DNA of 64,000 nt from an uncultured Gemmatimonadales bacterium (GCA_963739455.1 CAVUAK010000001.1:2272001-2336000); one strand, 5' to 3'; counted from the first letter of the stretch, positions 1 through 64,000 are shown. The notes: generated by a model from the letters alone, not told the origin. Made by a program: numbers and translations.

Positions 1-771
1 TGGCGGTGCTGGGTGACGAACTCGCCACCTTGCTCTTCGACGACACGCCCGCCGGTCGGGGAGCAGATCTATCGTGGGCGACACGCCGTTCACCGTCATC
101 GGCGTGATGAAGCCCAAGCTGCAGAACTCCTCCTACCAGCAGCGGGACAAGGACCGGATCTTCATCCCGTCCACGACCCACTACGCGCTCTACGGGCGCC
201 GCTTCCTCAACAACATCGTGTACCGCGCGAAGAGCTCGGAGCTGACCAAGGTGGCGGAGAAGCGGGTGTACGAGACGCTGGGCCGGAAGTACCGCTTCGA
301 CCCGACAGATGAGGATGCGCTCGGCGTGTGGGATACGAGCGAGTGGGAGACGCGCTTCGGCGCCATGTTCGTGGCGTTCAACGCCTTCTTCGGCATCGTC
401 GGCACGTTCACGCTGCTGGTGGGCGGGATCGGCGTCGCCAACATCATGTACATCGTGGTGCGGGAGCGCACGCGCGAGATCGGGATTCGCCGCGCCGTCG
501 GTGCCACGCGGCGAGACATCCTCATCCAGTTCTTCGTCGAGACCTGCCTGATCGTCGGGATCGGCGCCGTGTGCGGCATGCTCCTGTCTCGTCGGCTTGG
601 TGAAGGCGACGGAGAGCCTGCCGATCAAGGATGCGGTAGGCAGCCCGGTGATCTCGCCGCTCGTCATGGCGGGTCACCCTCGTGCTGCTCGCCGTGGTGG
701 CCTTCGTGGCGGGCCTGTTCCCGGCTCGCAAGGCCTCGCGCCTGGACCCGATCGAAGCGCTGCGGACCTGA
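1..771 (+). CDS. ABC transporter permease, MacB/FtsX family (5' truncated, frameshifted)
   Basis: FtsX-domain motif GGIGVANIMYIVVRERTREIGIRRAVGA; canonical ending ARKASRLDPIEALRT-TGA (769-771) is reached after frame changes near 590 and 680. Confidence 0.85.
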
Positions 772-774
772 TCG

Positions 775-2028
775 ATGTTTCGCATCCTGCTGGAAGAGTT
801 TCTCGGCGACCTGAAGGCCCAGCGCACCCGCGCCATCCTGACCTTCCTGGCGGTGGCCTGGGGCGCGCTGGCGATCGTGCTGCTGCTGGCCTTTGGCGAG
901 GGGCTCAAGCGCTCGCTGCGTGAACGGCCTGCTCGGTGCCGGCGAGCGCATTTTCATGATCTACGGTGGCGAGACGAGCAAGACATTCGCAGGGCTGGCG
1001 CAGGGGCGCCGGATCCGGCTGGTGGAGGAGGACCTGCCGCTCCTGATGAGTGCGATTCCGGGCATCGACCGCGGAAGCGTCTCCTACGGACGGTGGGGTG
1101 CGGCCATCTCGGTGGGGCGGGAGCGTACGACGACGTTCCTGGAAGGTGTGGCGCCGGACCACGAAGTGGCGCGACACATGGAGGCCGCCGAGGGTGGGCG
1201 GTTCATCAGCGGCCATCGACGTGGCCCAGAAGCGGCGCGTGGTGTTCCTGGGCAATGACCTGGCGGACAAGCTGTTCGGGAAGGGCAACAGCCCGATCGG
1301 GAAGAACGTGACCATCGATGGCCTGCCGTTCGTGTGCATCGGCGTGCTGAAGAAGAAGTTCCAGGACTCGAGCAACAACGGCCCGGACGCCGACCGCGCG
1401 GTGATCCCGTACTCCACGTTTCGCACGATCTACGGGTTCCGGTACGTGAACCACCTCATCGTGCGTCCGCGTGACGCGACGCTGGGACCGACGCGTGAAG
1501 GCGGAGATCTTCCGGGTGCTGGGCCAGAAGTACCGATTCGACCCCACTGATGAGCGTGCACTGGGCATGTGGGACTTCATCGAGGGGGAGAAGGAGAACC
1601 TCAAGGTCGGGCTCGGGATCCAGATCTTCATGGGCCTGGTGGGTGCCTTCACGCTGCTGGTGGCCGGGGTCGGCGTTGCCAACATCATGTACGTGGTGGT
1701 GAAGGAGCGGACGCACGAGATCGGCGTGAAGCTGGCGCTTGGCGCGCGGAAGCGGCACATCATGAGCCAGTTCATGTTCGAGGCGATGGCGATCTCGATC
1801 ACCGGGGGGCTGGTGGGGCTGGCGGTGGCGGCGGCGATCGTGGCGGGGGTGGATACGATCCCGGCCGAGGAGAACCCGGCGATGCAGTACATCCTCAACC
1901 CGCGGCTGTCGTGGCCGATCGCGCTCGGGTGCGTGGGGCTGCTCGTGGTGGTCGGGCTGGTGGCGGGGATCCTGCCGGCCAGGAAGGCGGCGGCGGTGGA
2001 TCCGGTCGAGTCGTTGAGGTACGAGTAG
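775..2028 (+). CDS. ABC transporter permease, MacB/FtsX family (frameshifted)
   Basis: N-terminal RTRAILTFLAVAWG, MacB periplasmic-like middle, GVGVANIMYVVVKERTHEIGVKLALGA and PARKAAAVDPVESLRYE, spread over ORFs 775, 893, 1050 and 1471. Confidence 0.85.
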
Positions 2029-2029
2029 G

Positions 2030-2067
2030 CAGTCGGTCAGTGGTCAGTCGGCAGTGAGGCGGTCAGT
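2030..2067 (+). repeat. Degenerate CAGTCGG heptamer tandem repeat
   Basis: cagtcgg-t-cagtggt-cagtcgg-cagtgag directly after the permease stop codon. Confidence 0.6.
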
Positions 2068-2110
2068 GCGCGCGGTGGCGGCGCTGCGGCACCGTGGTTA
2101 GGATGCTGCC

Positions 2111-4396
2111 GTGATCTCTCGCACCCATCTGCTGGTTCGTCGCGCCATTGTCGTTGTCGTTCCTTTCGCTTGCTGCCGCGTGTGGCGAGCGGGGCGCGTC
2201 GTCTCCTGCTGCCGTCGCTGACAACTGCGCGGTACGTGGGTGGGGCGGCGTGCATCAACTGTCACCAGGAGGAGCACAACGCCTGGGTGACCTCGCAGCA
2301 TGCCGGCGCGATGAAGCATGCCGCCGATTCCTCGGTCCTGGGCAATTTCAACAACACCAGCTTCAACGACGGCCGGGTCACCACGCGGTTCTCGCGGCGC
2401 GACGGCAAGTTCATCGTCAACACCGAGGGACCCGACGGCAAGCTGCACGACTACGAGGTGAAGTACACGTTCGGCCTCTATCCCCTCCAGCAGTACCTCA
2501 TCGACATCGACAACGGCCGGATCCAGTCGCTCACCATCGCGTGGGACAGCCGTGAGAAGGCGGCGGGTGGCCAGCGGTGGTTCTCGCTCTATCCGGGAGA
2601 GAAGATCCTGCCGGGAGAGTCCGTCCATTGGACGGGGCGGGACCAGAACTGGAACTTCATGTGCGCCGAGTGCCATTCCACCAACGTCAAGAAGAACTTC
2701 GACCCCACCCAGCCCCGATTCACCACGTCGTGGGGCGACATCAACGTGAACTGCGAGGCGTGTCATGGGGCGGGGTCGGCGCATGTGGAATGGGCGGGGA
2801 AGGCGGGGAAGGCGGGAGGGAGGGCGGCGGGTGAAATGGGGCTGGTTGTCGAGTTCGATGAGCGGGCCGGGGTGACGTGGCCGATTGATTCGGCAACGGG
2901 AATCGGCGTGCGCAGCAGCCCGCGACGCACCGACAAGGAGATCGAGACCTGCGGCCTCTGCCATGCGCGCCGGGCCCAGCTGAAGGACGGCTATGTGCCG
3001 GGGCAGTCGCTCGGCACGACGGCCCAGGTGGCGCTGCTGGAGCCGGGGCTGTTCTGGCCCGACGGGCAGATGCGTGACGAGGTCTACAACTACGCCCCAT
3101 TCCTGCAGAGCAAGATGTATCGCGCGGGTGTCACCTGCAGCGACTGTCACGATCCACACACGCAGCAGCTGCGGGCGCCGGGGTCACAGGTGTGCCTGCA
3201 GTGTCATGCGAAAGAGCGGTTCGAGGGTCCGCAGCACGATCACCACCCGGCCGGCACCGCAAAGGTGGACTGCGTGAGCTGTCACATGCCGTCTGCGACC
3301 TTCATGGTGATCGACTCACGGCACGACCACAGCTTCCGGGTGCCGCGACCGGAGCAGACGGTGCGGTTCGGCGCGCCCAACACCTGCAACCAGTGCCACC
3401 GGGACCAGTCGGCCGCAGTGGGCGGCGGACCAGGTGGCGAAGTGGTATGGGCATGCCCCGGAGGGCTACCAGCGCTACGCCCAGGCGCTGTACGACTCGG
3501 AGCAGCACCTGCCGGGTTCGCTGGCGCGGCTCACCGGGCTTGCAGGCGACACGCTGCAGCCGGCGATCGCGCGGGCGACGGCGGTGAGCCGGCTGGCCGG
3601 AGTATCAGTCACCCAGCGCGGTCTCGGCGGCGGAGGCGGTGCTGTCCGACCGGAGCTCGCTGCTGCGCTCAGCGGCGGTGACGGCGCTCGAGAGCGCCGA
3701 ACCGGCGGAGCGAGTGCGGCTGCTGGCGCCGAGGCTGTCCGATTCGATCCTGGCCGTTCGGATCGATGCCGCGCGCGCGCTTGCCGGGCTGGAGCAGCAG
3801 TTGCCGGATTCGGCGAAGGCGGCGTTCGGCAAGGCGCTGCAGGAATACATCGACGTCCAGATGTTCAACGCGGACCGGCCGGAGTCGTGGACCAACCTGG
3901 CCACGGTGTACGCCATGCGGGGGGATCGCGCACGGGCGGCGGATGCCTTCGGCCGGGCGATCGCGCTCGACTCGAGCTTCGTGCCGGCGTGGGTGAACCT
4001 GGCGGACTTCCTGCGGGCGACGCGGCGACGAGGCCGGCGCTGGTGCGGCGCTGCGAGACGGCCTCAGGCACAGCCCCGACAATGCATCGCTGCACTACGC
4101 GCTGGGCCTGACGCTCATCCGGCAGCGGCAGCTACCGGGTGCGCTGGCCGAGCTCAAGACGGCAGTCCGGCTGGCACCCGACGACGCGCACATCGGCTAC
4201 GTGTACGGGGTGGCCCTGCACGACACCGGGAACGCGGCGGCGGGAGTGAAGCAGCTCGAGGCGGTGCTCAAGCAGCATCCCGATGATCCTGCAGGTGCTT
4301 CAGGCGCTGGCGGCCTACGCCAAGGAGGCTGGGGACGTGCAGGCGTCGGTGGCGTATTCCGCGAGACTGCAGGAGCTCAGCGCGAAGGGACCGTGA
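2111..4396 (+). CDS. Octaheme c-type cytochrome lipoprotein with C-terminal HEAT/TPR repeats (frameshifted)
   Basis: Eight CxxCH motifs (CINCH, CAECH, CEACH, CGLCH, CSDCH, CLQCH, CVSCH, CNQCH); lipobox-like LAAAC in ORF 2148; HEAT/TPR segments in ORFs 3639 and 4201; stop TGA 4394-4396. Confidence 0.85.
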
Positions 4397-4404
4397 CACC
4401 TGCA

Positions 4405-4418
4405 GGGAACAGGGAACG
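4405..4418 (+). repeat. GGGAACA heptamer, 2 copies, between convergent genes
   Basis: gggaaca-gggaacg. Confidence 0.5.
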
Positions 4419-4421
4419 AGC

Positions 4422-5711
4422 TCAGAAGATCCACTGGAGTCGGGTGAGCAGGATGCCAGTCCACCCCTCGATGTTGTCCTGGTCCTGGTTCACCGTGCCG
4501 TAGCCCAGTGCCACCTTCCAGCGCCGGGTCGCCCACCAGTTGACAGCGAAGTACCATTGCTGGAACGCACCGCCCTGCACGTCCCGGTCGTTGAAATCCA
4601 CCGTCCCGTACCGCGCCATCAATTCCACCTCACCGTGCTTGTGCGTGATCGGCACCCGGCGGGCGTAGCCGACCTTGCGGTCATAGGGTCGGGGGCCACC
4701 ACCCGTGATCATCCAGCTCCCCGCGACGTACCAGCCATTGGCCGAGGCGTGCTGTGCGGTGGCGATCCAGGCCTGGTTGTACTCGGCCAGGACGGAGAAG
4801 GGCCCGTCGGCCCAGAGCGCCTCGAACCCGAGGTGCCAGGCGTAGTCGGCGGGTATCAGGCCGGTGTTGATGTAGAAGGTGGCCACGTTCGACTGAGGCT
4901 GGCCGCGGAACTGCAGCGAGTCGTTGCCCGCGCCGTTGTAGCGTGCTGCGACGGCCAGGTGCAGGTAGCGGTGGCTCTTTTCGTTCCAGAGCGGGAGTGT
5001 CGTAATACGCGCGGAGAACTGCTGGCCGCTGCTGTTCCAGGTGGTCGGTGTAATCCACCAGTCGTTGTACCAGCCGACGGCCCAGGTGGCGCGCTCGCCG
5101 AATGCGGTATTCATGAGCTTGACGCCAATGTCTCGCGTCTTGAAGAACGGCTGCAGGACCCGCTCGGTCTGCGGGAGGTTGGCTGCGTCGCCCACCATTT
5201 CATAGTCGAAGGTCTGCTTCGTCTTGCCGAACGTCAGGTCGCCAAGGTGCCGTCCGAGGTTCACGGTGAGGTTCAGGTCGGCGACCTGCCAGTCGGGCTG
5301 GCCGGGCTGCTGGGCAAAGCCCCGGTACTGCAGGCTGACCTGGTATCGCCAGTCGGTGAGCACGCGCGCATGGCCGCGGGCCATGAACCGGAAGTCGCGG
5401 ACCTGGAACTGGTCTGCCTGCACACCCTGCTGGGTGATGCTGTTCTCGTTCTGGCTGAACGCCGTGTAGTCGAGGAGGATGGCCAGGCCGAACTTGATCG
5501 AGAAGTTATCGGTCTTGACGTTCGCCTTGGTGAGGATCCCGTCAGGAACGTCGGGCACGATGGTGCTGACCGGCGGAGCAGGGGGAATGCCGTGCGCGGG
5601 GTCGGATTCCCAGGACTGGGCTGCTGCGACCGCAACGCACGCCAAGGTGAGCGTTGCGCACAGCGCACTGACCCGCCACACATGGTGCCAAGGCCTTCCA
5701 ACCCGGTTCAT
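4422..5711 (-). CDS. Phosphate-selective porin OprO/OprP family
   Basis: Signal peptide, amphipathic beta strands, LTFGKTKQTFDYE...ER motif, AVNWW and C-terminal RLQWIF. Confidence 0.8.
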   Translation of the reverse strand: MNRVGRPWHHVWRVSALCATLTLACVAVAAAQSWESDPAHGIPPAPPVSTIVPDVPDGILTKANVKTDNFSIKFGLAILLDYTAFSQNENSITQQGVQADQFQVRDFRFMARGHARVLTDWRYQVSLQYRGFAQQPGQPDWQVADLNLTVNLGRHLGDLTFGKTKQTFDYEMVGDAANLPQTERVLQPFFKTRDIGVKLMNTAFGERATWAVGWYNDWWITPTTWNSSGQQFSARITTLPLWNEKSHRYLHLAVAARYNGAGNDSLQFRGQPQSNVATFYINTGLIPADYAWHLGFEALWADGPFSVLAEYNQAWIATAQHASANGWYVAGSWMITGGGPRPYDRKVGYARRVPITHKHGEVELMARYGTVDFNDRDVQGGAFQQWYFAVNWWATRRWKVALGYGTVNQDQDNIEGWTGILLTRLQWIF

Positions 5712-5790
5712 GATCCCTCATAGCTGAAAGTGATGAAGGCTTCACGATCGGTTGGCGGAGGAAAATTGACCATTGAACCTTGGGGTCATG

Positions 5791-5832
5791 AAAAGCAGTG
5801 CGCCGGCTGCCTGGGGGGCAGCCGGCGCACTG
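5791..5832 (-). terminator. Rho-independent terminator after the sulfatase
   Basis: Long GC stem cagtgcgccggctgcc/ggcagccggcgcactg followed by CTTTT on the minus strand. Confidence 0.8.
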
Positions 5833-5853
5833 GCATTCGCTTCCGGTCCTAGA

Positions 5854-7509
<1,656 letters not shown>

Positions 7510-7543
7510 AGGGACCTCGTTCAGCAACTGCTCCCGCTCGGCA

Positions 7544-7924
7544 TCAAGCAAGCGCCTTTGCCTTCAGCTTCTGGAACTCGTCCTGCGTGATGGTTCCGTC
7601 ACCCAGGAGTGCCTTCGCCCGGGCAATCTGGTCGGCCGGTGAGGTGCCGGCCAACTCCTTGATGTAGTCCTCCTGATGGGACCGAACCTTCTGCATCGCT
7701 GCGCGCTGGCGCTCGGCCATGCCCCTGCCGCGCGCAACCAGGTAAATGAGCGCGGTGATGATCGGAAGGAAGATGAGCCCGATGATCCAGAGCGCCTTGC
7801 TGCCCCCGCCGAGTTCATGGTCGCGGAAGATGTCGGCAATGATGTGGAACATGACCATCAGGTACGCGATGAAGATGAAGATCTCGAAGAGGAACCATGT
7901 GGCGCTGAGGAAGCTGGCGAACAT
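7544..7924 (-). CDS. Small membrane protein, PLDc_N-like N-terminus plus SHOCT domain
   Basis: DIFRDHELGGGSKALWIIGLIFLP; SPADQIARAKALLGDGTITQDEFQKLKAKAL. Confidence 0.8.
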   Translation of the reverse strand: MFASFLSATWFLFEIFIFIAYLMVMFHIIADIFRDHELGGGSKALWIIGLIFLPIITALIYLVARGRGMAERQRAAMQKVRSHQEDYIKELAGTSPADQIARAKALLGDGTITQDEFQKLKAKALA

Positions 7925-7933
7925 CGGAGCTCC

Positions 7934-7970
7934 GGGAACAGGGAACAAGGAACAGGGAACAGGGAACAGG
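7934..7970 (+). repeat. (GGGAACA)5 heptamer tandem repeat
   Basis: Five units (one AGGAACA variant) immediately upstream of the RBS of the SHOCT gene. Confidence 0.9.
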
Positions 7971-7979
7971 AGGTGGAGG

Positions 7980-9461
7980 CTAATGCGGTCCGGCTCGGGC
8001 CGCCAACTCGCTGGCATCGATCCAGGCGTCCACTCGCTGGAGCAGGTAGGGGAAGAACGGGTTGGAGCTGAGGCGCATGGTGGACTCGGCGTTGAGCACG
8101 AGCACGCCCACCTCACCGCGAAGGCCGAGTGTTCCCAGCCGAATGCCGTAGTCCTCGGAGAGGTCGGGCTCGAGGCCGAGCATGGGATCGGTGACCGGGA
8201 ACGGCAGCGCAAGATGCGACAGGGAGAACACCGACGCCGGGTAGGCGAGACCGATCGGATACTGGTGGCTGGTGGTGTCGCCAGCCGGCGTGTCCTGGTC
8301 CACCATGCTCACCTCTGTCGGCGCGGCATTGACGATGACCGAGGTGCGATAGCGCCGCGGTGCCGGCGGGAGGAGGCGATCGAGCGCGCTCTCGGCCGAT
8401 GGGCGGATCAGCGGGCCGAAGTTGACACTTCGATTGATGTCGAAGAGGACCAGTTCGCTGCCGTTGGCCGGGAGCTGATTGTAGAGCATCGACACGATCG
8501 CGGGGGTGCTGACCGTGAAGTCGACCACGGACTGAAAGGTGAGGACCGGTGGGAGGCTGTCGAGGCGGCCGGCGGCCGAGTACTCCACGAACCGGCGCTG
8601 GAGCACGCGGGTGAGGAGGTGCGACTGAACCGCACCATTCACCGGGAACGAGTTGTACTTGAACGGGTTGAACTCGGGTGTGATGCTCAGCCACGCGGCC
8701 TTGGCGAAGGGTGGCAGGATCGAGGGCCACCCCGCGACGCCGGCGAACCGGGCCATGGCGGTGATGCCGATCATGGGGCCGATGAGCACGATGCGATCGG
8801 CGCGAGCCAGTTGCGGATCCCCCAGTGCGTCGAGCGAATACTTCATGGCGAGCGCGCCGCCATTGGAGAAGCCGACCAGTTGCAGCGGCAGGGGCGCCGG
8901 CACGCGGCGGCGGGCCTCGCGTACCGCCATGCGGGTCGCCGCCAGCCAGTCCTGCCACTTCACATGTGACAGGCCGGATGGGACGGTGCCATGACCGGGG
9001 AGCCGGATGGCCAGCACGAGGAACCCGCGCGCACGGTAGTGCTGGCCAATGAACCGCAGGCTGTAGGGGGAATCGGTAAGCCCATGCAGGAGCACGACGA
9101 CGCCGACCGGCGGGCCGTCGGGTTCCAGCACATACGAGCGGTTCCAGTCGACAGCGAACCGGCCGGGGTAGACCGGGCTGCCATCGAAGTAGCGATTGAA
9201 GGGGACGCGGGCTTCGGGCTTGAGCTTCAGCGTGACGTTGTCATGCACGGCAACAAACAGGGAATCCTCGGCCCGGACGTACTCAGCCCACTCGAGTCCG
9301 TCGATGTCGTCGGCGCGAAGATCCCTGGGTATATAGGTGTGCCACAACTCGAGTGGCGGGCCACGTACGGCATCCCACGCCGTCACGCCGAACAGCATCG
9401 TGAGCAGCACCGCCACCACCACGAGCCCGAGCGCGAGGAGGCGCTTGATCCACCTTCTCAC
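7980..9461 (-). CDS. Alpha/beta hydrolase with N-terminal membrane anchor
   Basis: VVLLHGLTDSP, RLPGHGT, nucleophile elbow GFSNGG. Confidence 0.8.
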   Translation of the reverse strand: MRRWIKRLLALGLVVVAVLLTMLFGVTAWDAVRGPPLELWHTYIPRDLRADDIDGLEWAEYVRAEDSLFVAVHDNVTLKLKPEARVPFNRYFDGSPVYPGRFAVDWNRSYVLEPDGPPVGVVVLLHGLTDSPYSLRFIGQHYRARGFLVLAIRLPGHGTVPSGLSHVKWQDWLAATRMAVREARRRVPAPLPLQLVGFSNGGALAMKYSLDALGDPQLARADRIVLIGPMIGITAMARFAGVAGWPSILPPFAKAAWLSITPEFNPFKYNSFPVNGAVQSHLLTRVLQRRFVEYSAAGRLDSLPPVLTFQSVVDFTVSTPAIVSMLYNQLPANGSELVLFDINRSVNFGPLIRPSAESALDRLLPPAPRRYRTSVIVNAAPTEVSMVDQDTPAGDTTSHQYPIGLAYPASVFSLSHLALPFPVTDPMLGLEPDLSEDYGIRLGTLGLRGEVGVLVLNAESTMRLSSNPFFPYLLQRVDAWIDASELAARAGPH

Positions 9462-9477
9462 GCCGGACTCAGGGGCA

Positions 9478-10083
9478 TCAACTCTTCGTTACGCTGAGCG
9501 CCACGCCTTCGGTGACCAGTGCGTTCACCTGGTCGCCCACCGAGACGCCGGCGAGGTTGGCACCCTTGCCGAGCTTGTAGGTCTGCGGCTTCCCGCTGTC
9601 GAACGCGAGCGTGACCTTGCCCTTCGCCTGGTCGATTGCCGTGATCGTGGCGGTGACCGCCACGGTGGCGACCGCAATACCGCCGGGCTTGGCACCCACC
9701 GGCGACAGGACGGCGCCGGCGGCGGCTGCGGAGGCCGGCGGACCGCCATTCTTCGACAGCCAGATCACCGCCTGTTCAGTGACCACAGCATTCACGTGAT
9801 CGCCGACTGCCAGCTGGTTGAAGTTGACCATGTCGGGCGTGGCCTTGAACGTGGTCTTCTTCCCGTCGGGGAACTCGAGCGTGACCTTGCGGTCCTTGGT
9901 GTTCAGCGCGCTGACGGTCGCCGAGGACGTGAAGGTCTCGACCACCTCGGCGCCACCGCCCGGAACCGCGGCGACTGCGACCGACTCGTCGCCCTGTACC
10001 TTGGACCCGCCGCAGGCGGCCAGCGCCACCGCGATAGCGGGGAACAGCGCCAGCGTCCCAGCGTACTTCATGCTCGTCTTCAT
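9478..10083 (-). CDS. Lipoprotein with two tandem OB-fold-like repeats
   Basis: Lipobox LAAC; internal duplication (ATVSALN..KVTL..G..AVGDHVNAVVTE / ATITAID..KVTL..G..SVGDQVNALVTE). Confidence 0.7.
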   Translation of the reverse strand: MKTSMKYAGTLALFPAIAVALAACGGSKVQGDESVAVAAVPGGGAEVVETFTSSATVSALNTKDRKVTLEFPDGKKTTFKATPDMVNFNQLAVGDHVNAVVTEQAVIWLSKNGGPPASAAAAGAVLSPVGAKPGGIAVATVAVTATITAIDQAKGKVTLAFDSGKPQTYKLGKGANLAGVSVGDQVNALVTEGVALSVTKS

Positions 10084-10151
10084 GACTCATCGACTCCTTC
10101 AACAAGGTTGGCTGTTTCCTGGTAGCAAGGTAGCAGGCTCATGTGCGCCTG

Positions 10152-10979
10152 TCAGTCGCCCGCGACATCGAGCGCGGTCCATACCGCGCGATGATCGCTC
10201 GTGGCCAGGGCCTCCCTGATCGAGGCGGACCTGACGCCGCGGGGTTCGAGGCCCCGCAGGAAGACATGGTCGAATGACCAGACATGATGCGTGCGGCCGA
10301 CGTTGCGGGTGAGCCAGTGGTACCCCGCATGGGCAAAGATTCTTCCTGCGCCCATCCGGTTGAGGTCCCCGGCGATGAGCACGGGATCGGGACTGGTGGC
10401 TGCATCGTCCACCACCGCCTGGGCCTGGGCATCCTGTCCCCGGGGCAGCATCTCCCACATCGTGCTCAGGTGGATGCTGTACACGCGGAGCCGGAGGCCG
10501 CGCACCAGGATCGTCGCGCGCACGGCGATGCGGCGTGACCCGCGGGTCCATCCCCGCCCGGGGAGGAGGACCTTGCCGTCGTCCACGATCGGCCAGCGGC
10601 TCAGGATCGCGGGCCCGAAGTTCCGCCCCGTCAGCGGGTGAAGCATCGAGGGGTAGTAGACGTAGTGGTCGCCCAGCAGGCGTGCAGCGCGGTCAACGAT
10701 TTCCTCGTCGGCCTCCTGCAGTGCCAGGATGTCGGCGCCGCCAAGGTGCTGATCCCGCTCGAGCAGGTCCAGCACGGCCTCGGGCCGCTTCACCAGTTCC
10801 ACGTTATACGTGGCGACGCGCAGCTGGTCACCACCGGCGCGCCCGTCGCCATTCCGCGTGGGGCCGGCATGCGCGAAACGCGGGCCCCCCACTCCTGCGT
10901 AGTTGTGGGACTGTCTCCAGCCCATCGGCAGCGGCCGGCCGGCGACGCCCCGCTGCCAACGATGAGATTCGTTGCCCAT
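10152..10979 (-). CDS. Endonuclease/exonuclease/phosphatase family protein
   Basis: VATYNV, DILALQE, AILSRWP, LIAGDLN, FDHVF, SDH motifs; start uncertain. Confidence 0.85.
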   Translation of the reverse strand: MGNESHRWQRGVAGRPLPMGWRQSHNYAGVGGPRFAHAGPTRNGDGRAGGDQLRVATYNVELVKRPEAVLDLLERDQHLGGADILALQEADEEIVDRAARLLGDHYVYYPSMLHPLTGRNFGPAILSRWPIVDDGKVLLPGRGWTRGSRRIAVRATILVRGLRLRVYSIHLSTMWEMLPRGQDAQAQAVVDDAATSPDPVLIAGDLNRMGAGRIFAHAGYHWLTRNVGRTHHVWSFDHVFLRGLEPRGVRSASIREALATSDHRAVWTALDVAGD

Positions 10980-11040
10980 AGGACGGACAATCTATTCGAG
11001 GCTCCAAGCGTGGCGCCTCCTCCCGTATATTCGGTGGCCC

Positions 11041-12876
11041 GTGCGCATCCTCCTCGTAGTCCTCGCCGCCGTCGCCCTTTCCGCCGGCACCTATCTCGGT
11101 CTTGAGCGTCTCGGTCGCCGTGCCTGGCCCGCGATCGCGGCGCGCGCGGTGGCGTGGGCCGCCCTTGGTCTCCTGCTGCTCAACGTGAGCTGTCCGCGTC
11201 CGCCATTGGTACGGCGGCCGCTCGTGCTGCTCGATGGCTCGCTCAGCATGACGGCGGCGGGGCGCAGCTGGTTGCCCCTGCGCCGGCAGGCCGACTCACT
11301 GGGCGAGGTGCGCTTCTTCGGCGACGAACGGAGCGGGGCGGACAGCCTGCCCAACCGGGGCCGCTCGCTCCTGGCGCCGGCGCTGGCGGCGGCGGCGGCG
11401 AGCGACCGGCCAGTGATCGTGATCACTGATGGAGAGATCGATGACGCGTCCGAGATTCCGGCCGACCTGCTCGCGCGCGCCCGGGTGGACGTTGCGCCGC
11501 GACCCGTGACGCGGGACGTCGCCGTCCTGGGCGTCGACGGCCCAGCGCGGGTGACCGCCGGTGACTCGCTGCGGTATGACGTGGCCGTTCGCTTCGTGGG
11601 CGACAGCTCGCAGGACTCGGCGGTGGTGGAGCTTCGCTCCGATGATGCCAAGCGCACCCTCCTGGTGCGCCGGGTGCTCCGCAGCAGTGGCGGCGAAGCG
11701 CGGGGCGTGCTGCGCGCGGCCAGCGCGGGCATTGCTGCGGGGGAACACGTCCTGTCACTGAAGGTGGTGGGCAGTGGCGACAGTGAGCCGCGCACCGACG
11801 AGCGCCTGGTCCACCTGACGGTGGCGCAGACACCGGGTGTCGTGCTGGTGGCGAACCCGGCGGACTGGGATGCCCGCTTCCTGTTCCGGGCCATCCGGGA
11901 TGTCGCCGCACTCCCGGTGCGGGGCTACGTGCGGATCGGCGACAGCTGGCGCAGCATGGCGGACCTGAAGCCCATCTCGGAGGATGCGTTGCGCCAGGCA
12001 ATCCGCGGCGCCGACCTGGCGGTACTCAAGGGCAAGGCAGTGGATCGGGTCACCGATGTGCGAGGACGAGGGGTCTGGTTGTGGCCGGGCTCGACGGAGG
12101 CGCCGTCGCAGGACGGCGACTGGTACCTCACGGCAACGCCGGCATCTCCCTTGGCATCCGCGCTCGGCGGACTGCCGATCGACTCGTTCCCACCGGCGGT
12201 CCAGCTCACGGCGCAGCAACCGACGCCGACGGGATGGGTCGGGCTCATGGCGCAGGCGGGGCGTCGCGGTGCACCGCGGCCCGCCTTCTTCGGAGGGGAA
12301 GCGGGCGGCAAGCGGCGTGTGACCACGGCGGCAAGTGGCCTGTGGCGGTGGAGTTTCCGCGGCGGATCGTCGGAGCAGGGATACCGCGCGCTCGTTGGCT
12401 CCACGGTGACCTGGCTGCTTGGTGCGCCGGACACCGCCCGGGGGCCGGCGCGGCCGGTGCGTCCCGTCGTGATGAATGGGCGGCCGCTGGTATTCGAGTG
12501 GAGCGGCGCTGGTGCGTCGCAGCCGGTGCCGATCAGCTGGAGCGGAACTTCAGGGAGCGGGGAACAGGGAGCAGGGAACAGGGAACAGGACAGTGCAACT
12601 GACACCCTGCGGTTCGATGGCGCGGGGCGCGCGGCGCTGTGGCTGGCGCCGGGCACCTGGCGGTACCGCCTCGAGGGCGGGACGCAGGGGCTGGTGGCGG
12701 TGGAGGAATATTCCGATGAGCTGGTGCCGCGGGCCGCGACGATCATTTCGAAGCCGGGGACGAGCGTGACGGGCACGTCGCGCACGGCGGCGAGGGACTG
12801 GCTGTGGCTCTTTGGGATCGCGGTGCTCGCTCTGTGCGCTGAGTGGCTGACGAGGAGGAGGCTTGGGTTGCGATAG
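11041..12876 (+). CDS. Membrane-anchored VWA-like domain protein
   Basis: N- and C-terminal TM helices, MIDAS-like LLDGSLSM and VITDGE, LWRW motif. Confidence 0.65.
   Translation: MRILLVVLAAVALSAGTYLGLERLGRRAWPAIAARAVAWAALGLLLLNVSCPRPPLVRRPLVLLDGSLSMTAAGRSWLPLRRQADSLGEVRFFGDERSGADSLPNRGRSLLAPALAAAAASDRPVIVITDGEIDDASEIPADLLARARVDVAPRPVTRDVAVLGVDGPARVTAGDSLRYDVAVRFVGDSSQDSAVVELRSDDAKRTLLVRRVLRSSGGEARGVLRAASAGIAAGEHVLSLKVVGSGDSEPRTDERLVHLTVAQTPGVVLVANPADWDARFLFRAIRDVAALPVRGYVRIGDSWRSMADLKPISEDALRQAIRGADLAVLKGKAVDRVTDVRGRGVWLWPGSTEAPSQDGDWYLTATPASPLASALGGLPIDSFPPAVQLTAQQPTPTGWVGLMAQAGRRGAPRPAFFGGEAGGKRRVTTAASGLWRWSFRGGSSEQGYRALVGSTVTWLLGAPDTARGPARPVRPVVMNGRPLVFEWSGAGASQPVPISWSGTSGSGEQGAGNREQDSATDTLRFDGAGRAALWLAPGTWRYRLEGGTQGLVAVEEYSDELVPRAATIISKPGTSVTGTSRTAARDWLWLFGIAVLALCAEWLTRRRLGLR
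12553..12589 (+). repeat. GGGAACA-family heptamer array (5 units) inside a CDS
   Basis: gggagcg-gggaaca-gggagca-gggaaca-gggaaca encoding GSGEQGAGNREQ. Confidence 0.85.
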
Positions 12877-12877
12877 G

Positions 12878-12980
12878 AACTGCGTAAGGAGGAACTGCGA
12901 CAGCGTAAGGAGGAACTGCAACGGCGGTTACCCCAGTCGCTGTTCCTCCTCACGTTGTTTCTGTTCCTCCTCACGCTGTT
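12878..12980. repeat. 21-bp-unit palindromic element (copy 1)
   Basis: 2 x (R)ACWGCGTAAGGAGGAACTGC, central aacggcggttaccccagtc, 2 inverted units. Confidence 0.9.
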
Positions 12981-13002
12981 GGCATAGCCTTATCTTCCCC
13001 AC

Positions 13003-13917
13003 ATGACTCTGGGTCGTGTCGGGGAAAAAAAGCTGGGTCTCTGGGGCCGTCTCAAGCGCGTCATGCTCACGGACGTGGGCGCGCTGGTGCGCGGGCTCAA
13101 GGCTGCCGACCTGGAGGAGATCGAGCAGCTCCTGATCGAGGCCGACTTCGGCGTGCCCGCGACGATGGAACTGGTGGACGCACTCGAGCAGGGGGTGCGG
13201 TCGGGGAAGCTCAAGAAGGAAGACGACGTTCGTGAGGCGCTGATCGCGCGCCTGGCGGCGATGCTGCAGGGCCCGGAGCATCCGGAGCGGATCGCGCGCG
13301 CCAGCAGCGGCCTCACGGTGATCCTGGTGGTGGGTGTCAACGGGGTGGGGAAGACCACCACTGTTGCGAAGCTGGCGAAGCGGCTCAAGTCGGAGGGGCG
13401 AAAGGTGCTGCTCGCCGCCGCCGATACCTGGCGCGCGGGTGCGGTGTCACAGCTGCAGGTCTGGGCGCAGCGCATCGGCGTCGAGTGCGTCGCCGGCACC
13501 CAGGGCGGCGACCCGGCGGCGGTGGCGTTCGACGCGATCGAGGCGGCGACGGCGCGCGGACTCGATACGGTCATCATCGACACGGCGGGACGGTTGCACA
13601 CGCAGGACAACCTGATGGACGAACTGAAGAAGGTCACGCGCGTGATCACGCGGAAGGTGCCGGGCGCGCCGCACGAGACATTGCTCGTGCTGGATGGTTC
13701 GGTCGGCCAGAATGCGATCCAGCAGGGCCGGCTGTTCGGCGAGGCGGTGCAGCCCACCGGCGTCATCGTCACGAAGCTCGATGGCACGGCGCGCGGTGGG
13801 GCGGTGGCGGCCGTGCGGCGCGAGCTTGGCGTACCGATCCGGTTCGTGGGCGTGGGTGAAGGTGTCGATGACCTCGCGCCGTTCGAGGCGCGGGGGTACG
13901 CGGAGGGGCTGCTATAG
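13003..13917 (+). CDS. ftsY: SRP receptor FtsY
   Basis: GVNGVGKTTT, DTWRAGA, DTAGR, TKLDGTARGG. Confidence 0.95.
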   Translation: MTLGRVGEKKLGLWGRLKRVMLTDVGALVRGLKAADLEEIEQLLIEADFGVPATMELVDALEQGVRSGKLKKEDDVREALIARLAAMLQGPEHPERIARASSGLTVILVVGVNGVGKTTTVAKLAKRLKSEGRKVLLAAADTWRAGAVSQLQVWAQRIGVECVAGTQGGDPAAVAFDAIEAATARGLDTVIIDTAGRLHTQDNLMDELKKVTRVITRKVPGAPHETLLVLDGSVGQNAIQQGRLFGEAVQPTGVIVTKLDGTARGGAVAAVRRELGVPIRFVGVGEGVDDLAPFEARGYAEGLL

Positions 13918-15992
13918 TCACGCGCACTTCCTCGCTCCGGCCCGACACCCCGATCCAGTTCCTCAAGGGTGTGGGCGAGAAGCGGGCGGATGCGTTCGCC
14001 CGCCTCGGCATCCGCACTGCGCTCGACCTCGTGTGGCACCTTCCCCATCGCTATCTCGACGCCTCGACTCTCACCCCGCTCGCCAAGGCCCGCGTGGGCG
14101 ACGAGATCGCTGCCGTTGGACGGGTGATGGCGAAGCGGGTGCTGCCGACGCGAAAGGGGCTCCGGATTTTTCACGCGGTGCTGCGCGATGACTCCGGGTT
14201 GCTGGAGTGCGTGTGGCCGGGGCAGGCGTTCCTCGACCGCACCATCCGCGAGGGACAACTGCTGCTGGTGTCCGGGCCGGTGCGGTTCTATCACGGCCGA
14301 CAGATGGCACCGCGCGAGTTCATCATCCTGGGCGACGCCGACGACGCCGAGTCGGCCCCGGAGGGACTGATCCTCCCGATCTATCCCGCCACGGAAGGAC
14401 TGGGGCACCGGCAGATCCGGAACCTCATCGACCAGCACCTCGATGCGCTCATTCCCCTGATCACCGACCTGCTGCCCCCGGCGCGCCGTGATGCGCTGGG
14501 GTTGCCGACCCTGCCCGACGCGCTGCGGCTGGTGCATCGCCCGCCCAATGCGGCGGAAGCAGAACTCGGGCGACGGCGCCTCGCGTTCGATGAGTTGTTC
14601 GATGTGCAGCTGATGCTGGCGCGTGCGCGGGCGCTGGCCAAGCGGGACAAGGGCGGCCTGGTCCAGGTGAGCAACGCCACCTTCACCCGTCGGCTCCGCG
14701 AATCGCTCCCGTGGCCGCTCACGGGCGACCAGGAGAAGGCGCTCGGCCAGATCGCGAACGACATGGCGGCGCCGGAGCGCATGCACCGATTGCTGATGGG
14801 CGATGTCGGCACGGGCAAGACGGTGGTGGCGCTGCTGGCGATGCTGGTGGCGCTGGAGAACCAGCACCAGGCGGCGCTGATGGCCCCAACAGAACTCCTG
14901 ACGGAGCAGCATGCGACGACCCTCGCGCGGTTGCTTGCACCGCTCGGGATCATGCCGGAAGTGCTGCTGGGGCGGATGCCGGCCGCGGACAAGGCGTCGT
15001 CACGCAAGCGCATCGCCTCCGGGGCCGCGCGCGTGATCATCGGCACGCACGCGCTGCTGCAGGAGACGGTGGCGTTCAAGCAACTCGGGCTGGTGGTGAT
15101 CGACGAGCAGCACCGCTTCGGGGTGGAGCAGCGCGCGGCCCTGATCAACAAGGGCTCCGCACCGGACGTGCTGCTGCTGACGGCAACGCCGATCCCGCGA
15201 TCGCTCGCGCTCACGCTCTATGGCGACCTCGACGTATCCGCGCTGCGGGAGCGGCCGCCGGGGCGGGGGAAGGTGCGCACCGCGATCCGCTACGACGGCG
15301 AACGGGAGCGAGTGTGGGAATTCGTGGGGGAAGAATGCCGGCGCGGCCGGCAGGCGTACGTGGTGCTGCCGGTGATCGACGAATCAGAGAAGGCGGACCT
15401 GCGCGCGGCCACGACGATGGCGGAGCAACTCAGGACTCGCTACAAGGACCTGGAGGTGGGGCTGGTTCACGGCCGGCTCAAGCCGGAGGAACGCGACGCC
15501 GTCATGCGGCGCTTCCGCGACGGAACAGTCCATGTGCTGGTGGCGACGACGGTGATCGAAGTAGGCATCGACGTGCCGAACGCGACGATCATGGTCGTGG
15601 AGCACCCGGAGCGGTTCGGCCTGGCACAACTGCACCAGTTGCGCGGGCGGGTGGGACGTGGGGACGAGGAGAGCTACTGCATCCTGATGGCTGACGGCGG
15701 GGTGCCGGAGCGGCTCAAGGCATTCGCCGCCACGACCGATGGATTCAAGGTGGCGGAGCTGGACTTCCAGGAGCGGGGCATGGGCGACCTGATGGGCGCG
15801 AGGCAGTCGGGCGGCATCACGCTGCGGCACGCAAACCTGGCGACCGATGGCGACCTGCTCGAGAAGGCGCGCGCGATGGCGCGGGACGTGATCGAGCGGG
15901 ATCCGGCGCTGCAGAAGGCGGAGCATGGTGCGCTGCGGGACCGCGCGATTGCGCGGTTTCCGAGGGCGGTGGAGTTGTTTCGGGTGGGATAG
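13914..15992 (+). CDS. recG: ATP-dependent DNA helicase RecG
   Basis: GDVGTGKT, DEQHRFG, TATPIPR, QLRGRVGR; conserved LKGVG lies upstream of the first canonical start (13971), so the start is placed tentatively at ATA 13914. Confidence 0.93.
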   Translation: MVTRTSSLRPDTPIQFLKGVGEKRADAFARLGIRTALDLVWHLPHRYLDASTLTPLAKARVGDEIAAVGRVMAKRVLPTRKGLRIFHAVLRDDSGLLECVWPGQAFLDRTIREGQLLLVSGPVRFYHGRQMAPREFIILGDADDAESAPEGLILPIYPATEGLGHRQIRNLIDQHLDALIPLITDLLPPARRDALGLPTLPDALRLVHRPPNAAEAELGRRRLAFDELFDVQLMLARARALAKRDKGGLVQVSNATFTRRLRESLPWPLTGDQEKALGQIANDMAAPERMHRLLMGDVGTGKTVVALLAMLVALENQHQAALMAPTELLTEQHATTLARLLAPLGIMPEVLLGRMPAADKASSRKRIASGAARVIIGTHALLQETVAFKQLGLVVIDEQHRFGVEQRAALINKGSAPDVLLLTATPIPRSLALTLYGDLDVSALRERPPGRGKVRTAIRYDGERERVWEFVGEECRRGRQAYVVLPVIDESEKADLRAATTMAEQLRTRYKDLEVGLVHGRLKPEERDAVMRRFRDGTVHVLVATTVIEVGIDVPNATIMVVEHPERFGLAQLHQLRGRVGRGDEESYCILMADGGVPERLKAFAATTDGFKVAELDFQERGMGDLMGARQSGGITLRHANLATDGDLLEKARAMARDVIERDPALQKAEHGALRDRAIARFPRAVELFRVG

Positions 15993-16060
15993 GGTTCAGG
16001 GTTCAGGGTTCAGGGTTCGGGGTTCAGGGCTCTGAACCCTGAACCCTCAACTTTGAACCT
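15992..16060. repeat. (GGGTTCA)5 followed by inverted (TGAACCC)n; fills the recG/gdh convergent gap; probable bidirectional hairpin
   Basis: Direct reading of the sequence; the array touches both stop codons. Confidence 0.9.
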
Positions 16061-17475
16061 CAAGGAAATATCCCCATCTCCCGATAAATCACCGCCACCT
16101 TGTCGATCGCCGTCACCAGGGCGGCGGTGCGCAGGTCCACGCTCTTGCCCAGTCCCACCTTGGTATCGCGCACACCCTGATACGCCCCGATCATCGTCTC
16201 TTCCAGCCCCGAGTTGACCAGGTCGATCTCGTCGGCGCCGTGGGTCAGCTGCGCCTTCTCCCCGATCTCCAGCGACTTCCCGGTGAGCCGCTCGACGCCG
16301 CCAATGAGCCCGCGGGCAAAGCTCTCGTCGAAGCGCTTCTCCATGCGCCCGAAGCGGACGTGCGAGAGGTTCTTGAGCCACTCGAAGTAGGAGACGGTGA
16401 CGCCGCCGGCGTTGAGGTAGAGATCGGGAAGCACCAGCACGCCGCGCTGCTGAAGGATTGTATCGCCTTCGTTGGTGGTGGGGCCGTTGGCGCCCTCGGC
16501 GATGATCTTCGCCTTGATCCTCGGCGCGTTCTCGGCGGTGATCTGTCGTTCGAGGGCGGCGGGAACCAGGATGTCGCAGTCGAGTTCGAGGGCGGCGAGC
16601 GACGGGGAGATGTTGGTGGCGCCCGGGTAGTTGAGGCAGCTGCCGGTCGCCTTGCGGTGGGCCACGACCTTTTCGAGGTCGAGGCCCCTGGGATTGTGGA
16701 TCGCGCCCTCACGCTCGGCGATACCGACGATGAGCGCGCCACCTTCCTCGAGAAACTTGGCGGCGTGATAGCCCACGTTGCCCAGGCCCTGCACGACGAC
16801 GCGCTTGCCGGCGAGACCGGGGGTGAGCCCGAGGGCCTTCATGTCCTCTGCCACGTCGCAGGCCTCGCGCACCCCGAAGAAGACGCCGCGACCGGTGGCC
16901 TCGGTGCGCCCGCGGATGCCGCCCAACTGGACCGGCTTGCCGGTGACGCAGCCGAGTGCGTTCAGGTCGTCGGACCGGATCTGGGCGTAGGTGTCGGCGA
17001 TCCAGGCCATTTCCTTCGGGCCGGTGCCGAAATCGGGGGCGGGGACGTCGATGCCAGGCCCGATGTAGTTCTTCCGGACGAGCTCGAAGGTGTAGCGACG
17101 GGTGATGCGCTCCAGTTCCCCCTCGGAATACTTGTGACGCGAGATGCGAATGCCGCCCTTGGCGCCGCCGAACGGCACGTCCACCACGGCGCACTTGTAG
17201 GTCATGAGGGCGGCCAGTGCCATCGTCTCCTCCGCGTCGACGTTGACGTCGTAGCGGATGCCGCCCTTGGTGGGGAGCTTGTGCTGGCTGTGCTCGGCGC
17301 GCCAGGCGTGGATGGTCTCGAGCGTGCCGTCGTCGCGCCGGAGCGGAAAGCTGAACTGGACCACGGTGTTGCACTGCCGGATCTGGCCCAGCAGGGTCGG
17401 ATGGTGTTTCGTCAGCGCGGCTGCCCGGTCAAAGCTGGCCTCGACCTGCGCGAGAAAGCTGGCACCCTGGGACAT
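16060..17475 (-). CDS. gdhA: Glutamate dehydrogenase (Glu/Leu/Phe/Val family)
   Basis: KGGIRY, MTYKCAVVDVPFGGAKGG, DVPAPD, QGLGNVG, AEGANGP, NAGGVTVSYFEW. Confidence 0.92.
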   Translation of the reverse strand: MSQGASFLAQVEASFDRAAALTKHHPTLLGQIRQCNTVVQFSFPLRRDDGTLETIHAWRAEHSQHKLPTKGGIRYDVNVDAEETMALAALMTYKCAVVDVPFGGAKGGIRISRHKYSEGELERITRRYTFELVRKNYIGPGIDVPAPDFGTGPKEMAWIADTYAQIRSDDLNALGCVTGKPVQLGGIRGRTEATGRGVFFGVREACDVAEDMKALGLTPGLAGKRVVVQGLGNVGYHAAKFLEEGGALIVGIAEREGAIHNPRGLDLEKVVAHRKATGSCLNYPGATNISPSLAALELDCDILVPAALERQITAENAPRIKAKIIAEGANGPTTNEGDTILQQRGVLVLPDLYLNAGGVTVSYFEWLKNLSHVRFGRMEKRFDESFARGLIGGVERLTGKSLEIGEKAQLTHGADEIDLVNSGLEETMIGAYQGVRDTKVGLGKSVDLRTAALVTAIDKVAVIYREMGIFP

Positions 17476-17568
17476 GACGGCTCCGGTCGGTAGATCGATC
17501 GTCACAACGGGGAGGTTCGGAGGGCTCCGTAGAGACCGGAATATGCGAAGCCGCCCGCCTGCCGCAAG

Positions 17569-17597
17569 TTGACCATACGGTGACCCGCCAGTAATCT
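17569..17597 (+). promoter_or_regulatory. Sigma70-type promoter for asnS
   Basis: TTGACC-N17-TAATCT, 10 nt before ATG 17608. Confidence 0.6.
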
Positions 17598-17607
17598 CCC
17601 TCCCGCC

Positions 17608-18903
17608 ATGACAATGACTTACATCAGCGAACTCCCCCGCCACGTCGGCGACACCGTGACCCTCCGCGGCTGGATCATGACGACCCGGTCCAGCGGCAAG
17701 ATCGCGTTCCTCGTGCTGCGTGACGGTTCGGGCTATGTGCAGGGTGTCCTCTCGAAGCGGGAGGTGCCCGAGGATACGTGGGCGCTCTTCCTGACCCTGG
17801 CGCAGGAAACGTCGGTGGCGGTCACCGGCGTGGTGCGCGAGGATCCCCGGGCGCCGGCCGGTGTCGAACTGACCGTCACTGGCCTCGAGGTGCTGGGCAA
17901 GAGCGTGGATTTCCCGGTCTCGCCGAAGGAGCACGGCACCCAGTTCCTGTTCGAGCAGCGCCACCTCTGGCTCCGGAGTCGCCGGCAGGTGGCGATCGCC
18001 CGGGTTCGGCACGAGGTGGTGCAGTCGATCCGCGACTTCTTCTACCAGCGTGACTTCGTGCTGGTGGACACCCCGATCCTGACGGGGGCCATCGGCGAGG
18101 AGGCGGGGAACCTCTTTTCCACCGACTACTTCGACCTGGGCAAGGCGTACCTGGCGCAGACGGGGCAGCTCTACGTCGAGGCGGCCGCGGCGTCGCTGGG
18201 CAAGGTGTACTGCTTCGGGCCGACGTTCCGGGCCGAGAAGTCGAAGACCCGCCGGCACCTCACCGAGTTCTGGATGGTGGAGCCGGAAGTGGCATTCAAC
18301 GACTCGAACGACAACATGCGGCTGCAGGAAGAGTTCGTGAGCTACATCGTGGGGCGCGCGCTGGAGCGCTGCGCCGAGCAGCTCAAGGAGCTCGAGCGGG
18401 ACACGGCGCCACTGGAGCGGGTGAAGGCCCCGTTCGCGCGCATCAGCTATACCGATGCGGTGGCGGCGCTCAACCGGATGGGCTCGGACATGCAGTGGGG
18501 GCACGACCTTGGTGGGGATGACGAGACGCTCCTGGCTCAGCAGTACGACCGCCCGGTGTTCGTCTACAACTACCCGAAGGGCGTGAAGGCGTTCTACATG
18601 AAGGAGAATCCCGAGGATCCGCGGACGGTGCTGAACAATGACTGCCTGGCACCCGAGGGATACGGCGAGATCATCGGCGGTTCACAGCGGGAGGACGACT
18701 ACGACCTGCTGCTGGCCCGGATCAAGGGGCAGGGTCTCGATCCGGAGGCGTATCGCTGGTACCTCGACCTCCGGAAGTATGGAACGTTCGTGCACTCCGG
18801 GTTCGGCCTGGGTGTGGAGCGCACGGTCGCGTGGATTTCGGGGATCCAGCATGTGCGGGAGGCGATCGCGTTTCCGAGGCAGCTGCACAGATTGTATCCG
18901 TAG
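17608..18903 (+). CDS. asnS: Asparagine--tRNA ligase
   Basis: OB-fold FLVLRDGSG, FRAEKSKTRRHLTEFWM, GEIIGGSQRE, GFGLGVER. Confidence 0.95.
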   Translation: MTMTYISELPRHVGDTVTLRGWIMTTRSSGKIAFLVLRDGSGYVQGVLSKREVPEDTWALFLTLAQETSVAVTGVVREDPRAPAGVELTVTGLEVLGKSVDFPVSPKEHGTQFLFEQRHLWLRSRRQVAIARVRHEVVQSIRDFFYQRDFVLVDTPILTGAIGEEAGNLFSTDYFDLGKAYLAQTGQLYVEAAAASLGKVYCFGPTFRAEKSKTRRHLTEFWMVEPEVAFNDSNDNMRLQEEFVSYIVGRALERCAEQLKELERDTAPLERVKAPFARISYTDAVAALNRMGSDMQWGHDLGGDDETLLAQQYDRPVFVYNYPKGVKAFYMKENPEDPRTVLNNDCLAPEGYGEIIGGSQREDDYDLLLARIKGQGLDPEAYRWYLDLRKYGTFVHSGFGLGVERTVAWISGIQHVREAIAFPRQLHRLYP

Positions 18904-18906
18904 CTG

Positions 18907-19037
18907 AACAGCGTAAGGAGGAACAGAAAAAGCGTAAGGAGGAACTGAAACAGCGGTCACCGCGGTCGCGGTTCCTCCTCACGCCGTTGCAGCTCCTCCC
19001 TACGTGGTTTCCCTGCGCAGTTCCTCCTCACGTAGTT
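18907..19037. repeat. 21-bp-unit palindromic element (copy 2), overlapping the mazG 3' end
   Basis: 2 direct units, central aacagcggtcaccgcggtc, 3 inverted units. Confidence 0.9.
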
Positions 19038-19773
19038 TGGTCTGGTCCCATAGTTGGTCAAGCACTTCCAGCCCCGCCGTATGCATGTCGATTGCCTTCT
19101 CCGCAGCCATCCGCTCGATCTCGGCGAACCGGCGGCGGAACTTGGCATTGGTGCGATCGAGGGCCGGGCCGGGCTGCACGCCCGCCTTGCGCGCGACGTT
19201 GACGACGGCGAAGAGCAGGTCGCCGATTTCATCGGCCAGTGCCTCATGCCCATCCTGCCCGACTGAGAGTTCCTCCTCCACTTCCGCGAGTTCCTCCCGC
19301 ACCTTGTTGAGCGGGCCACCGACGTCGGGCCAGTCGAAGCCGACGCTCGCGGCGCGTTCCTGCAGCCGGTAGGCCATGAGGAGATCGGGCAGCGTGGGAG
19401 GCAGTCCCTCGAGGAGTCCCTTCCGTCCTTCCTTCCGCTTCAGCTGCTCCCAGGGTTCGCGCGGCCCCAGGTTGAAGAGGTGGGGATGGCGGCGCTCCAT
19501 CTTGCGCACGATGCGATCCGCGATGTCGTCAGGCGTGGTTTCCCCGCGCTCCTCCGCGATCACGAATTGCCACGCCAGGTGCAGGAGGAAATCGCCGAGT
19601 TCCTCGCGGATGGCGTCGGGATCTTCCTCACGGAGCGCGTGATCGAGCTCGAGGACTTCCTCGACGAGATAGGGACGCAGGGTCTCTCGCGTCTGCGAGC
19701 GATCCCAGGCGCAGCGGACGCGCAGGTCCTTCACGAGGTCGAGCACCCGCTCCAGCGGTGGCCTGTCTTGCAT
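19000..19773 (-). CDS. mazG: Nucleoside triphosphate pyrophosphohydrolase MazG
   Basis: CAWDRSQT, EELGD, RRHPHLF, GFDWPD, EIGDLLF, KFRRRF. Confidence 0.93.
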   Translation of the reverse strand: MQDRPPLERVLDLVKDLRVRCAWDRSQTRETLRPYLVEEVLELDHALREEDPDAIREELGDFLLHLAWQFVIAEERGETTPDDIADRIVRKMERRHPHLFNLGPREPWEQLKRKEGRKGLLEGLPPTLPDLLMAYRLQERAASVGFDWPDVGGPLNKVREELAEVEEELSVGQDGHEALADEIGDLLFAVVNVARKAGVQPGPALDRTNAKFRRRFAEIERMAAEKAIDMHTAGLEVLDQLWDQTKLREEELRRETT

Positions 19774-19805
19774 GGGTTCTCCGTCCCGGTAGCTTACGCG
19801 CCGAC

Positions 19806-20876
19806 ATGACGATACCTGAGCCCAAGCCGCTGCGCGCGTGGGTGGACGTGGACCTCACCGCACTGGTGAGAAACGCGCGCACCATCATGACCCGTTCACG
19901 CGCCCGCCTGTTGCCGATGGTGAAAGCTAACGGTTACGGACTCGGGGCCGTGCGGGTGAGCCGGGCGCTCGAATCGCTCGATCCCTGGGGATTCGGGGTG
20001 GCGACGGTGAGCGAGGGCATCGAGTTGCGCGCGGCGGGCATTGCGCGCCCGATCGTGGTGTTCTCGCCGCTGGTTCCCGCGGCGTTCGCGGAGTGCATGG
20101 CGCACGACCTCCGTCCCTCACTGGGGGACGTCGCGTCCCTCGCGGCGTGGATACCGAGCGGCAAGCCCTTTCACCTGGAAATTGACACCGGCATGGCGCG
20201 CGCCGGTCTCCGCTGGACCGAGGGCTTTGCGCTCGCGGAGGCCGCGCGGCTGCTGGCGGGGGCGAGTGCCTGGGAGGGAGTGTTCACCCACTTCCATTCA
20301 TCGGACACCGATCCGTCGGCGACGCAGGCGCAGTGGGAACGATTCGAGATGGTGCTGGGCGCGCTGCCCTCGCGACCGCCGCTGGTGCACGCGGCGAGCA
20401 GCGCCGCCGCCCTCGCGGGCACCCGCTATTCGGCCGACCTGGTACGGCCCGGCATCTTCCTCTATGGCGGCGCCGCGGGTGGCATGGCACCGGAGCCGGT
20501 GGCGCGGTTGTGCGCGAGGGTGATCGCGACGCGCCAGCTGCACGCGGGAGATTCGGCGAGTTACGGGGCCACGTGGCACGCTCCCGGTCCGGTTGCGGTC
20601 GCGACGCTCGGCATCGGGTACGCCGACGGGGTGCCCCGCAGCCTCAGCAATCATGGCGCGATCGAAGTGCGTGGCCGACGGTGCCCGATCGTTGGACGGG
20701 TCACCATGGACATGACGATGATCGAGTCCGATGCAAGTGTCGGTGACGTGGCGACGGTGTTCGGCGGCATCGTGACGCTGGACCAGCAGGCGGCGGCAGC
20801 GGGGACGATCAGCTACGAGTTGCTGACCTCCATCTCACCGCGGGTGGAGCGCCGGTACGTCGAGCTGGCACCGTGA
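19806..20876 (+). CDS. alr: Alanine racemase
   Basis: MVKANGYGLG (PLP lysine), IDTGMAR, GYADG, GRVTMD, TISYELL. Confidence 0.93.
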   Translation: MTIPEPKPLRAWVDVDLTALVRNARTIMTRSRARLLPMVKANGYGLGAVRVSRALESLDPWGFGVATVSEGIELRAAGIARPIVVFSPLVPAAFAECMAHDLRPSLGDVASLAAWIPSGKPFHLEIDTGMARAGLRWTEGFALAEAARLLAGASAWEGVFTHFHSSDTDPSATQAQWERFEMVLGALPSRPPLVHAASSAAALAGTRYSADLVRPGIFLYGGAAGGMAPEPVARLCARVIATRQLHAGDSASYGATWHAPGPVAVATLGIGYADGVPRSLSNHGAIEVRGRRCPIVGRVTMDMTMIESDASVGDVATVFGGIVTLDQQAAAAGTISYELLTSISPRVERRYVELAP

Positions 20877-22048
20877 GCCGAACCCGCCGGGCCGCCATCA
20901 TCGTCCTGGATGGTCTCGGATGCGGTCCGGCGGCTGACACTGCCGCGTATGGCGATGCCGGGAGCGATACGCTCGGCAATGTGGCTCGCGCCGTTGGCGG
21001 CCTGACGCTGCCCAACCTCGAGCGGTTCGGGCTGGGTAACTGTGCCCCGATACCGGGGGTCGCACCGGTGCCGGCGCCTCTGGCGGCGCACGGCATTGCC
21101 GAACCGCTCAGCCCGGGGAAGGACAGCACCACTGGCCACTGGGAGCTATGCGGATTGGTGCTGCCGAGGCCGTTTGCGACGTACCCGAATGGCTTTCCGG
21201 CTGAACTGCTGGCAGAGTTTTCCCGGCGCACTGGCCGGGGGGTTCTGGGGAACAAGGCTGCATCGGGCACGGCGATCCTCGACGAACTCGGCGCAGAGCA
21301 TGTGCGGACGGGCAACTGGATCGTCTACACGTCGGCGGACAGTGTTTTCCAGGTGGCTGCCCACGAAGCGACGGTACCGCTGGCGGAACTGTACCGGGCC
21401 TGCGGGATCGCGCGGGAGATGATGACGGGCGAGCATGCGGTATCGCGGGTCATCGCGCGCCCGTTCACCGGCACACCGGGGCACTGGACCCGGACCCCGG
21501 CCCGGAAGGACCTGAGCCTTGTCCCACCAGGGGCCACGCTGCTGGACCGGCTGGCGGACGCAAGGGTTCCGGTGGTGGGGGTGGGGAAGGTGGACGACCT
21601 CTTCGCGGGGCGGGGGATCAGCAGCCGTCACACCGCGACCAACGCGGAGGCGTACCAGCTCATCGGGGACGCCCTGGGCAGCATGGAGGGCGGGTTCCTC
21701 TTCGCCAACGTGATCGAGTTCGACCAGAGTTGGGGGCATCGCAACGACGTCCCGGGGTTTCACCGGGGACTGCTCGAACTGGATGCTGCCCTCCCCGGAA
21801 TACTCGCCTCGGGCCGGGCGGACGACCTGATTATCTTCACCGCGGACCACGGCAACGATCCAACGACGCCCTCCACCGATCACTCGCGCGAGGTGGTGCC
21901 GCTGCTGGCCTGGGGCCCGAAGGTGCGGCCGGTCGCACTGGGAGTGCGGCGGAGCTTCGCCGATGTGGGGCAGACGGTGGCGGAGTTCCTCGGCGCGGCG
22001 AAGCTGCCCGCCGGCGATTCATTTCTTCATGAGGTCTGGCGTGACTGA
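20873..22048 (+). CDS. deoB: Phosphopentomutase
   Basis: IVLDG, GKDSTTGHWE, YTSADSVFQ, RVIARPF, GHRND, TADHGNDPT. Confidence 0.95.
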   Translation: MSRTRRAAIIVLDGLGCGPAADTAAYGDAGSDTLGNVARAVGGLTLPNLERFGLGNCAPIPGVAPVPAPLAAHGIAEPLSPGKDSTTGHWELCGLVLPRPFATYPNGFPAELLAEFSRRTGRGVLGNKAASGTAILDELGAEHVRTGNWIVYTSADSVFQVAAHEATVPLAELYRACGIAREMMTGEHAVSRVIARPFTGTPGHWTRTPARKDLSLVPPGATLLDRLADARVPVVGVGKVDDLFAGRGISSRHTATNAEAYQLIGDALGSMEGGFLFANVIEFDQSWGHRNDVPGFHRGLLELDAALPGILASGRADDLIIFTADHGNDPTTPSTDHSREVVPLLAWGPKVRPVALGVRRSFADVGQTVAEFLGAAKLPAGDSFLHEVWRD

Positions 22049-22427
22049 AACGCTGGTCGCGGCGGCGCGCCGCGCGCAGCAGCAGGCTTATGCCCCGTAC
22101 TCGAAGTACCAGGTTGGCGCGGCACTCGAGGCGGAGGATGGGCAGATCTACACGGGCTGCAACGTCGAGAACGCGTCCTTCGGGCTCACGATCTGCGCGG
22201 AGCGCACGGCCGTGGCGTCGGCGGTGATGGCAGGGGCCAGGCGGTTCCGGCGTATCGCCATCGCGGTGGGGAGCGAGCCGCCGGCGATGCCCTGCGGTGC
22301 CTGTCGCCAGGTGCTGGCCGAGTTCGGGCTCGAGCTCACGGGCGAATCGGTGGGACCGAGCACGCGGGTGTCCTGGAACCTCCGGCACCTGCTGCCCGAC
22401 GCGTTCGGGCCCGGCAACCTGGCATGA
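22041..22427 (+). CDS. cdd: Cytidine deaminase
   Basis: AYAPYS, GCNVENAS, CAER, PCGACRQ. Confidence 0.95.
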   Translation: MTETLVAAARRAQQQAYAPYSKYQVGAALEAEDGQIYTGCNVENASFGLTICAERTAVASAVMAGARRFRRIAIAVGSEPPAMPCGACRQVLAEFGLELTGESVGPSTRVSWNLRHLLPDAFGPGNLA

Positions 22428-23653
22428 TCGCCCCGCCGATCACGCCGCGGCGCCGCTGGGTGGTGCCGGCCTTCCTGCTTGCAGTCGCCGTCCTGGTGGG
22501 CGCCTGTTCCGAGCGCCTCCTCACCCCCGTCAACTGTCCCGAGCTCTGCCCCGGCGGCCAGATCATCGTCTACGACACGGTGCTGACGCCAATCGTCGGC
22601 AGTGACAGTTCGTTCGCCGGCTACCTCGCGGCCAGCAAGGCGACCGGCTTCCTGGTCAGCAACAACCTGCCGGCTGCCGACGCGCGAGGCTTCGTGCAGT
22701 TCCTGCGGCGCGGCGACTCGGTGTTCGTGCAGGACACGGCGCGCACCTACACCATCGATTCCGCGAAGGTCAACTTCAGCGTCGACGCGCGAGACTCGCT
22801 CCAGCCGGGCGTGGTGCTGCTGCTCTACAAGCTGCCACCGACCATCGATTCGACCGCGACATTCGACGAGCTGACGGCGACGTTCACGCCCGATGCATTC
22901 CTGGACTCGGTGGAGGTGCCGGACACGCTGCTCAGCGGCAGGGTGACGGCGCTGCTGAGCGGGGAGACACTGTCCCGAATCGCCCTGACGCCCGCCGACT
23001 CGGGTGTGTTGCGGGTTGGTGTCGCCCTGACGGCGCCTGGCGTCACCGGCATCCGCCTGCTGTCGGTGGGGGCCGGCACCGGCGGACCAACCTTCCAGAC
23101 ATTCGTGCACGCCAACGTCCCGGACACCACGCTGCAGAAGCAGACCATCACCCGCGTCCCCAGCTACAACACCTACCTGACGGCGGTGCCATTTCCGCAG
23201 CCGACGCCGACCACGCTCCTGGTGGGCGGTGCGCCGTCGGCGCGGGCGCTGATGCGGTTCGACTTTCCGCTGGTGCTCAAGGACACGGCGGAGATCATCC
23301 GGGCGACGCTGGAGATGGTGCCGGTCACGCCGATCACGGGGCTTTCCAACGTCAACTCGACGCTGGTGACGCAGGGAATCCTGGTGGACCTCGGCGCCAA
23401 GTCGCCGCTGCTCGGTGACATCACGGGCCTGAACAACTTCCCGGTGCCCAACAGTGGCCCGATGACGATGGAAGTGCTCAACATCGTGCGCGCCTGGCAG
23501 GGGAGCGCGGGCCGGCCGCCGGCGTTCTTCGTGTGGCTGTCGCCGGAAGCGTCGTCGTTCTCGGTGCCGGTGTTCGGCTCCACCGCAGACCCGGTGCGCC
23601 AGCCGCGACTGCGCATCGAGTACGTGCGGCCCTACCAGTTCGCCCTGCCATGA
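22424..23653 (+). CDS. Hypothetical beta-rich lipoprotein
   Basis: Lipobox LVGAC; CPELC near the N-terminus; ATGA-coupled to cdd. Confidence 0.7.
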   Translation: MIAPPITPRRRWVVPAFLLAVAVLVGACSERLLTPVNCPELCPGGQIIVYDTVLTPIVGSDSSFAGYLAASKATGFLVSNNLPAADARGFVQFLRRGDSVFVQDTARTYTIDSAKVNFSVDARDSLQPGVVLLLYKLPPTIDSTATFDELTATFTPDAFLDSVEVPDTLLSGRVTALLSGETLSRIALTPADSGVLRVGVALTAPGVTGIRLLSVGAGTGGPTFQTFVHANVPDTTLQKQTITRVPSYNTYLTAVPFPQPTPTTLLVGGAPSARALMRFDFPLVLKDTAEIIRATLEMVPVTPITGLSNVNSTLVTQGILVDLGAKSPLLGDITGLNNFPVPNSGPMTMEVLNIVRAWQGSAGRPPAFFVWLSPEASSFSVPVFGSTADPVRQPRLRIEYVRPYQFALP

Positions 23654-24832
23654 GCGCGCGACGGCTGGCGTGGTTCGCGCTCGGGCTGTCGCTCCTGCTG
23701 CCGGCAACGGCGGCGGCGCAGTCGTCCATCTTCGGCGTGCGCGGCCCGGGCTTCCCGGGACGGCCGTATTCCGCGGCGGCCATCGGCACCGGCGGCAGCA
23801 TCGGCCTCTTCGATCCGCAGTCACAGCTGAGCCCGGCGTCGCTGGCCACGCTGCGGTCGGGCACGGCCACCTTCACCCTGCTGGCTGACTATCGCTCGGT
23901 GGAGACCCCCGCGGGTTCGGCGAACACGCGCGAGCTATCGCTTCCCGAACACCTATATCACGGCACCGATCAAGCATGGGCTGTATGCGTTCGGCATTGG
24001 TGCCACGACGTACCTGGACCGTGACTTCACGCTGGCGGTGCGCGATTCCCTGGTGCTGCGCGACAGCGTGCGAGCGTACACCGACACGACGCAATCGCGC
24101 GGCGGCCTGAGCGACCTGCAGCTGGCCTGGGCGATCCGGACCATTCCCAAGACGACGGTGGCATTCGCGGCCCACCTCATCACCGGCACCAACCGCCTGG
24201 TGGCACGACGCGCGTTCGACGACACGGCGTATGCCACGGTGCTGCAGTCGGCGCAGACGTCCACCACCGGCTTCGGCCTCGCGATCGGTGCCACGCGCGC
24301 GGTGAGCAACTCGCTGACGCTGTCGGCGCTGGTGCGAAAGGACTTCACCGCCAAGGTCAACATCGACTCGGCGCTGTACGGCGGCGCCACCACCATCGGC
24401 GCCGACTACGGCCTCCCATGGACGTTTGCCGCCGGTGCGATCCTCTCGGCGACGCCGTTCCTGCAGGTGGCGGCGCAAGGGGTGTATCGCACCTGGTCGG
24501 CCGCCAACCAGTCGATGGTGAACCTGGGAGCACCGGGCTCCAAGAACAGCCTGGAACTGAGCCTGGGCGCCGAGCTCACGTCCCGGGCGCGCCGGGCGAC
24601 GCAGTTCCCGCTGCGCGTCGGCGCCCGCTATGGAACGCTGCCTTTCCTGATCGGTGACGACCCGACGTTCCAGCCCAGCGAGTTCGCACTGTCGATCGGC
24701 ACCGGGGCGCGATTCGCCAAGCAGCACGGCGCCGTCGAGATGAGCCTGGAGCGGGTATGGCGGAGCGCGAGCGGCAGCGGCATCTCCGAGACCGGGTGGC
24801 TGCTGTACACCACGCTCAACATCCGGCCGTAG
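23650..24832 (+). CDS. Outer-membrane beta-barrel protein (FadL/OmpP1-like; frameshift near 23935)
   Basis: Signal peptide AAAQSS, FadL-like hatch (A.G.GG...SPASLA), alternating beta strands. Confidence 0.6.
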
Positions 24833-24871
24833 CGACGTACCCCGCCGTTCCCCGGCGGGCTATCTTCCAGC

Positions 24872-26182
<1,311 letters not shown>

Positions 26183-26186
<4 letters not shown>

Positions 26187-26470
26187 TCCGGAACCTGGTC
26201 GAGGAACATGTGCAGTCCTCGTACGACGCGCTGCGGGGCAACTTCCCCGCCTTCTGCGGCTGCGAGTTCTGCCGGGATGACATCTTCGTGTTTGCGCTCA
26301 ACCGGGTGCCGCCGCGCTACGTGGCGTCGCTGGAGGGGCAGATCGTCACCGAGGTGAACCTGGAGAAGCAGCAGAAGCGGGCCGAGATCGACGTGGTGGT
26401 CATGGAGGCGTTCCGGAAGGTGTCGATGGCGCCGCGCTGTCCCAAGTCGAAGAAGGTGGACAAGGGGTGA
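26183..26470 (+). CDS. comFB: ComFB family protein
   Basis: NLVEE..., CGCEFCRDD, ALNRVPPRY, C-terminal PRC. Confidence 0.8.
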
Positions 26471-28700
26471 TCCCTCCGCCGGTGATACTGGTGGTGTTCT
26501 GCTTCGGGGCCGGTCTTGCGACCGGCCTTTCGCATTTCTGGGCCCTGGCCGGCGGGATGATGGTTACCGGAATCGTCGCGATGGTGCATCGCCGCGAGTG
26601 TCGCCGTGTTCGTGGTGACGGCTGACGATGGGCGTCGGGGTCGGCGTCGTGGCGCGCCATCGCGAGGAGGACGGGTGTGCCGCCCAGTTGCCGGCGGGCC
26701 GGATGGCGCTGGAGGTCGCTGCTGCTCGAGCCACTCACGGAGGATGGTGGCATCGCGTCGGTGGAACCGCTGCGCGCCGGGTGCCGCGGCAGCATCACGG
26801 CGCGCTTCCGGCGAGGCGAAGCGCTGGACGCGGGGCAAGTCGATTGCGATCGAGGGAGAGTGGACGCGAGGCACACGACGACTGATCGAGCCCGATGGCA
26901 TCTTCGGCGTGAAGGAGATGAGCACCGAGGGGCCGGGTGAGCGGCGTCGAGTTCAGGGTGCGGAATGCCCTCGCGCGGGCGTCGGCCAGGCTCTACGGCG
27001 CGCGGGCGCCGCTGGTGGATGCGCTGGTGGTGGGGCGACGCAGCGGCATGGACCGGGACCTCAAGACTGCGTTCGCGTCGTCGGGACTGGTGCACCTGCT
27101 GTCGATCTCCGGATTTCACATCGGGCTCATCGCCGCGTGGGTGGTGCTGGTGCTCCGGCAACTGGGGATGTCGCGGGTGCCATCGCTCACGGTGGCCGCA
27201 TCGCTCGCGATGGTGTACGTGGCGTTCCTCGGATGGCCGGCGCCCGCGGTGCGCGCCGGGGCGATGGCATGGGTGCTGGTGTGGCTCCGCTGGCGGCAGC
27301 GCGCGGTACAGCCCGATGCACTGCTGGCCGCAACGGGACTCGTGGTCATGCTGCTCGATCCATTCGCGGTGTTCGACCTGGGTGGCTGGTTGTCGGTGCT
27401 GTCACTGTGGGGTGCGGTGCGCTTCGCGCGCTGGGCGGAGGAGGCGGGCGGGAAGCACTGGCTGTGGCAGTCGGCGGCGTCATCGGTCGGCGCCACGGTG
27501 GCGACGGCGCCGGTGACGGCGTGGCTGCTCGGCGCGGTGGCGCCGGTGGGGATCGCGCTCAACTTCATTGCGATCCCGGTGGCAGCGGTGGCGGTGCCGG
27601 GCGTGCTCGCGAGCCTGCTGGTCGCGCCGATCGGCGTGGTGAGCGGCGCGCTGGCCTCGGGAAGTGGCGTCGCGCTGCACCTGCTCGAGCTGATCGCGGA
27701 GTGGGGTGCGAGGATTCCGCTGGGGCATTTCGTGATGAACGCCACGCCGGCGAGCGCGGTGCCGTGGCTCGCTGCTGCTGGTGCTGCTCTGCTGGGCCAC
27801 ACCGCGACGGGGCGGCGGTTCGCTCGCGTCGGGACGCCTCATGCTCGCCGGTGCCGCGGGTGTGTGGCTGGCGCTGGTTCCCGACGTGCGGCTGCCGCGG
27901 TCTGGCGCGGGGCGCCTCACGCTGCATTTTGTGGACGTGGGCCAGGGCGATGCCGCGGTGCTGCGCACGCCGAACGGCCATTTCGTGGTGATCGATGCGG
28001 GACCAAAGGACGAGCGCTTCGACGCCGGGGCCAGCCGGGTCGTGCCGCTGCTGGAGCGCGAGGGCGCCGACGCGATCGACGTGCTGGTGGCGTCGCATGC
28101 GCATCTCGATCATGTCGGCGGATTCGGGGCGGTGCTGTCGGCGATGCCGGTGGGCACGGTGGTCGAGCCGGCCGCCCCGGGCATCGATTCGACCTATCGC
28201 GAGATGCTGGGGCTGGTGGGCACGTCGGGCGCGGCGTGGGACGCGGCGCGCCGGGGGGACAGGTTCACCGTGGACAGCGTGGAGTTCACGGTGCTGCACC
28301 CCGACACCACGTGGAGCGGCTGGGGGCTCGACCTCAACGACGATTCGGTGGTGCTGCTGGTGCGCTACGGCGCCTTCCGCGCCATCTTCATGGGCGATGC
28401 CGGCGAGGCGCCGGAGGCGGTGCTGCACGGACGGGTGGGGCATGTGGACCTGCTCAAGGTGGGGCATCACGGGAGCAGGACGGCGAGCGGGGCGGCATGG
28501 CTCGAGGAGTTGTCGCCCACCGCGGCCATCCTGTCGGTCGGGAGCCACAACAAGTACGGTCATCCCACGGCCGAGGCACTGCAGCGCCTCGGCGCACAAC
28601 ATGCTACGATCTGGAGAACCGATCAGGAGGGCACGGTCACCGTCAGCACCGACGGCCGTCACGTGGAGGTCCGCGGACGGTCGCACCGGCTCGCCTTTGA
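26467..28700 (+). CDS. comEC: DNA internalization competence protein ComEC/Rec2 (multiple frameshifts; end approximate)
   Basis: HLLSISGFHI competence motif; MBL domain VDVGQGDA, SHAHLDHVGG, KVGHHGS, NKYGHP, RTDQEG. Confidence 0.88.
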
Positions 28701-28745
28701 CGCGACAGGGTCGCCCGCCACCATCAGCCTGGAGTCGCCGGCATC

Positions 28746-29792
28746 ATGCGCACAGCGGTCACCACCATCGAGCGATTCATCATGGACCAGGAACGGGATT
28801 TCCCCGATGCCACGGGAGAACTCTCCAGCCTGCTCTACGACATCGCGCTCGCCACCAAGCTGATTGCGGCGTCCATTCGCCGCGCGGGACTGGTGGACGT
28901 GCTGGGCTCGGCGCAGAACCGAAACGTGCAGGGCGAGGACCAGCAGAAGCTCGACGTCCTCGCCAATGAAGCGATCAAGGAATCCCTCAAGTTCACCGGC
29001 CGGGTCTGCGTGATGGGGTCGGAAGAAGACGAGGAGATGATCCCGATTCCCTCGCAGTACCGCCCCGGCAAGTACGTCGTCCTCTTCGATCCGCTCGACG
29101 GTTCCTCCAACATCGATGTCAACGCGGCGGTGGGGACGATCTTCAGCGTCTACCGCCGGGTCAGCGACCATGGCCGCGGCACGGTGGCGGACATCCTGCA
29201 GCCGGGCATCGAGCAGGTGGCGGCGGGCTACGTGATGTACGGCTCGAGCACGATGCTGGTGTACACCACGGGGCAGGGGGTGCATGGCTTCACGCTCGAC
29301 CCGACGATCGGCGAGTTCCTGCTGTCGCACCCGCGCATCGTGACGCCGGCGGTGGGGAAGTACTACAGCGTGAACGAGAGCAATTTCGCGCGGTGGGACA
29401 AGGGCGTGCAGACGGCGGTGCGCGGCTTTCACGGCGACCTGCCGGAGTACATCGCGGGGAAGAACAGCCGCTACATCGGGTCACTGGTGGCCGACTTCCA
29501 CCGGAACCTGATCGCGGGCGGCATCTTCATGTATCCCGCCGACAAGAAGAACCCGAATGGCAAGCTGCGGCTGCTGTACGAGTGCGCCCCGATGGCGTTC
29601 ATCGCGGAGCAGGCGGGTGGTGCCGCGACGGACGGCGAGCGCCGGATCATGGAGCGGGTGCCGGGATCGCTGCACGAGCGGAGCCCGCTGGTGATCGGCT
29701 CGCGCGACGACGTGCAGTTCGTGGCGGAGACGATCGGGCGGGTGCGTGATTCGTCGCTGGCGGCGGTGGGGCGGCCGGATAGAAGGAGCTGA
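28746..29792 (+). CDS. fbp: Fructose-1,6-bisphosphatase class 1
   Basis: NVQGEDQQKLD, FDPLDGSSNID, RYIGSLVADFHR, GKLRLLYE. Confidence 0.95.
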   Translation: MRTAVTTIERFIMDQERDFPDATGELSSLLYDIALATKLIAASIRRAGLVDVLGSAQNRNVQGEDQQKLDVLANEAIKESLKFTGRVCVMGSEEDEEMIPIPSQYRPGKYVVLFDPLDGSSNIDVNAAVGTIFSVYRRVSDHGRGTVADILQPGIEQVAAGYVMYGSSTMLVYTTGQGVHGFTLDPTIGEFLLSHPRIVTPAVGKYYSVNESNFARWDKGVQTAVRGFHGDLPEYIAGKNSRYIGSLVADFHRNLIAGGIFMYPADKKNPNGKLRLLYECAPMAFIAEQAGGAATDGERRIMERVPGSLHERSPLVIGSRDDVQFVAETIGRVRDSSLAAVGRPDRRS

Positions 29793-29797
29793 CGTGG

Positions 29798-29880
29798 CAG
29801 TCGACAGTCGGCGTGAGTCGACAGTCGTGAGTCGACCTGCGGACTGACGACTCCTGCGACTGACGACTGCCGACTGACGG
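29798..29880. repeat. SAGTCGN heptamer array with inverted half (hairpin)
   Basis: cagtcga/cagtcgg/gagtcga/cagtcgt then acgactc/acgactg/ccgactg. Confidence 0.85.
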
Positions 29881-29889
29881 CCAATTGCC

Positions 29890-30321
29890 ATGCCCATGCG
29901 TCCGCTGCCGAAGCTCCGAAGACTCTGCCTCGCCCTGCCTGAGGCGCACGAGGTGGAGGCGTGGGGCGAGCCAACCTTCCGGGTCAAGAACAAGCTCTTT
30001 GCCATGTTCGCGAGCGCGGGGAATCATCACGGCGGGGGCCGCAACTCCGTGTGGTGCAAGGCGGCGCCGGGGAACCAGGAGCTGATGATCGGTGTCGCGC
30101 CCGACCGGTTCTTCAAGCCGCCGTATGTGGGGCCGAGTGGGTGGATCGGGGTCTGGCTGGACGGAAAGGTGGACTGGGCGGAGGTGGGGGAGTTGGTGAA
30201 GGACAGCTACCTGCTGGTGGCGCCGAAGAAGCTGGGGCTGCAACTGGGTGAGGAGGAACCGAAAACGCGTAAGGCGGAACTGAAAAAGCGTAAGGAGGAA
30301 TCGAAAAAGCGTAAGCAATAG
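29890..30321 (+). CDS. MmcQ/YjbR family protein with repeat-derived C-terminal tail
   Basis: WGEPTFRVKNKLFA, FFKPPYVGPSGWIG, DSYLLVAPKK. Confidence 0.85.
   Translation: MPMRPLPKLRRLCLALPEAHEVEAWGEPTFRVKNKLFAMFASAGNHHGGGRNSVWCKAAPGNQELMIGVAPDRFFKPPYVGPSGWIGVWLDGKVDWAEVGELVKDSYLLVAPKKLGLQLGEEEPKTRKAELKKRKEESKKRKQ
30242..30321 (+). repeat. 21-bp-unit array (copy 3, direct units only) translated in-frame
   Basis: 3 units plus a partial one encoding LGEEEPK-TRKAELK-KRKEESK-KRKQ. Confidence 0.85.
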
Positions 30322-30326
30322 GACAT

Positions 30327-30374
30327 TTGTTACTTCAGCCTTCCGCGGTTAAGTTCAGTGGTTACCTGAACTTA
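30327..30374 (+). promoter_or_regulatory. Promoter with overlapping inverted-repeat operator
   Basis: TTGTTA-N17-TAAGTT; TAAGTTCAG-N7-CTGAACTTA perfect inverted repeat at 30350-30374. Confidence 0.55.
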
Positions 30375-30390
30375 GGATATCAGCAGCAAC

Positions 30391-30747
30391 ATGCCGACTT
30401 ACGAATACGCGTGCCCCCAGGGACACGACTTCGAGCTCTTCCAGAAGATGAGCGACAAGCCGCGCGCCAAGTGTCCGGTGTGCGGCAAGATGGCCGTGCG
30501 GAAGATCTCGGGCGGTGCCGGGCTGCACTTCAAGGGCAGCGGGTTCTACATCACCGATTACGGCAAGGACGGGAAGGGACCGCGCAACGACAAGGCGCGG
30601 GAGTCGAGTGAGAGCACCAGCAAGGCGAGTGAGCCGAGTGCGGATGCGGCGGGGAAGGCGGGGAAGGCGGTGGGTTCCGAGACCAAGAAAGCCGCCGAGC
30701 CGAAGGCCGAGAAGACTCCTGCCAAGAAGGCCAAGGCCAGTGAGTAG
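30391..30747 (+). CDS. FmdB family zinc-ribbon protein
   Basis: MPTYEYAC..GH, CPVCG, FKGSGFYITDY, K/A/E-rich tail. Confidence 0.9.
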   Translation: MPTYEYACPQGHDFELFQKMSDKPRAKCPVCGKMAVRKISGGAGLHFKGSGFYITDYGKDGKGPRNDKARESSESTSKASEPSADAAGKAGKAVGSETKKAAEPKAEKTPAKKAKASE

Positions 30748-32381
30748 TGACGTGCTGCGCGTGGAGCTCGAGCGTGTCGCCCGGAAGCTGGGCGACGGCG
30801 ACATCGAGTTCGTGCTCGAGCGTCCGCGGGACGACACGCATGGTGACCTGGCGACCAACCTGGCGCTGACGCTGGCGAAGCGGCGGCGGGCGAATCCGCG
30901 CGCGGTGGCCGAGGAGGTGCTGCGCGAACTGCAGGCCCCGGCCACGCTCATCTCGAAGACCGAGATCGCGGGCCCGGGGTTCATCAACTTCTGGTTCGCG
31001 AGCGATACGCTCGCGGCGCTGCATGCGCGCATCCTCGCGGAGGGGGCGCGATACGGGAAGAGCGCCGTCGGTGAGGGACGCAAGGTGAATCTCGAGTTCG
31101 TCTCGGCCAACCCGACCGGCCCGCTGCACGTGGGACACGGCCGGGGTGCCGCGCTGGGTGACGCGATCGCGTCGCTGCTGGAGTGGAGCGGGCACAGCGT
31201 CACCCGGGAGTTCTACATCAACGATGCCGGGGTGCAGATCGACCGGCTCGCCCAGAGCCTCTGGGCGCGGGTGCAGCAGTCGGTCGGCCGCGAGGCGGCG
31301 ATTCCCGACGGCGGCTATCACGGCCTGTACCTGCAGGAGAACGCGGCGCTGGTGCTGGAGCGGGAGGGCGCCGGTTTCGCCGACCTGCCGCATGAAGAGG
31401 GTGTCAAGCGGAGCCGGGAACTCGGCCTGGCGATCCAGCGGGAGGAGCAGGACCAGGACCTCGCCGATTTCGGCGTGCGCTTCAACGTGATGACGTCGGA
31501 GCAGGGGATGTATCACCGGGGCGCGGTGTCCGATGGCGCTCGACCTGCTGCACGACCGGAACCTCACGTACGAGAAGGACGGCGCCCTCTGGCTCCGCAC
31601 CTCCGAGTTCGGCGACGACCTCGACCGGGTGCTGCGGAAGCAGGATGGCAGCTACACCTACTTCCTGCCCGACATCGCGTACCACATCGACAAGCTCGAG
31701 CGCGGGTTCGATGCGCTGATCGACGTGTGGGGCGCCGACCACCACGGCTACATCCCGCGGGTGCGGGCGGTGCTGCGGGCGCTCGGCTTCGAGGACGAGA
31801 AGTTCGATGTGGTGCTGGTGCAGCTGGTGAAGGTGGTGCGTGGCGGCGAGGAAGTGAAAATGTCGAAGCGGGCCGGCACCTTCGTGACGCTGCGCGACCT
31901 CGTGGACGAGGTGGGCACCGACGCCGCGCGCTGGTTCTTCCTGTCGCGGAAGGGCGATTCGCAGCTCACCTTCGACATCGAGCTGGCGAAGCGGCAGACG
32001 GACGAGAACCCGATCTTCTACGTGCAGATGGCGCACGCGCGACTCTGCGGGATCTTCCGCACCGCCGGCGTCGAGGCCGATTCCGTCGCCGGCGCCCTCG
32101 ACCTGGCATCGCTGCCGGCGCCGGAAGACACCGAGCTGCTCAAGAAGCTGGGCGAGCTTCCCGAGGTCATCGCGAAGGCGGCAGGCGAGCGGGAGCCGCA
32201 TCGCATGACGACGTACCTGCATGAACTGGCCGGCAGCGTGCACGGCTGGTATCACCACACGCGCACCGTGGGCGAGCCCGCCGACATCGAGCATGCGCGG
32301 CTGCTCCTCGCGCGCGCCGCGCGCATCACCCTGGCCAACGGCCTCGCCGTGCTCGGCCTTTCCGCCCCGGAACGGATCTGA
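30740..32381 (+). CDS. argS: Arginine--tRNA ligase (frameshift near 31530)
   Basis: EFVSANPTGPLHVGHGR, WGADHHGY, KMSKR, YVQMAHAR, APERI. Confidence 0.95.
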
Positions 32382-32385
32382 CTTC

Positions 32386-33306
32386 ATGAGCCTGCTCGTC
32401 GTCGGCAGCGTGGCACTCGATTCCATCTTCACCCCGTTCGGCGAGACTGCGGACACGCTGGGTGGATCGGCGGTGTTCTTCAGCGTCGCGGGCGCGATCC
32501 TGCACCCGGTGAAGGTGGTGGGTGTGGTCGGCAGCGACTATCCGGTGAAGGAACTGGAGAAGCTCGCGGCACGGGGCATCGACTGGTCGGGGGTGGAACA
32601 CGCCGAGGGAGAGAGCTTCCGGTGGAAGGGGAAGTACTCCTACGACCTGCAGAGCCGGGAAACGCTGGAGACGCGACTGGGTGTGTTCGCGGCGTTCCAG
32701 CCGAAACTGCCGGCGAGCTTCCGCGACTCCGAGTTCCTGTTCCTGGGCAACATCGACCCGGAGCTGCAGCTGGGGGTGCTGGACCAGGTGCCGCATGCCA
32801 AGCTGGTGGCGTGCGACACGATGAACTACTGGATCCAGAGCAAGCGCGATGCGCTGATGGAGCTGCTCAAGCGGGTGGACATCCTGATGGTGAACGATGG
32901 GGAGGCACGCGAGCTCTCGGGCGACTGGAACATCCATCGCGCCGGTCGCTGGATCCTGAAGCACGGTCCCAAGCGGGTGGTGATCAAGCAGGGCGAATAC
33001 GGCGCGCTGCTGATGGGTGGCGAGCAGACGTTCTTCACGCCGGCCTTCCCGCTGGAAGAGGTCTTCGACCCGACGGGTGCGGGTGACGCGTTCGCCGGCG
33101 GTTTCATGGGGTACCTGGCGCGGGCGGGCACCGTCAGTGACGCCGAGTTCCGGCGCGCGATGGTGTATGGCAGCGTGATGGGCTCCTTCGCGGTGTCGCA
33201 GTTCGGCGTGCACGGGTTCGACGACGTGACGCTGGAACAGGTGGAGCGCCGGGCGCGCGCATTCCGGCAGCTGACGCACGTGGAACTGGCGGAGCCGGTC
33301 GCGTGA
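32386..33306 (+). CDS. PfkB family carbohydrate/nucleoside kinase
   Basis: VGSVALD, LGGSA, DPTGAGDAFAGG. Confidence 0.9.
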   Translation: MSLLVVGSVALDSIFTPFGETADTLGGSAVFFSVAGAILHPVKVVGVVGSDYPVKELEKLAARGIDWSGVEHAEGESFRWKGKYSYDLQSRETLETRLGVFAAFQPKLPASFRDSEFLFLGNIDPELQLGVLDQVPHAKLVACDTMNYWIQSKRDALMELLKRVDILMVNDGEARELSGDWNIHRAGRWILKHGPKRVVIKQGEYGALLMGGEQTFFTPAFPLEEVFDPTGAGDAFAGGFMGYLARAGTVSDAEFRRAMVYGSVMGSFAVSQFGVHGFDDVTLEQVERRARAFRQLTHVELAEPVA

Positions 33307-34325
33307 CCGCCCGACAGTATGCGGCGGCTGGTGTGGACCTCAACACCGCCGAGGCCGCAAAGGAAAAGATCGGTCACCTGGTGGCGGGGACGCGCACGGC
33401 GCTCTCGGTGGGGCTGGTCGGCGCCTTCGGCGGCATGGTGCGCGTACCGGCCGGAATGAAGAAGCCGGTGCTGGTGCTGAGCACCGACGGCGTGGGCACC
33501 AAGGTGCTGGTGGCGCTGGAGGCAGGGCGGTTCGACACGGTGGGCGAGGACCTGGTCAACCACAGCGTGAACGACATCCTGGTGCACGCGGCGCGGCCGA
33601 TCGCATTCATGGACTACGTGGCGGGTGCGGCGCTGGGCGTGGAGATGATCGCCGGAATCGTGGAGGGCATCGCGCGCGGGTGCCGCAACCACGGGATGGC
33701 GCTGGCGGGCGGCGAGACGGCGCAGATGCCTGGTCTCTACCGCGAGGGAACGTTCGACCTGGCGGGCACGATCATCGGCGTGGTGGAAGAGGACGCGGCG
33801 CTGCACGGTGACCATGTGGTGCCGGGCGACGTGCTGCTGGGCTACGCCTCCACCGGCCTGCACACGAACGGCTATACACTCGCGCGCCGGATCATCTTCG
33901 AGCAGGCGGGACTCAAGCTGGGCGACACGCTCGGTGACACCGGCAAGTCGGTGGCCGATGCGCTGCTCGCGGTGCATCGCAGCTATGTGCCGACCCTGGC
34001 GCCGGTGCTGGGACAGGTCCACGCGCTGGCGCACATCACCGGTGGTGGCATCGGCGGAAACCTGGTGAGGGTGCTGCCGGAGAACTGCCGTGCGACAGTG
34101 GAGATGAAGTCGTGGGAGCGGCCGGCGCTCTACAAGTTCCTGCAGAAGGCCGGCAACGTGAGCGAGCCGGAGATGCGCGAGGTGTTCAATCTCGGCATCG
34201 GGATGATCGCGGTGCTGCCAGCCGCCTCGGTGGACCTCGCGCGTGCCGCGGCGCGCGTGGCGGGCGTGGAGACGTGGGTCATTGGGAAGGTGGAGGCTGG
34301 TGCACGCGACGTGGCTTTTGCGTGA
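33303..34325 (+). CDS. purM: Phosphoribosylformylglycinamidine cyclo-ligase
   Basis: YAAAGVD, TDGVGTK, GGETAQMPG, GLHTNG, HITGGG, FNLGIG. Confidence 0.95.
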   Translation: MTARQYAAAGVDLNTAEAAKEKIGHLVAGTRTALSVGLVGAFGGMVRVPAGMKKPVLVLSTDGVGTKVLVALEAGRFDTVGEDLVNHSVNDILVHAARPIAFMDYVAGAALGVEMIAGIVEGIARGCRNHGMALAGGETAQMPGLYREGTFDLAGTIIGVVEEDAALHGDHVVPGDVLLGYASTGLHTNGYTLARRIIFEQAGLKLGDTLGDTGKSVADALLAVHRSYVPTLAPVLGQVHALAHITGGGIGGNLVRVLPENCRATVEMKSWERPALYKFLQKAGNVSEPEMREVFNLGIGMIAVLPAASVDLARAAARVAGVETWVIGKVEAGARDVAFA

Positions 34326-34408
34326 GTCGGCAGTCGGCAGTCGACAGTCGGCAGGCAGTCGTCAGCTGACAGCTTTCTGATGACTGACGACAGACGACTG
34401 ACGACTGA
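34324..34408. repeat. SAGTCGN heptamer array with inverted half, between purM and ribD
   Basis: gagtcgg-cagtcgg-cagtcga-cagtcgg ... acgacag-acgactg-acgactg. Confidence 0.85.
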
Positions 34409-35470
34409 GCCGGAGGCCATGTCGCGCGCTCATCGAGCTGGCGTGGCAATGGCTGGGGCCGTGTAGCTCCGAATCCGCTGGTCGGTGCCGTGGTCCTTCG
34501 AGACGGCAAGATTGTTGGCGAGGGCTATCACGCCGAGTTTGGTGAGCGTCACGCGGAGGCGGTGGCACTGGAGGCGGCAGGGGACGGGGCTCGCGGGGCG
34601 ACGCTGGTTGTCACCCTCGAGCCCTGCGCGCACCAGGGGAAGCAGCCACCGTGCGCGGACCTGGTGCGGCGCGCGGGCATCAAACGGGTGGTGGTCGCCG
34701 TGGCGGACCCGAACCCGGTGGCGGCGGGTGGCTCCGAGTACCTGCGGCAGCATGGCGTCGAGGTGGAGATCGGGCTGATGCAGCGGGAGGCGTCGGCGCA
34801 GAACGCCGCGTTCCTCCATGCGCAGGGCGCGCGGCGCCGGCCCTACGTGGCGCTCAAGCTGGCGACGTCGCTCGATGCGCGGATTGCCGACCGGGAAGGA
34901 CGGTCGCGCTGGATCAGCGGGCCCGAGGCCCGCGCCTGGGTGCAGTGGCTGCGCGCCGGGTTCGACGCGATTGCCGTCGGCAGCAACACGGCACGGCTCG
35001 ACGATCCGTCGCTGACGGTGCGCGGCACGGTGGTGCCGCGACGGACACCGAGGCGGGTGGTGTTCGGCCGGAGCAGCGTCCTGTCGTCGGACGGCGCGCT
35101 GGCTCGCACCGCACGGGAAACGCCGACGACAGTGTTCGTCGCGCCGGGCACCGGGGCCGCACAGTCGGCGCTCGCGACCGCCGGTGTGGAGGTGCGCGAG
35201 ACGAAGTCGCTCGCAGCAGCGCTCGCGACGCTCCGCGACGAAGAGGTGGAGAGCGTGCTGGTGGAGGGCGGGGGACAGCTCGCCGGTGCGCTGCTGGCAG
35301 AGGACCTGGTGGACCGGCTGTACTGGGTACAGAGCCCGCTCTGGCTGGGCGATGGCGTCCCCGCGGTGACGGGACTGCCGGGCACGTCACTGGAACTGGC
35401 ACCGCGCTGGCGTGTGGTCGAGCGTCGCGCACTGGGAGAGGACACGCTACTCGTGGTGGATCGCCGCTAG
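34380..35470 (+). CDS. ribD: Riboflavin biosynthesis deaminase/reductase RibD (5' frameshifts; start 34380 or 34419)
   Basis: APNPLVGAV, HAE, TLEPCAHQGKQPPC, SRWISG, VEGG. Confidence 0.92.
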
Positions 35471-36079
35471 ATGTTTACCGGACTGGTGACAGCCATTGGT
35501 GTGGTGTCGCGCGCACGGCGCGATGACCAGGGCCTCGAGCTCGTCATCGACGCGCCCTACAAGGGCCTCGAACTGGGCGAGAGCATTGCCGTGGACGGGG
35601 CGTGCCTGACGGTCAAGGCGTTCGCCAATGCCGGGTTCGTGGTGCACATCATCGCCACGTCGCTCGACCGGACGGCGTTCGGCACATATGTCGCGGGACG
35701 CCGGGTAAACCTGGAGCGGGCGCTCCGGGTGGGTGACCGGATGGGTGGCCACCTGGTGCAGGGGCACGTCGATGGCGTGGGGCTGGTGCTGCACGTGAAG
35801 CACCACGAGGACGCGCGGCTGGTCGACATCAAGGTGCCGAGCGAGGTGTCACGGGTGAGTGTGCCGCTGGGCTCCGTCACCATCGACGGCGTGAGCCTGA
35901 CCGTGAATGCAATTCCGGAACCGGGCGTGATCCAGATCTCGCTGATTCCGTTTACCTTGGAACACACGACGCTGGGCGAGCGACGGCCGGCAGATGCAGT
36001 GCACGTCGAGGCCGACGTGCTCGGGAAGTACGTCGAGGGATTGCTGCTGCCGCACCTGGCACGGCTTCCCCACAATTGA
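35471..36079 (+). CDS. ribE: Riboflavin synthase
   Basis: [33 protein letters not shown]. Confidence 0.95.
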
Positions 36080-36098
36080 ACGAACGGACGAAGGCCGC

Positions 36099-37304
36099 AT
36101 GACACGCCACACCATCGAGCAGGCGATCGAAGACCTGCGCAACGGAAAGATCATCATCGTCGCCGATGACGAGCAGCGCGAGAACGAGGGCGACCTCGTC
36201 TGCGCGGCGGAACTGGTGACGCCGGAACTCATCAACTTCATGACCGTGCATGGCCGCGGGCTCATCTGCCTTGCCCTCCCGGGCGAGCGCTGCGATGAGC
36301 TGGGCCTGCCGCAGATGACCGAGCGGAACACCGAGGAACTGGGCACGGCGTTCACCGTGAGCATCGATGCCGACCGCCGTTTCGGCGTCACCACCGGCAT
36401 CTCGGCGGCGGACCGCTCGAGCACGATCCACGTGGCGCTCAACCCGCGCACCATCCCATCGGACCTGCGGCGCCCGGGGCACATCTTCCCGCTGCGTTCG
36501 CGCCCGGGTGGCGTGCTGCAGCGGGTCGGGCACACGGAAGGCAGCGTGGACTTTGCGCGGCTGGCGGGGCTCTACCCCGCGGGCGTGATCTGCGAGATTC
36601 TCAGCGCCGACGGCTCGATGGCGCGGCGGCCGCAGCTGATGGAGCTGGCGGAGAAGCTCAACCTGACGTTCGTGACGCTGGCGCAGCTTGTTGCCTACCG
36701 GCTCCGCACCGAGCGGCTGGTGCATCGGATCGCCGAGGCGCGGCTGCCGACGCCATTCGGCGAGTTCCGCATCGTGGGGTACCGGAACGACGTGGACCAG
36801 GCGGAGCATGTGGCGCTGATCATGGGCCATGTGGAAGGGGAGAAGAACGTGCTGGTGCGAATGCACTCCAAGTGCCTCACCGGCGACGTGTTCGGCTCGC
36901 GGCGCTGCGACTGCGGGGACCAGCTTCACGCCGCGATGCGCCAGATCGGCGAGGCGGGGCGCGGCGTGATCGTGTACCTCGACCAGGAGGGCCGCGGCAT
37001 CGGGTTGCTCAACAAGCTCCGCGCATACGAGCTGCAGGACACCGGTGTGGATACGGTGGCCGCGAACCAGCGGCTCGGGTTTGCGCCCGACCTCCGCAAC
37101 TACGGCATCGGGGCACAGATCCTCCGGGACCTGGGCCTCTCGGCGATCCGCATCATGACCAACAACCCGCGCAAGCTCGTCGGTGTCGACGGGTATGGAC
37201 TTGAAATCGTGGAACGCGTGCCGCTGATCACCAGTCCCACCGACGAGAACCGCAGCTATCTCGACGTGAAGCGCGACAAGCTCGGCCACCTCTTCGCCCA
37301 CTGA
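36099..37304 (+). CDS. ribBA: DHBP synthase / GTP cyclohydrolase II
   Basis: [43 protein letters not shown]. Confidence 0.95.
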
Positions 37305-37306
37305 TC

Positions 37307-37778
37307 GTGCCAGAATATCTCCGGGGAACGCCGCCACGTCGGTCCCGTGGCGGTCCTTGTCAGCCGCTACAACGAACTGGTCACCCGCCGCCTGCTCGAC
37401 GGTGCGCTCGCGTGCGCCCAGGAGGCGGGCATCGCGGATGAGGAGATCGACGTCGTGTGGGTTCCGGGTGCGTTCGAGCTCGGTGCAGCGGCGGCGGAAC
37501 TGGCGGGCAGCGGGCGCTACTCGGCGCTGGTGGCGCTGGGCGCGGTCATCCGGGGCGAGACGCCGCACTTCGAGTACGTGGCAGGCGAGGCAGCGCGCGC
37601 GCTCAGCGCGGTGGCGCTGCAGCACGTGATCGCGGTGGCGTTCGGGGTGCTGACGGTGGACACGATGGAACAGGCGACCGACCGGGCCGGCGGCAAGGCG
37701 GGGAACAAGGGCCACGAGGCGATGAGTGCGGCGCTCGAGCTGGCCGACGTCATGCGCCAGTTGCGGGAGCGCCCATGA
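37307..37778 (+). CDS. ribH: 6,7-dimethyl-8-ribityllumazine synthase (probable 5' frameshift)
   Basis: VPGAFE, GAVIRGETPHFEYV, FGVLT, GNKG. Confidence 0.93.
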
Positions 37779-38188
37779 TCCGACGGGAAACCCGCTGCCG
37801 GGCGCGGGCACTGCAGATGCTGTACGCGTGGGAACTGCAAGGCGTCTCGCCGATGCACGACGTGGCGACGGGCATTGCGCGGATCACGGGGCCGGAGCCG
37901 ACGGTGTTCGACGGGGCGGAGCTGCTCGCCATTGCGGTGGTCGAGGATGCCGACGTGCTCGATCGCGAGGTGGAGGAAGCGACGGACAACTGGCGCCTCG
38001 AGCGCATGGGCGTGGTGGAGCGGATCATCCTGCGCCTTGGCATCCATGAACTTCGCACCGGTGACGTGCCACCCAAGGTGGCGATCGACGAGGCGGTGCG
38101 GCTGGCGCACTGGTTCGGCGGCGCGCGGGCACCGGCATTCGTGAACGGCGTCCTCGACCGGGTCGCCCATACGCTCGGCCGCCTGTGA
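37775..38188 (+). CDS. nusB: Transcription antitermination factor NusB
   Basis: RARALQMLY, NWRLERM, VAIDEAV, FVNGVLD; follows ribH. Confidence 0.92.
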   Translation: MIRRETRCRARALQMLYAWELQGVSPMHDVATGIARITGPEPTVFDGAELLAIAVVEDADVLDREVEEATDNWRLERMGVVERIILRLGIHELRTGDVPPKVAIDEAVRLAHWFGGARAPAFVNGVLDRVAHTLGRL

Positions 38189-39307
38189 ACATCCTGCTGG
38201 TGAACTGGCAGGACGTGCGCAATCCGCAGGCGGGCGGGGCCGAGATCCACCTCTTCGAAATCTTCAGCCGGCTGGCGGCGCGCGGGCACCGGGTACGGCT
38301 GATCTGCTCCAACTGGGTCGGTGGGGAAGCACAGGAGGAGGTGCGGGGCATCGAGGTGCATCGCTTCGGCGGCCGGCACTCGTTTGCGCTGCAGGCACGC
38401 GGCGCGGTGCGGCGGGCACTCCGGGCGGAACGCGCCGACATCGTGTGCGAGGACATCAACAAGCTGCCGCTGTTCCTGGCGGGGATGACGCCGCTGCCGT
38501 TCTGCGCGATCATCCCGCACCTGTTCGGGAGCACGGCGTTCGAGGAAGCGTCGTGGCCGATGGCGGCGACGGTGTGGCTCGCGGAGCAGCCGATTGCGCT
38601 GGCGTACCGCCGCGCCGGCTTTCATGCGATCAGCGAGAGCACGCGGGACGACCTGGTGGCGCGCGGCGTGGCGCGCGAGCAGATCCAGGTGATCCATCCG
38701 GGCGTCGATTGCGTACGGTACCACCCGGACCCGGCGGTGGGCCGGACAGCCGACCCGACCTTTGTGTATGTTGGGAGGTTGAAGCGTTACAAGAAGGTCA
38801 CCGTCGCCATCCAGGCCCTTGCCCTGGCGCGGCGGGAGCGGCCGGAGCTGCGACTCGACATTGCCGGCGGCGGCGACCACCTGGAGGAGCTGCAGCAGCT
38901 TGCCCAGGGAGATGGGCCAGACGGACGCGGTGCGGTTCCTGGGGTTCGTGAGCGAAGAGGAGAAGGTGCGACTCTTCCGCAGCGCCTGGGCCAACGTCTT
39001 TCCGTCGCCCAAGGAAGGGTGGGGTATCACGGTGATGGAGGCAGCGGCCTGCGGCACGCCGTCGATTGCCTCAGACAGTCCGGGGCTGCGCGACTCGGTG
39101 CGCGCGGGGGTGACCGGATGGCTGGTGCCGCATGGTGACGCGGCGGCGCTGGCGCAGCAGTACCTGACACTGGCTGGTGATCGCAGCCTGGTGGACCGGT
39201 TCGGCGTGGCGGCACGACAGCACGCGGAGCGGCTCACGTGGGATGCGGCGGCCGGCCAGACCGAAGTGCAATTGCAGAACCTCGTCTCTCACGCCGACTT
39301 CCGCTGA
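38185..39307 (+). CDS. Glycosyltransferase family 4 (frameshift near 38905)
   Basis: NPQAGGAE, YVGRLKRYK, EGWGITVMEAAACGTP. Confidence 0.88.
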
Positions 39308-39321
39308 CGCCAGGAGGATTC

Positions 39322-39639
39322 GTGCAGATTACCGTCACGGCCCGTCACTGCGAAATTTCCGAACTGCTGCAGGAGCGCGCCAACACCATCGCCGACCGGG
39401 TGAGCGTGCTGGCCATCCGACCGATCAGTTGCACCATCGTGTTCGACGTCGAAGGCACCCAGTCACTGGCGGAACTGCGCCTGCTCGATGCGCGCGGCGA
39501 CACGCTGGTGAGCCGGGGCGAGGGTCCGGATCATCGCTCGGCGCTCGATCGCGCCGAGGAACGGCTCAAGCGACAGCTCGAGACGGCGTCGGGCCGGCAG
39601 CGGCGGGCGCGGCGCGCCCCCGAGGCCGCCGAGGGCTGA
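39322..39639 (+). CDS. hpf: Ribosome hibernation factor HPF/RaiA family
   Basis: QITVTARH..., ALDRAEERLKRQL; SD GGAGG; position before hprK. Confidence 0.8.
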   Translation: MQITVTARHCEISELLQERANTIADRVSVLAIRPISCTIVFDVEGTQSLAELRLLDARGDTLVSRGEGPDHRSALDRAEERLKRQLETASGRQRRARRAPEAAEG

Positions 39640-40604
39640 TGTTCCGTCTTCGCGATTTCCTGGAGCGGCCGGACGACCCGCTCCAGCTGGAGGCGCTGAC
39701 CGGCGACGTGGGCCTGGACCGGTCGGTGCCCGACCCGGAGGTCGCGAGCCCGGGCCTGGCCCTGGCGGGCTACACCGGACGTTTCGCGCCGCAGCGCCTC
39801 CACGTGCTGGGCGAGACGGAGATCATGTATCTCGCGTCGCTGCCGGCGTCCGAACGGCATCGCCTCCTCTCCAATCTTTTCTCCTTCGACCTGCCATGCC
39901 TCTTCGTGACGAAGGGGCTCGAGGTGCCGAGCGAGCTTCTCGAGCTGGCGCGCGAGAAGGGCGTGCCGGTCCTGCGCTCGCGGCTCAAGACGGCGGAGTT
40001 CTACCGCCGGATCAAGCCGCTGGTGGAGGAGGCGTTTGCACCGCGCACCACGCTGCACGGGTCGCTGGCCGACGTGTATGGCGTGGGCCTCCTCTTCGTG
40101 GGTCGCTCGGGCATCGGCAAGAGCGAATGCGTGCTCGACCTGGTGGAGCGCGGGCACCGGCTGGTGGCGGACGACGTGGTGCAGGTGACGCGCCGCGGCA
40201 CCGACATCCTGATCGGGCGGGGCCACGAGCTGGCGGGGCACCACATGGAGATCCGTGGCATCGGGCTGATCGACGTGCAGTCGCTCTTCGGCATCCGCGC
40301 GGTGCGGCAGCAGAAGCGCATCGAGGTGGTGGTGCAGCTCGAGGACTGGGAGACGGCGCGGGACACGACGGAGCGGACCGGCCTGGCGCACCAGACGACG
40401 GACGTGCTGGGCGTCCCGATCCCGATGGTGGTGGTGCCGCTCAACCCGGGAAAGAACATCACCGTGGTGTCCGAGGTGGTCGCGATGATGCACCTGCTGC
40501 GCTATGCCGGCGTCGATGTCGCCGCGGCGTTCAATGACCGCCTCATCAAGCGCATGAAAGAGAAGCGCGGCCTCAAGAGCTATCTCCAGGAAGACTATGA
40601 GTGA
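39639..40604 (+). CDS. hprK: HPr kinase/phosphorylase
   Basis: GRSGIGKSE, GHRLVADD, MEIRGIG. Confidence 0.95.
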   Translation: MFRLRDFLERPDDPLQLEALTGDVGLDRSVPDPEVASPGLALAGYTGRFAPQRLHVLGETEIMYLASLPASERHRLLSNLFSFDLPCLFVTKGLEVPSELLELAREKGVPVLRSRLKTAEFYRRIKPLVEEAFAPRTTLHGSLADVYGVGLLFVGRSGIGKSECVLDLVERGHRLVADDVVQVTRRGTDILIGRGHELAGHHMEIRGIGLIDVQSLFGIRAVRQQKRIEVVVQLEDWETARDTTERTGLAHQTTDVLGVPIPMVVVPLNPGKNITVVSEVVAMMHLLRYAGVDVAAAFNDRLIKRMKEKRGLKSYLQEDYE

Positions 40605-40974
40605 CCAGCTGCGCGGCGTGATCGTCTGTCACGGCGCGCTGGCCCGGGCGCTGGTGGACGCCACGGCACAGATCTCGGGGATGGCCGACGGGCTGGTACC
40701 GGTGTCGAACTCGGGCTGTGACCGGGGCGACCTCGAGGCGCGGGTGGAAGCCGCGGTGGGCACGGAGCCAACGGTGGTGTTCGTGGACATGGCGAGCGGG
40801 TCGTGCCTGTTCGCGGTGCTGCGGCGGCTGCGCGAACGGCCCAACGTGCGCGTGGTGACGGGCGTCAACCTGGCGATGCTGCTCGACTTCGTCTTTCACC
40901 GCGAGCTCTCGCCGGATGACGCGGCGAAGCGCGCGGTCGAGATCGGCGAGAAGGCGATCCAGGTTTCGGCATGA
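40597..40974 (+). CDS. PTS mannose-family EIIA
   Basis: VCHG (phospho-His), VDMASGS, VTGVNLAML. Confidence 0.88.
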   Translation: MSDQLRGVIVCHGALARALVDATAQISGMADGLVPVSNSGCDRGDLEARVEAAVGTEPTVVFVDMASGSCLFAVLRRLRERPNVRVVTGVNLAMLLDFVFHRELSPDDAAKRAVEIGEKAIQVSA

Positions 40975-41447
40975 CGCTGGTGCTCTGCCGCGTCGATGAC
41001 CGGTTGATTCATGGGCAGGTCGTGGTGGGGTGGGGGCAGCCGCTCGGTATCCAGCGCTACATCCTGGCCGACGACGAGGTGGCCCTGAGCGACTGGGAGC
41101 AGGACCTCTACCGGATGGCAGTGCCGAAGGGACTCGAAGTGGTGTTCGCCACGGTGGCGAGTGCGGGGGCACAGCTTCGCGCATGGGACGCCGACAGCCC
41201 GCGCACGGCGGTGCTGCTCGGCAGCGTCGAGGCGGCCGCCCAGCTGTATCACGCGGCACCGACCATCGTTCGCAAGATCAATCTCGGGGGCATTCATCAC
41301 CGGCCGGGCCGGGTGGAGCGCCTGCCGTATGTGTATCTCAGTCCCGATGAGGCGCGCCTGCTGACCGCGCTGGCCACCGAGGGTGCGGAGATCGTGGGCC
41401 AGGACCTGCCGACGGCGACGCCGGTGCCACTCGGATCGATGACGTGA
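40971..41447 (+). CDS. PTS mannose/sorbose-family EIIB
   Basis: RVDDRLIHGQV, INLGG. Confidence 0.92.
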   Translation: MTLVLCRVDDRLIHGQVVVGWGQPLGIQRYILADDEVALSDWEQDLYRMAVPKGLEVVFATVASAGAQLRAWDADSPRTAVLLGSVEAAAQLYHAAPTIVRKINLGGIHHRPGRVERLPYVYLSPDEARLLTALATEGAEIVGQDLPTATPVPLGSMT

Positions 41448-42129
41448 GTCCGCTGGATCCCGGGACGCTGCTCCTGCTCCTCGGCTGGGGCACGCTGGTG
41501 GCGCTCGACCTGGTGAGCGTACCGCAGGCGATGTACGCGCGGCCGCTGGTGGCGGGCACGGTGGCAGGGCTCATCGCCGGCGACGTGACGACGGGGCTCG
41601 CGCTGGGCGTGCTGCTCGAGCTGTTCGCGCTCGACGTGCTGCCGGTTGGTGCCGCGCGCTATCCCGATCATGGCCCGGCCACGGTGGCGGCGGTGGCCGC
41701 GGCGGCGGGGGCGCCCTGGCCGGAACGAATGGGCACCGCGGTGCTGCTGGCGTTGCTGCTTGCGGTGCTGGGCGGGATGGAGCCTGCAGCGTCTCCGTCA
41801 CCGCAATGCAGAGGCACTGCACGGCCGGGCGGCGGCGCTGGCGGCCGGGAGCCAGCCGGGGCTCCGCGCGCTGCAGTGGGGCGGATTGGGGCGGGATGCG
41901 ATCCGGGGCGTGCTGCTCACGGCGCTGGGACTCGCGGGGGCACTCGCTGCTGCGCGCGTTCCCGCCGGTTCCCGCCCGGCTGCAGGGACTCCTCGCGGCG
42001 GCGGCGATCGGCTGCGCGCTCGCGGCGGTGGCAGGAGGTGCGGCGCGGAGCGCAGGTCGCGGACCCCGGCTCTACTGGCTGCTCGCGGGACTCGCGGCCG
42101 GACTGGTCATCGCATTCGGTCTCGGATGA
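41444..42129 (+). CDS. PTS mannose-family EIIC (frameshifted)
   Basis: QAMYARPLVAG, LELFAL..PVGAA.YPD. Confidence 0.85.
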
Positions 42130-42866
42130 AGACACAGGGCAGGGTGCGGGCGTTCGCGCGGTTGTTCGCGATCCAGGGCGACTGGAACTACGAGCGCATG
42201 CTGGGCATCGGCATGGGGTACGCGGCGGAACCGCTGCTCGACGAACTCAAGACACGCGACCCGGCGCGACACACGGCGGCGGTGGTGCGGTCCGCGGAGT
42301 TCTTCAACTGCAACCCGAACCTCGCGGGGCTGGCGCTTGGTGCGCTGGCGCGGGCCGAGCGTGACGGGGTCCCGGGGGAGCAGGTGAGCCGGCTCCGGAC
42401 GGCGCTGTGCGGTCCCCTCGGCGCGATCGGCGACCGGCTGTTCTGGGCGGGCGTGGTGCCGGCGCTCTCGGCGCTGGCGATCGCCGCGGTGGTGCTCGGA
42501 GCCGGGGTGTGGGCCGTCGCCGGGTTCCTGCTGGTGTACAACACGCTCCGGGTGGGCACTGCGTGGTGGTCGCTCCGCACCGGACTGCGCGAAGGACTGC
42601 AGGTGGGTGGCGCGGTGGGCCGTTCGTGGCTGCCGAAGGCGGCTGAGCGGGTGGGGCCGCTGGCAGGGTTCGCTGTGGGGCTCGCGGTGCCGCTGGCCGG
42701 CAAGTGGCTGCTGAAGGGGCTGGCGCCGCAGGCCATGGTGCTGGCGGTGTTGCTGGCGACGGGTGGTGTGGCGCTCTCCCGATGGGGCGGCACGCACTAC
42801 AGTGCGGTACGCTATGCCCTGGTGGTGCTGGTCCTGCTGGCAGCCGGAGGGATGGTGATGCTGTGA
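42126..42866 (+). CDS. PTS mannose-family EIID
   Basis: IQGDWNYERM, FFNCNP, GPLGAIGD.LFW. Confidence 0.9.
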   Translation: MKTQGRVRAFARLFAIQGDWNYERMLGIGMGYAAEPLLDELKTRDPARHTAAVVRSAEFFNCNPNLAGLALGALARAERDGVPGEQVSRLRTALCGPLGAIGDRLFWAGVVPALSALAIAAVVLGAGVWAVAGFLLVYNTLRVGTAWWSLRTGLREGLQVGGAVGRSWLPKAAERVGPLAGFAVGLAVPLAGKWLLKGLAPQAMVLAVLLATGGVALSRWGGTHYSAVRYALVVLVLLAAGGMVML

Positions 42867-43130
42867 CCGAGCGCACGATCGAGATCGTCAACTCGCTGGG
42901 ACTCCATGCCCGGCCGGCGGCGCAATTCGTCCGGCTGGCCGCGGGCTTTGCCTCCGAGATCGAGCTTGCGCGCGACGAAATGTCGGTGAACGGCAAGAGC
43001 ATCATGGGGGTGATGATGCTCGCGGCGGAGTGCGGCAGCAGCGTGGTCGTGCGGGCCACGGGCGTCGACGAGGAGGCGGCCGTCGCCGCGCTCGAGGCAG
43101 CTCATTCGCAACGGGTTCGGCGAGACGTGA
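42863..43130 (+). CDS. ptsH: Phosphocarrier protein HPr (one-base frameshift near 43097)
   Basis: GLHARPAA (His15), GKSIMGVMML (Ser46); the shifted frame gives LIRNGFGET-TGA. Confidence 0.9.
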
Positions 43131-43132
43131 GC

Positions 43133-44950
43133 ATGCACCAGCAGCTCCGCGGCATCGGCGTGTCGCCGGGCGTGGCGTTCGCGCGCACGGTGCTGATGCG
43201 GCCGAACTTCCCGGAGATCCCGGATCGCACCGTGCGGCCCGAGGAGGTGGAGGGCGAGGTCCAGCGACTGCGCGCCGCGGTGGCGACGGTGGTGGGGCAC
43301 CTGGAGGAGCTGGGCCGCAAGGTGCTCGAGCGGGCGGGCGAGGAAGAGTCGCGGATCTTCGACGCGCAGACGCTCATGGTGCAGGACGACGAGTTCCTCG
43401 CGTCGGCCGAAGTACTCATCCGCAACAACCTCCTGTCCGCCGAAACGGCCTACGAGTTCAAGGCCCTCGAGCTGCGCGCGCTCTGGTCGGCGTCGCAGAG
43501 CGCGCACCTGCGCGACCGGCTGGCCGACCTGCACGCGATCCAGCTCCGCATGCTCAACGTGCTGATGGGGCGCTCGGGCCAGGACATCTGGTCGCTGCCG
43601 CACGACGAGCAGATGATCGTGGTGGCGCACGAGCTGTCGCCGGGGCTGACGGTGCAGCTCGATCGCGAGCACGTGGTGGGGCTGATCAGCGAGGAGGGCA
43701 CGCGGACGTCGCACGCCGCGATCCTGGCGCACTCGCTCGGCATCCCGACGGTGATGGGCGTCAGCGGCGCGCTGGCGAAGATCCCCGAGGGGACGCTGGT
43801 GCTGATCGACGGCCAGGCGGGCGTCATCACGGTGGACCCGACGCCGGTGGAGCTGGAGGAAGCGAAGGTCCAGATCAGCCGGCGTCACCGGCTCGAGTTC
43901 CAGCTGGAGAGCGTGGTGGCGCTGCCGGCGGAGACGCCGGACGGCGTGCGCGTCAGCATGATGGGCAACGTGGACCTGCCGGACGAGATCGAGTCGGCGA
44001 TGCGCTCGGGTGCCGAGGGCGTGGGCCTGCTGCGCACCGAGTTCCTGCTGACCGGTCGCGCCGCGCTGCCGACCGAGGCGGAGCAGTACGCGTACTTCAA
44101 GCGGGTGAGCCTCGCGTTCCCCAGCAGCCCGGTGATCATCCGCTCGTACGACCTGGGCGGCGACAAGTTCCCGGCGATGTTCCGCATGCCGCAGGAGGCG
44201 AACCCGTTCCTCGGGTGGCGCTCGATCCGGGTGTGCCTGGACCAGCCGGAGGTGTTCCGCACGCAGCTGCGCGCGGTGCTGCGCGCGGCGGCCGATCGCA
44301 ACGTGCAGCTGATGCTGCCGCTGGTGACGCGGGTGGATGAGGTGACCGACACGCGGGCGCTGCTGGAAGAGGAGCGCCAGTCGCTGGTCAAGGGCGGGTT
44401 CCGCGCGGCGTCGCAACTGCGGGTGGGCGTGATGATCGAGACGCCGGCGGCGGTGCTCATCGCGGACAAGCTGGCCGAGGTGAGCGACTTCTTCAGCGTG
44501 GGCAGCAACGACCTGACGCAGTACACGCTGGCGCTCGACCGCGGCAACGCGCGGCTGGCGGAGCGCTTCACGTCGCATCACCCGGCGGTGGTGCGGCAGC
44601 TGGCGCAGATCGTGGCGGCCGCGGCGACGCGGAACCTGCCGGCGAGCGTGTGCGGCGAGATGGCGTCGGAGCCGTTGAGCGCGGTGCTCCTCATGGGACT
44701 CGGCTTCCGCATCTTCAGCATCGCGCCGCCGTCGATCCCGCTGGTGAAGTGGGTCATTCGCAGCGTGCCGCTCTCGGCGGCGCGCGCCGCGGCCGACGCG
44801 GCGCTCGATGCGCGGGGCCCGGCCGACGTGGACGAGGCGCTCCGCGAGGCGGTGGCGCCGCACGTGGACCTGCGCCTGATCGACCCTCACGCTGCGTTGC
44901 AGGCCCGTGGGCGCGTCGTTAGCTTGCCCAGTCCACCACAGTCGTCCTGA
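43133..44950 (+). CDS. ptsI: PEP-protein phosphotransferase (Enzyme I)
   Basis: [42 protein letters not shown]. Confidence 0.95.
44897..44925 (+). promoter_or_regulatory. Putative sigma70 promoter for metK inside the ptsI 3' end
   Basis: TTGCAG-N17-TAGCTT. Confidence 0.45.
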
Positions 44951-44985
44951 ACGGGCCGACGAGGCTCCTCTTTTCCCCCAGGATC

Positions 44986-46194
44986 ATGGCGAAGAACACC
45001 AAGCACGTCTTCACGTCCGAGTCCGTCACGGAAGGTCATCCCGACAAGGTCGCCGACGCGATCTCCGATGCGGTGCTGGACGCGATCCTCGCCGATGATC
45101 CCCGGGCCCGCGTGGCCTGTGAAACGCTGGTCACGACCGGCATGGCCGTGGTGGCGGGCGAGATCACCACGACGACGTACGTGCACATTCCCGACATCGT
45201 CCGCGAGACGCTGAACCGCATCGGCTACACCGACGCCAACTTCGGCATCGACGGCCGCACCTGCGCGGTGCTGAGCACCATCGACCGCCAGTCGCCGGAC
45301 ATCGCGATGGGCGTGGACCGCGAGGGTGCGGGCGACCAGGGCATGATGTTCGGCTACGCCAGCGACGAGACGCGCGAGCTGATGCCGCTGCCGATCATGC
45401 TGGCGCACCGCATCACCGAGCGCCTCGCGGCGGTGCGCAAGGGTGCCGACGGGAAGAAGCCGGTCGAGTGGCTCCGTCCCGACGGCAAGAGCCAGGTGTC
45501 GGTGGAGTACGATGGCGACCGCCCGGTGCGGGTGAAGACGGTGGTGGTGTCCACGCAGCACGCGGAGCGGTACAACGGCCGTGAGCTGAGCCAGGGCACG
45601 ATCCGTCGCACCGTCATCGAGCAGGTCATCAAGCCGGTGCTGCGCGCGGCGAAGCTCGATCCGCGCGGGGTCAAGTTCTTCATCAACCCGACCGGCCGGT
45701 TCGTCATCGGCGGCCCGCACGGCGATGCCGGCCTCACCGGCCGCAAGATCATCGTCGACACGTACGGCGGCATGGCGCGGCACGGCGGCGGCGCGTTCAG
45801 CGGCAAGGACCCGTCGAAGGTGGACCGGTCGGCGGCGTACGCGATGCGCTGGGTGGCGAAGAACATCGTCGCGGCGAAGCTGGCGCGCCGCTGCGAGGTG
45901 CAGGTGGCGTACGCCATCGGCGTGGCCGACCCGGTGTCGGTGATGGTGCAGACGTTCGGCACCGGCACGGTGCCCGACGGCAAGCTCGAAGCGGCGGTGC
46001 GTGAGGTGTTCGACCTGACGCCGCGCGGCATCATCACCGCGCTCAAGCTGCGGAAGCCGATCTACTCGGCCACCTCGGCGTATGGCCACTTCGGCCGGAA
46101 GCCGTACAGCAAGCGCATCGACGGCCGGATCGTCGATTTCTTCACCTGGGAGCGGACCGACAAGGCGCAGGCGCTCATTCGCGCCCTGCGCTAG
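44986..46194 (+). CDS. metK: S-adenosylmethionine synthetase
   Basis: [28 protein letters not shown]. Confidence 0.97.
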
Positions 46195-46215
46195 ACGGCG
46201 GTCCGGATCGGTGGC

Positions 46216-46707
46216 GTGATCGAAGTCACCGTGTCCGACATTCGGGTGGACCGGGCGAGCAACTCGCCCGTGGTGCTGCTCAGGGAGAAGGGCGGGACGC
46301 GCGTCCTGCCCATCTGGATCGGCCCGGCGGAGGCCAACGCCATCGCCATGGAAATGCAGGGGGTGCGAGCCCAGCGCCCCCTGACGCACGACCTCTTCAA
46401 GCAGGTGCTGACGGGTCTCGGTGGATCGCTTCGCCGGGTGATCATCAGCGCCGTCCGCGAGAACACCTACTTCGCCGAACTGCAGATCCATCGCGACGAC
46501 CATGTGTTCCAGGTCGATGCGCGCCCATCCGACAGCATCGCGCTCGCGCTCAGACTGCACGCGCCCATCTTCGCCGCCGAGGGCCTGTTCGATGATGCTG
46601 GTGTGCAGTCACCCGATGACGGCCCCGAGCCGACCATCGACCCCGAGTCCCTCAAGCACTACCTCGAGAAGCTCGATCCCCAGGATTTCGGCCGCTTCAG
46701 CCCGTAG
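46216..46707 (+). CDS. Bifunctional nuclease family protein (DUF151)
   Basis: LPIWIG..EA, RPLTHDL, DARPSDSIALA. Confidence 0.9.
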   Translation: MIEVTVSDIRVDRASNSPVVLLREKGGTRVLPIWIGPAEANAIAMEMQGVRAQRPLTHDLFKQVLTGLGGSLRRVIISAVRENTYFAELQIHRDDHVFQVDARPSDSIALALRLHAPIFAAEGLFDDAGVQSPDDGPEPTIDPESLKHYLEKLDPQDFGRFSP

Positions 46708-47834
46708 CCTTGCGCTGGCCCTGCTCGCGACGGGGCTGCTGGCGCCGTCGGGCGTGGCAGCACAGGCGCGCGTGGGCGGCACGGTGGCACGCCTGGCCTC
46801 GGGCGATACCGTGCCACTGGCGGGAGCGCGCGTGGTGCTGCACCGGCTCACCGCGACGCAGCAGGGTCCGGTGGACTCGGTGCTGTCCGATGCCGCCGGC
46901 CGCTTCCAGTTCCGCGTGACCGCGGACACCACCGCGCTGCTCCTCACCAGCTCGCTTCACGACGGCATCGAGTACTTCTCGCGCCCGGCGCGCCCGACAG
47001 CGCAGGGTCCCGATACCGGGCTGGTCGTGCTGGTGGCGGACACGTCGTCGTCGGCGCCGGTGTCGCTGGCCGGTCGCTACCTGATGATCGGGAAGCCGCA
47101 GCAGGGCGGCCGGCGCGGCGCGCTCGACCTCATCGTGCTGCAGAATCGCGGCGACATGACGCGGGTGGCGAGGGACAGCGCCGCGCCGGTGTGGTCGATG
47201 CCGATGCCGGCGGGCATCCAGGACTTCACCCCGGGTGAGAGCGAGTTCTCGGCGGCGGCGGTGGGACACCGGGACGACTCGCTCACCATCTCGGCACCGT
47301 TGTCTCCCGGAGACCGGCAGCTGCTGGTGACGTACACCTTCCCGCTCGGCGTGAAGAAGGTCAGGGTGCCCTTCGCGGCGGCCACTGACAGCGTGGTGCT
47401 GCTGCTGGAGGAACCGACTGCGCGAGTGGTGACGCCTGGCTTCGCTGCGCGCGACAGCCAGGTGATCGAGACGCGCACCTATCGCCGGTGGGTGGGCTCG
47501 ATACCGGCAGCAGGCGAGGTGGAGGTGAAGTTCGAGGTGCCGGGTGAGGGTGGCCGGGAGGCGACGCTGGCACTGGCGGCGCTGCTGGCGGCGGGACTGT
47601 TCGCGGGAAGCATCGTGCTGTTGCGCCGGCGGAGCGGCGCCGGCCAGGTGGCAGTCGCTCCCGCCCGGGCGCGATGCGGCAGGGCTCATCGATGCGCTCG
47701 CCCGCCTCGATGCGCGGTTCGCCGGGCGGGAGGCGGAGGTGGGCGCCGCGGCGTGGTCGGAGTACGTGGTGCAGCGAGCGGAGCTCAAGGCCGCACTCGA
47801 TGCCGCGATGGCTGCGCGCCCTCCCATGCACTAG
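46685..47834 (+). CDS. Exported protein with carboxypeptidase-regulatory-like N-terminus and C-terminal TM (start uncertain; frameshift near 47660)
   Basis: Signal-like LALALLATGLL..AAQ, V.LH...SD..G.F.F motif, TM LALAALLAAGLFAG, helical tail LIDALARLD...Y...RAELK. Confidence 0.6.
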
Positions 47835-47842
47835 GCTGCAGC

Positions 47843-48605
47843 ATGCCCCTCGTCTCCACTCCCGCCATCGTCCTCGCGACGCTCCGGTACAGTGAGACGT
47901 CCAAGATCGTGCGGCTGGCCACGCGAGAACATGGTATCCAGAGTGCCATGGCGAAGGGTGCCTCGCGGCCCAAGAGCAGGTATGGTGCGGCGCTGCAGGT
48001 GCTGAGTGAGGGGCTCGGCGCAGTACATCGCGAAGGAGGGCCGCGAGCTGCACACGCTCACGGCGTTCGACGTGACCCACCTGCGGGTGGGGCTGGCGGG
48101 CCAGCTGGACCGCTACTCCGCGGCGTCGGCGATGTCCGAGGTGATGCTGCGGCTGGCACCGCCGGCGCCGCACGCCGAGAGCTTCGACGTGATGGCGCAC
48201 GCGCTGGCGATGCTCGAGGCGATCCCCACCGAGGCGGTGGAGAGCTACGGCCTCAGGGCGCTGTGGCAGCTGGTATCCTCGCTCGGATTTGCGCCAGCGC
48301 TCGCGTCGTGCGCGCGCGACGGCTCGGCGCTCCCGGCGAGCGGCACGGTGCGCTTCAGCCTCACCGACGGCGGCGCCCTCTGCAATGCGTGCGCGCACGA
48401 GCGCGCCACCATCGAGCTGCCGCGCCAGGCGCTCGACGACCTCGCCGCACTCCTCTCTCCCGATGCCGACCTGCCATTCCTCGATGCGCGGCACCTCGCC
48501 GCGCACCGCCGCCTGCTCGCGCGCTGGGTGCGCGTTCACCTGGCGGAGGCGGCCGACCTGCCGGCGCTCGAGTCATGGCAGCAGCGGAACTGGTTTCCCG
48601 CATGA
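47843..48605 (+). CDS. recO: DNA repair protein RecO (frameshift near 48015)
   Basis: AIVL...YSETSKIV...G....AKGA.RPKSR; zinc motif CARD...C..C. Confidence 0.9.
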
Positions 48606-50461
48606 TCTTCGGGATGGCGGGGCACGTGGACCATGGCAAGTCGGCGCTGGTAACGGCACTGACCGGGCGACCGATGGACCGGCTGGCGGAGGAGCGTCGA
48701 CGGGGCATCACGATCGACCTCAACTTCGCGTCGCTGGAGATCGCGCCAGGGGTGGTGGCGGGCATCATCGACGTGCCGGGGCACGAGGACTTCATTCGCA
48801 CGATGGTGGCCGGCGCGTCGGGGATCGATGCCGCGATCCTGGTGGTTGCCGCCGATGAAGGGATCATGCCGCAGACCCGGGAGCACCTGCTGGTGCTGGA
48901 ACAGCTGCGCGTGCCGGTGGGTGTCGCGGTGCTCACCAAGGCTGATGCCGTCGATCCCGACTGGCTCGAGCTGGTGAAGGCGGAAGTGGCGGAGTGGCTG
49001 GCAGCGTCATTGGTGCCGTTCGGCGAGCCGCTGGTGACCTCGGTGAAGACGGGACAGGGCGTAGAGGCACTTCGCGCGAGGCTCAACGAACTCGCGCTCA
49101 CCGGCCGGGTGCGCAATGCCAACGACCTGTTTCGACTGCCGGTGGACCGGGTGTTCACCGTGGCGGGGACGGGCACGGTGGTGACCGGCACCGCGATGTC
49201 TGGATCGGTGGCGGTGGGTGACAGCGTCGTGCTGCAGCCTTCGGGGCGCGAGGCTCGGGTGCGCACCATCGAGTCATTCGGGCAGTCGCTGGATCATTCG
49301 TTGCCAGGAGCCAGGACGGCAGTGGCACTGAGCGGCCTGGAGCGGGACGACATCGCGCGAGGGGACGTGCTGGTACTCGCGTCCGGGCAATGGGAGGCGA
49401 GCACCCGGATCGATGCGGAGGTGATGCTGGTGACGGATGCCGTCGCGCTCACGGACCGGAGCAGGGTGCGGGTGCATCACGGCACGGCGGAAGTGATGGC
49501 GCGCGTGCGGCTGGACAACCCGCTCCAGCCGGGCCAGACCACGGTCGCGCGCCTCACCCTTGAATCTCCGCTGCTGGCCCGGGGTAACGACCGGCTGGTG
49601 CTGCGGAGTTACAGCCCGATGACGGTGATCGGGGGAGGGCGGATCGTCGATCCGAGTCCGGGAAGCCGACGCCACCTGCCGGCAGGCCTCGGCTCGAGTG
49701 ATCCTGCCGCGCGACTCGAGGCACTGGTGGAGCGTCGCCGAAATGGAGTCGATTTGCGCCTGCTTCCGGTGCTGCTGGGCCTGCCGCCGTCCGACTGTGA
49801 AGCGCTGGCGCGGAGCTCGCCGACGCTCATGCCGGCGGGCGAGCTCCTGGTGCGGCGGAGCGAGGTGGACCGCCTGGGTGAACAGTTGATGCGCGAGGTA
49901 GGGGGCTATCACGAGCGTGAGCCCCACGAAGCGGGGTTGTCGCTCGAGACGCTCCGCCACTCCCTCCGGGTGCCGGACGCCATCGCCGATGTGGCCCTGA
50001 ATCAAGCGGAGCAGGGGGGACGGCTTCGGCTGCGAGGGGGCGTGGTATCGGTGCCGGCCTTTCAAGCGGTGCCGAGGGCAAGCCCGGACGACCAGCGACG
50101 CCTGGTGTCGACCGTGGAGGAGGCAGGCCTGACGGTCCCGCTGCTCAGCGAGGTCGCGGAACGGCTGGGACTGGCCCTGTCCGGGCCAAGGCTGGAGCAG
50201 GCTGCCGTCGACGGGAACCTGATCAGGGTCGAGCCAGGCCGGTATCTCGCCCGAGTGGCCCTGGAGGGGTTCGCCGAAGTGGTACGGGAGGTGGGGGCGC
50301 TGGGGGAGATCACGCCGGGGCTGCTCCGCGACCGTACCGGGCTCTCGCGCAAGTTCCTGATCCCGCTACTGGAATGGTCGGACCGGTGCGGAGTTACCTA
50401 CCGTGTGGGGGATGCCCGACGGCTGCGGGTGCCGCGGCCAGGGGTACGGCAGGGTGCTTGA
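48602..50461 (+). CDS. selB: Selenocysteine-specific elongation factor SelB
   Basis: GHVDHGKS, EERRRGITIDL, DVPGHE, PQTREHL; C-terminal winged-helix SRKFLIPLLE..D..G.T.R.GD.R. Confidence 0.93.
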   Translation: MIFGMAGHVDHGKSALVTALTGRPMDRLAEERRRGITIDLNFASLEIAPGVVAGIIDVPGHEDFIRTMVAGASGIDAAILVVAADEGIMPQTREHLLVLEQLRVPVGVAVLTKADAVDPDWLELVKAEVAEWLAASLVPFGEPLVTSVKTGQGVEALRARLNELALTGRVRNANDLFRLPVDRVFTVAGTGTVVTGTAMSGSVAVGDSVVLQPSGREARVRTIESFGQSLDHSLPGARTAVALSGLERDDIARGDVLVLASGQWEASTRIDAEVMLVTDAVALTDRSRVRVHHGTAEVMARVRLDNPLQPGQTTVARLTLESPLLARGNDRLVLRSYSPMTVIGGGRIVDPSPGSRRHLPAGLGSSDPAARLEALVERRRNGVDLRLLPVLLGLPPSDCEALARSSPTLMPAGELLVRRSEVDRLGEQLMREVGGYHEREPHEAGLSLETLRHSLRVPDAIADVALNQAEQGGRLRLRGGVVSVPAFQAVPRASPDDQRRLVSTVEEAGLTVPLLSEVAERLGLALSGPRLEQAAVDGNLIRVEPGRYLARVALEGFAEVVREVGALGEITPGLLRDRTGLSRKFLIPLLEWSDRCGVTYRVGDARRLRVPRPGVRQGA

Positions 50462-50559
50462 CACCCCTTGTCCGTGGCCCGCATGTTTTGCAGTGGCAGC
50501 AGCTTAAGTCAGACGTTTTCCCGGAGCGCCTAGAGTCCCAACCCATTGTGTGAGCAGGA

Positions 50560-50994
50560 GTGTCCATGGTTCGCGTGGCGTGCCCAACGTTTGTGTTGGC
50601 GCTCACGCTGGGGGCAGCACCGGTGGTCCTAGGCCAGGCACCACCAGCTGTTCGTGTCGAACTCGGGGAGGCAATTTCCGACTCAGTAACCGGTTCGACG
50701 ACGATCCCGTTCTCCATCCTACCGGAGGTGTGCAGCAAGGGGCATATACCGACGGTCAGCCTCAAGATCTTCAATGTGCTGGTGCAGGTGGTCGCGATTC
50801 CTGCCCTCGAGGGTGAAGCTCCCGGATCGCTCGGGGGCACCCGGCTCAAGTGTGGCGCGTATCGGGTGCAATGGGACGGCAGGAAACTGGATGGACGTCC
50901 CGCAACCACCGGGGTGTACTACTACCAGCTGAGCGTGGATGGAGAACGGTTTACACGAAAATTGATTGTCCAGCGACGGAGCGAGACGACGTAG
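50560..50994 (+). CDS. Small secreted protein with FlgD-Ig / sorting-domain-like fold
   Basis: Signal peptide; LKIFNVL, WDGR..DG...TGVYYYQL...TRKLIV; TTGACA at 50458. Confidence 0.65.
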   Translation: MSMVRVACPTFVLALTLGAAPVVLGQAPPAVRVELGEAISDSVTGSTTIPFSILPEVCSKGHIPTVSLKIFNVLVQVVAIPALEGEAPGSLGGTRLKCGAYRVQWDGRKLDGRPATTGVYYYQLSVDGERFTRKLIVQRRSETT

Positions 50995-50995
50995 G

Positions 50996-51026
50996 AGGGA
51001 GACATCCGTGAGGGTGGCTCCCTTTT
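50996..51026 (+). terminator. Rho-independent terminator
   Basis: agggagacatcc-GTGA-gggtggctccct followed by TTT. Confidence 0.7.
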
Positions 51027-51033
51027 GCGTTTC

Positions 51034-51090
51034 AACTGCGTGAGGAGGAACCGCAACAGCGTAAGGAGGAACTACAACTGCGTAAGCGGC
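51034..51090 (+). repeat. 21-bp-unit array (copy 4, direct units only)
   Basis: AACTGCGTGAGGAGGAACCGC / AACAGCGTAAGGAGGAACTAC / partial. Confidence 0.85.
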
Positions 51091-51151
51091 AAGCGGTGAG
51101 CGGGCCCTGGCGTCCGCATCTCGCATGTCCTGCCAAATGGGCGCATTTTAG

Positions 51152-51166
51152 GGGCATACGCGTTGC
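51152..51166 (+). promoter_or_regulatory. Putative sigma54 (-24/-12) promoter for clpB
   Basis: GGCATACGCGTTGC: GG-N10-GC with GGCA and TTGC cores. Confidence 0.45.
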
Positions 51167-51180
51167 CAACGGGAAGGGCC

Positions 51181-53797
<2,617 letters not shown>

Positions 53798-53805
<8 letters not shown>

Positions 53806-54289
53806 GGGGACACCGTCGGTCCGGGACATCGCCGGCATGGAGGCGGCCCTTCGGCGGGCGCGGGCAGCGGCGGTGCGAGACGAGGTGCCGGTCGGTGCCG
53901 TCATTGCGCGCAACGACGAGGGCGACTTCCTGGCCGAGGCGCACAACGAGACGGTACTACGCAAGGACCCGACGGCGCATGCGGAGTTGCTGGCGATCCA
54001 ACAGGCGCTGAAGGCGCTGGGCACCGACCGCCTGACCGGCGTCACGCTGTACGTCACCCTCGAGCCCTGTGCGCAGTGTGCCGGAGCGATCATCCTGGCA
54101 AAGGTAGAGCGGGTGGTGTTCGGGGCCTGGGACCAGCGCGCGGGAATGGCGGGATCGGTGATGGACCTGCTCCGGGACCCGCGGCTCAACCACCGGCCCG
54201 AGGTGGTGGGTGGCGTGCTGGCGGAGGAGTGCGGCGAGATGCTGCGACAGTTCTTCCAGGCGCGACGGGGCGGGGGGTGGGGGCGATAG
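53798..54289 (+). CDS. tadA: tRNA adenosine(34) deaminase
   Basis: [28 protein letters not shown]. Confidence 0.9.
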
Positions 54290-54400
54290 GCGTTGGGCGT
54301 TAGGCGTTGGGCGTTAGGCGTTAGGCGTTAGGCGTTAGGCGTTAGGCGTTAGGCGTTAGGCGTTAGGCGTTAGGCGTTGGGCGTTAGGAGTCAGGAGTTG
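54282..54400 (+). repeat. (GGCGTTR)14 heptamer tandem repeat with degenerate flanking units
   Basis: 14 units at 54289-54386 plus GGCGATA before and GGAGTCA/GGAGTTG after. Confidence 0.95.
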
Positions 54401-54516
54401 AGGGTAGAGCGTCGTGGACTTCTGGCACCTGGACGATTAGCTTCGCGCGTCTTGCACGCCGTGGCCGCGGCGGACGTTGGGTCGGATCTCACACCACCAT
54501 ATTGGAGTTCATTGTC

Positions 54517-54951
54517 ATGACGAAGGGTCTGGTTGCACTGGTCGCGCTCGCCGCGATGACGGGTTGTGCGTCGGCGGAGAAGAAGGCGGAGAAGGCGGAC
54601 ATGGCGTCGGTGAAGGCGGATGCGGCGTACTGCAACGACCTCGCGGGCCTGGCAACGTCGATTGCCGCGTACACGACGCTCGACTCCACGTCGTCGGTTG
54701 CCGACCTGAAGACGGCGACGGCGAACACGGAAGCGGCGTACGCCAAGGTGCAGAGCGCCACGGCGGCGATGGACAAGGCCGAGGCGAAGGCGCTGGTGGC
54801 CGCGCATGATGCGTACGCGGCGGCGGTGTCGGCGATCCCGGGCTCGGCCACGCTGGGCGCGGCGGCCTCCTCGGTGCAGAGCGCGTACACGGAGTACCAG
54901 AACCGGGTGCAGGGCCTGACCGGCGTCGAGTGCGTGGTGGCAGCGAACTAA
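54517..54951 (+). CDS. Ala-rich helical lipoprotein, hypothetical
   Basis: Lipobox MTGC; two further Cys near the two ends. Confidence 0.7.
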   Translation: MTKGLVALVALAAMTGCASAEKKAEKADMASVKADAAYCNDLAGLATSIAAYTTLDSTSSVADLKTATANTEAAYAKVQSATAAMDKAEAKALVAAHDAYAAAVSAIPGSATLGAAASSVQSAYTEYQNRVQGLTGVECVVAAN

Positions 54952-54965
54952 GACACCCGCCTGAT

Positions 54966-55004
54966 CAAAGACCCCTGCCTGGCGTCGCCAGGCGGGGGTC
55001 TTTG
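54966..55004. terminator. Hairpin terminator between convergent genes
   Basis: caaagacccctgcctggcg/cgccaggcgggggtctttg. Confidence 0.8.
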
Positions 55005-55014
55005 CTTTGCGGGC

Positions 55015-55046
55015 GAGTCGGCAGTCGGCAGTCGTCAGTCAGTCGA
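55015..55046 (+). repeat. SAGTCGN heptamer array overlapping the bestrophin stop
   Basis: gagtcgg-cagtcgg-cagtcgt-cagt-cagtcga. Confidence 0.75.
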
Positions 55047-55856
55047 CAGAGTCAGGATGGCGCGGACGTCCAGCGCGATTCCCGTCGAGATATCGTCAAG
55101 CGGCAGGTCATTCCGGTCCTCGCCGAACGGTTCCTCCACCTCGCCTGCCAGCAATTCCAGTCCCATGGTCGAGAAGAACAGGAACATCTGGGCGAGGATG
55201 GTGCCGTAGCCGAACTCGCCGGCCAGGGCGAAGGGCACGATCAGCGCATACAACACCACGAACTGCTTGATGTAGCTGCTGTACGAGAACGGAATCGGCG
55301 TCTTGAGTATGCGCTCGCATCCGCCCTGAATGTCGTCGTACGCTGCCATCATCGGGGTGAGTGAAATGAGCGACTCGCGCGGGAGCATGCCGGCGCGAAT
55401 ATCGTCCTGGACCGCATGCACGAGCTGGCTGATGAGGCGGCCCGGCTCGCGGAGCCCCTTGCCGCGCAGGCGCTCGCTCAAGGCGTGAGGGTAGGCTGCG
55501 AGCAGCTCCGCGTACGTGGCGCGTCGTTCCGTGGACGGAGGGGGGAGGAGGGCATCCAGCTGGCGGGCGAGGGCCCGGCTCACGTTGGTGAGCTGTCCCC
55601 AGAAACGGCGCCCCTCCCACCAACGGTCGTAGGCGGTATTGGTGCGAAACACCAGCAGCAAGCCGAGTATGATGCCGAGCAGCGAGAGGATCGAGGGCCC
55701 GAAGGGATCCTGTATCTCGAAACGCAGCTCGACCCAGACGACAATGCCGGCGTAAAGCCCGACTCCAAGGACGTCGAGGATCAGGGTGGTGAAGATCCGG
55801 CTTCGCGGGAAGCTCAGGAGGACGTGCCACCAGCGCTTCGGGTCGTAGTTGATCAT
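55035..55856 (-). CDS. Bestrophin family ion channel (YneE-like)
   Basis: LLVFRTNTAYDRWWEGR, CERILKTPIP, EEPFGED.NDLPLD. Confidence 0.92.
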   Translation of the reverse strand: MINYDPKRWWHVLLSFPRSRIFTTLILDVLGVGLYAGIVVWVELRFEIQDPFGPSILSLLGIILGLLLVFRTNTAYDRWWEGRRFWGQLTNVSRALARQLDALLPPPSTERRATYAELLAAYPHALSERLRGKGLREPGRLISQLVHAVQDDIRAGMLPRESLISLTPMMAAYDDIQGGCERILKTPIPFSYSSYIKQFVVLYALIVPFALAGEFGYGTILAQMFLFFSTMGLELLAGEVEEPFGEDRNDLPLDDISTGIALDVRAILTLSTD

Positions 55857-55883
55857 TCGGGCATTGTGGTGGAATGTTCCCCC

Positions 55884-56324
55884 ATGCGAAAAACAGCCGG
55901 CTTCACCCTGGTGGAGCTACTCGTGGTGGTTGTGGTCATCGCCATCCTGGCCGGGTTCGCCATTGGGCGCCAGCGGGGGATGGTGTCCCGCGCCCGTGTG
56001 GCCGCTGCGCAGGCCGACAGCTACGCCATCCGGCAGGCCGAAGCATCGTTCCACGCTGACTCCGGGCGCTATGCCGACTTCGCGACGTTGACCAGCGCCG
56101 GGTACGCCCCGCAGCCGACGGCAGGCAACGCACTGAGCGTCATGCTCAACCCGCAGGGATACTCCGCGGTGGTCGAGTTCGGGGAGGGCCAGGGCAGCGG
56201 TGCCGACCGAGGGGGGTGCCGCCTCGAGGTGGCTGGTGCAACCGAAGCCCTGGCCTGCTCAGCCGACGGGGTACCCGGAAGCGCCACCGGCGAAGCCCCC
56301 TGGGTGACCGGCCGCGCCCGCTGA
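55884..56324 (+). CDS. Type IV pilin-like protein
   Basis: Prepilin cleavage/methylation motif G|FTLVELLVVVVVIAIL. Confidence 0.85.
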   Translation: MRKTAGFTLVELLVVVVVIAILAGFAIGRQRGMVSRARVAAAQADSYAIRQAEASFHADSGRYADFATLTSAGYAPQPTAGNALSVMLNPQGYSAVVEFGEGQGSGADRGGCRLEVAGATEALACSADGVPGSATGEAPWVTGRAR

Positions 56325-56362
56325 AACAGAGGGCCCTCGGCGTGGGCGGACAAGTGCCCGGG

Positions 56363-56391
56363 TTGGCGGAACCGGTGGTGCTGGTTACGTT
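56363..56391 (+). promoter_or_regulatory. Putative tRNA promoter
   Basis: TTGGCG-N17-TACGTT followed by a GC-rich discriminator. Confidence 0.45.
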
Positions 56392-56411
56392 TTCGCCCCG
56401 CAGTGCGTGCT

Positions 56412-56498
56412 GGACAGGTGTCCGAGTGGCTGAAGGAGCCGGTCTCGAAAACCGGTAAACCGGTAACGGTTTCGAGGGTTCGAATCCCTCCCTGTCCG
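56412..56498 (+). tRNA. tRNA-Ser(CGA)
   Basis: Acceptor GGACAGG/CCTGTCC plus discriminator G, anticodon arm CCGGT-CTCGAAA-ACCGG, long variable arm, GGTTCGAATCC; CCA not encoded. Confidence 0.95.
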
Positions 56499-56509
56499 TC
56501 TTGTTGTCC

Positions 56510-59500
56510 CTACTTCAGGATCGACTTCTCGATCCCTCCCCGCACCGCAAACCACAAGAACTGGATGACCGACTCACCTGCAAAGGTGTGATCGATCGTA
56601 CCCACGCGCGGCGGTTCACCCTCCTGCGAAGGGTTGTCGCGCCGAATGAAGAACGTCCGCGCGAGGAAGGTCAGCACGCTGAACTTGACCCGCTTGAAGA
56701 AGCCGGCGGTCGGGTCGTGCAGCCTGACCCGGAGCCCGGTGTAGATGGGCACGATGGTGCCGACCGCGTGACCGTCCCTCGAGCCGACGGAGAAGGTGAC
56801 TTCGTGGAACTGTCCGCCCTCGATGGTGACCGGCAAGTTCTTCTGGGCGAACTGGTTGATGGCGACCGCGGGCATGGGCCCGAGCCGGCCATAGTAGGTC
56901 GCGTCGAGCCCGGATGCGGTGAGGGGCACCGTGGCGAAGGCGTCGAGCTTGCCCATGCCGAAGATGGTGCTGTGGGTCTCGATGCGGAGCGGCGGGCTCT
57001 GGCCGGCCACGCCGCGGCTGGTAAACCCGGTGATCATGGCGGTGATGGCGGTGAAGGTGACGCCACCCGCCTCGGGCTTCCCCACCTCGAGCTCATTGTA
57101 CACCACCGCACCGTCGATGACGGAGAGCGAGTCGATGCCGAAGGGGAACCTGATGCTCTGCACGTCATGCTGCACGGTGGAGTGGAGCTTCTTCACCGTG
57201 TCGGCCACGAGGTTCTTGTCGGTGAAGGCGTCGATGCCGAAACCATAGACGCTGCCATGCCGAAGCCAGAGGCCGTCGCCCAGGATGAGGCGGTCGAAGT
57301 CGAGCCCCGCGAGTTGCACGCTGTCGGCGCCGACCCGGATGCGGTCCCGGCGATGTGACTGGCGGGAGACCCAGACCGAGTCGGGGACGGTCGGGCCGAT
57401 CCTGATGTTGCCGATACGGGCGCTGGAATCGGAGAGGCTCGCAATGAAGGATCCGACGGTAAAGCTGCTCATCGGGTTGTCGTCGATGACGATGTCGGTG
57501 GCAGAGACCACCGCCCGCTTGCTGATGTGCCGTATGCGCGACTCGCGCGAGGCGCCGGGATTCAGTGCCACGCCCTCGGCAGCGAGGCTGGCCTTCTTCA
57601 CACTGTAGGTGTGCGACCCTCCATCGGGCTTCACGTCGACGTAGCGGAAGTGCACCAGAGGGGCGCTCAGGTTCCCGATGGCCAGCGGAAGACCCGCTTT
57701 CTGCCCGGTTTCCCGGTCGACCGGTTCCTCGAGGGAGTCCTTCGCGCTGCCGACATGGCGCACCTCGACGTCGAGGGTGCCCACGGACACGCGTCGCATG
57801 CGCACCGCCTTGCCGCGCACCAGTTCTCCCAAATGAATTCCCGCGAGCTCGACGCTGTCGAGTGCGACGGTGACGCCGCTCGTCGGCAGTTCGCCGGCGC
57901 GCGCCGAGTCGTGGGGTGACCCGGTGTGCAGCCGCATGCCGTGGAGCGAAATGGTGGAATCGCCGAGGTTGATGGCAACCGACGCCGCGCGCGCATTCGC
58001 CGGCGGACCGGCGAGGGTCACGCCGGAGATGCGCGCCACGATGTCCTGCTCGACCAGCGGCCGGGTGACGCCGCGCTGGAGGTCGATGGAGCGCCCGGTG
58101 ACCGCGATACGGTCGAGGGACAGCACGAGGGGAGCCTTGCCGGGTTCGCGGCGGGTGTAGAGCCCGCGTCCCCGAAGGACCTCGAAGTCCCGGACGGCAA
58201 TGGGGAAGGAGAGGCCGGTGAAGAGGGAGTCGTGAGTCGTGAGTCGTGAGTCGGCAGGGGGTCGTGGCGCTTGCGCGACCCCGGCGTCGACCGTGACGTC
58301 GAACGAGGCATTGCCGACGATCGCCTGGCGCATGGTGGCACCGTGGCCATCGGCCAGCCGGACAAAATCGACGCCGGTCATCCGCATGCTGTCGAGCGCC
58401 ACGTTCACGGTAGTGCGCCGGGGGAAGCGGGTGTAGTGCGGCGCGATGCGAATGCTGTCGATGGTGAGGGTGGAGTCGTCGAGGCTGACGGCGACCCGGC
58501 CCACGGCGAGTGACCGGACCTTGCCCCAGTGGCGATCGATGTCGGTGAGGACCAGCTTGATGCGCTGCTGCATGAGCGGCACGAGGGGGCCGCTTCCCTC
58601 GACCACGAGCTTCTCGCCGGTGACCGCGACGCGCTTCACCGTGAACTCGCGGTCGGGGAGGCCGGGGTGATGCTCGATGTAGGTGACGTCTCCCTCGGCG
58701 CTTAGCCGGCCGATGTTGGTGGGCACGCCCATGTCCGCGAGGGTGGAGTCGAGCGCGGGCTGGGCACGCTCCGAGCGCTTCGGCGGCGCGGGAAGCCCCA
58801 TGTTCTTCTGCAGCCGCACCCGCACGCCGCTGACTGCCATGTCACGGGCATCGAGTATCGAATGCACGATGAGGCGGTCGTAGTTGACCCCCCGCAGGAC
58901 AACGCTGTCGATCACGGCACGCCCAAGGGTCTGGCGCACCTTCTGGCGGCGCATCCAGTCGGCGTCGCTGATCCCGGGGCCAACGGTCAGTTGCCGGGCC
59001 ACCAGCACCGAGTCGCCCACCTTCAACCGGAGCTGACCCATGGTGAGCAGCTTGAGTGAATCGGCGGTGCCATAGGTGGCGCCATCCAGCGTGAGATCCA
59101 CGACGCGGGCAAGCAACGGGCGCTGCCGTGTCGGTGGAAGATCGGGGTCGATCAGGATCTCACTGGCCTTGAAGGCGACATGCGGCAGCCAGACCGTGAC
59201 GTTCGGGGCCCCGGGGCGATGCTGGATATAGCGCGCCGTGCCATCAACCAGCTCGACGGTGTCGGCCTCGAGCCGCACGGTGGACGCTGTCGCTGCGGCC
59301 TCGTGGACCGGGGAGACGGCGCGCACCGTGGGCGGACGGGGCGGCAGCGAGGCATCGGTTTCGATGGTGGTGTTGAGCCCGCCGATCACGATGCGCTCGC
59401 TGGTGACCGTCCCGTGCATGATGAGCTCGGCGAGGTTGATGCCGGCGAACTGGACGCTGTCCGCCTGCAGCTCGACCCATGGCCTTCGATACTTCTGCTG

Positions 59501-60346
59501 CCGGAACCAGGCCGCTGCCGAATCATTGGGCTGCATGCGCAGGCCGAGCAGGGTGATGTTGCCCTGGTCGAGGCTGGCGGACATGTGGCGGAAACTGACC
59601 GTGGAGGCGCCCGACCCGATCGCGAGTTCCTCGGCAGCGAGGGCGATCTGCCGGCTGAACAGCGGGCGGCGGTCCGCGACCGGCTGCTGCGGATCGATGA
59701 CGACGTCCACGAAATGCGCGGAGAACTGCTGCAGCGCCACGCTCTGGGCAGGCAGTGACTGCCGTTCGCGCGTGAGATCGAGGCGAATGTCAGGGAAGTC
59801 GACATCGCGGATGCTGATGACCGGGAGCATCTCGGGAAGCCTGAATTCCCGTTGCATGCGGAGAAAGCCGAGTCCGCCGCGTCGCTGCTTCGTCTCGGGA
59901 GCAACGCTGTCACTGGCAGCGACCTGGGCGCCGATCCGCACGCTCTTGCACTGGAAAAGGTTGCCGAAGAGGCCACGCCGGCGAATGAGCTTCCAGACGT
60001 TGACGCCGCTCAGCTGGCAGTCATGGGCGCTCACCCGGAGCCTCGGCCGGTCAGGAAACCGGGCCTTCCGGATGGTATCGGTGGTGACGTAGGCGGAATC
60101 GAACGCGATGGCCCCGGGGATGAGGCGGAGGCGCACGGGGGTGATCTGCAGGACGTAGACGCTGTCGGACACCCGCGTCATCTCGGCGCGAAGCAACTCG
60201 CGCAGCGCCTGGCTGGAGAACTCGCGCCACCTCAGGAGCGGTGTCAGGGCGACGATGAGCAGCATCAAGCCGGCGCCGATGAGCCATGGGCGCCGGATGA
60301 CACGAGCTTTCCGCGATGGTGGAGCTGGGGAGGCCGTAGGGTGCAT
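56510..60346 (-). CDS. Large repetitive beta-rich protein with N-terminal TM (AsmA/DUF748-like)
   Basis: 1278 aa uninterrupted ORF, single TM, about 5 internal repeats, amphipathic C-terminal helix. Confidence 0.6.
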   Translation of the reverse strand: MHPTASPAPPSRKARVIRRPWLIGAGLMLLIVALTPLLRWREFSSQALRELLRAEMTRVSDSVYVLQITPVRLRLIPGAIAFDSAYVTTDTIRKARFPDRPRLRVSAHDCQLSGVNVWKLIRRRGLFGNLFQCKSVRIGAQVAASDSVAPETKQRRGGLGFLRMQREFRLPEMLPVISIRDVDFPDIRLDLTRERQSLPAQSVALQQFSAHFVDVVIDPQQPVADRRPLFSRQIALAAEELAIGSGASTVSFRHMSASLDQGNITLLGLRMQPNDSAAAWFRQQKYRRPWVELQADSVQFAGINLAELIMHGTVTSERIVIGGLNTTIETDASLPPRPPTVRAVSPVHEAAATASTVRLEADTVELVDGTARYIQHRPGAPNVTVWLPHVAFKASEILIDPDLPPTRQRPLLARVVDLTLDGATYGTADSLKLLTMGQLRLKVGDSVLVARQLTVGPGISDADWMRRQKVRQTLGRAVIDSVVLRGVNYDRLIVHSILDARDMAVSGVRVRLQKNMGLPAPPKRSERAQPALDSTLADMGVPTNIGRLSAEGDVTYIEHHPGLPDREFTVKRVAVTGEKLVVEGSGPLVPLMQQRIKLVLTDIDRHWGKVRSLAVGRVAVSLDDSTLTIDSIRIAPHYTRFPRRTTVNVALDSMRMTGVDFVRLADGHGATMRQAIVGNASFDVTVDAGVAQAPRPPADSRLTTHDSLFTGLSFPIAVRDFEVLRGRGLYTRREPGKAPLVLSLDRIAVTGRSIDLQRGVTRPLVEQDIVARISGVTLAGPPANARAASVAINLGDSTISLHGMRLHTGSPHDSARAGELPTSGVTVALDSVELAGIHLGELVRGKAVRMRRVSVGTLDVEVRHVGSAKDSLEEPVDRETGQKAGLPLAIGNLSAPLVHFRYVDVKPDGGSHTYSVKKASLAAEGVALNPGASRESRIRHISKRAVVSATDIVIDDNPMSSFTVGSFIASLSDSSARIGNIRIGPTVPDSVWVSRQSHRRDRIRVGADSVQLAGLDFDRLILGDGLWLRHGSVYGFGIDAFTDKNLVADTVKKLHSTVQHDVQSIRFPFGIDSLSVIDGAVVYNELEVGKPEAGGVTFTAITAMITGFTSRGVAGQSPPLRIETHSTIFGMGKLDAFATVPLTASGLDATYYGRLGPMPAVAINQFAQKNLPVTIEGGQFHEVTFSVGSRDGHAVGTIVPIYTGLRVRLHDPTAGFFKRVKFSVLTFLARTFFIRRDNPSQEGEPPRVGTIDHTFAGESVIQFLWFAVRGGIEKSILK
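58227..58257 (+). repeat. (GAGTCGT)3-GAGTCGG heptamer array inside a CDS
   Basis: Encodes ADSRLTTHDS on the minus-strand gene. Confidence 0.85.
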
Positions 60347-60369
60347 GCGGACAGAAGAATAGCAGGAGG

Positions 60370-60392
60370 GGGAACAGGGAACAGGGAACAGG
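60370..60392 (+). repeat. (GGGAACA)3 in a divergent intergenic region
   Basis: Direct reading. Confidence 0.85.
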
Positions 60393-60433
60393 TTGTCCTT
60401 GTGCGCGACCGACTGGATCGGCAGACTCCGCGC

Positions 60434-61414
60434 ATGAACCTGCATTCACCGGTGCCGACGATTGTTCCGAGGCCGCGAGACTACCTGGAAACGCGGGACG
60501 GGATGTTCCTCGCGGTGGTGTCGTCCATGGTGGATGACGGGCATGCACTCACGAGCCTGCGTTACGTGCGGCGGGGCGGGGTGCTGGTGAAGCTCGGCAC
60601 GGACGAGGCCAACCAGTACCTGCGTGACCACCGGCCGACATACCTGGCTCATTCGGCGCTGATCGATGCGATGATCCACCTGGTGCCACTCGGCGATGTG
60701 GTGAGAGTCCACCGGCCGGACCTTCGGCTTGCGGCGCTCAGAACAGCGGGAACAGGGAACAGGGAACAGGGAACAGGACACGACCTGGCGAGCCTGGCGC
60801 TGCGGGTGGTGGAGGCGCTCGAGCGCGGAGGGGCGCCGGTGGGGAGAATCGGGCTGGGCGGATCGCTGCTGCTGGGGGCACAGCACGCCGAGTCGGACAT
60901 CGACCTGGTAGTGTACGGCCGGGCAGCGTTCGAGGCGGCGCGGCGGGCGCTCGGGGCCGCGGTGGCGTCGGGAGGGCTCGATGCGCTCGATCGAGGGCAG
61001 TGGGAGGCTGCGTGGACGCGTCGCGGCAGCGACCTGACGCTGGAGGAGTATGTGCGGGCTGAAGTGCGCAAGCTGAACAAGGCGGTGATCGCGGGGACGC
61101 GGGTGGACCTGACGCTGGTGGTGGACAGGGACGAGGAGGTGCCGGAGCGGGGTCCGTTCAGGAAACTGGGGAGGTTGGTCGTGACGGCGGAGGTGGTGGA
61201 TGCGGTGTCGGCGTTCGATCATCCGGCGCGATACCGGGTGCGGCATGACCAGGTAAGCGAGGTGGTGTCGTTCACGCCGACGTATGCGGGGCAGGCGGTG
61301 GCGGGGGAGATCATCGAGGCCGCGGGATGGCTGGAGGTGGATTCGGTGGGGGCACGGAGGGTGGTGGTGGGGACGAGCAGGGAGGCGGGGGGGGAGTACA
61401 TCAAAACAGCGTGA
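60434..61414 (+). CDS. Pol-beta superfamily nucleotidyltransferase, archaeal COG1665-like
   Basis: GLGGSLLLG....SDIDLVVYG catalytic motif; C-terminal SFTPTYAGQA..GE.IEA.G.LE...VVGTSRE. Confidence 0.7.
   Translation: MNLHSPVPTIVPRPRDYLETRDGMFLAVVSSMVDDGHALTSLRYVRRGGVLVKLGTDEANQYLRDHRPTYLAHSALIDAMIHLVPLGDVVRVHRPDLRLAALRTAGTGNREQGTGHDLASLALRVVEALERGGAPVGRIGLGGSLLLGAQHAESDIDLVVYGRAAFEAARRALGAAVASGGLDALDRGQWEAAWTRRGSDLTLEEYVRAEVRKLNKAVIAGTRVDLTLVVDRDEEVPERGPFRKLGRLVVTAEVVDAVSAFDHPARYRVRHDQVSEVVSFTPTYAGQAVAGEIIEAAGWLEVDSVGARRVVVGTSREAGGEYIKTA
60748..60777 (+). repeat. (GGGAACA)4 inside a CDS
   Basis: Encodes GTGNREQGTG. Confidence 0.9.
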
Positions 61415-61528
61415 GGAGGAACTGAAACAGCGTGAGGAGGAACTGAAACAGCGTGAGGAGGAACAACGACTGCGGTAACCGCCGTTGCAGTTCCTCCTTA
61501 CGCCGTTGCCGTGCCTCCTTACGCTCTT
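61405..61528. repeat. 21-bp-unit palindromic element (copy 5)
   Basis: 3 direct units (two identical AACAGCGTGAGGAGGAACTGA), central gactgcggtaaccgccgtt, 2 inverted units. Confidence 0.92.
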
Positions 61529-61529
61529 G

Positions 61530-62450
61530 CTACTTCGCCAGGTTCTTCCTGAGGTCTCCCAGGTTCAGCATCGGCACGCCGCCCTCGGTGGGCACGAGGA
61601 TGACCAGGTTGCTGGATGTCTTCATGCCCTCCAGCACCTCGAGATACTGCTTGGTGAGGGCCTCGGGGGTGAGGGTCTGGTTGAGCAGGCGCTGCTGTTC
61701 CGCCTGAAGCCGGGCGACATCGACGCGATGGCGCTCGGTTTCCACCTGCTGTTCCTGGGCAATCTTGGAGTTGATGGCCTGCACCACCTGTTCGGGCGGC
61801 TGGAGATCGCGCAGGAAGAAGGCGGTGATCTCCGCGATGCGGAATGGCGGGCCGCCGGAGCGGGGCTGGGTTTCCAGCGCGGAATCGACCTCGGCCTTCA
61901 TCCGCTCGGCGATCTTGTTGCGATCCGCGATCTGGTTGATGGAGAAGGCGGACATGCCGTCGCGGACGCCGTTCCGGATGGCGTTCTGGACCACACTCTC
62001 GATCTGCTCGTGCCCGCCGATCTCGGTGTAGATGCGGGGCGCCTGCTGGGGGTCGATCTGCCAGCGGACTGCGGCATCGATGTTCATTCCCATCTGTTCA
62101 CTCGAAAGCGCCGGAATGCGCTCGGCCTGCTCGCCGGTGCGGGGCCATTGCTCCTCGCGGGTGGAGAAGCGCTCAACCTCCGACCATGGCAGGACGAACC
62201 GAACCCCGGGGAGCAGCGGCTCCGGCTGCACCTTGCCGAAGGCATGCAGCACGCCAACCTGTCCGGCGTCGATGACCACGAAGGAGCTGGTGGAAAGCGC
62301 CAGCACACCCAGGATGGCCAGCACCAGGCCCACGAGGCGCGTCAGCGCGGCACCGGGGCGAGGTGAGGCGCTGGTCTTCATGCCAGACGCGGTGGCGAGG
62401 ACGATGAGGGAGATGAACAGGAGGACGAAGCCCAGGACCAGGCGTGTCAC
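61530..62450 (-). CDS. SPFH/prohibitin family membrane protein
   Basis: TM helices, VIDAGQVGV...GKV, PG.RFV.PW, LRDLQPP, AINSKIAQEQ coiled coil. Confidence 0.88.
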   Translation of the reverse strand: MTRLVLGFVLLFISLIVLATASGMKTSASPRPGAALTRLVGLVLAILGVLALSTSSFVVIDAGQVGVLHAFGKVQPEPLLPGVRFVLPWSEVERFSTREEQWPRTGEQAERIPALSSEQMGMNIDAAVRWQIDPQQAPRIYTEIGGHEQIESVVQNAIRNGVRDGMSAFSINQIADRNKIAERMKAEVDSALETQPRSGGPPFRIAEITAFFLRDLQPPEQVVQAINSKIAQEQQVETERHRVDVARLQAEQQRLLNQTLTPEALTKQYLEVLEGMKTSSNLVILVPTEGGVPMLNLGDLRKNLAK

Positions 62451-62487
62451 GGAGTCTCCGGCGTGTGGGGATGGTTAAGGGTACTTC

Positions 62488-62590
62488 AACGGCGTGAGGA
62501 GGAACAGCGACTGCGTGAGGAGGAACTGAAACAGCGGTGACCGCAGTTGCGGCTCCCCCTTACGCTTCTGCAGTTCCTCTTGACGCAGTT
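62488..62590. repeat. 21-bp-unit palindromic element (copy 6)
   Basis: 2 direct units, central aacagcggtgaccgcagtt, 2 inverted units ending at the PadR stop. Confidence 0.9.
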
Positions 62591-62945
62591 ACCTGCCACG
62601 GATGCTTCCCGCAGTACCGTACCGAAGGACCCGGTTCATCGTATCGACGTAGCGCTCCCAGCGTTCCAGCTCGGTCCAGAACCACTGGCGGCCCTGGGGG
62701 GTGAGCTGGTAGTAGCGAGCCTTGCGGTGGCGCTCGGAGGCGCCCCATTCGGACTCGATCATGCCGCGCTTCTCGAGGCGGCGGAGTGCAGGGTACAGGG
62801 TGCCTTCCTCGACCTGGAGGGTGCCGTTGGTGACCAGGCGCATCCATTCGGCGACCCCGGCGCCGTGGGTGGGTTCCCAGCGCAGGGCGCGGAGGATGAG
62901 CATGTCCAGGGTGCCGCGCACGAGGGCGGTGGAGGCGGCCGGCAT
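62589..62945 (-). CDS. PadR family transcriptional regulator (acidobacterial type)
   Basis: GTLDMLILRAL, VEEGTLYPALRRLE, SEWGASE..RKARYY.LT..GR. Confidence 0.92.
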   Translation of the reverse strand: MPAASTALVRGTLDMLILRALRWEPTHGAGVAEWMRLVTNGTLQVEEGTLYPALRRLEKRGMIESEWGASERHRKARYYQLTPQGRQWFWTELERWERYVDTMNRVLRYGTAGSIRGR

Positions 62946-62950
62946 GCTGC

Positions 62951-62988
62951 AAGATAAGGCGCTTCCCATAGAAACCATATGGGAAGCG
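62951..62988 (-). promoter_or_regulatory. PadR -10 element and palindromic operator
   Basis: CGCTTCCCATA-N7-TATGGGAAGCG perfect 11-bp inverted repeat; TATCTT 5 nt before ATG. Confidence 0.7.
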
Positions 62989-63075
62989 GTGGACGCGCCG
63001 GGCGGTCCTCAGTAGGCTTGCTTCCTTCGTACTGCTTCAAACCCCTCTGACTCCCGCCCAGATGAGGAGAATGCC

Positions 63076-64000
63076 GTGAGCCCCAACAGTCCCGAACGCG
63101 TTGATGAAATCTTCAGCGCCGATGTGTTTTCCCGTGCCGTCATGCGCCAGCGGTTGCCGAAGGAGGTCTACAAGAGCCTGCTGCGGACGATCGACCGGGG
63201 CGAGCCGCTGGACCCGAAGGTGGCCGACGTGGTCGCGGCCACGATGAAGGACTGGGCGGTCGAGAACGGCGCCACCCACTTCACCCACTGGTTCCAGCCG
63301 CTGACCGGCCTGACGGCCGAGAAGCATGACTCGCTGGTGTCGCCGGATGGGCAGGGCGGGGTGGTGTTCAACTTCTCCGGTTCCGACCTGGTGCAGGGCG
63401 AGCCGGATGCGTCGAGCTTCCCGTCGGGCGGCCTGCGGGCGACGTTCGAGGCCCGCGGCTACACCGCGTGGGACCCGACCAGCCCGGCGTTCCTGATCCG
63501 GGGCCAGGGCGGCACGGTGACGCTGTGCATCCCGACGGCCTTCGTGTCGTGGACCGGCGAGGCGCTCGACACGAAGATCCCGCTGCTCCGCTCGATGGAA
63601 GCGCTGTCCAAGCAGGCGTTCCGCATCCTCAAGGTGTTCGGCACCGATGCCGGGCGTGTCGCAGGTGTTCACGACGGTGGGCCCGGAGCAGGAGTACTTC
63701 CTGATCGACCGGGACCTGTTCTTCGCGCGGCCGGACCTGGTGTCGTGCGAACGGACGCTGTTCGGCTCGCGGCCGCCCAAGGGGCAGCAGCTGGAAGACC
63801 AGTATTTCGGCACGATCCCGGCGCGGGTGCTGGCGTGCATGCACGAGGTGGAGCGGGAGCTGTGGCGGCTGGGCGTGCCGGTGAAGACGCGGCACAACGA
63901 GGTGGCGCCGGGGCAGTACGAAATCGCGCCGCTGTTCGAGCAGAGCCACATCGCCAGCGACCACCAGATGCTGACGATGGAGACGATCAAGCGGGTGGCG
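63076..64000 (+). CDS. Glutamine synthetase type III (3' truncated; frameshift near 63655)
   Basis: [74 protein letters not shown]. Confidence 0.93.

Follow-up and report, generated by a model that had tools for sequence, protein, structure and literature searches.

The intervening sequences (IVS) of the 23S rRNA genes of Coxiella and Leptospira, in the available part of PMC4990558, carry an S23p-family ORF between terminal inverted repeats, with tandem heptamers in the arm. The heptamers GGGAATC of Xanthomonas and GGGGA(C/T)T of Nostoc form dispersed tandem arrays, often in inverted pairs, with the G-rich strand just after a stop codon, and are rare between divergent genes (Rehm et al. 2015, PMC4692102); the available part of that article reports stable loci and no leading or lagging strand preference, and no gene tied to the arrays was found there, nor the words 'helix', 'transposase' or 'xcc0516'. 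The REP/REPIN/RAYT systems are described in the available parts of PMC3337134 and PMC3733652 as non-autonomous extragenic repeats with inverted doublets, and they include one domesticated gene that lies between its own repeats. Structures of the four-helix-bundle family have been solved, but it has no known function, and post-stop heptamer arrays are unexplained in several phyla. The STRR heptamers and SDR elements of Nostoc (Mazel 1990, Elhai 2008) are reportedly short, 21-27-nt dispersed repeats with heptamer arrays, present or absent at orthologous sites, and each SDR is said to form one structured unit rather than tandem arms around a gene. Here we describe six loci built from a 21-bp unit in a window of 64,000 nucleotides, the whole stretch of DNA analysed, from an uncultured Gemmatimonadales bacterium. 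On balance we favour the reading that these loci are gene-less arms of four-helix cassettes, likely laid at gene ends by strand-directed DNA copying, whose protein is predicted to recognise the repeat word. The 21-mer case ties the four-helix-bundle family to the post-stop heptamer arrays.

The six loci that the first-pass annotation had placed at 12878, 18907, 30242, 51034, 61405 and 62488 were all recovered there, and its expectation of a dispersed family of more than a few copies was borne out. A genome-wide profile of the unit, with the consensus AACAGCGTGAGGAGGAACTGC, found 112 units at a threshold of at least 18 bits in the source genome (G000, an 84% complete assembly) as compared to 1 in the reversed genome, and these units made up 52 loci. 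The family is restricted to one lineage, since the exact 21-mer pattern, sought in 185,579 species genomes, occurred only in 5 assemblies of Gemmatimonadota; it was present in 5 of 11 congeners, with 66 matches in G001, 37 in G003 and none in G004, which is 77% complete. The other congeners compared at orthologous sites were G006, G008 and G009. Rfam matched only a tRNA in the window. The 21-mer combines a cap (GGAACTGC-AACWGC), common to the 7-mer arms of the genus, with one GTRAGGA heptamer. Units were diverged yet kept exact length, as had been claimed: 87 of 112 were distinct, about 16 positions were fixed in each, and adjacent units were spaced by 21 in 53 of 57 pairs. Neighbouring units differed by 3.6 bases and random pairs by 3.8, and recent slippage was rejected as the source of the arrays because neighbours were no more alike than random units. 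The two arms within one element differed by 5.2 bases as compared to 4.2 for arms from different elements, no compensatory pairing was seen in this comparison, and the constraint appears to act on the sequence of the unit, not on arm pairing.

The fixed architecture with a 19-bp centre, also claimed earlier, stood for four loci of the window, where the centre is 7 + GTNAC + 7 nt and that at 12878 is one base off the consensus first given, but it did not extend to the genome. Only 10 of the 52 loci were two-armed, and 42 were one-armed (solo); the 19-nt centre was present in 5 of the 10, four of them in the window. Outside the window centres were 4 to 103 nt long, and 19 nt in 12 of 42 centres. 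The hairpin with this centre was rejected as the spreading unit, because copies of the centre are mostly orthologous, at one small set of junctions, and most loci are one-armed. The imperfect hairpin itself was retained for two-armed loci, which folded better than shuffles (z -3.7 to -8.1, six folds), and dropped for the two solo loci of the window (z +1.1 and +0.6, i.e. no better than shuffles).

All six loci are found at the 3' end of a gene or close to it, as had been noticed, according to gene calls from a simple model of our own, some of which are wrong. The two-armed element at 12878..12980 (two direct and two inverted units, centre 12920-12938) begins 1 nt past the stop of the upstream gene (12876) and ends 22 nt before ftsY; the same site has the 21-mer in G008 and other heptamer arms in G001, G003, G004 and G009, and is empty in G006. 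The two-armed element at 18907..19037 (2+3 units, with a 7-nt shift of the outer inverted one) is located between a class II aminoacyl-tRNA synthetase gene (+) and the convergent mazG (-), which reads into its outer arm, and here G008 has the 21-mer and G001, G003, G004, G006 and G009 have heptamer arms. The solo arm at 30242..30315 (+), with three direct units (30242-30304) and a partial one, lies within the last 26 codons of a YjbR-family gene (29896-30321) and is translated as its C-terminal tail; G001 has a two-armed heptamer element at this site, and G006 and G009 are empty. The other solo arm, at 51034..51107 (+), has two direct units (51034-51075) that run in register into the cap and GTRAGCG-type heptamers, and it lies 39 nt past a stop, behind a terminator-like hairpin and upstream of clpB, at a site with another heptamer array in G003 and empty in G001, G006 and G009. 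Between convergent genes, the two-armed element at 61405..61528 (3+2 units) supplies the stop codon of the + gene from the TGA of its first unit (61412-61414), and the stop of the SPFH gene is at 61530; the 21-mer is found here in G001, G003 and G008 and heptamer arms in G004, and G006 and G009 are empty. The two-armed element at 62488..62590 (2+2 units), between padR (-) and the SPFH gene (-), overlaps the padR stop with its outer cap, and its site has the 21-mer in G003 and G008 and heptamer arms in G001, G004 and G006, and is empty in G009.

Sister arrays of heptamers occur in the same window. Solo GGGAACA arrays were found at 7934..7970 (+; a different word in G008), 60370..60392 (+) and 60748..60777 (+), and another GGGAACA array at 12551..12589 (+) is contained in the gene that precedes the first element, where contigs of two sequencing runs (X1, X2) span the site with other letters. 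Two-armed elements are an AGGGTTC element between convergent stops at 15991..16059 (empty in G001 and G009, other elements in G003 and G008) and GTCG-type elements at 29798..29879, after fbp, and at 34325..34408. The remaining solo arrays are GTCG-type at 55016..55049 (+), GAGTCGT at 58227..58253 (+) and a GGCGTTA array of 17 units at 54282..54399 (+), whose word flanks a four-helix gene elsewhere in the source genome (C1:368059).

A four-helix-bundle gene, one of the candidates that the first-pass annotation had named, was found between the same 21-bp arms at the metagenome locus L232, the only one of 157 loci searched with the gene between such arms. Units at 876 and 897 (+) and at 1360 and 1381 (-) enclose a TIGR02436 gene (984-1340), and the cassette is located between pdxA and a convergent gene, with both host stops within the outer units. 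The protein scored 62.6 bits against TIGR02436 (cut-off 24) and matched 2gsc in phmmer (E 2.8e-7), its model (pLDDT 94) had 2gsc and 2rld as best folds, and it is predicted to have the S23p four-helix fold. Its closest relative is the source genome's own gene at the same locus (C3:177724-178074, 70% identical), the arms of which open with the first 11 bases of the 21-bp unit and continue as GTGAGGG. Inverted 10-mers were found across the gene at 76 of 91 four-helix loci; mismatched pairs had them in 39 of 897 cases, and direct orientation gave 5 of 91. The protein is under purifying selection (pN < pS in 21 of 21 pairs). Arm words were common to 9 of 14 protein pairs at >=70% identity, which are mostly orthologs, and to less than 1% below 60%. 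The distribution of GTRAACG arrays (none in G000 and G008, 50 in G001, 8 in G003, 65 in G004 and 63 in G006) agrees with two protein clades at the pdxA locus. The four-helix protein may bind its repeat word, as predicted from the protein similarity that tracks the word, the fixed positions that are kept and the free positions that are random. On the other hand, the clade split in the protein tree, made by a quick method, agrees with that of the species in a tree of 20 genes, so that word and protein may simply be co-inherited, and the nine-genome tree from three genes, in which G004 was placed with G003 and G008, is poorly resolved, which leaves the order of clade replacement unrooted. An amino-acid-to-base code was rejected, the signals being at clade level only and inseparable from kinship. 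Several observations count against the cassette reading: G001 and G003 are rich in 21-mers and have only the other protein clade, G004 has the gene and no 21-mer match, no matching gene was found in G006 and G009 despite common GTGAGGG arrays, and none for GGGAACA (47 arrays) in the incomplete source genome. We know of no polymerase or nuclease activity of the four-helix-bundle fold.

All 42 solo 21-mer arrays of the source genome follow the local GC skew, the purine strand being the locally G-rich strand, and they are therefore likely to have spread by strand-directed DNA copying. Genes follow the local skew in 1550 of 2775 cases; gene direction was rejected as the cause of the polarity, since only 15 of 42 solo arrays follow it. 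Over all array families, 237 of 261 arrays in G000 and 56 of 68 in G006 lie along the skew. The arms would be laid down at gene ends by a copying step in which a 3' DNA end switches onto, or recombines with, an existing arm, and the four-helix protein of the cassette would recognise the repeat word. Copying would take place at the DNA level with host enzymes, as suggested by the failure to find RAYT, RT and RNase III, and existing arrays, or the same exposed junctions, may attract new arrays; the enzyme for this step was not found in this analysis. An unlikely but serious alternative is that symmetric cassettes or hairpins insert without polarity and that strand-biased loss of one arm in replication or repair makes the solo arms polar. 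At some orthologous sites one genome has a two-armed element and another a solo arm (30242, two-armed in G001; L086 as compared to C1:2270239 in G000), which fits such loss, and so does the equally strong skew at two-armed and solo loci (median 1624 and 1570), but it would not give the five-fold rise of array density with skew (3.85 per 20 kb in strong and 0.74 in weak skew). Arms enclosing host sequence, a terminator-like hairpin in L233 and a start codon in L131 and L247, fit separate placement of each arm and are not explained by one insertion of a cassette, and the long centres of L131, L247 and L275 had no match to four-helix loci that would indicate gene remnants. Within strand-directed copying, a more ambitious proposal that we hold only tentatively, and consider rather unlikely, makes the four-helix proteins the specificity part of an unrecognised repeat-writing system, in which host enzymes would be made to add the proteins' own word to 3' DNA ends at gene junctions, to either or both flanks of a break or fork. 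The arrays would then be a record of, or help to bring about, a chromosome layout with four or five convergence points in place of a single origin-terminus axis.

Placement at gene ends bears on a further alternative, which we regard as doubtful, that the arrays are domesticated RNA elements, i.e. four-helix protein sites behind stops that protect, end or couple transcripts, where certain junctions need an array and any word serves. The orientation relative to stop codons was checked as had been proposed: 36 of 53 called arms lay -25..+30 nt from a same-strand stop, as compared to 82 of 378 random intergenic points, and the unit's own TRA serves as the host stop in 14 arms. Such anchoring, which supports the favoured reading of cassette arms, is also consistent with RNA elements, as are the conserved fixed positions, the stop codon overlapping AGGAGG in each unit and the enrichment between convergent genes (14 of 292, as compared to 3 of 235 divergent). 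The same junctions are also reused, which fits both readings. At four window sites in six congeners, 13 of the 24 cells had another word, 7 the same word and 4 were empty, so that the elements are not static at orthologous sites, as the first-pass reading had implied, and 16 of 22 G000 junctions that lack a 21-mer present in a relative bear another short array (background 190 of 2272, 8%). Contigs of four sequencing runs gave the relatives' alleles; no RNA run was among the runs listed, and the shares were only 0.05-0.07. However, 7 of 34 called solo arms are off the sense strand of the upstream gene although all follow the DNA strand bias, sites are often empty in close relatives, and there is no U-tract or arm covariation. 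An intrinsic terminator was rejected, because sites are empty or have other words in relatives and 42 of 52 loci have no hairpin.

KOPS and Ter sites are polar chromosome signals, and the arrays could be signals of this kind, bound by four-helix proteins and helping to set up the skew, which we consider very unlikely. The GC skew of the source genome has four foci, independent of the dnaA-dif axis, and a multi-focus pattern is also present in a congener; two genomes of another family (20 stretches each) had weak, irregular skew. The nearest of the four skew flips was pointed to by 38 of 40 solo arrays, and 46 of 50 loci were <=250 kb from a flip (55% expected), whereas simple dnaA-dif replichores fitted only 20 of 40 solo arrays and were rejected as the cause of polarity. 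But the flips were picked from the same skew, and these counts are thus not independent of the polarity count; moreover, unit words turn over quickly, several congeners are without these arrays, and the skew at four-fold sites is far stronger than array sequence could cause.

It is highly improbable that RNase III excises the hairpin from RNA and that it spreads via an RNA step, as in the 23S rRNA IVS. The Coxiella IVS, with a gene of this family in the same arrangement and heptamers in its arm (available part of PMC4990558), and the strong folding of two-armed loci favour this, but a search of 41 genomes gave RNase III in just 1, where it lay on a 1.5-kb contig, and not in the 84% complete source genome or in 39 of 40 relatives, while the four-helix gene was found in 33 of 41. 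Two other RNase III models gave 0/4 and 0/5 and reverse transcriptase (PF00078) 0/5 genomes, which makes IVS-type excision unlikely here, and a hairpin is impossible at the solo loci. Membership in a REPIN family moved by a RAYT (Y1 HUH) transposase, among the kinds of system that the first-pass annotation had considered, is the least credible reading: inverted doublets, extragenic sites, lineage restriction and presence or absence among relatives resemble REPINs (PMC3337134 and PMC3733652, available parts), but PF01797 was found in 0 of 6 genomes, one of them 99% complete, the unit is without an internal palindrome, and the gene found between the arms is the four-helix gene. The consensus unit has no inverted word of >=4 nt and no GTAG or CGTC tag, and GGAG only mid-unit. 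A MITE with fixed-length copies was rejected on the variable centres, the distinct units and the failure to find a cognate transposase (Y1 searched); words shared outside the ends, such as a target-site duplication would leave, averaged 2.9 nt as compared to 3.3 by chance (10 loci, where 80% DNA identity could hide short duplications). GxxExxY-associated repeats, also named earlier, were rejected because a search for PF13366 in G000 and in the five congeners with the 21-mer gave no match. In other relatives, PF13366 genes are flanked by their own inverted arrays, and one weak DUF559 match, with no repeats around it, was rejected.

The literature search, with subscription papers outside its scope, found nothing that describes the 21-mer unit, a class of such cassettes beyond rRNA, a loss of RNase III from this order, the skew polarity of such arrays or multi-focus skew, although the supplements of PMC11237797 (cumulative skew and repeat tables) may bear on the last. 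The strand-directed copying process that likely lies behind the arrays has not been described. RNase III, RT and RAYT are removed as agent in one lineage, and strict array polarity with a multi-focus strand bias is added as a hard constraint. The word is long and rich in information, which makes a binding test easy, and the multi-focus skew, seen in two species whose assemblies are independent, is an oddity of replication or repair of the chromosome that can itself be tested.

As compared to the diversity-generating retroelements, the protein has the same four-helix fold as their protein Avd (PDB 4dwl, 8ub7/8ub8; TM-score 0.76-0.80 by query length, at 10% identity and with weak E-values), but no RT, template or variable region was found and the variation of units is not limited to adenines. 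The STRR and SDR repeats of Nostoc, compared by description and not by sequence, are alike as short dispersed repeats with heptamer arrays. REPINs share the inverted doublets (10 of 52 loci here), the extragenic location and the polymorphism between relatives; the 21-mer differs in being non-palindromic with no RAYT found, on which grounds the arrays are not REPINs, and in its tandem-array arms and an associated protein without known catalytic activity. The 23S rRNA IVS share the four-helix ORF of the same family between inverted repeats and the heptamers in the arm, but were rejected as identity of the six loci, which all lie between or in protein genes and none in an rRNA gene; the arrays here are mostly gene-less and one-armed, with a compound 21-bp unit. 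The heptamer arrays of Xanthomonas and Nostoc are alike in their dispersed tandem arrays, inverted pairs, location after stops and rarity between divergent genes, whereas the unit described here is 21 bp long, without a G4 tract, swapped between species and strictly polar.

The six loci built from 21-bp units that the first-pass annotation had described in the window (at 12878, 18907, 30242, 51034, 61405 and 62488), with their layouts, were borne out at sequence level. The wider occurrence it had anticipated was found in the source genome (3.6 Mb, 67% G+C, 84% complete), of which the window covers positions 2272001-2336000 of contig C1. A position profile detected 112 units scoring at least 18 bits there, versus one in the reversed genome. 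These fall in 52 loci, ten two-armed, with direct and inverted units around a centre, and 42 one-armed, or solo. The fixed architecture around a 19-bp centre held for the window's four two-armed loci but not genome-wide, as most loci have one arm and the centre was present in five of the ten two-armed loci, four of these five inside the window; in other genomes it accounted for 12 of 42 centres. The family is lineage-restricted: among 185,579 species genomes searched, an exact two-unit pattern occurred at 67 loci in five assemblies, all titled Gemmatimonadota or Gemmatimonadales, and it was present in 5/11 congeners and 0/29 other relatives.

The window's six loci are very probably gene-less arms of a cassette, in which a four-helix-bundle gene (TIGR02436/S23p) lies between inverted arms built from a short repeat unit, or word. 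A flanking four-helix-bundle gene, to which the annotation had pointed, was found at one of 157 loci carrying the 21-mer, the metagenomic locus L232, which consists of two units, the gene and two inverted units. Its product belongs to TIGR02436 and matches XCC0516, and the protein model (pLDDT 94) best matched 2gsc and 2rld, and Avd weakly. In the source genome and its congeners, heptamer arms run from a cap AACWGC through (GTRARSG)n and often to a closing GGAACTGC; the 21-mer repeats the cap, a single GTRAGGA heptamer and the closing cap, and many 21-mer arrays pass in register into heptamers. It is this compound structure, together with the gene between 21-mer arms in L232, which argues for cassette arms in the window. 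The source genome encodes five four-helix-bundle genes (PF05635), each adjoined by inverted short tandem arrays, and contains hundreds of free arrays of these genes' 7-9-base words. Among relatives, inverted 10-mers spanned 76 of 91 four-helix genes, versus 39 of 897 mismatched pairs. The L232 gene lies at the pdxA 3' end. The source genome and congeners G001, G003, G004, G006 and G008 likewise have a four-helix gene there, with an arm word particular to each.

About five positions of the 21-mer are free to vary and the remainder are 84-99% fixed, adjacent units are as dissimilar as random pairs, and arms within one element match no better than arms of different elements, a pattern that would fit recognition of the sequence and not selection for pairing. 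The dissimilarity of neighbours also led us to reject recent slippage as the source of the arrays. The four-helix gene is under purifying selection, yet far more diverged than the adjoining pdxA (pS 0.60-0.81 versus 0.31-0.58). Its protein at the pdxA locus forms two clades, and GTRAACG arrays were found with only one. Several findings speak against a strict one-protein-one-word rule: the clade split follows the species tree, G001 and G003 hold many 21-mers alongside the other clade, and GTGAGGG and GGGAACA arrays occur for which no matching gene was found.

The arms are anchored at stop codons. Of 62 arms examined 53 were callable, and the outer end of 36 of these lay within -25 to +30 nt of a same-strand stop, versus 82 of 378 random intergenic points. 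Each of the ten two-armed loci touches a stop, and five lie between convergent genes; the unit's own TRA serves as the stop codon in 14 arms, and five arms are read through. No target duplication was apparent at element ends. In the window, read-through units give charged heptad tails to YjbR (30242-30321; EEEPKTRKAELKKRKEESKKRKQ) and MazG (19000-19037). A separate palindrome at 30346-30376, likely an operator, precedes the next small gene and is kept in G001, G006 and G009. At L131:1404-1560, at L247 (both retrieved loci) and at 292445-292650 of source contig C3, a ribosome site and a start codon lie between the two arms; the right arm is translated as the hydrophobic stretch of what is likely a signal peptide, and its words differ between genomes. 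The window also carries a tRNA gene (56412-56498) and a single long open frame spanning RecO N-terminal and SelB domains (46502-50461), probably two genes in frame.

The elements are not static at orthologous sites, many of which hold another word or are empty. When the window's four two-armed sites were compared with six close congeners, giving 24 site-by-genome cells, 7 held the 21-mer, 13 another word and 4 nothing; the two solo sites showed similar turnover. For 21-mer sites of other genomes, 52 orthologous junctions were located in the source genome: 30 held the 21-mer, 16 another short array and 6 none, against a short-array background of 190/2272 junctions. These counts include related genomes that are not independent of one another and leave out loci whose ortholog could not be mapped (30 of 143 rows in one site table). 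The junction at window 15992-16060 has a heptamer hairpin in the source genome, is empty in G001 and G009, and in G008 (L213/L214) holds a different palindromic element of the GTCATCCTGAGC type. In contigs from two sequencing runs, 22-26 different letters stand where the window has a GGGAACA array within a gene (12551-12589).

Every one of the 42 solo arrays places its purine-rich left-arm reading on whichever strand is locally richer in G; this held for stretches of 20, 40 and 80 kb and also when third-position skew corrected for genes was used. Genes agree with local skew in 56% of cases, and the local direction of genes gives the right prediction for 15 of the 42. Other array families also follow skew (237/261 in the source genome; 56/68 in 63 sampled stretches of G006), and array density per 20 kb is 3.85 at strong and 0.74 at weak skew. 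At four-fold sites the skew amounts to G taking the place of C (G 0.48-0.58 against C 0.30-0.36), with A and T unaffected; it forms a sawtooth with sharp plus-to-minus flips at about 77, 779, 1486 and 2459 kb of contig C1; the collinear G006 has the same sawtooth, with flips at about 960, 1915, 2720 and 3410 kb of its contig C7. The start of source contig C3 (1251-4410), near a skew change, holds small genes and a terminase-like ORF, a possible prophage remnant judging by its translation. The dnaA gene lies at 881 kb, near what we take to be a pair of parS-like sites at 834 kb. Half the genome separates dnaA from a presumed dif-like site, which has a two-armed 21-mer element 1 kb from it (contig C2, 41360 and 42340). 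Taking the contig order from G006 as an inference, we found that 20 of 40 solo arrays agree with the dnaA-dif axis; 38 of the 40 are directed toward the closest flip, a count not independent of the local-skew polarity. The four-flip skew does not coincide with the dnaA-dif axis and suggests that replication or repair converges at several sites. Gemmatimonadota chromosomes are described, in the available text of PMC11237797, as having a single skew peak, at ter.

Cassette kinship, stop-codon anchoring, turnover, polarity and the usual enzymes not being found are the observed basis for the mechanism that we slightly favour as a whole, in which cassette arms are laid at gene ends by strand-directed DNA copying and the four-helix protein recognises the word; polar DNA copying itself, given the kinship, is fairly probable. 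Copying would start from a 3' end moving toward a skew focus and use an existing arm as template, while the four-helix protein would hold or recognise the word. A single 3' end would yield a solo arm; the inverted form would come from a pair of ends facing each other or from an entire cassette, and gene ends would be tolerated because the units carry in-frame stops. IS608-type elements provide a precedent for strand-targeted insertion (accessible part of PMC6006769).

The polarity of solo arms might instead come from biased loss of one arm, which we consider unlikely. A host function of the arrays at the RNA level seems more doubtful still, and a role as a polar chromosome signal very improbable. 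A route through RNA by RNase III, an enzyme rated highly conserved in the portion of a review available (PMC3071783), has little credibility: the enzyme was found in one of 41 genomes of the order, the sole match lying beside era on a 1.5-kb contig that may be contamination, and was not found with two other models and tblastn. Its not being found in 40 of 41 genomes makes the rRNA-IVS route, as outlined in the part of PMC4990558 available, unlikely in this lineage. Membership of the REPIN family is scarcely tenable, as Y1 transposase was found in none of six genomes. Of the other genes that the first-pass annotation had suggested looking for beside the repeats, RT was found in none of five genomes and GxxExxY in none of the 21-mer genomes. 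In relatives, GxxExxY (PF13366) genes are likewise flanked by inverted arrays, with units of 9 to about 20 bases (L011-L031, e.g. L012, L014 and L019), and the L019 unit has AACTGCG in common with the 21-mer.

Literature searches turned up no description of such a cassette beyond rRNA, nor of the 21-mer unit; rRNA-borne S23p cassettes and arrays of heptamers behind stop codons are already in print, separately. Xanthomonas heptamers are reported, in the text of PMC4692102 at hand, without leading or lagging preference, whereas the 21-mer solo arrays are polar without exception.
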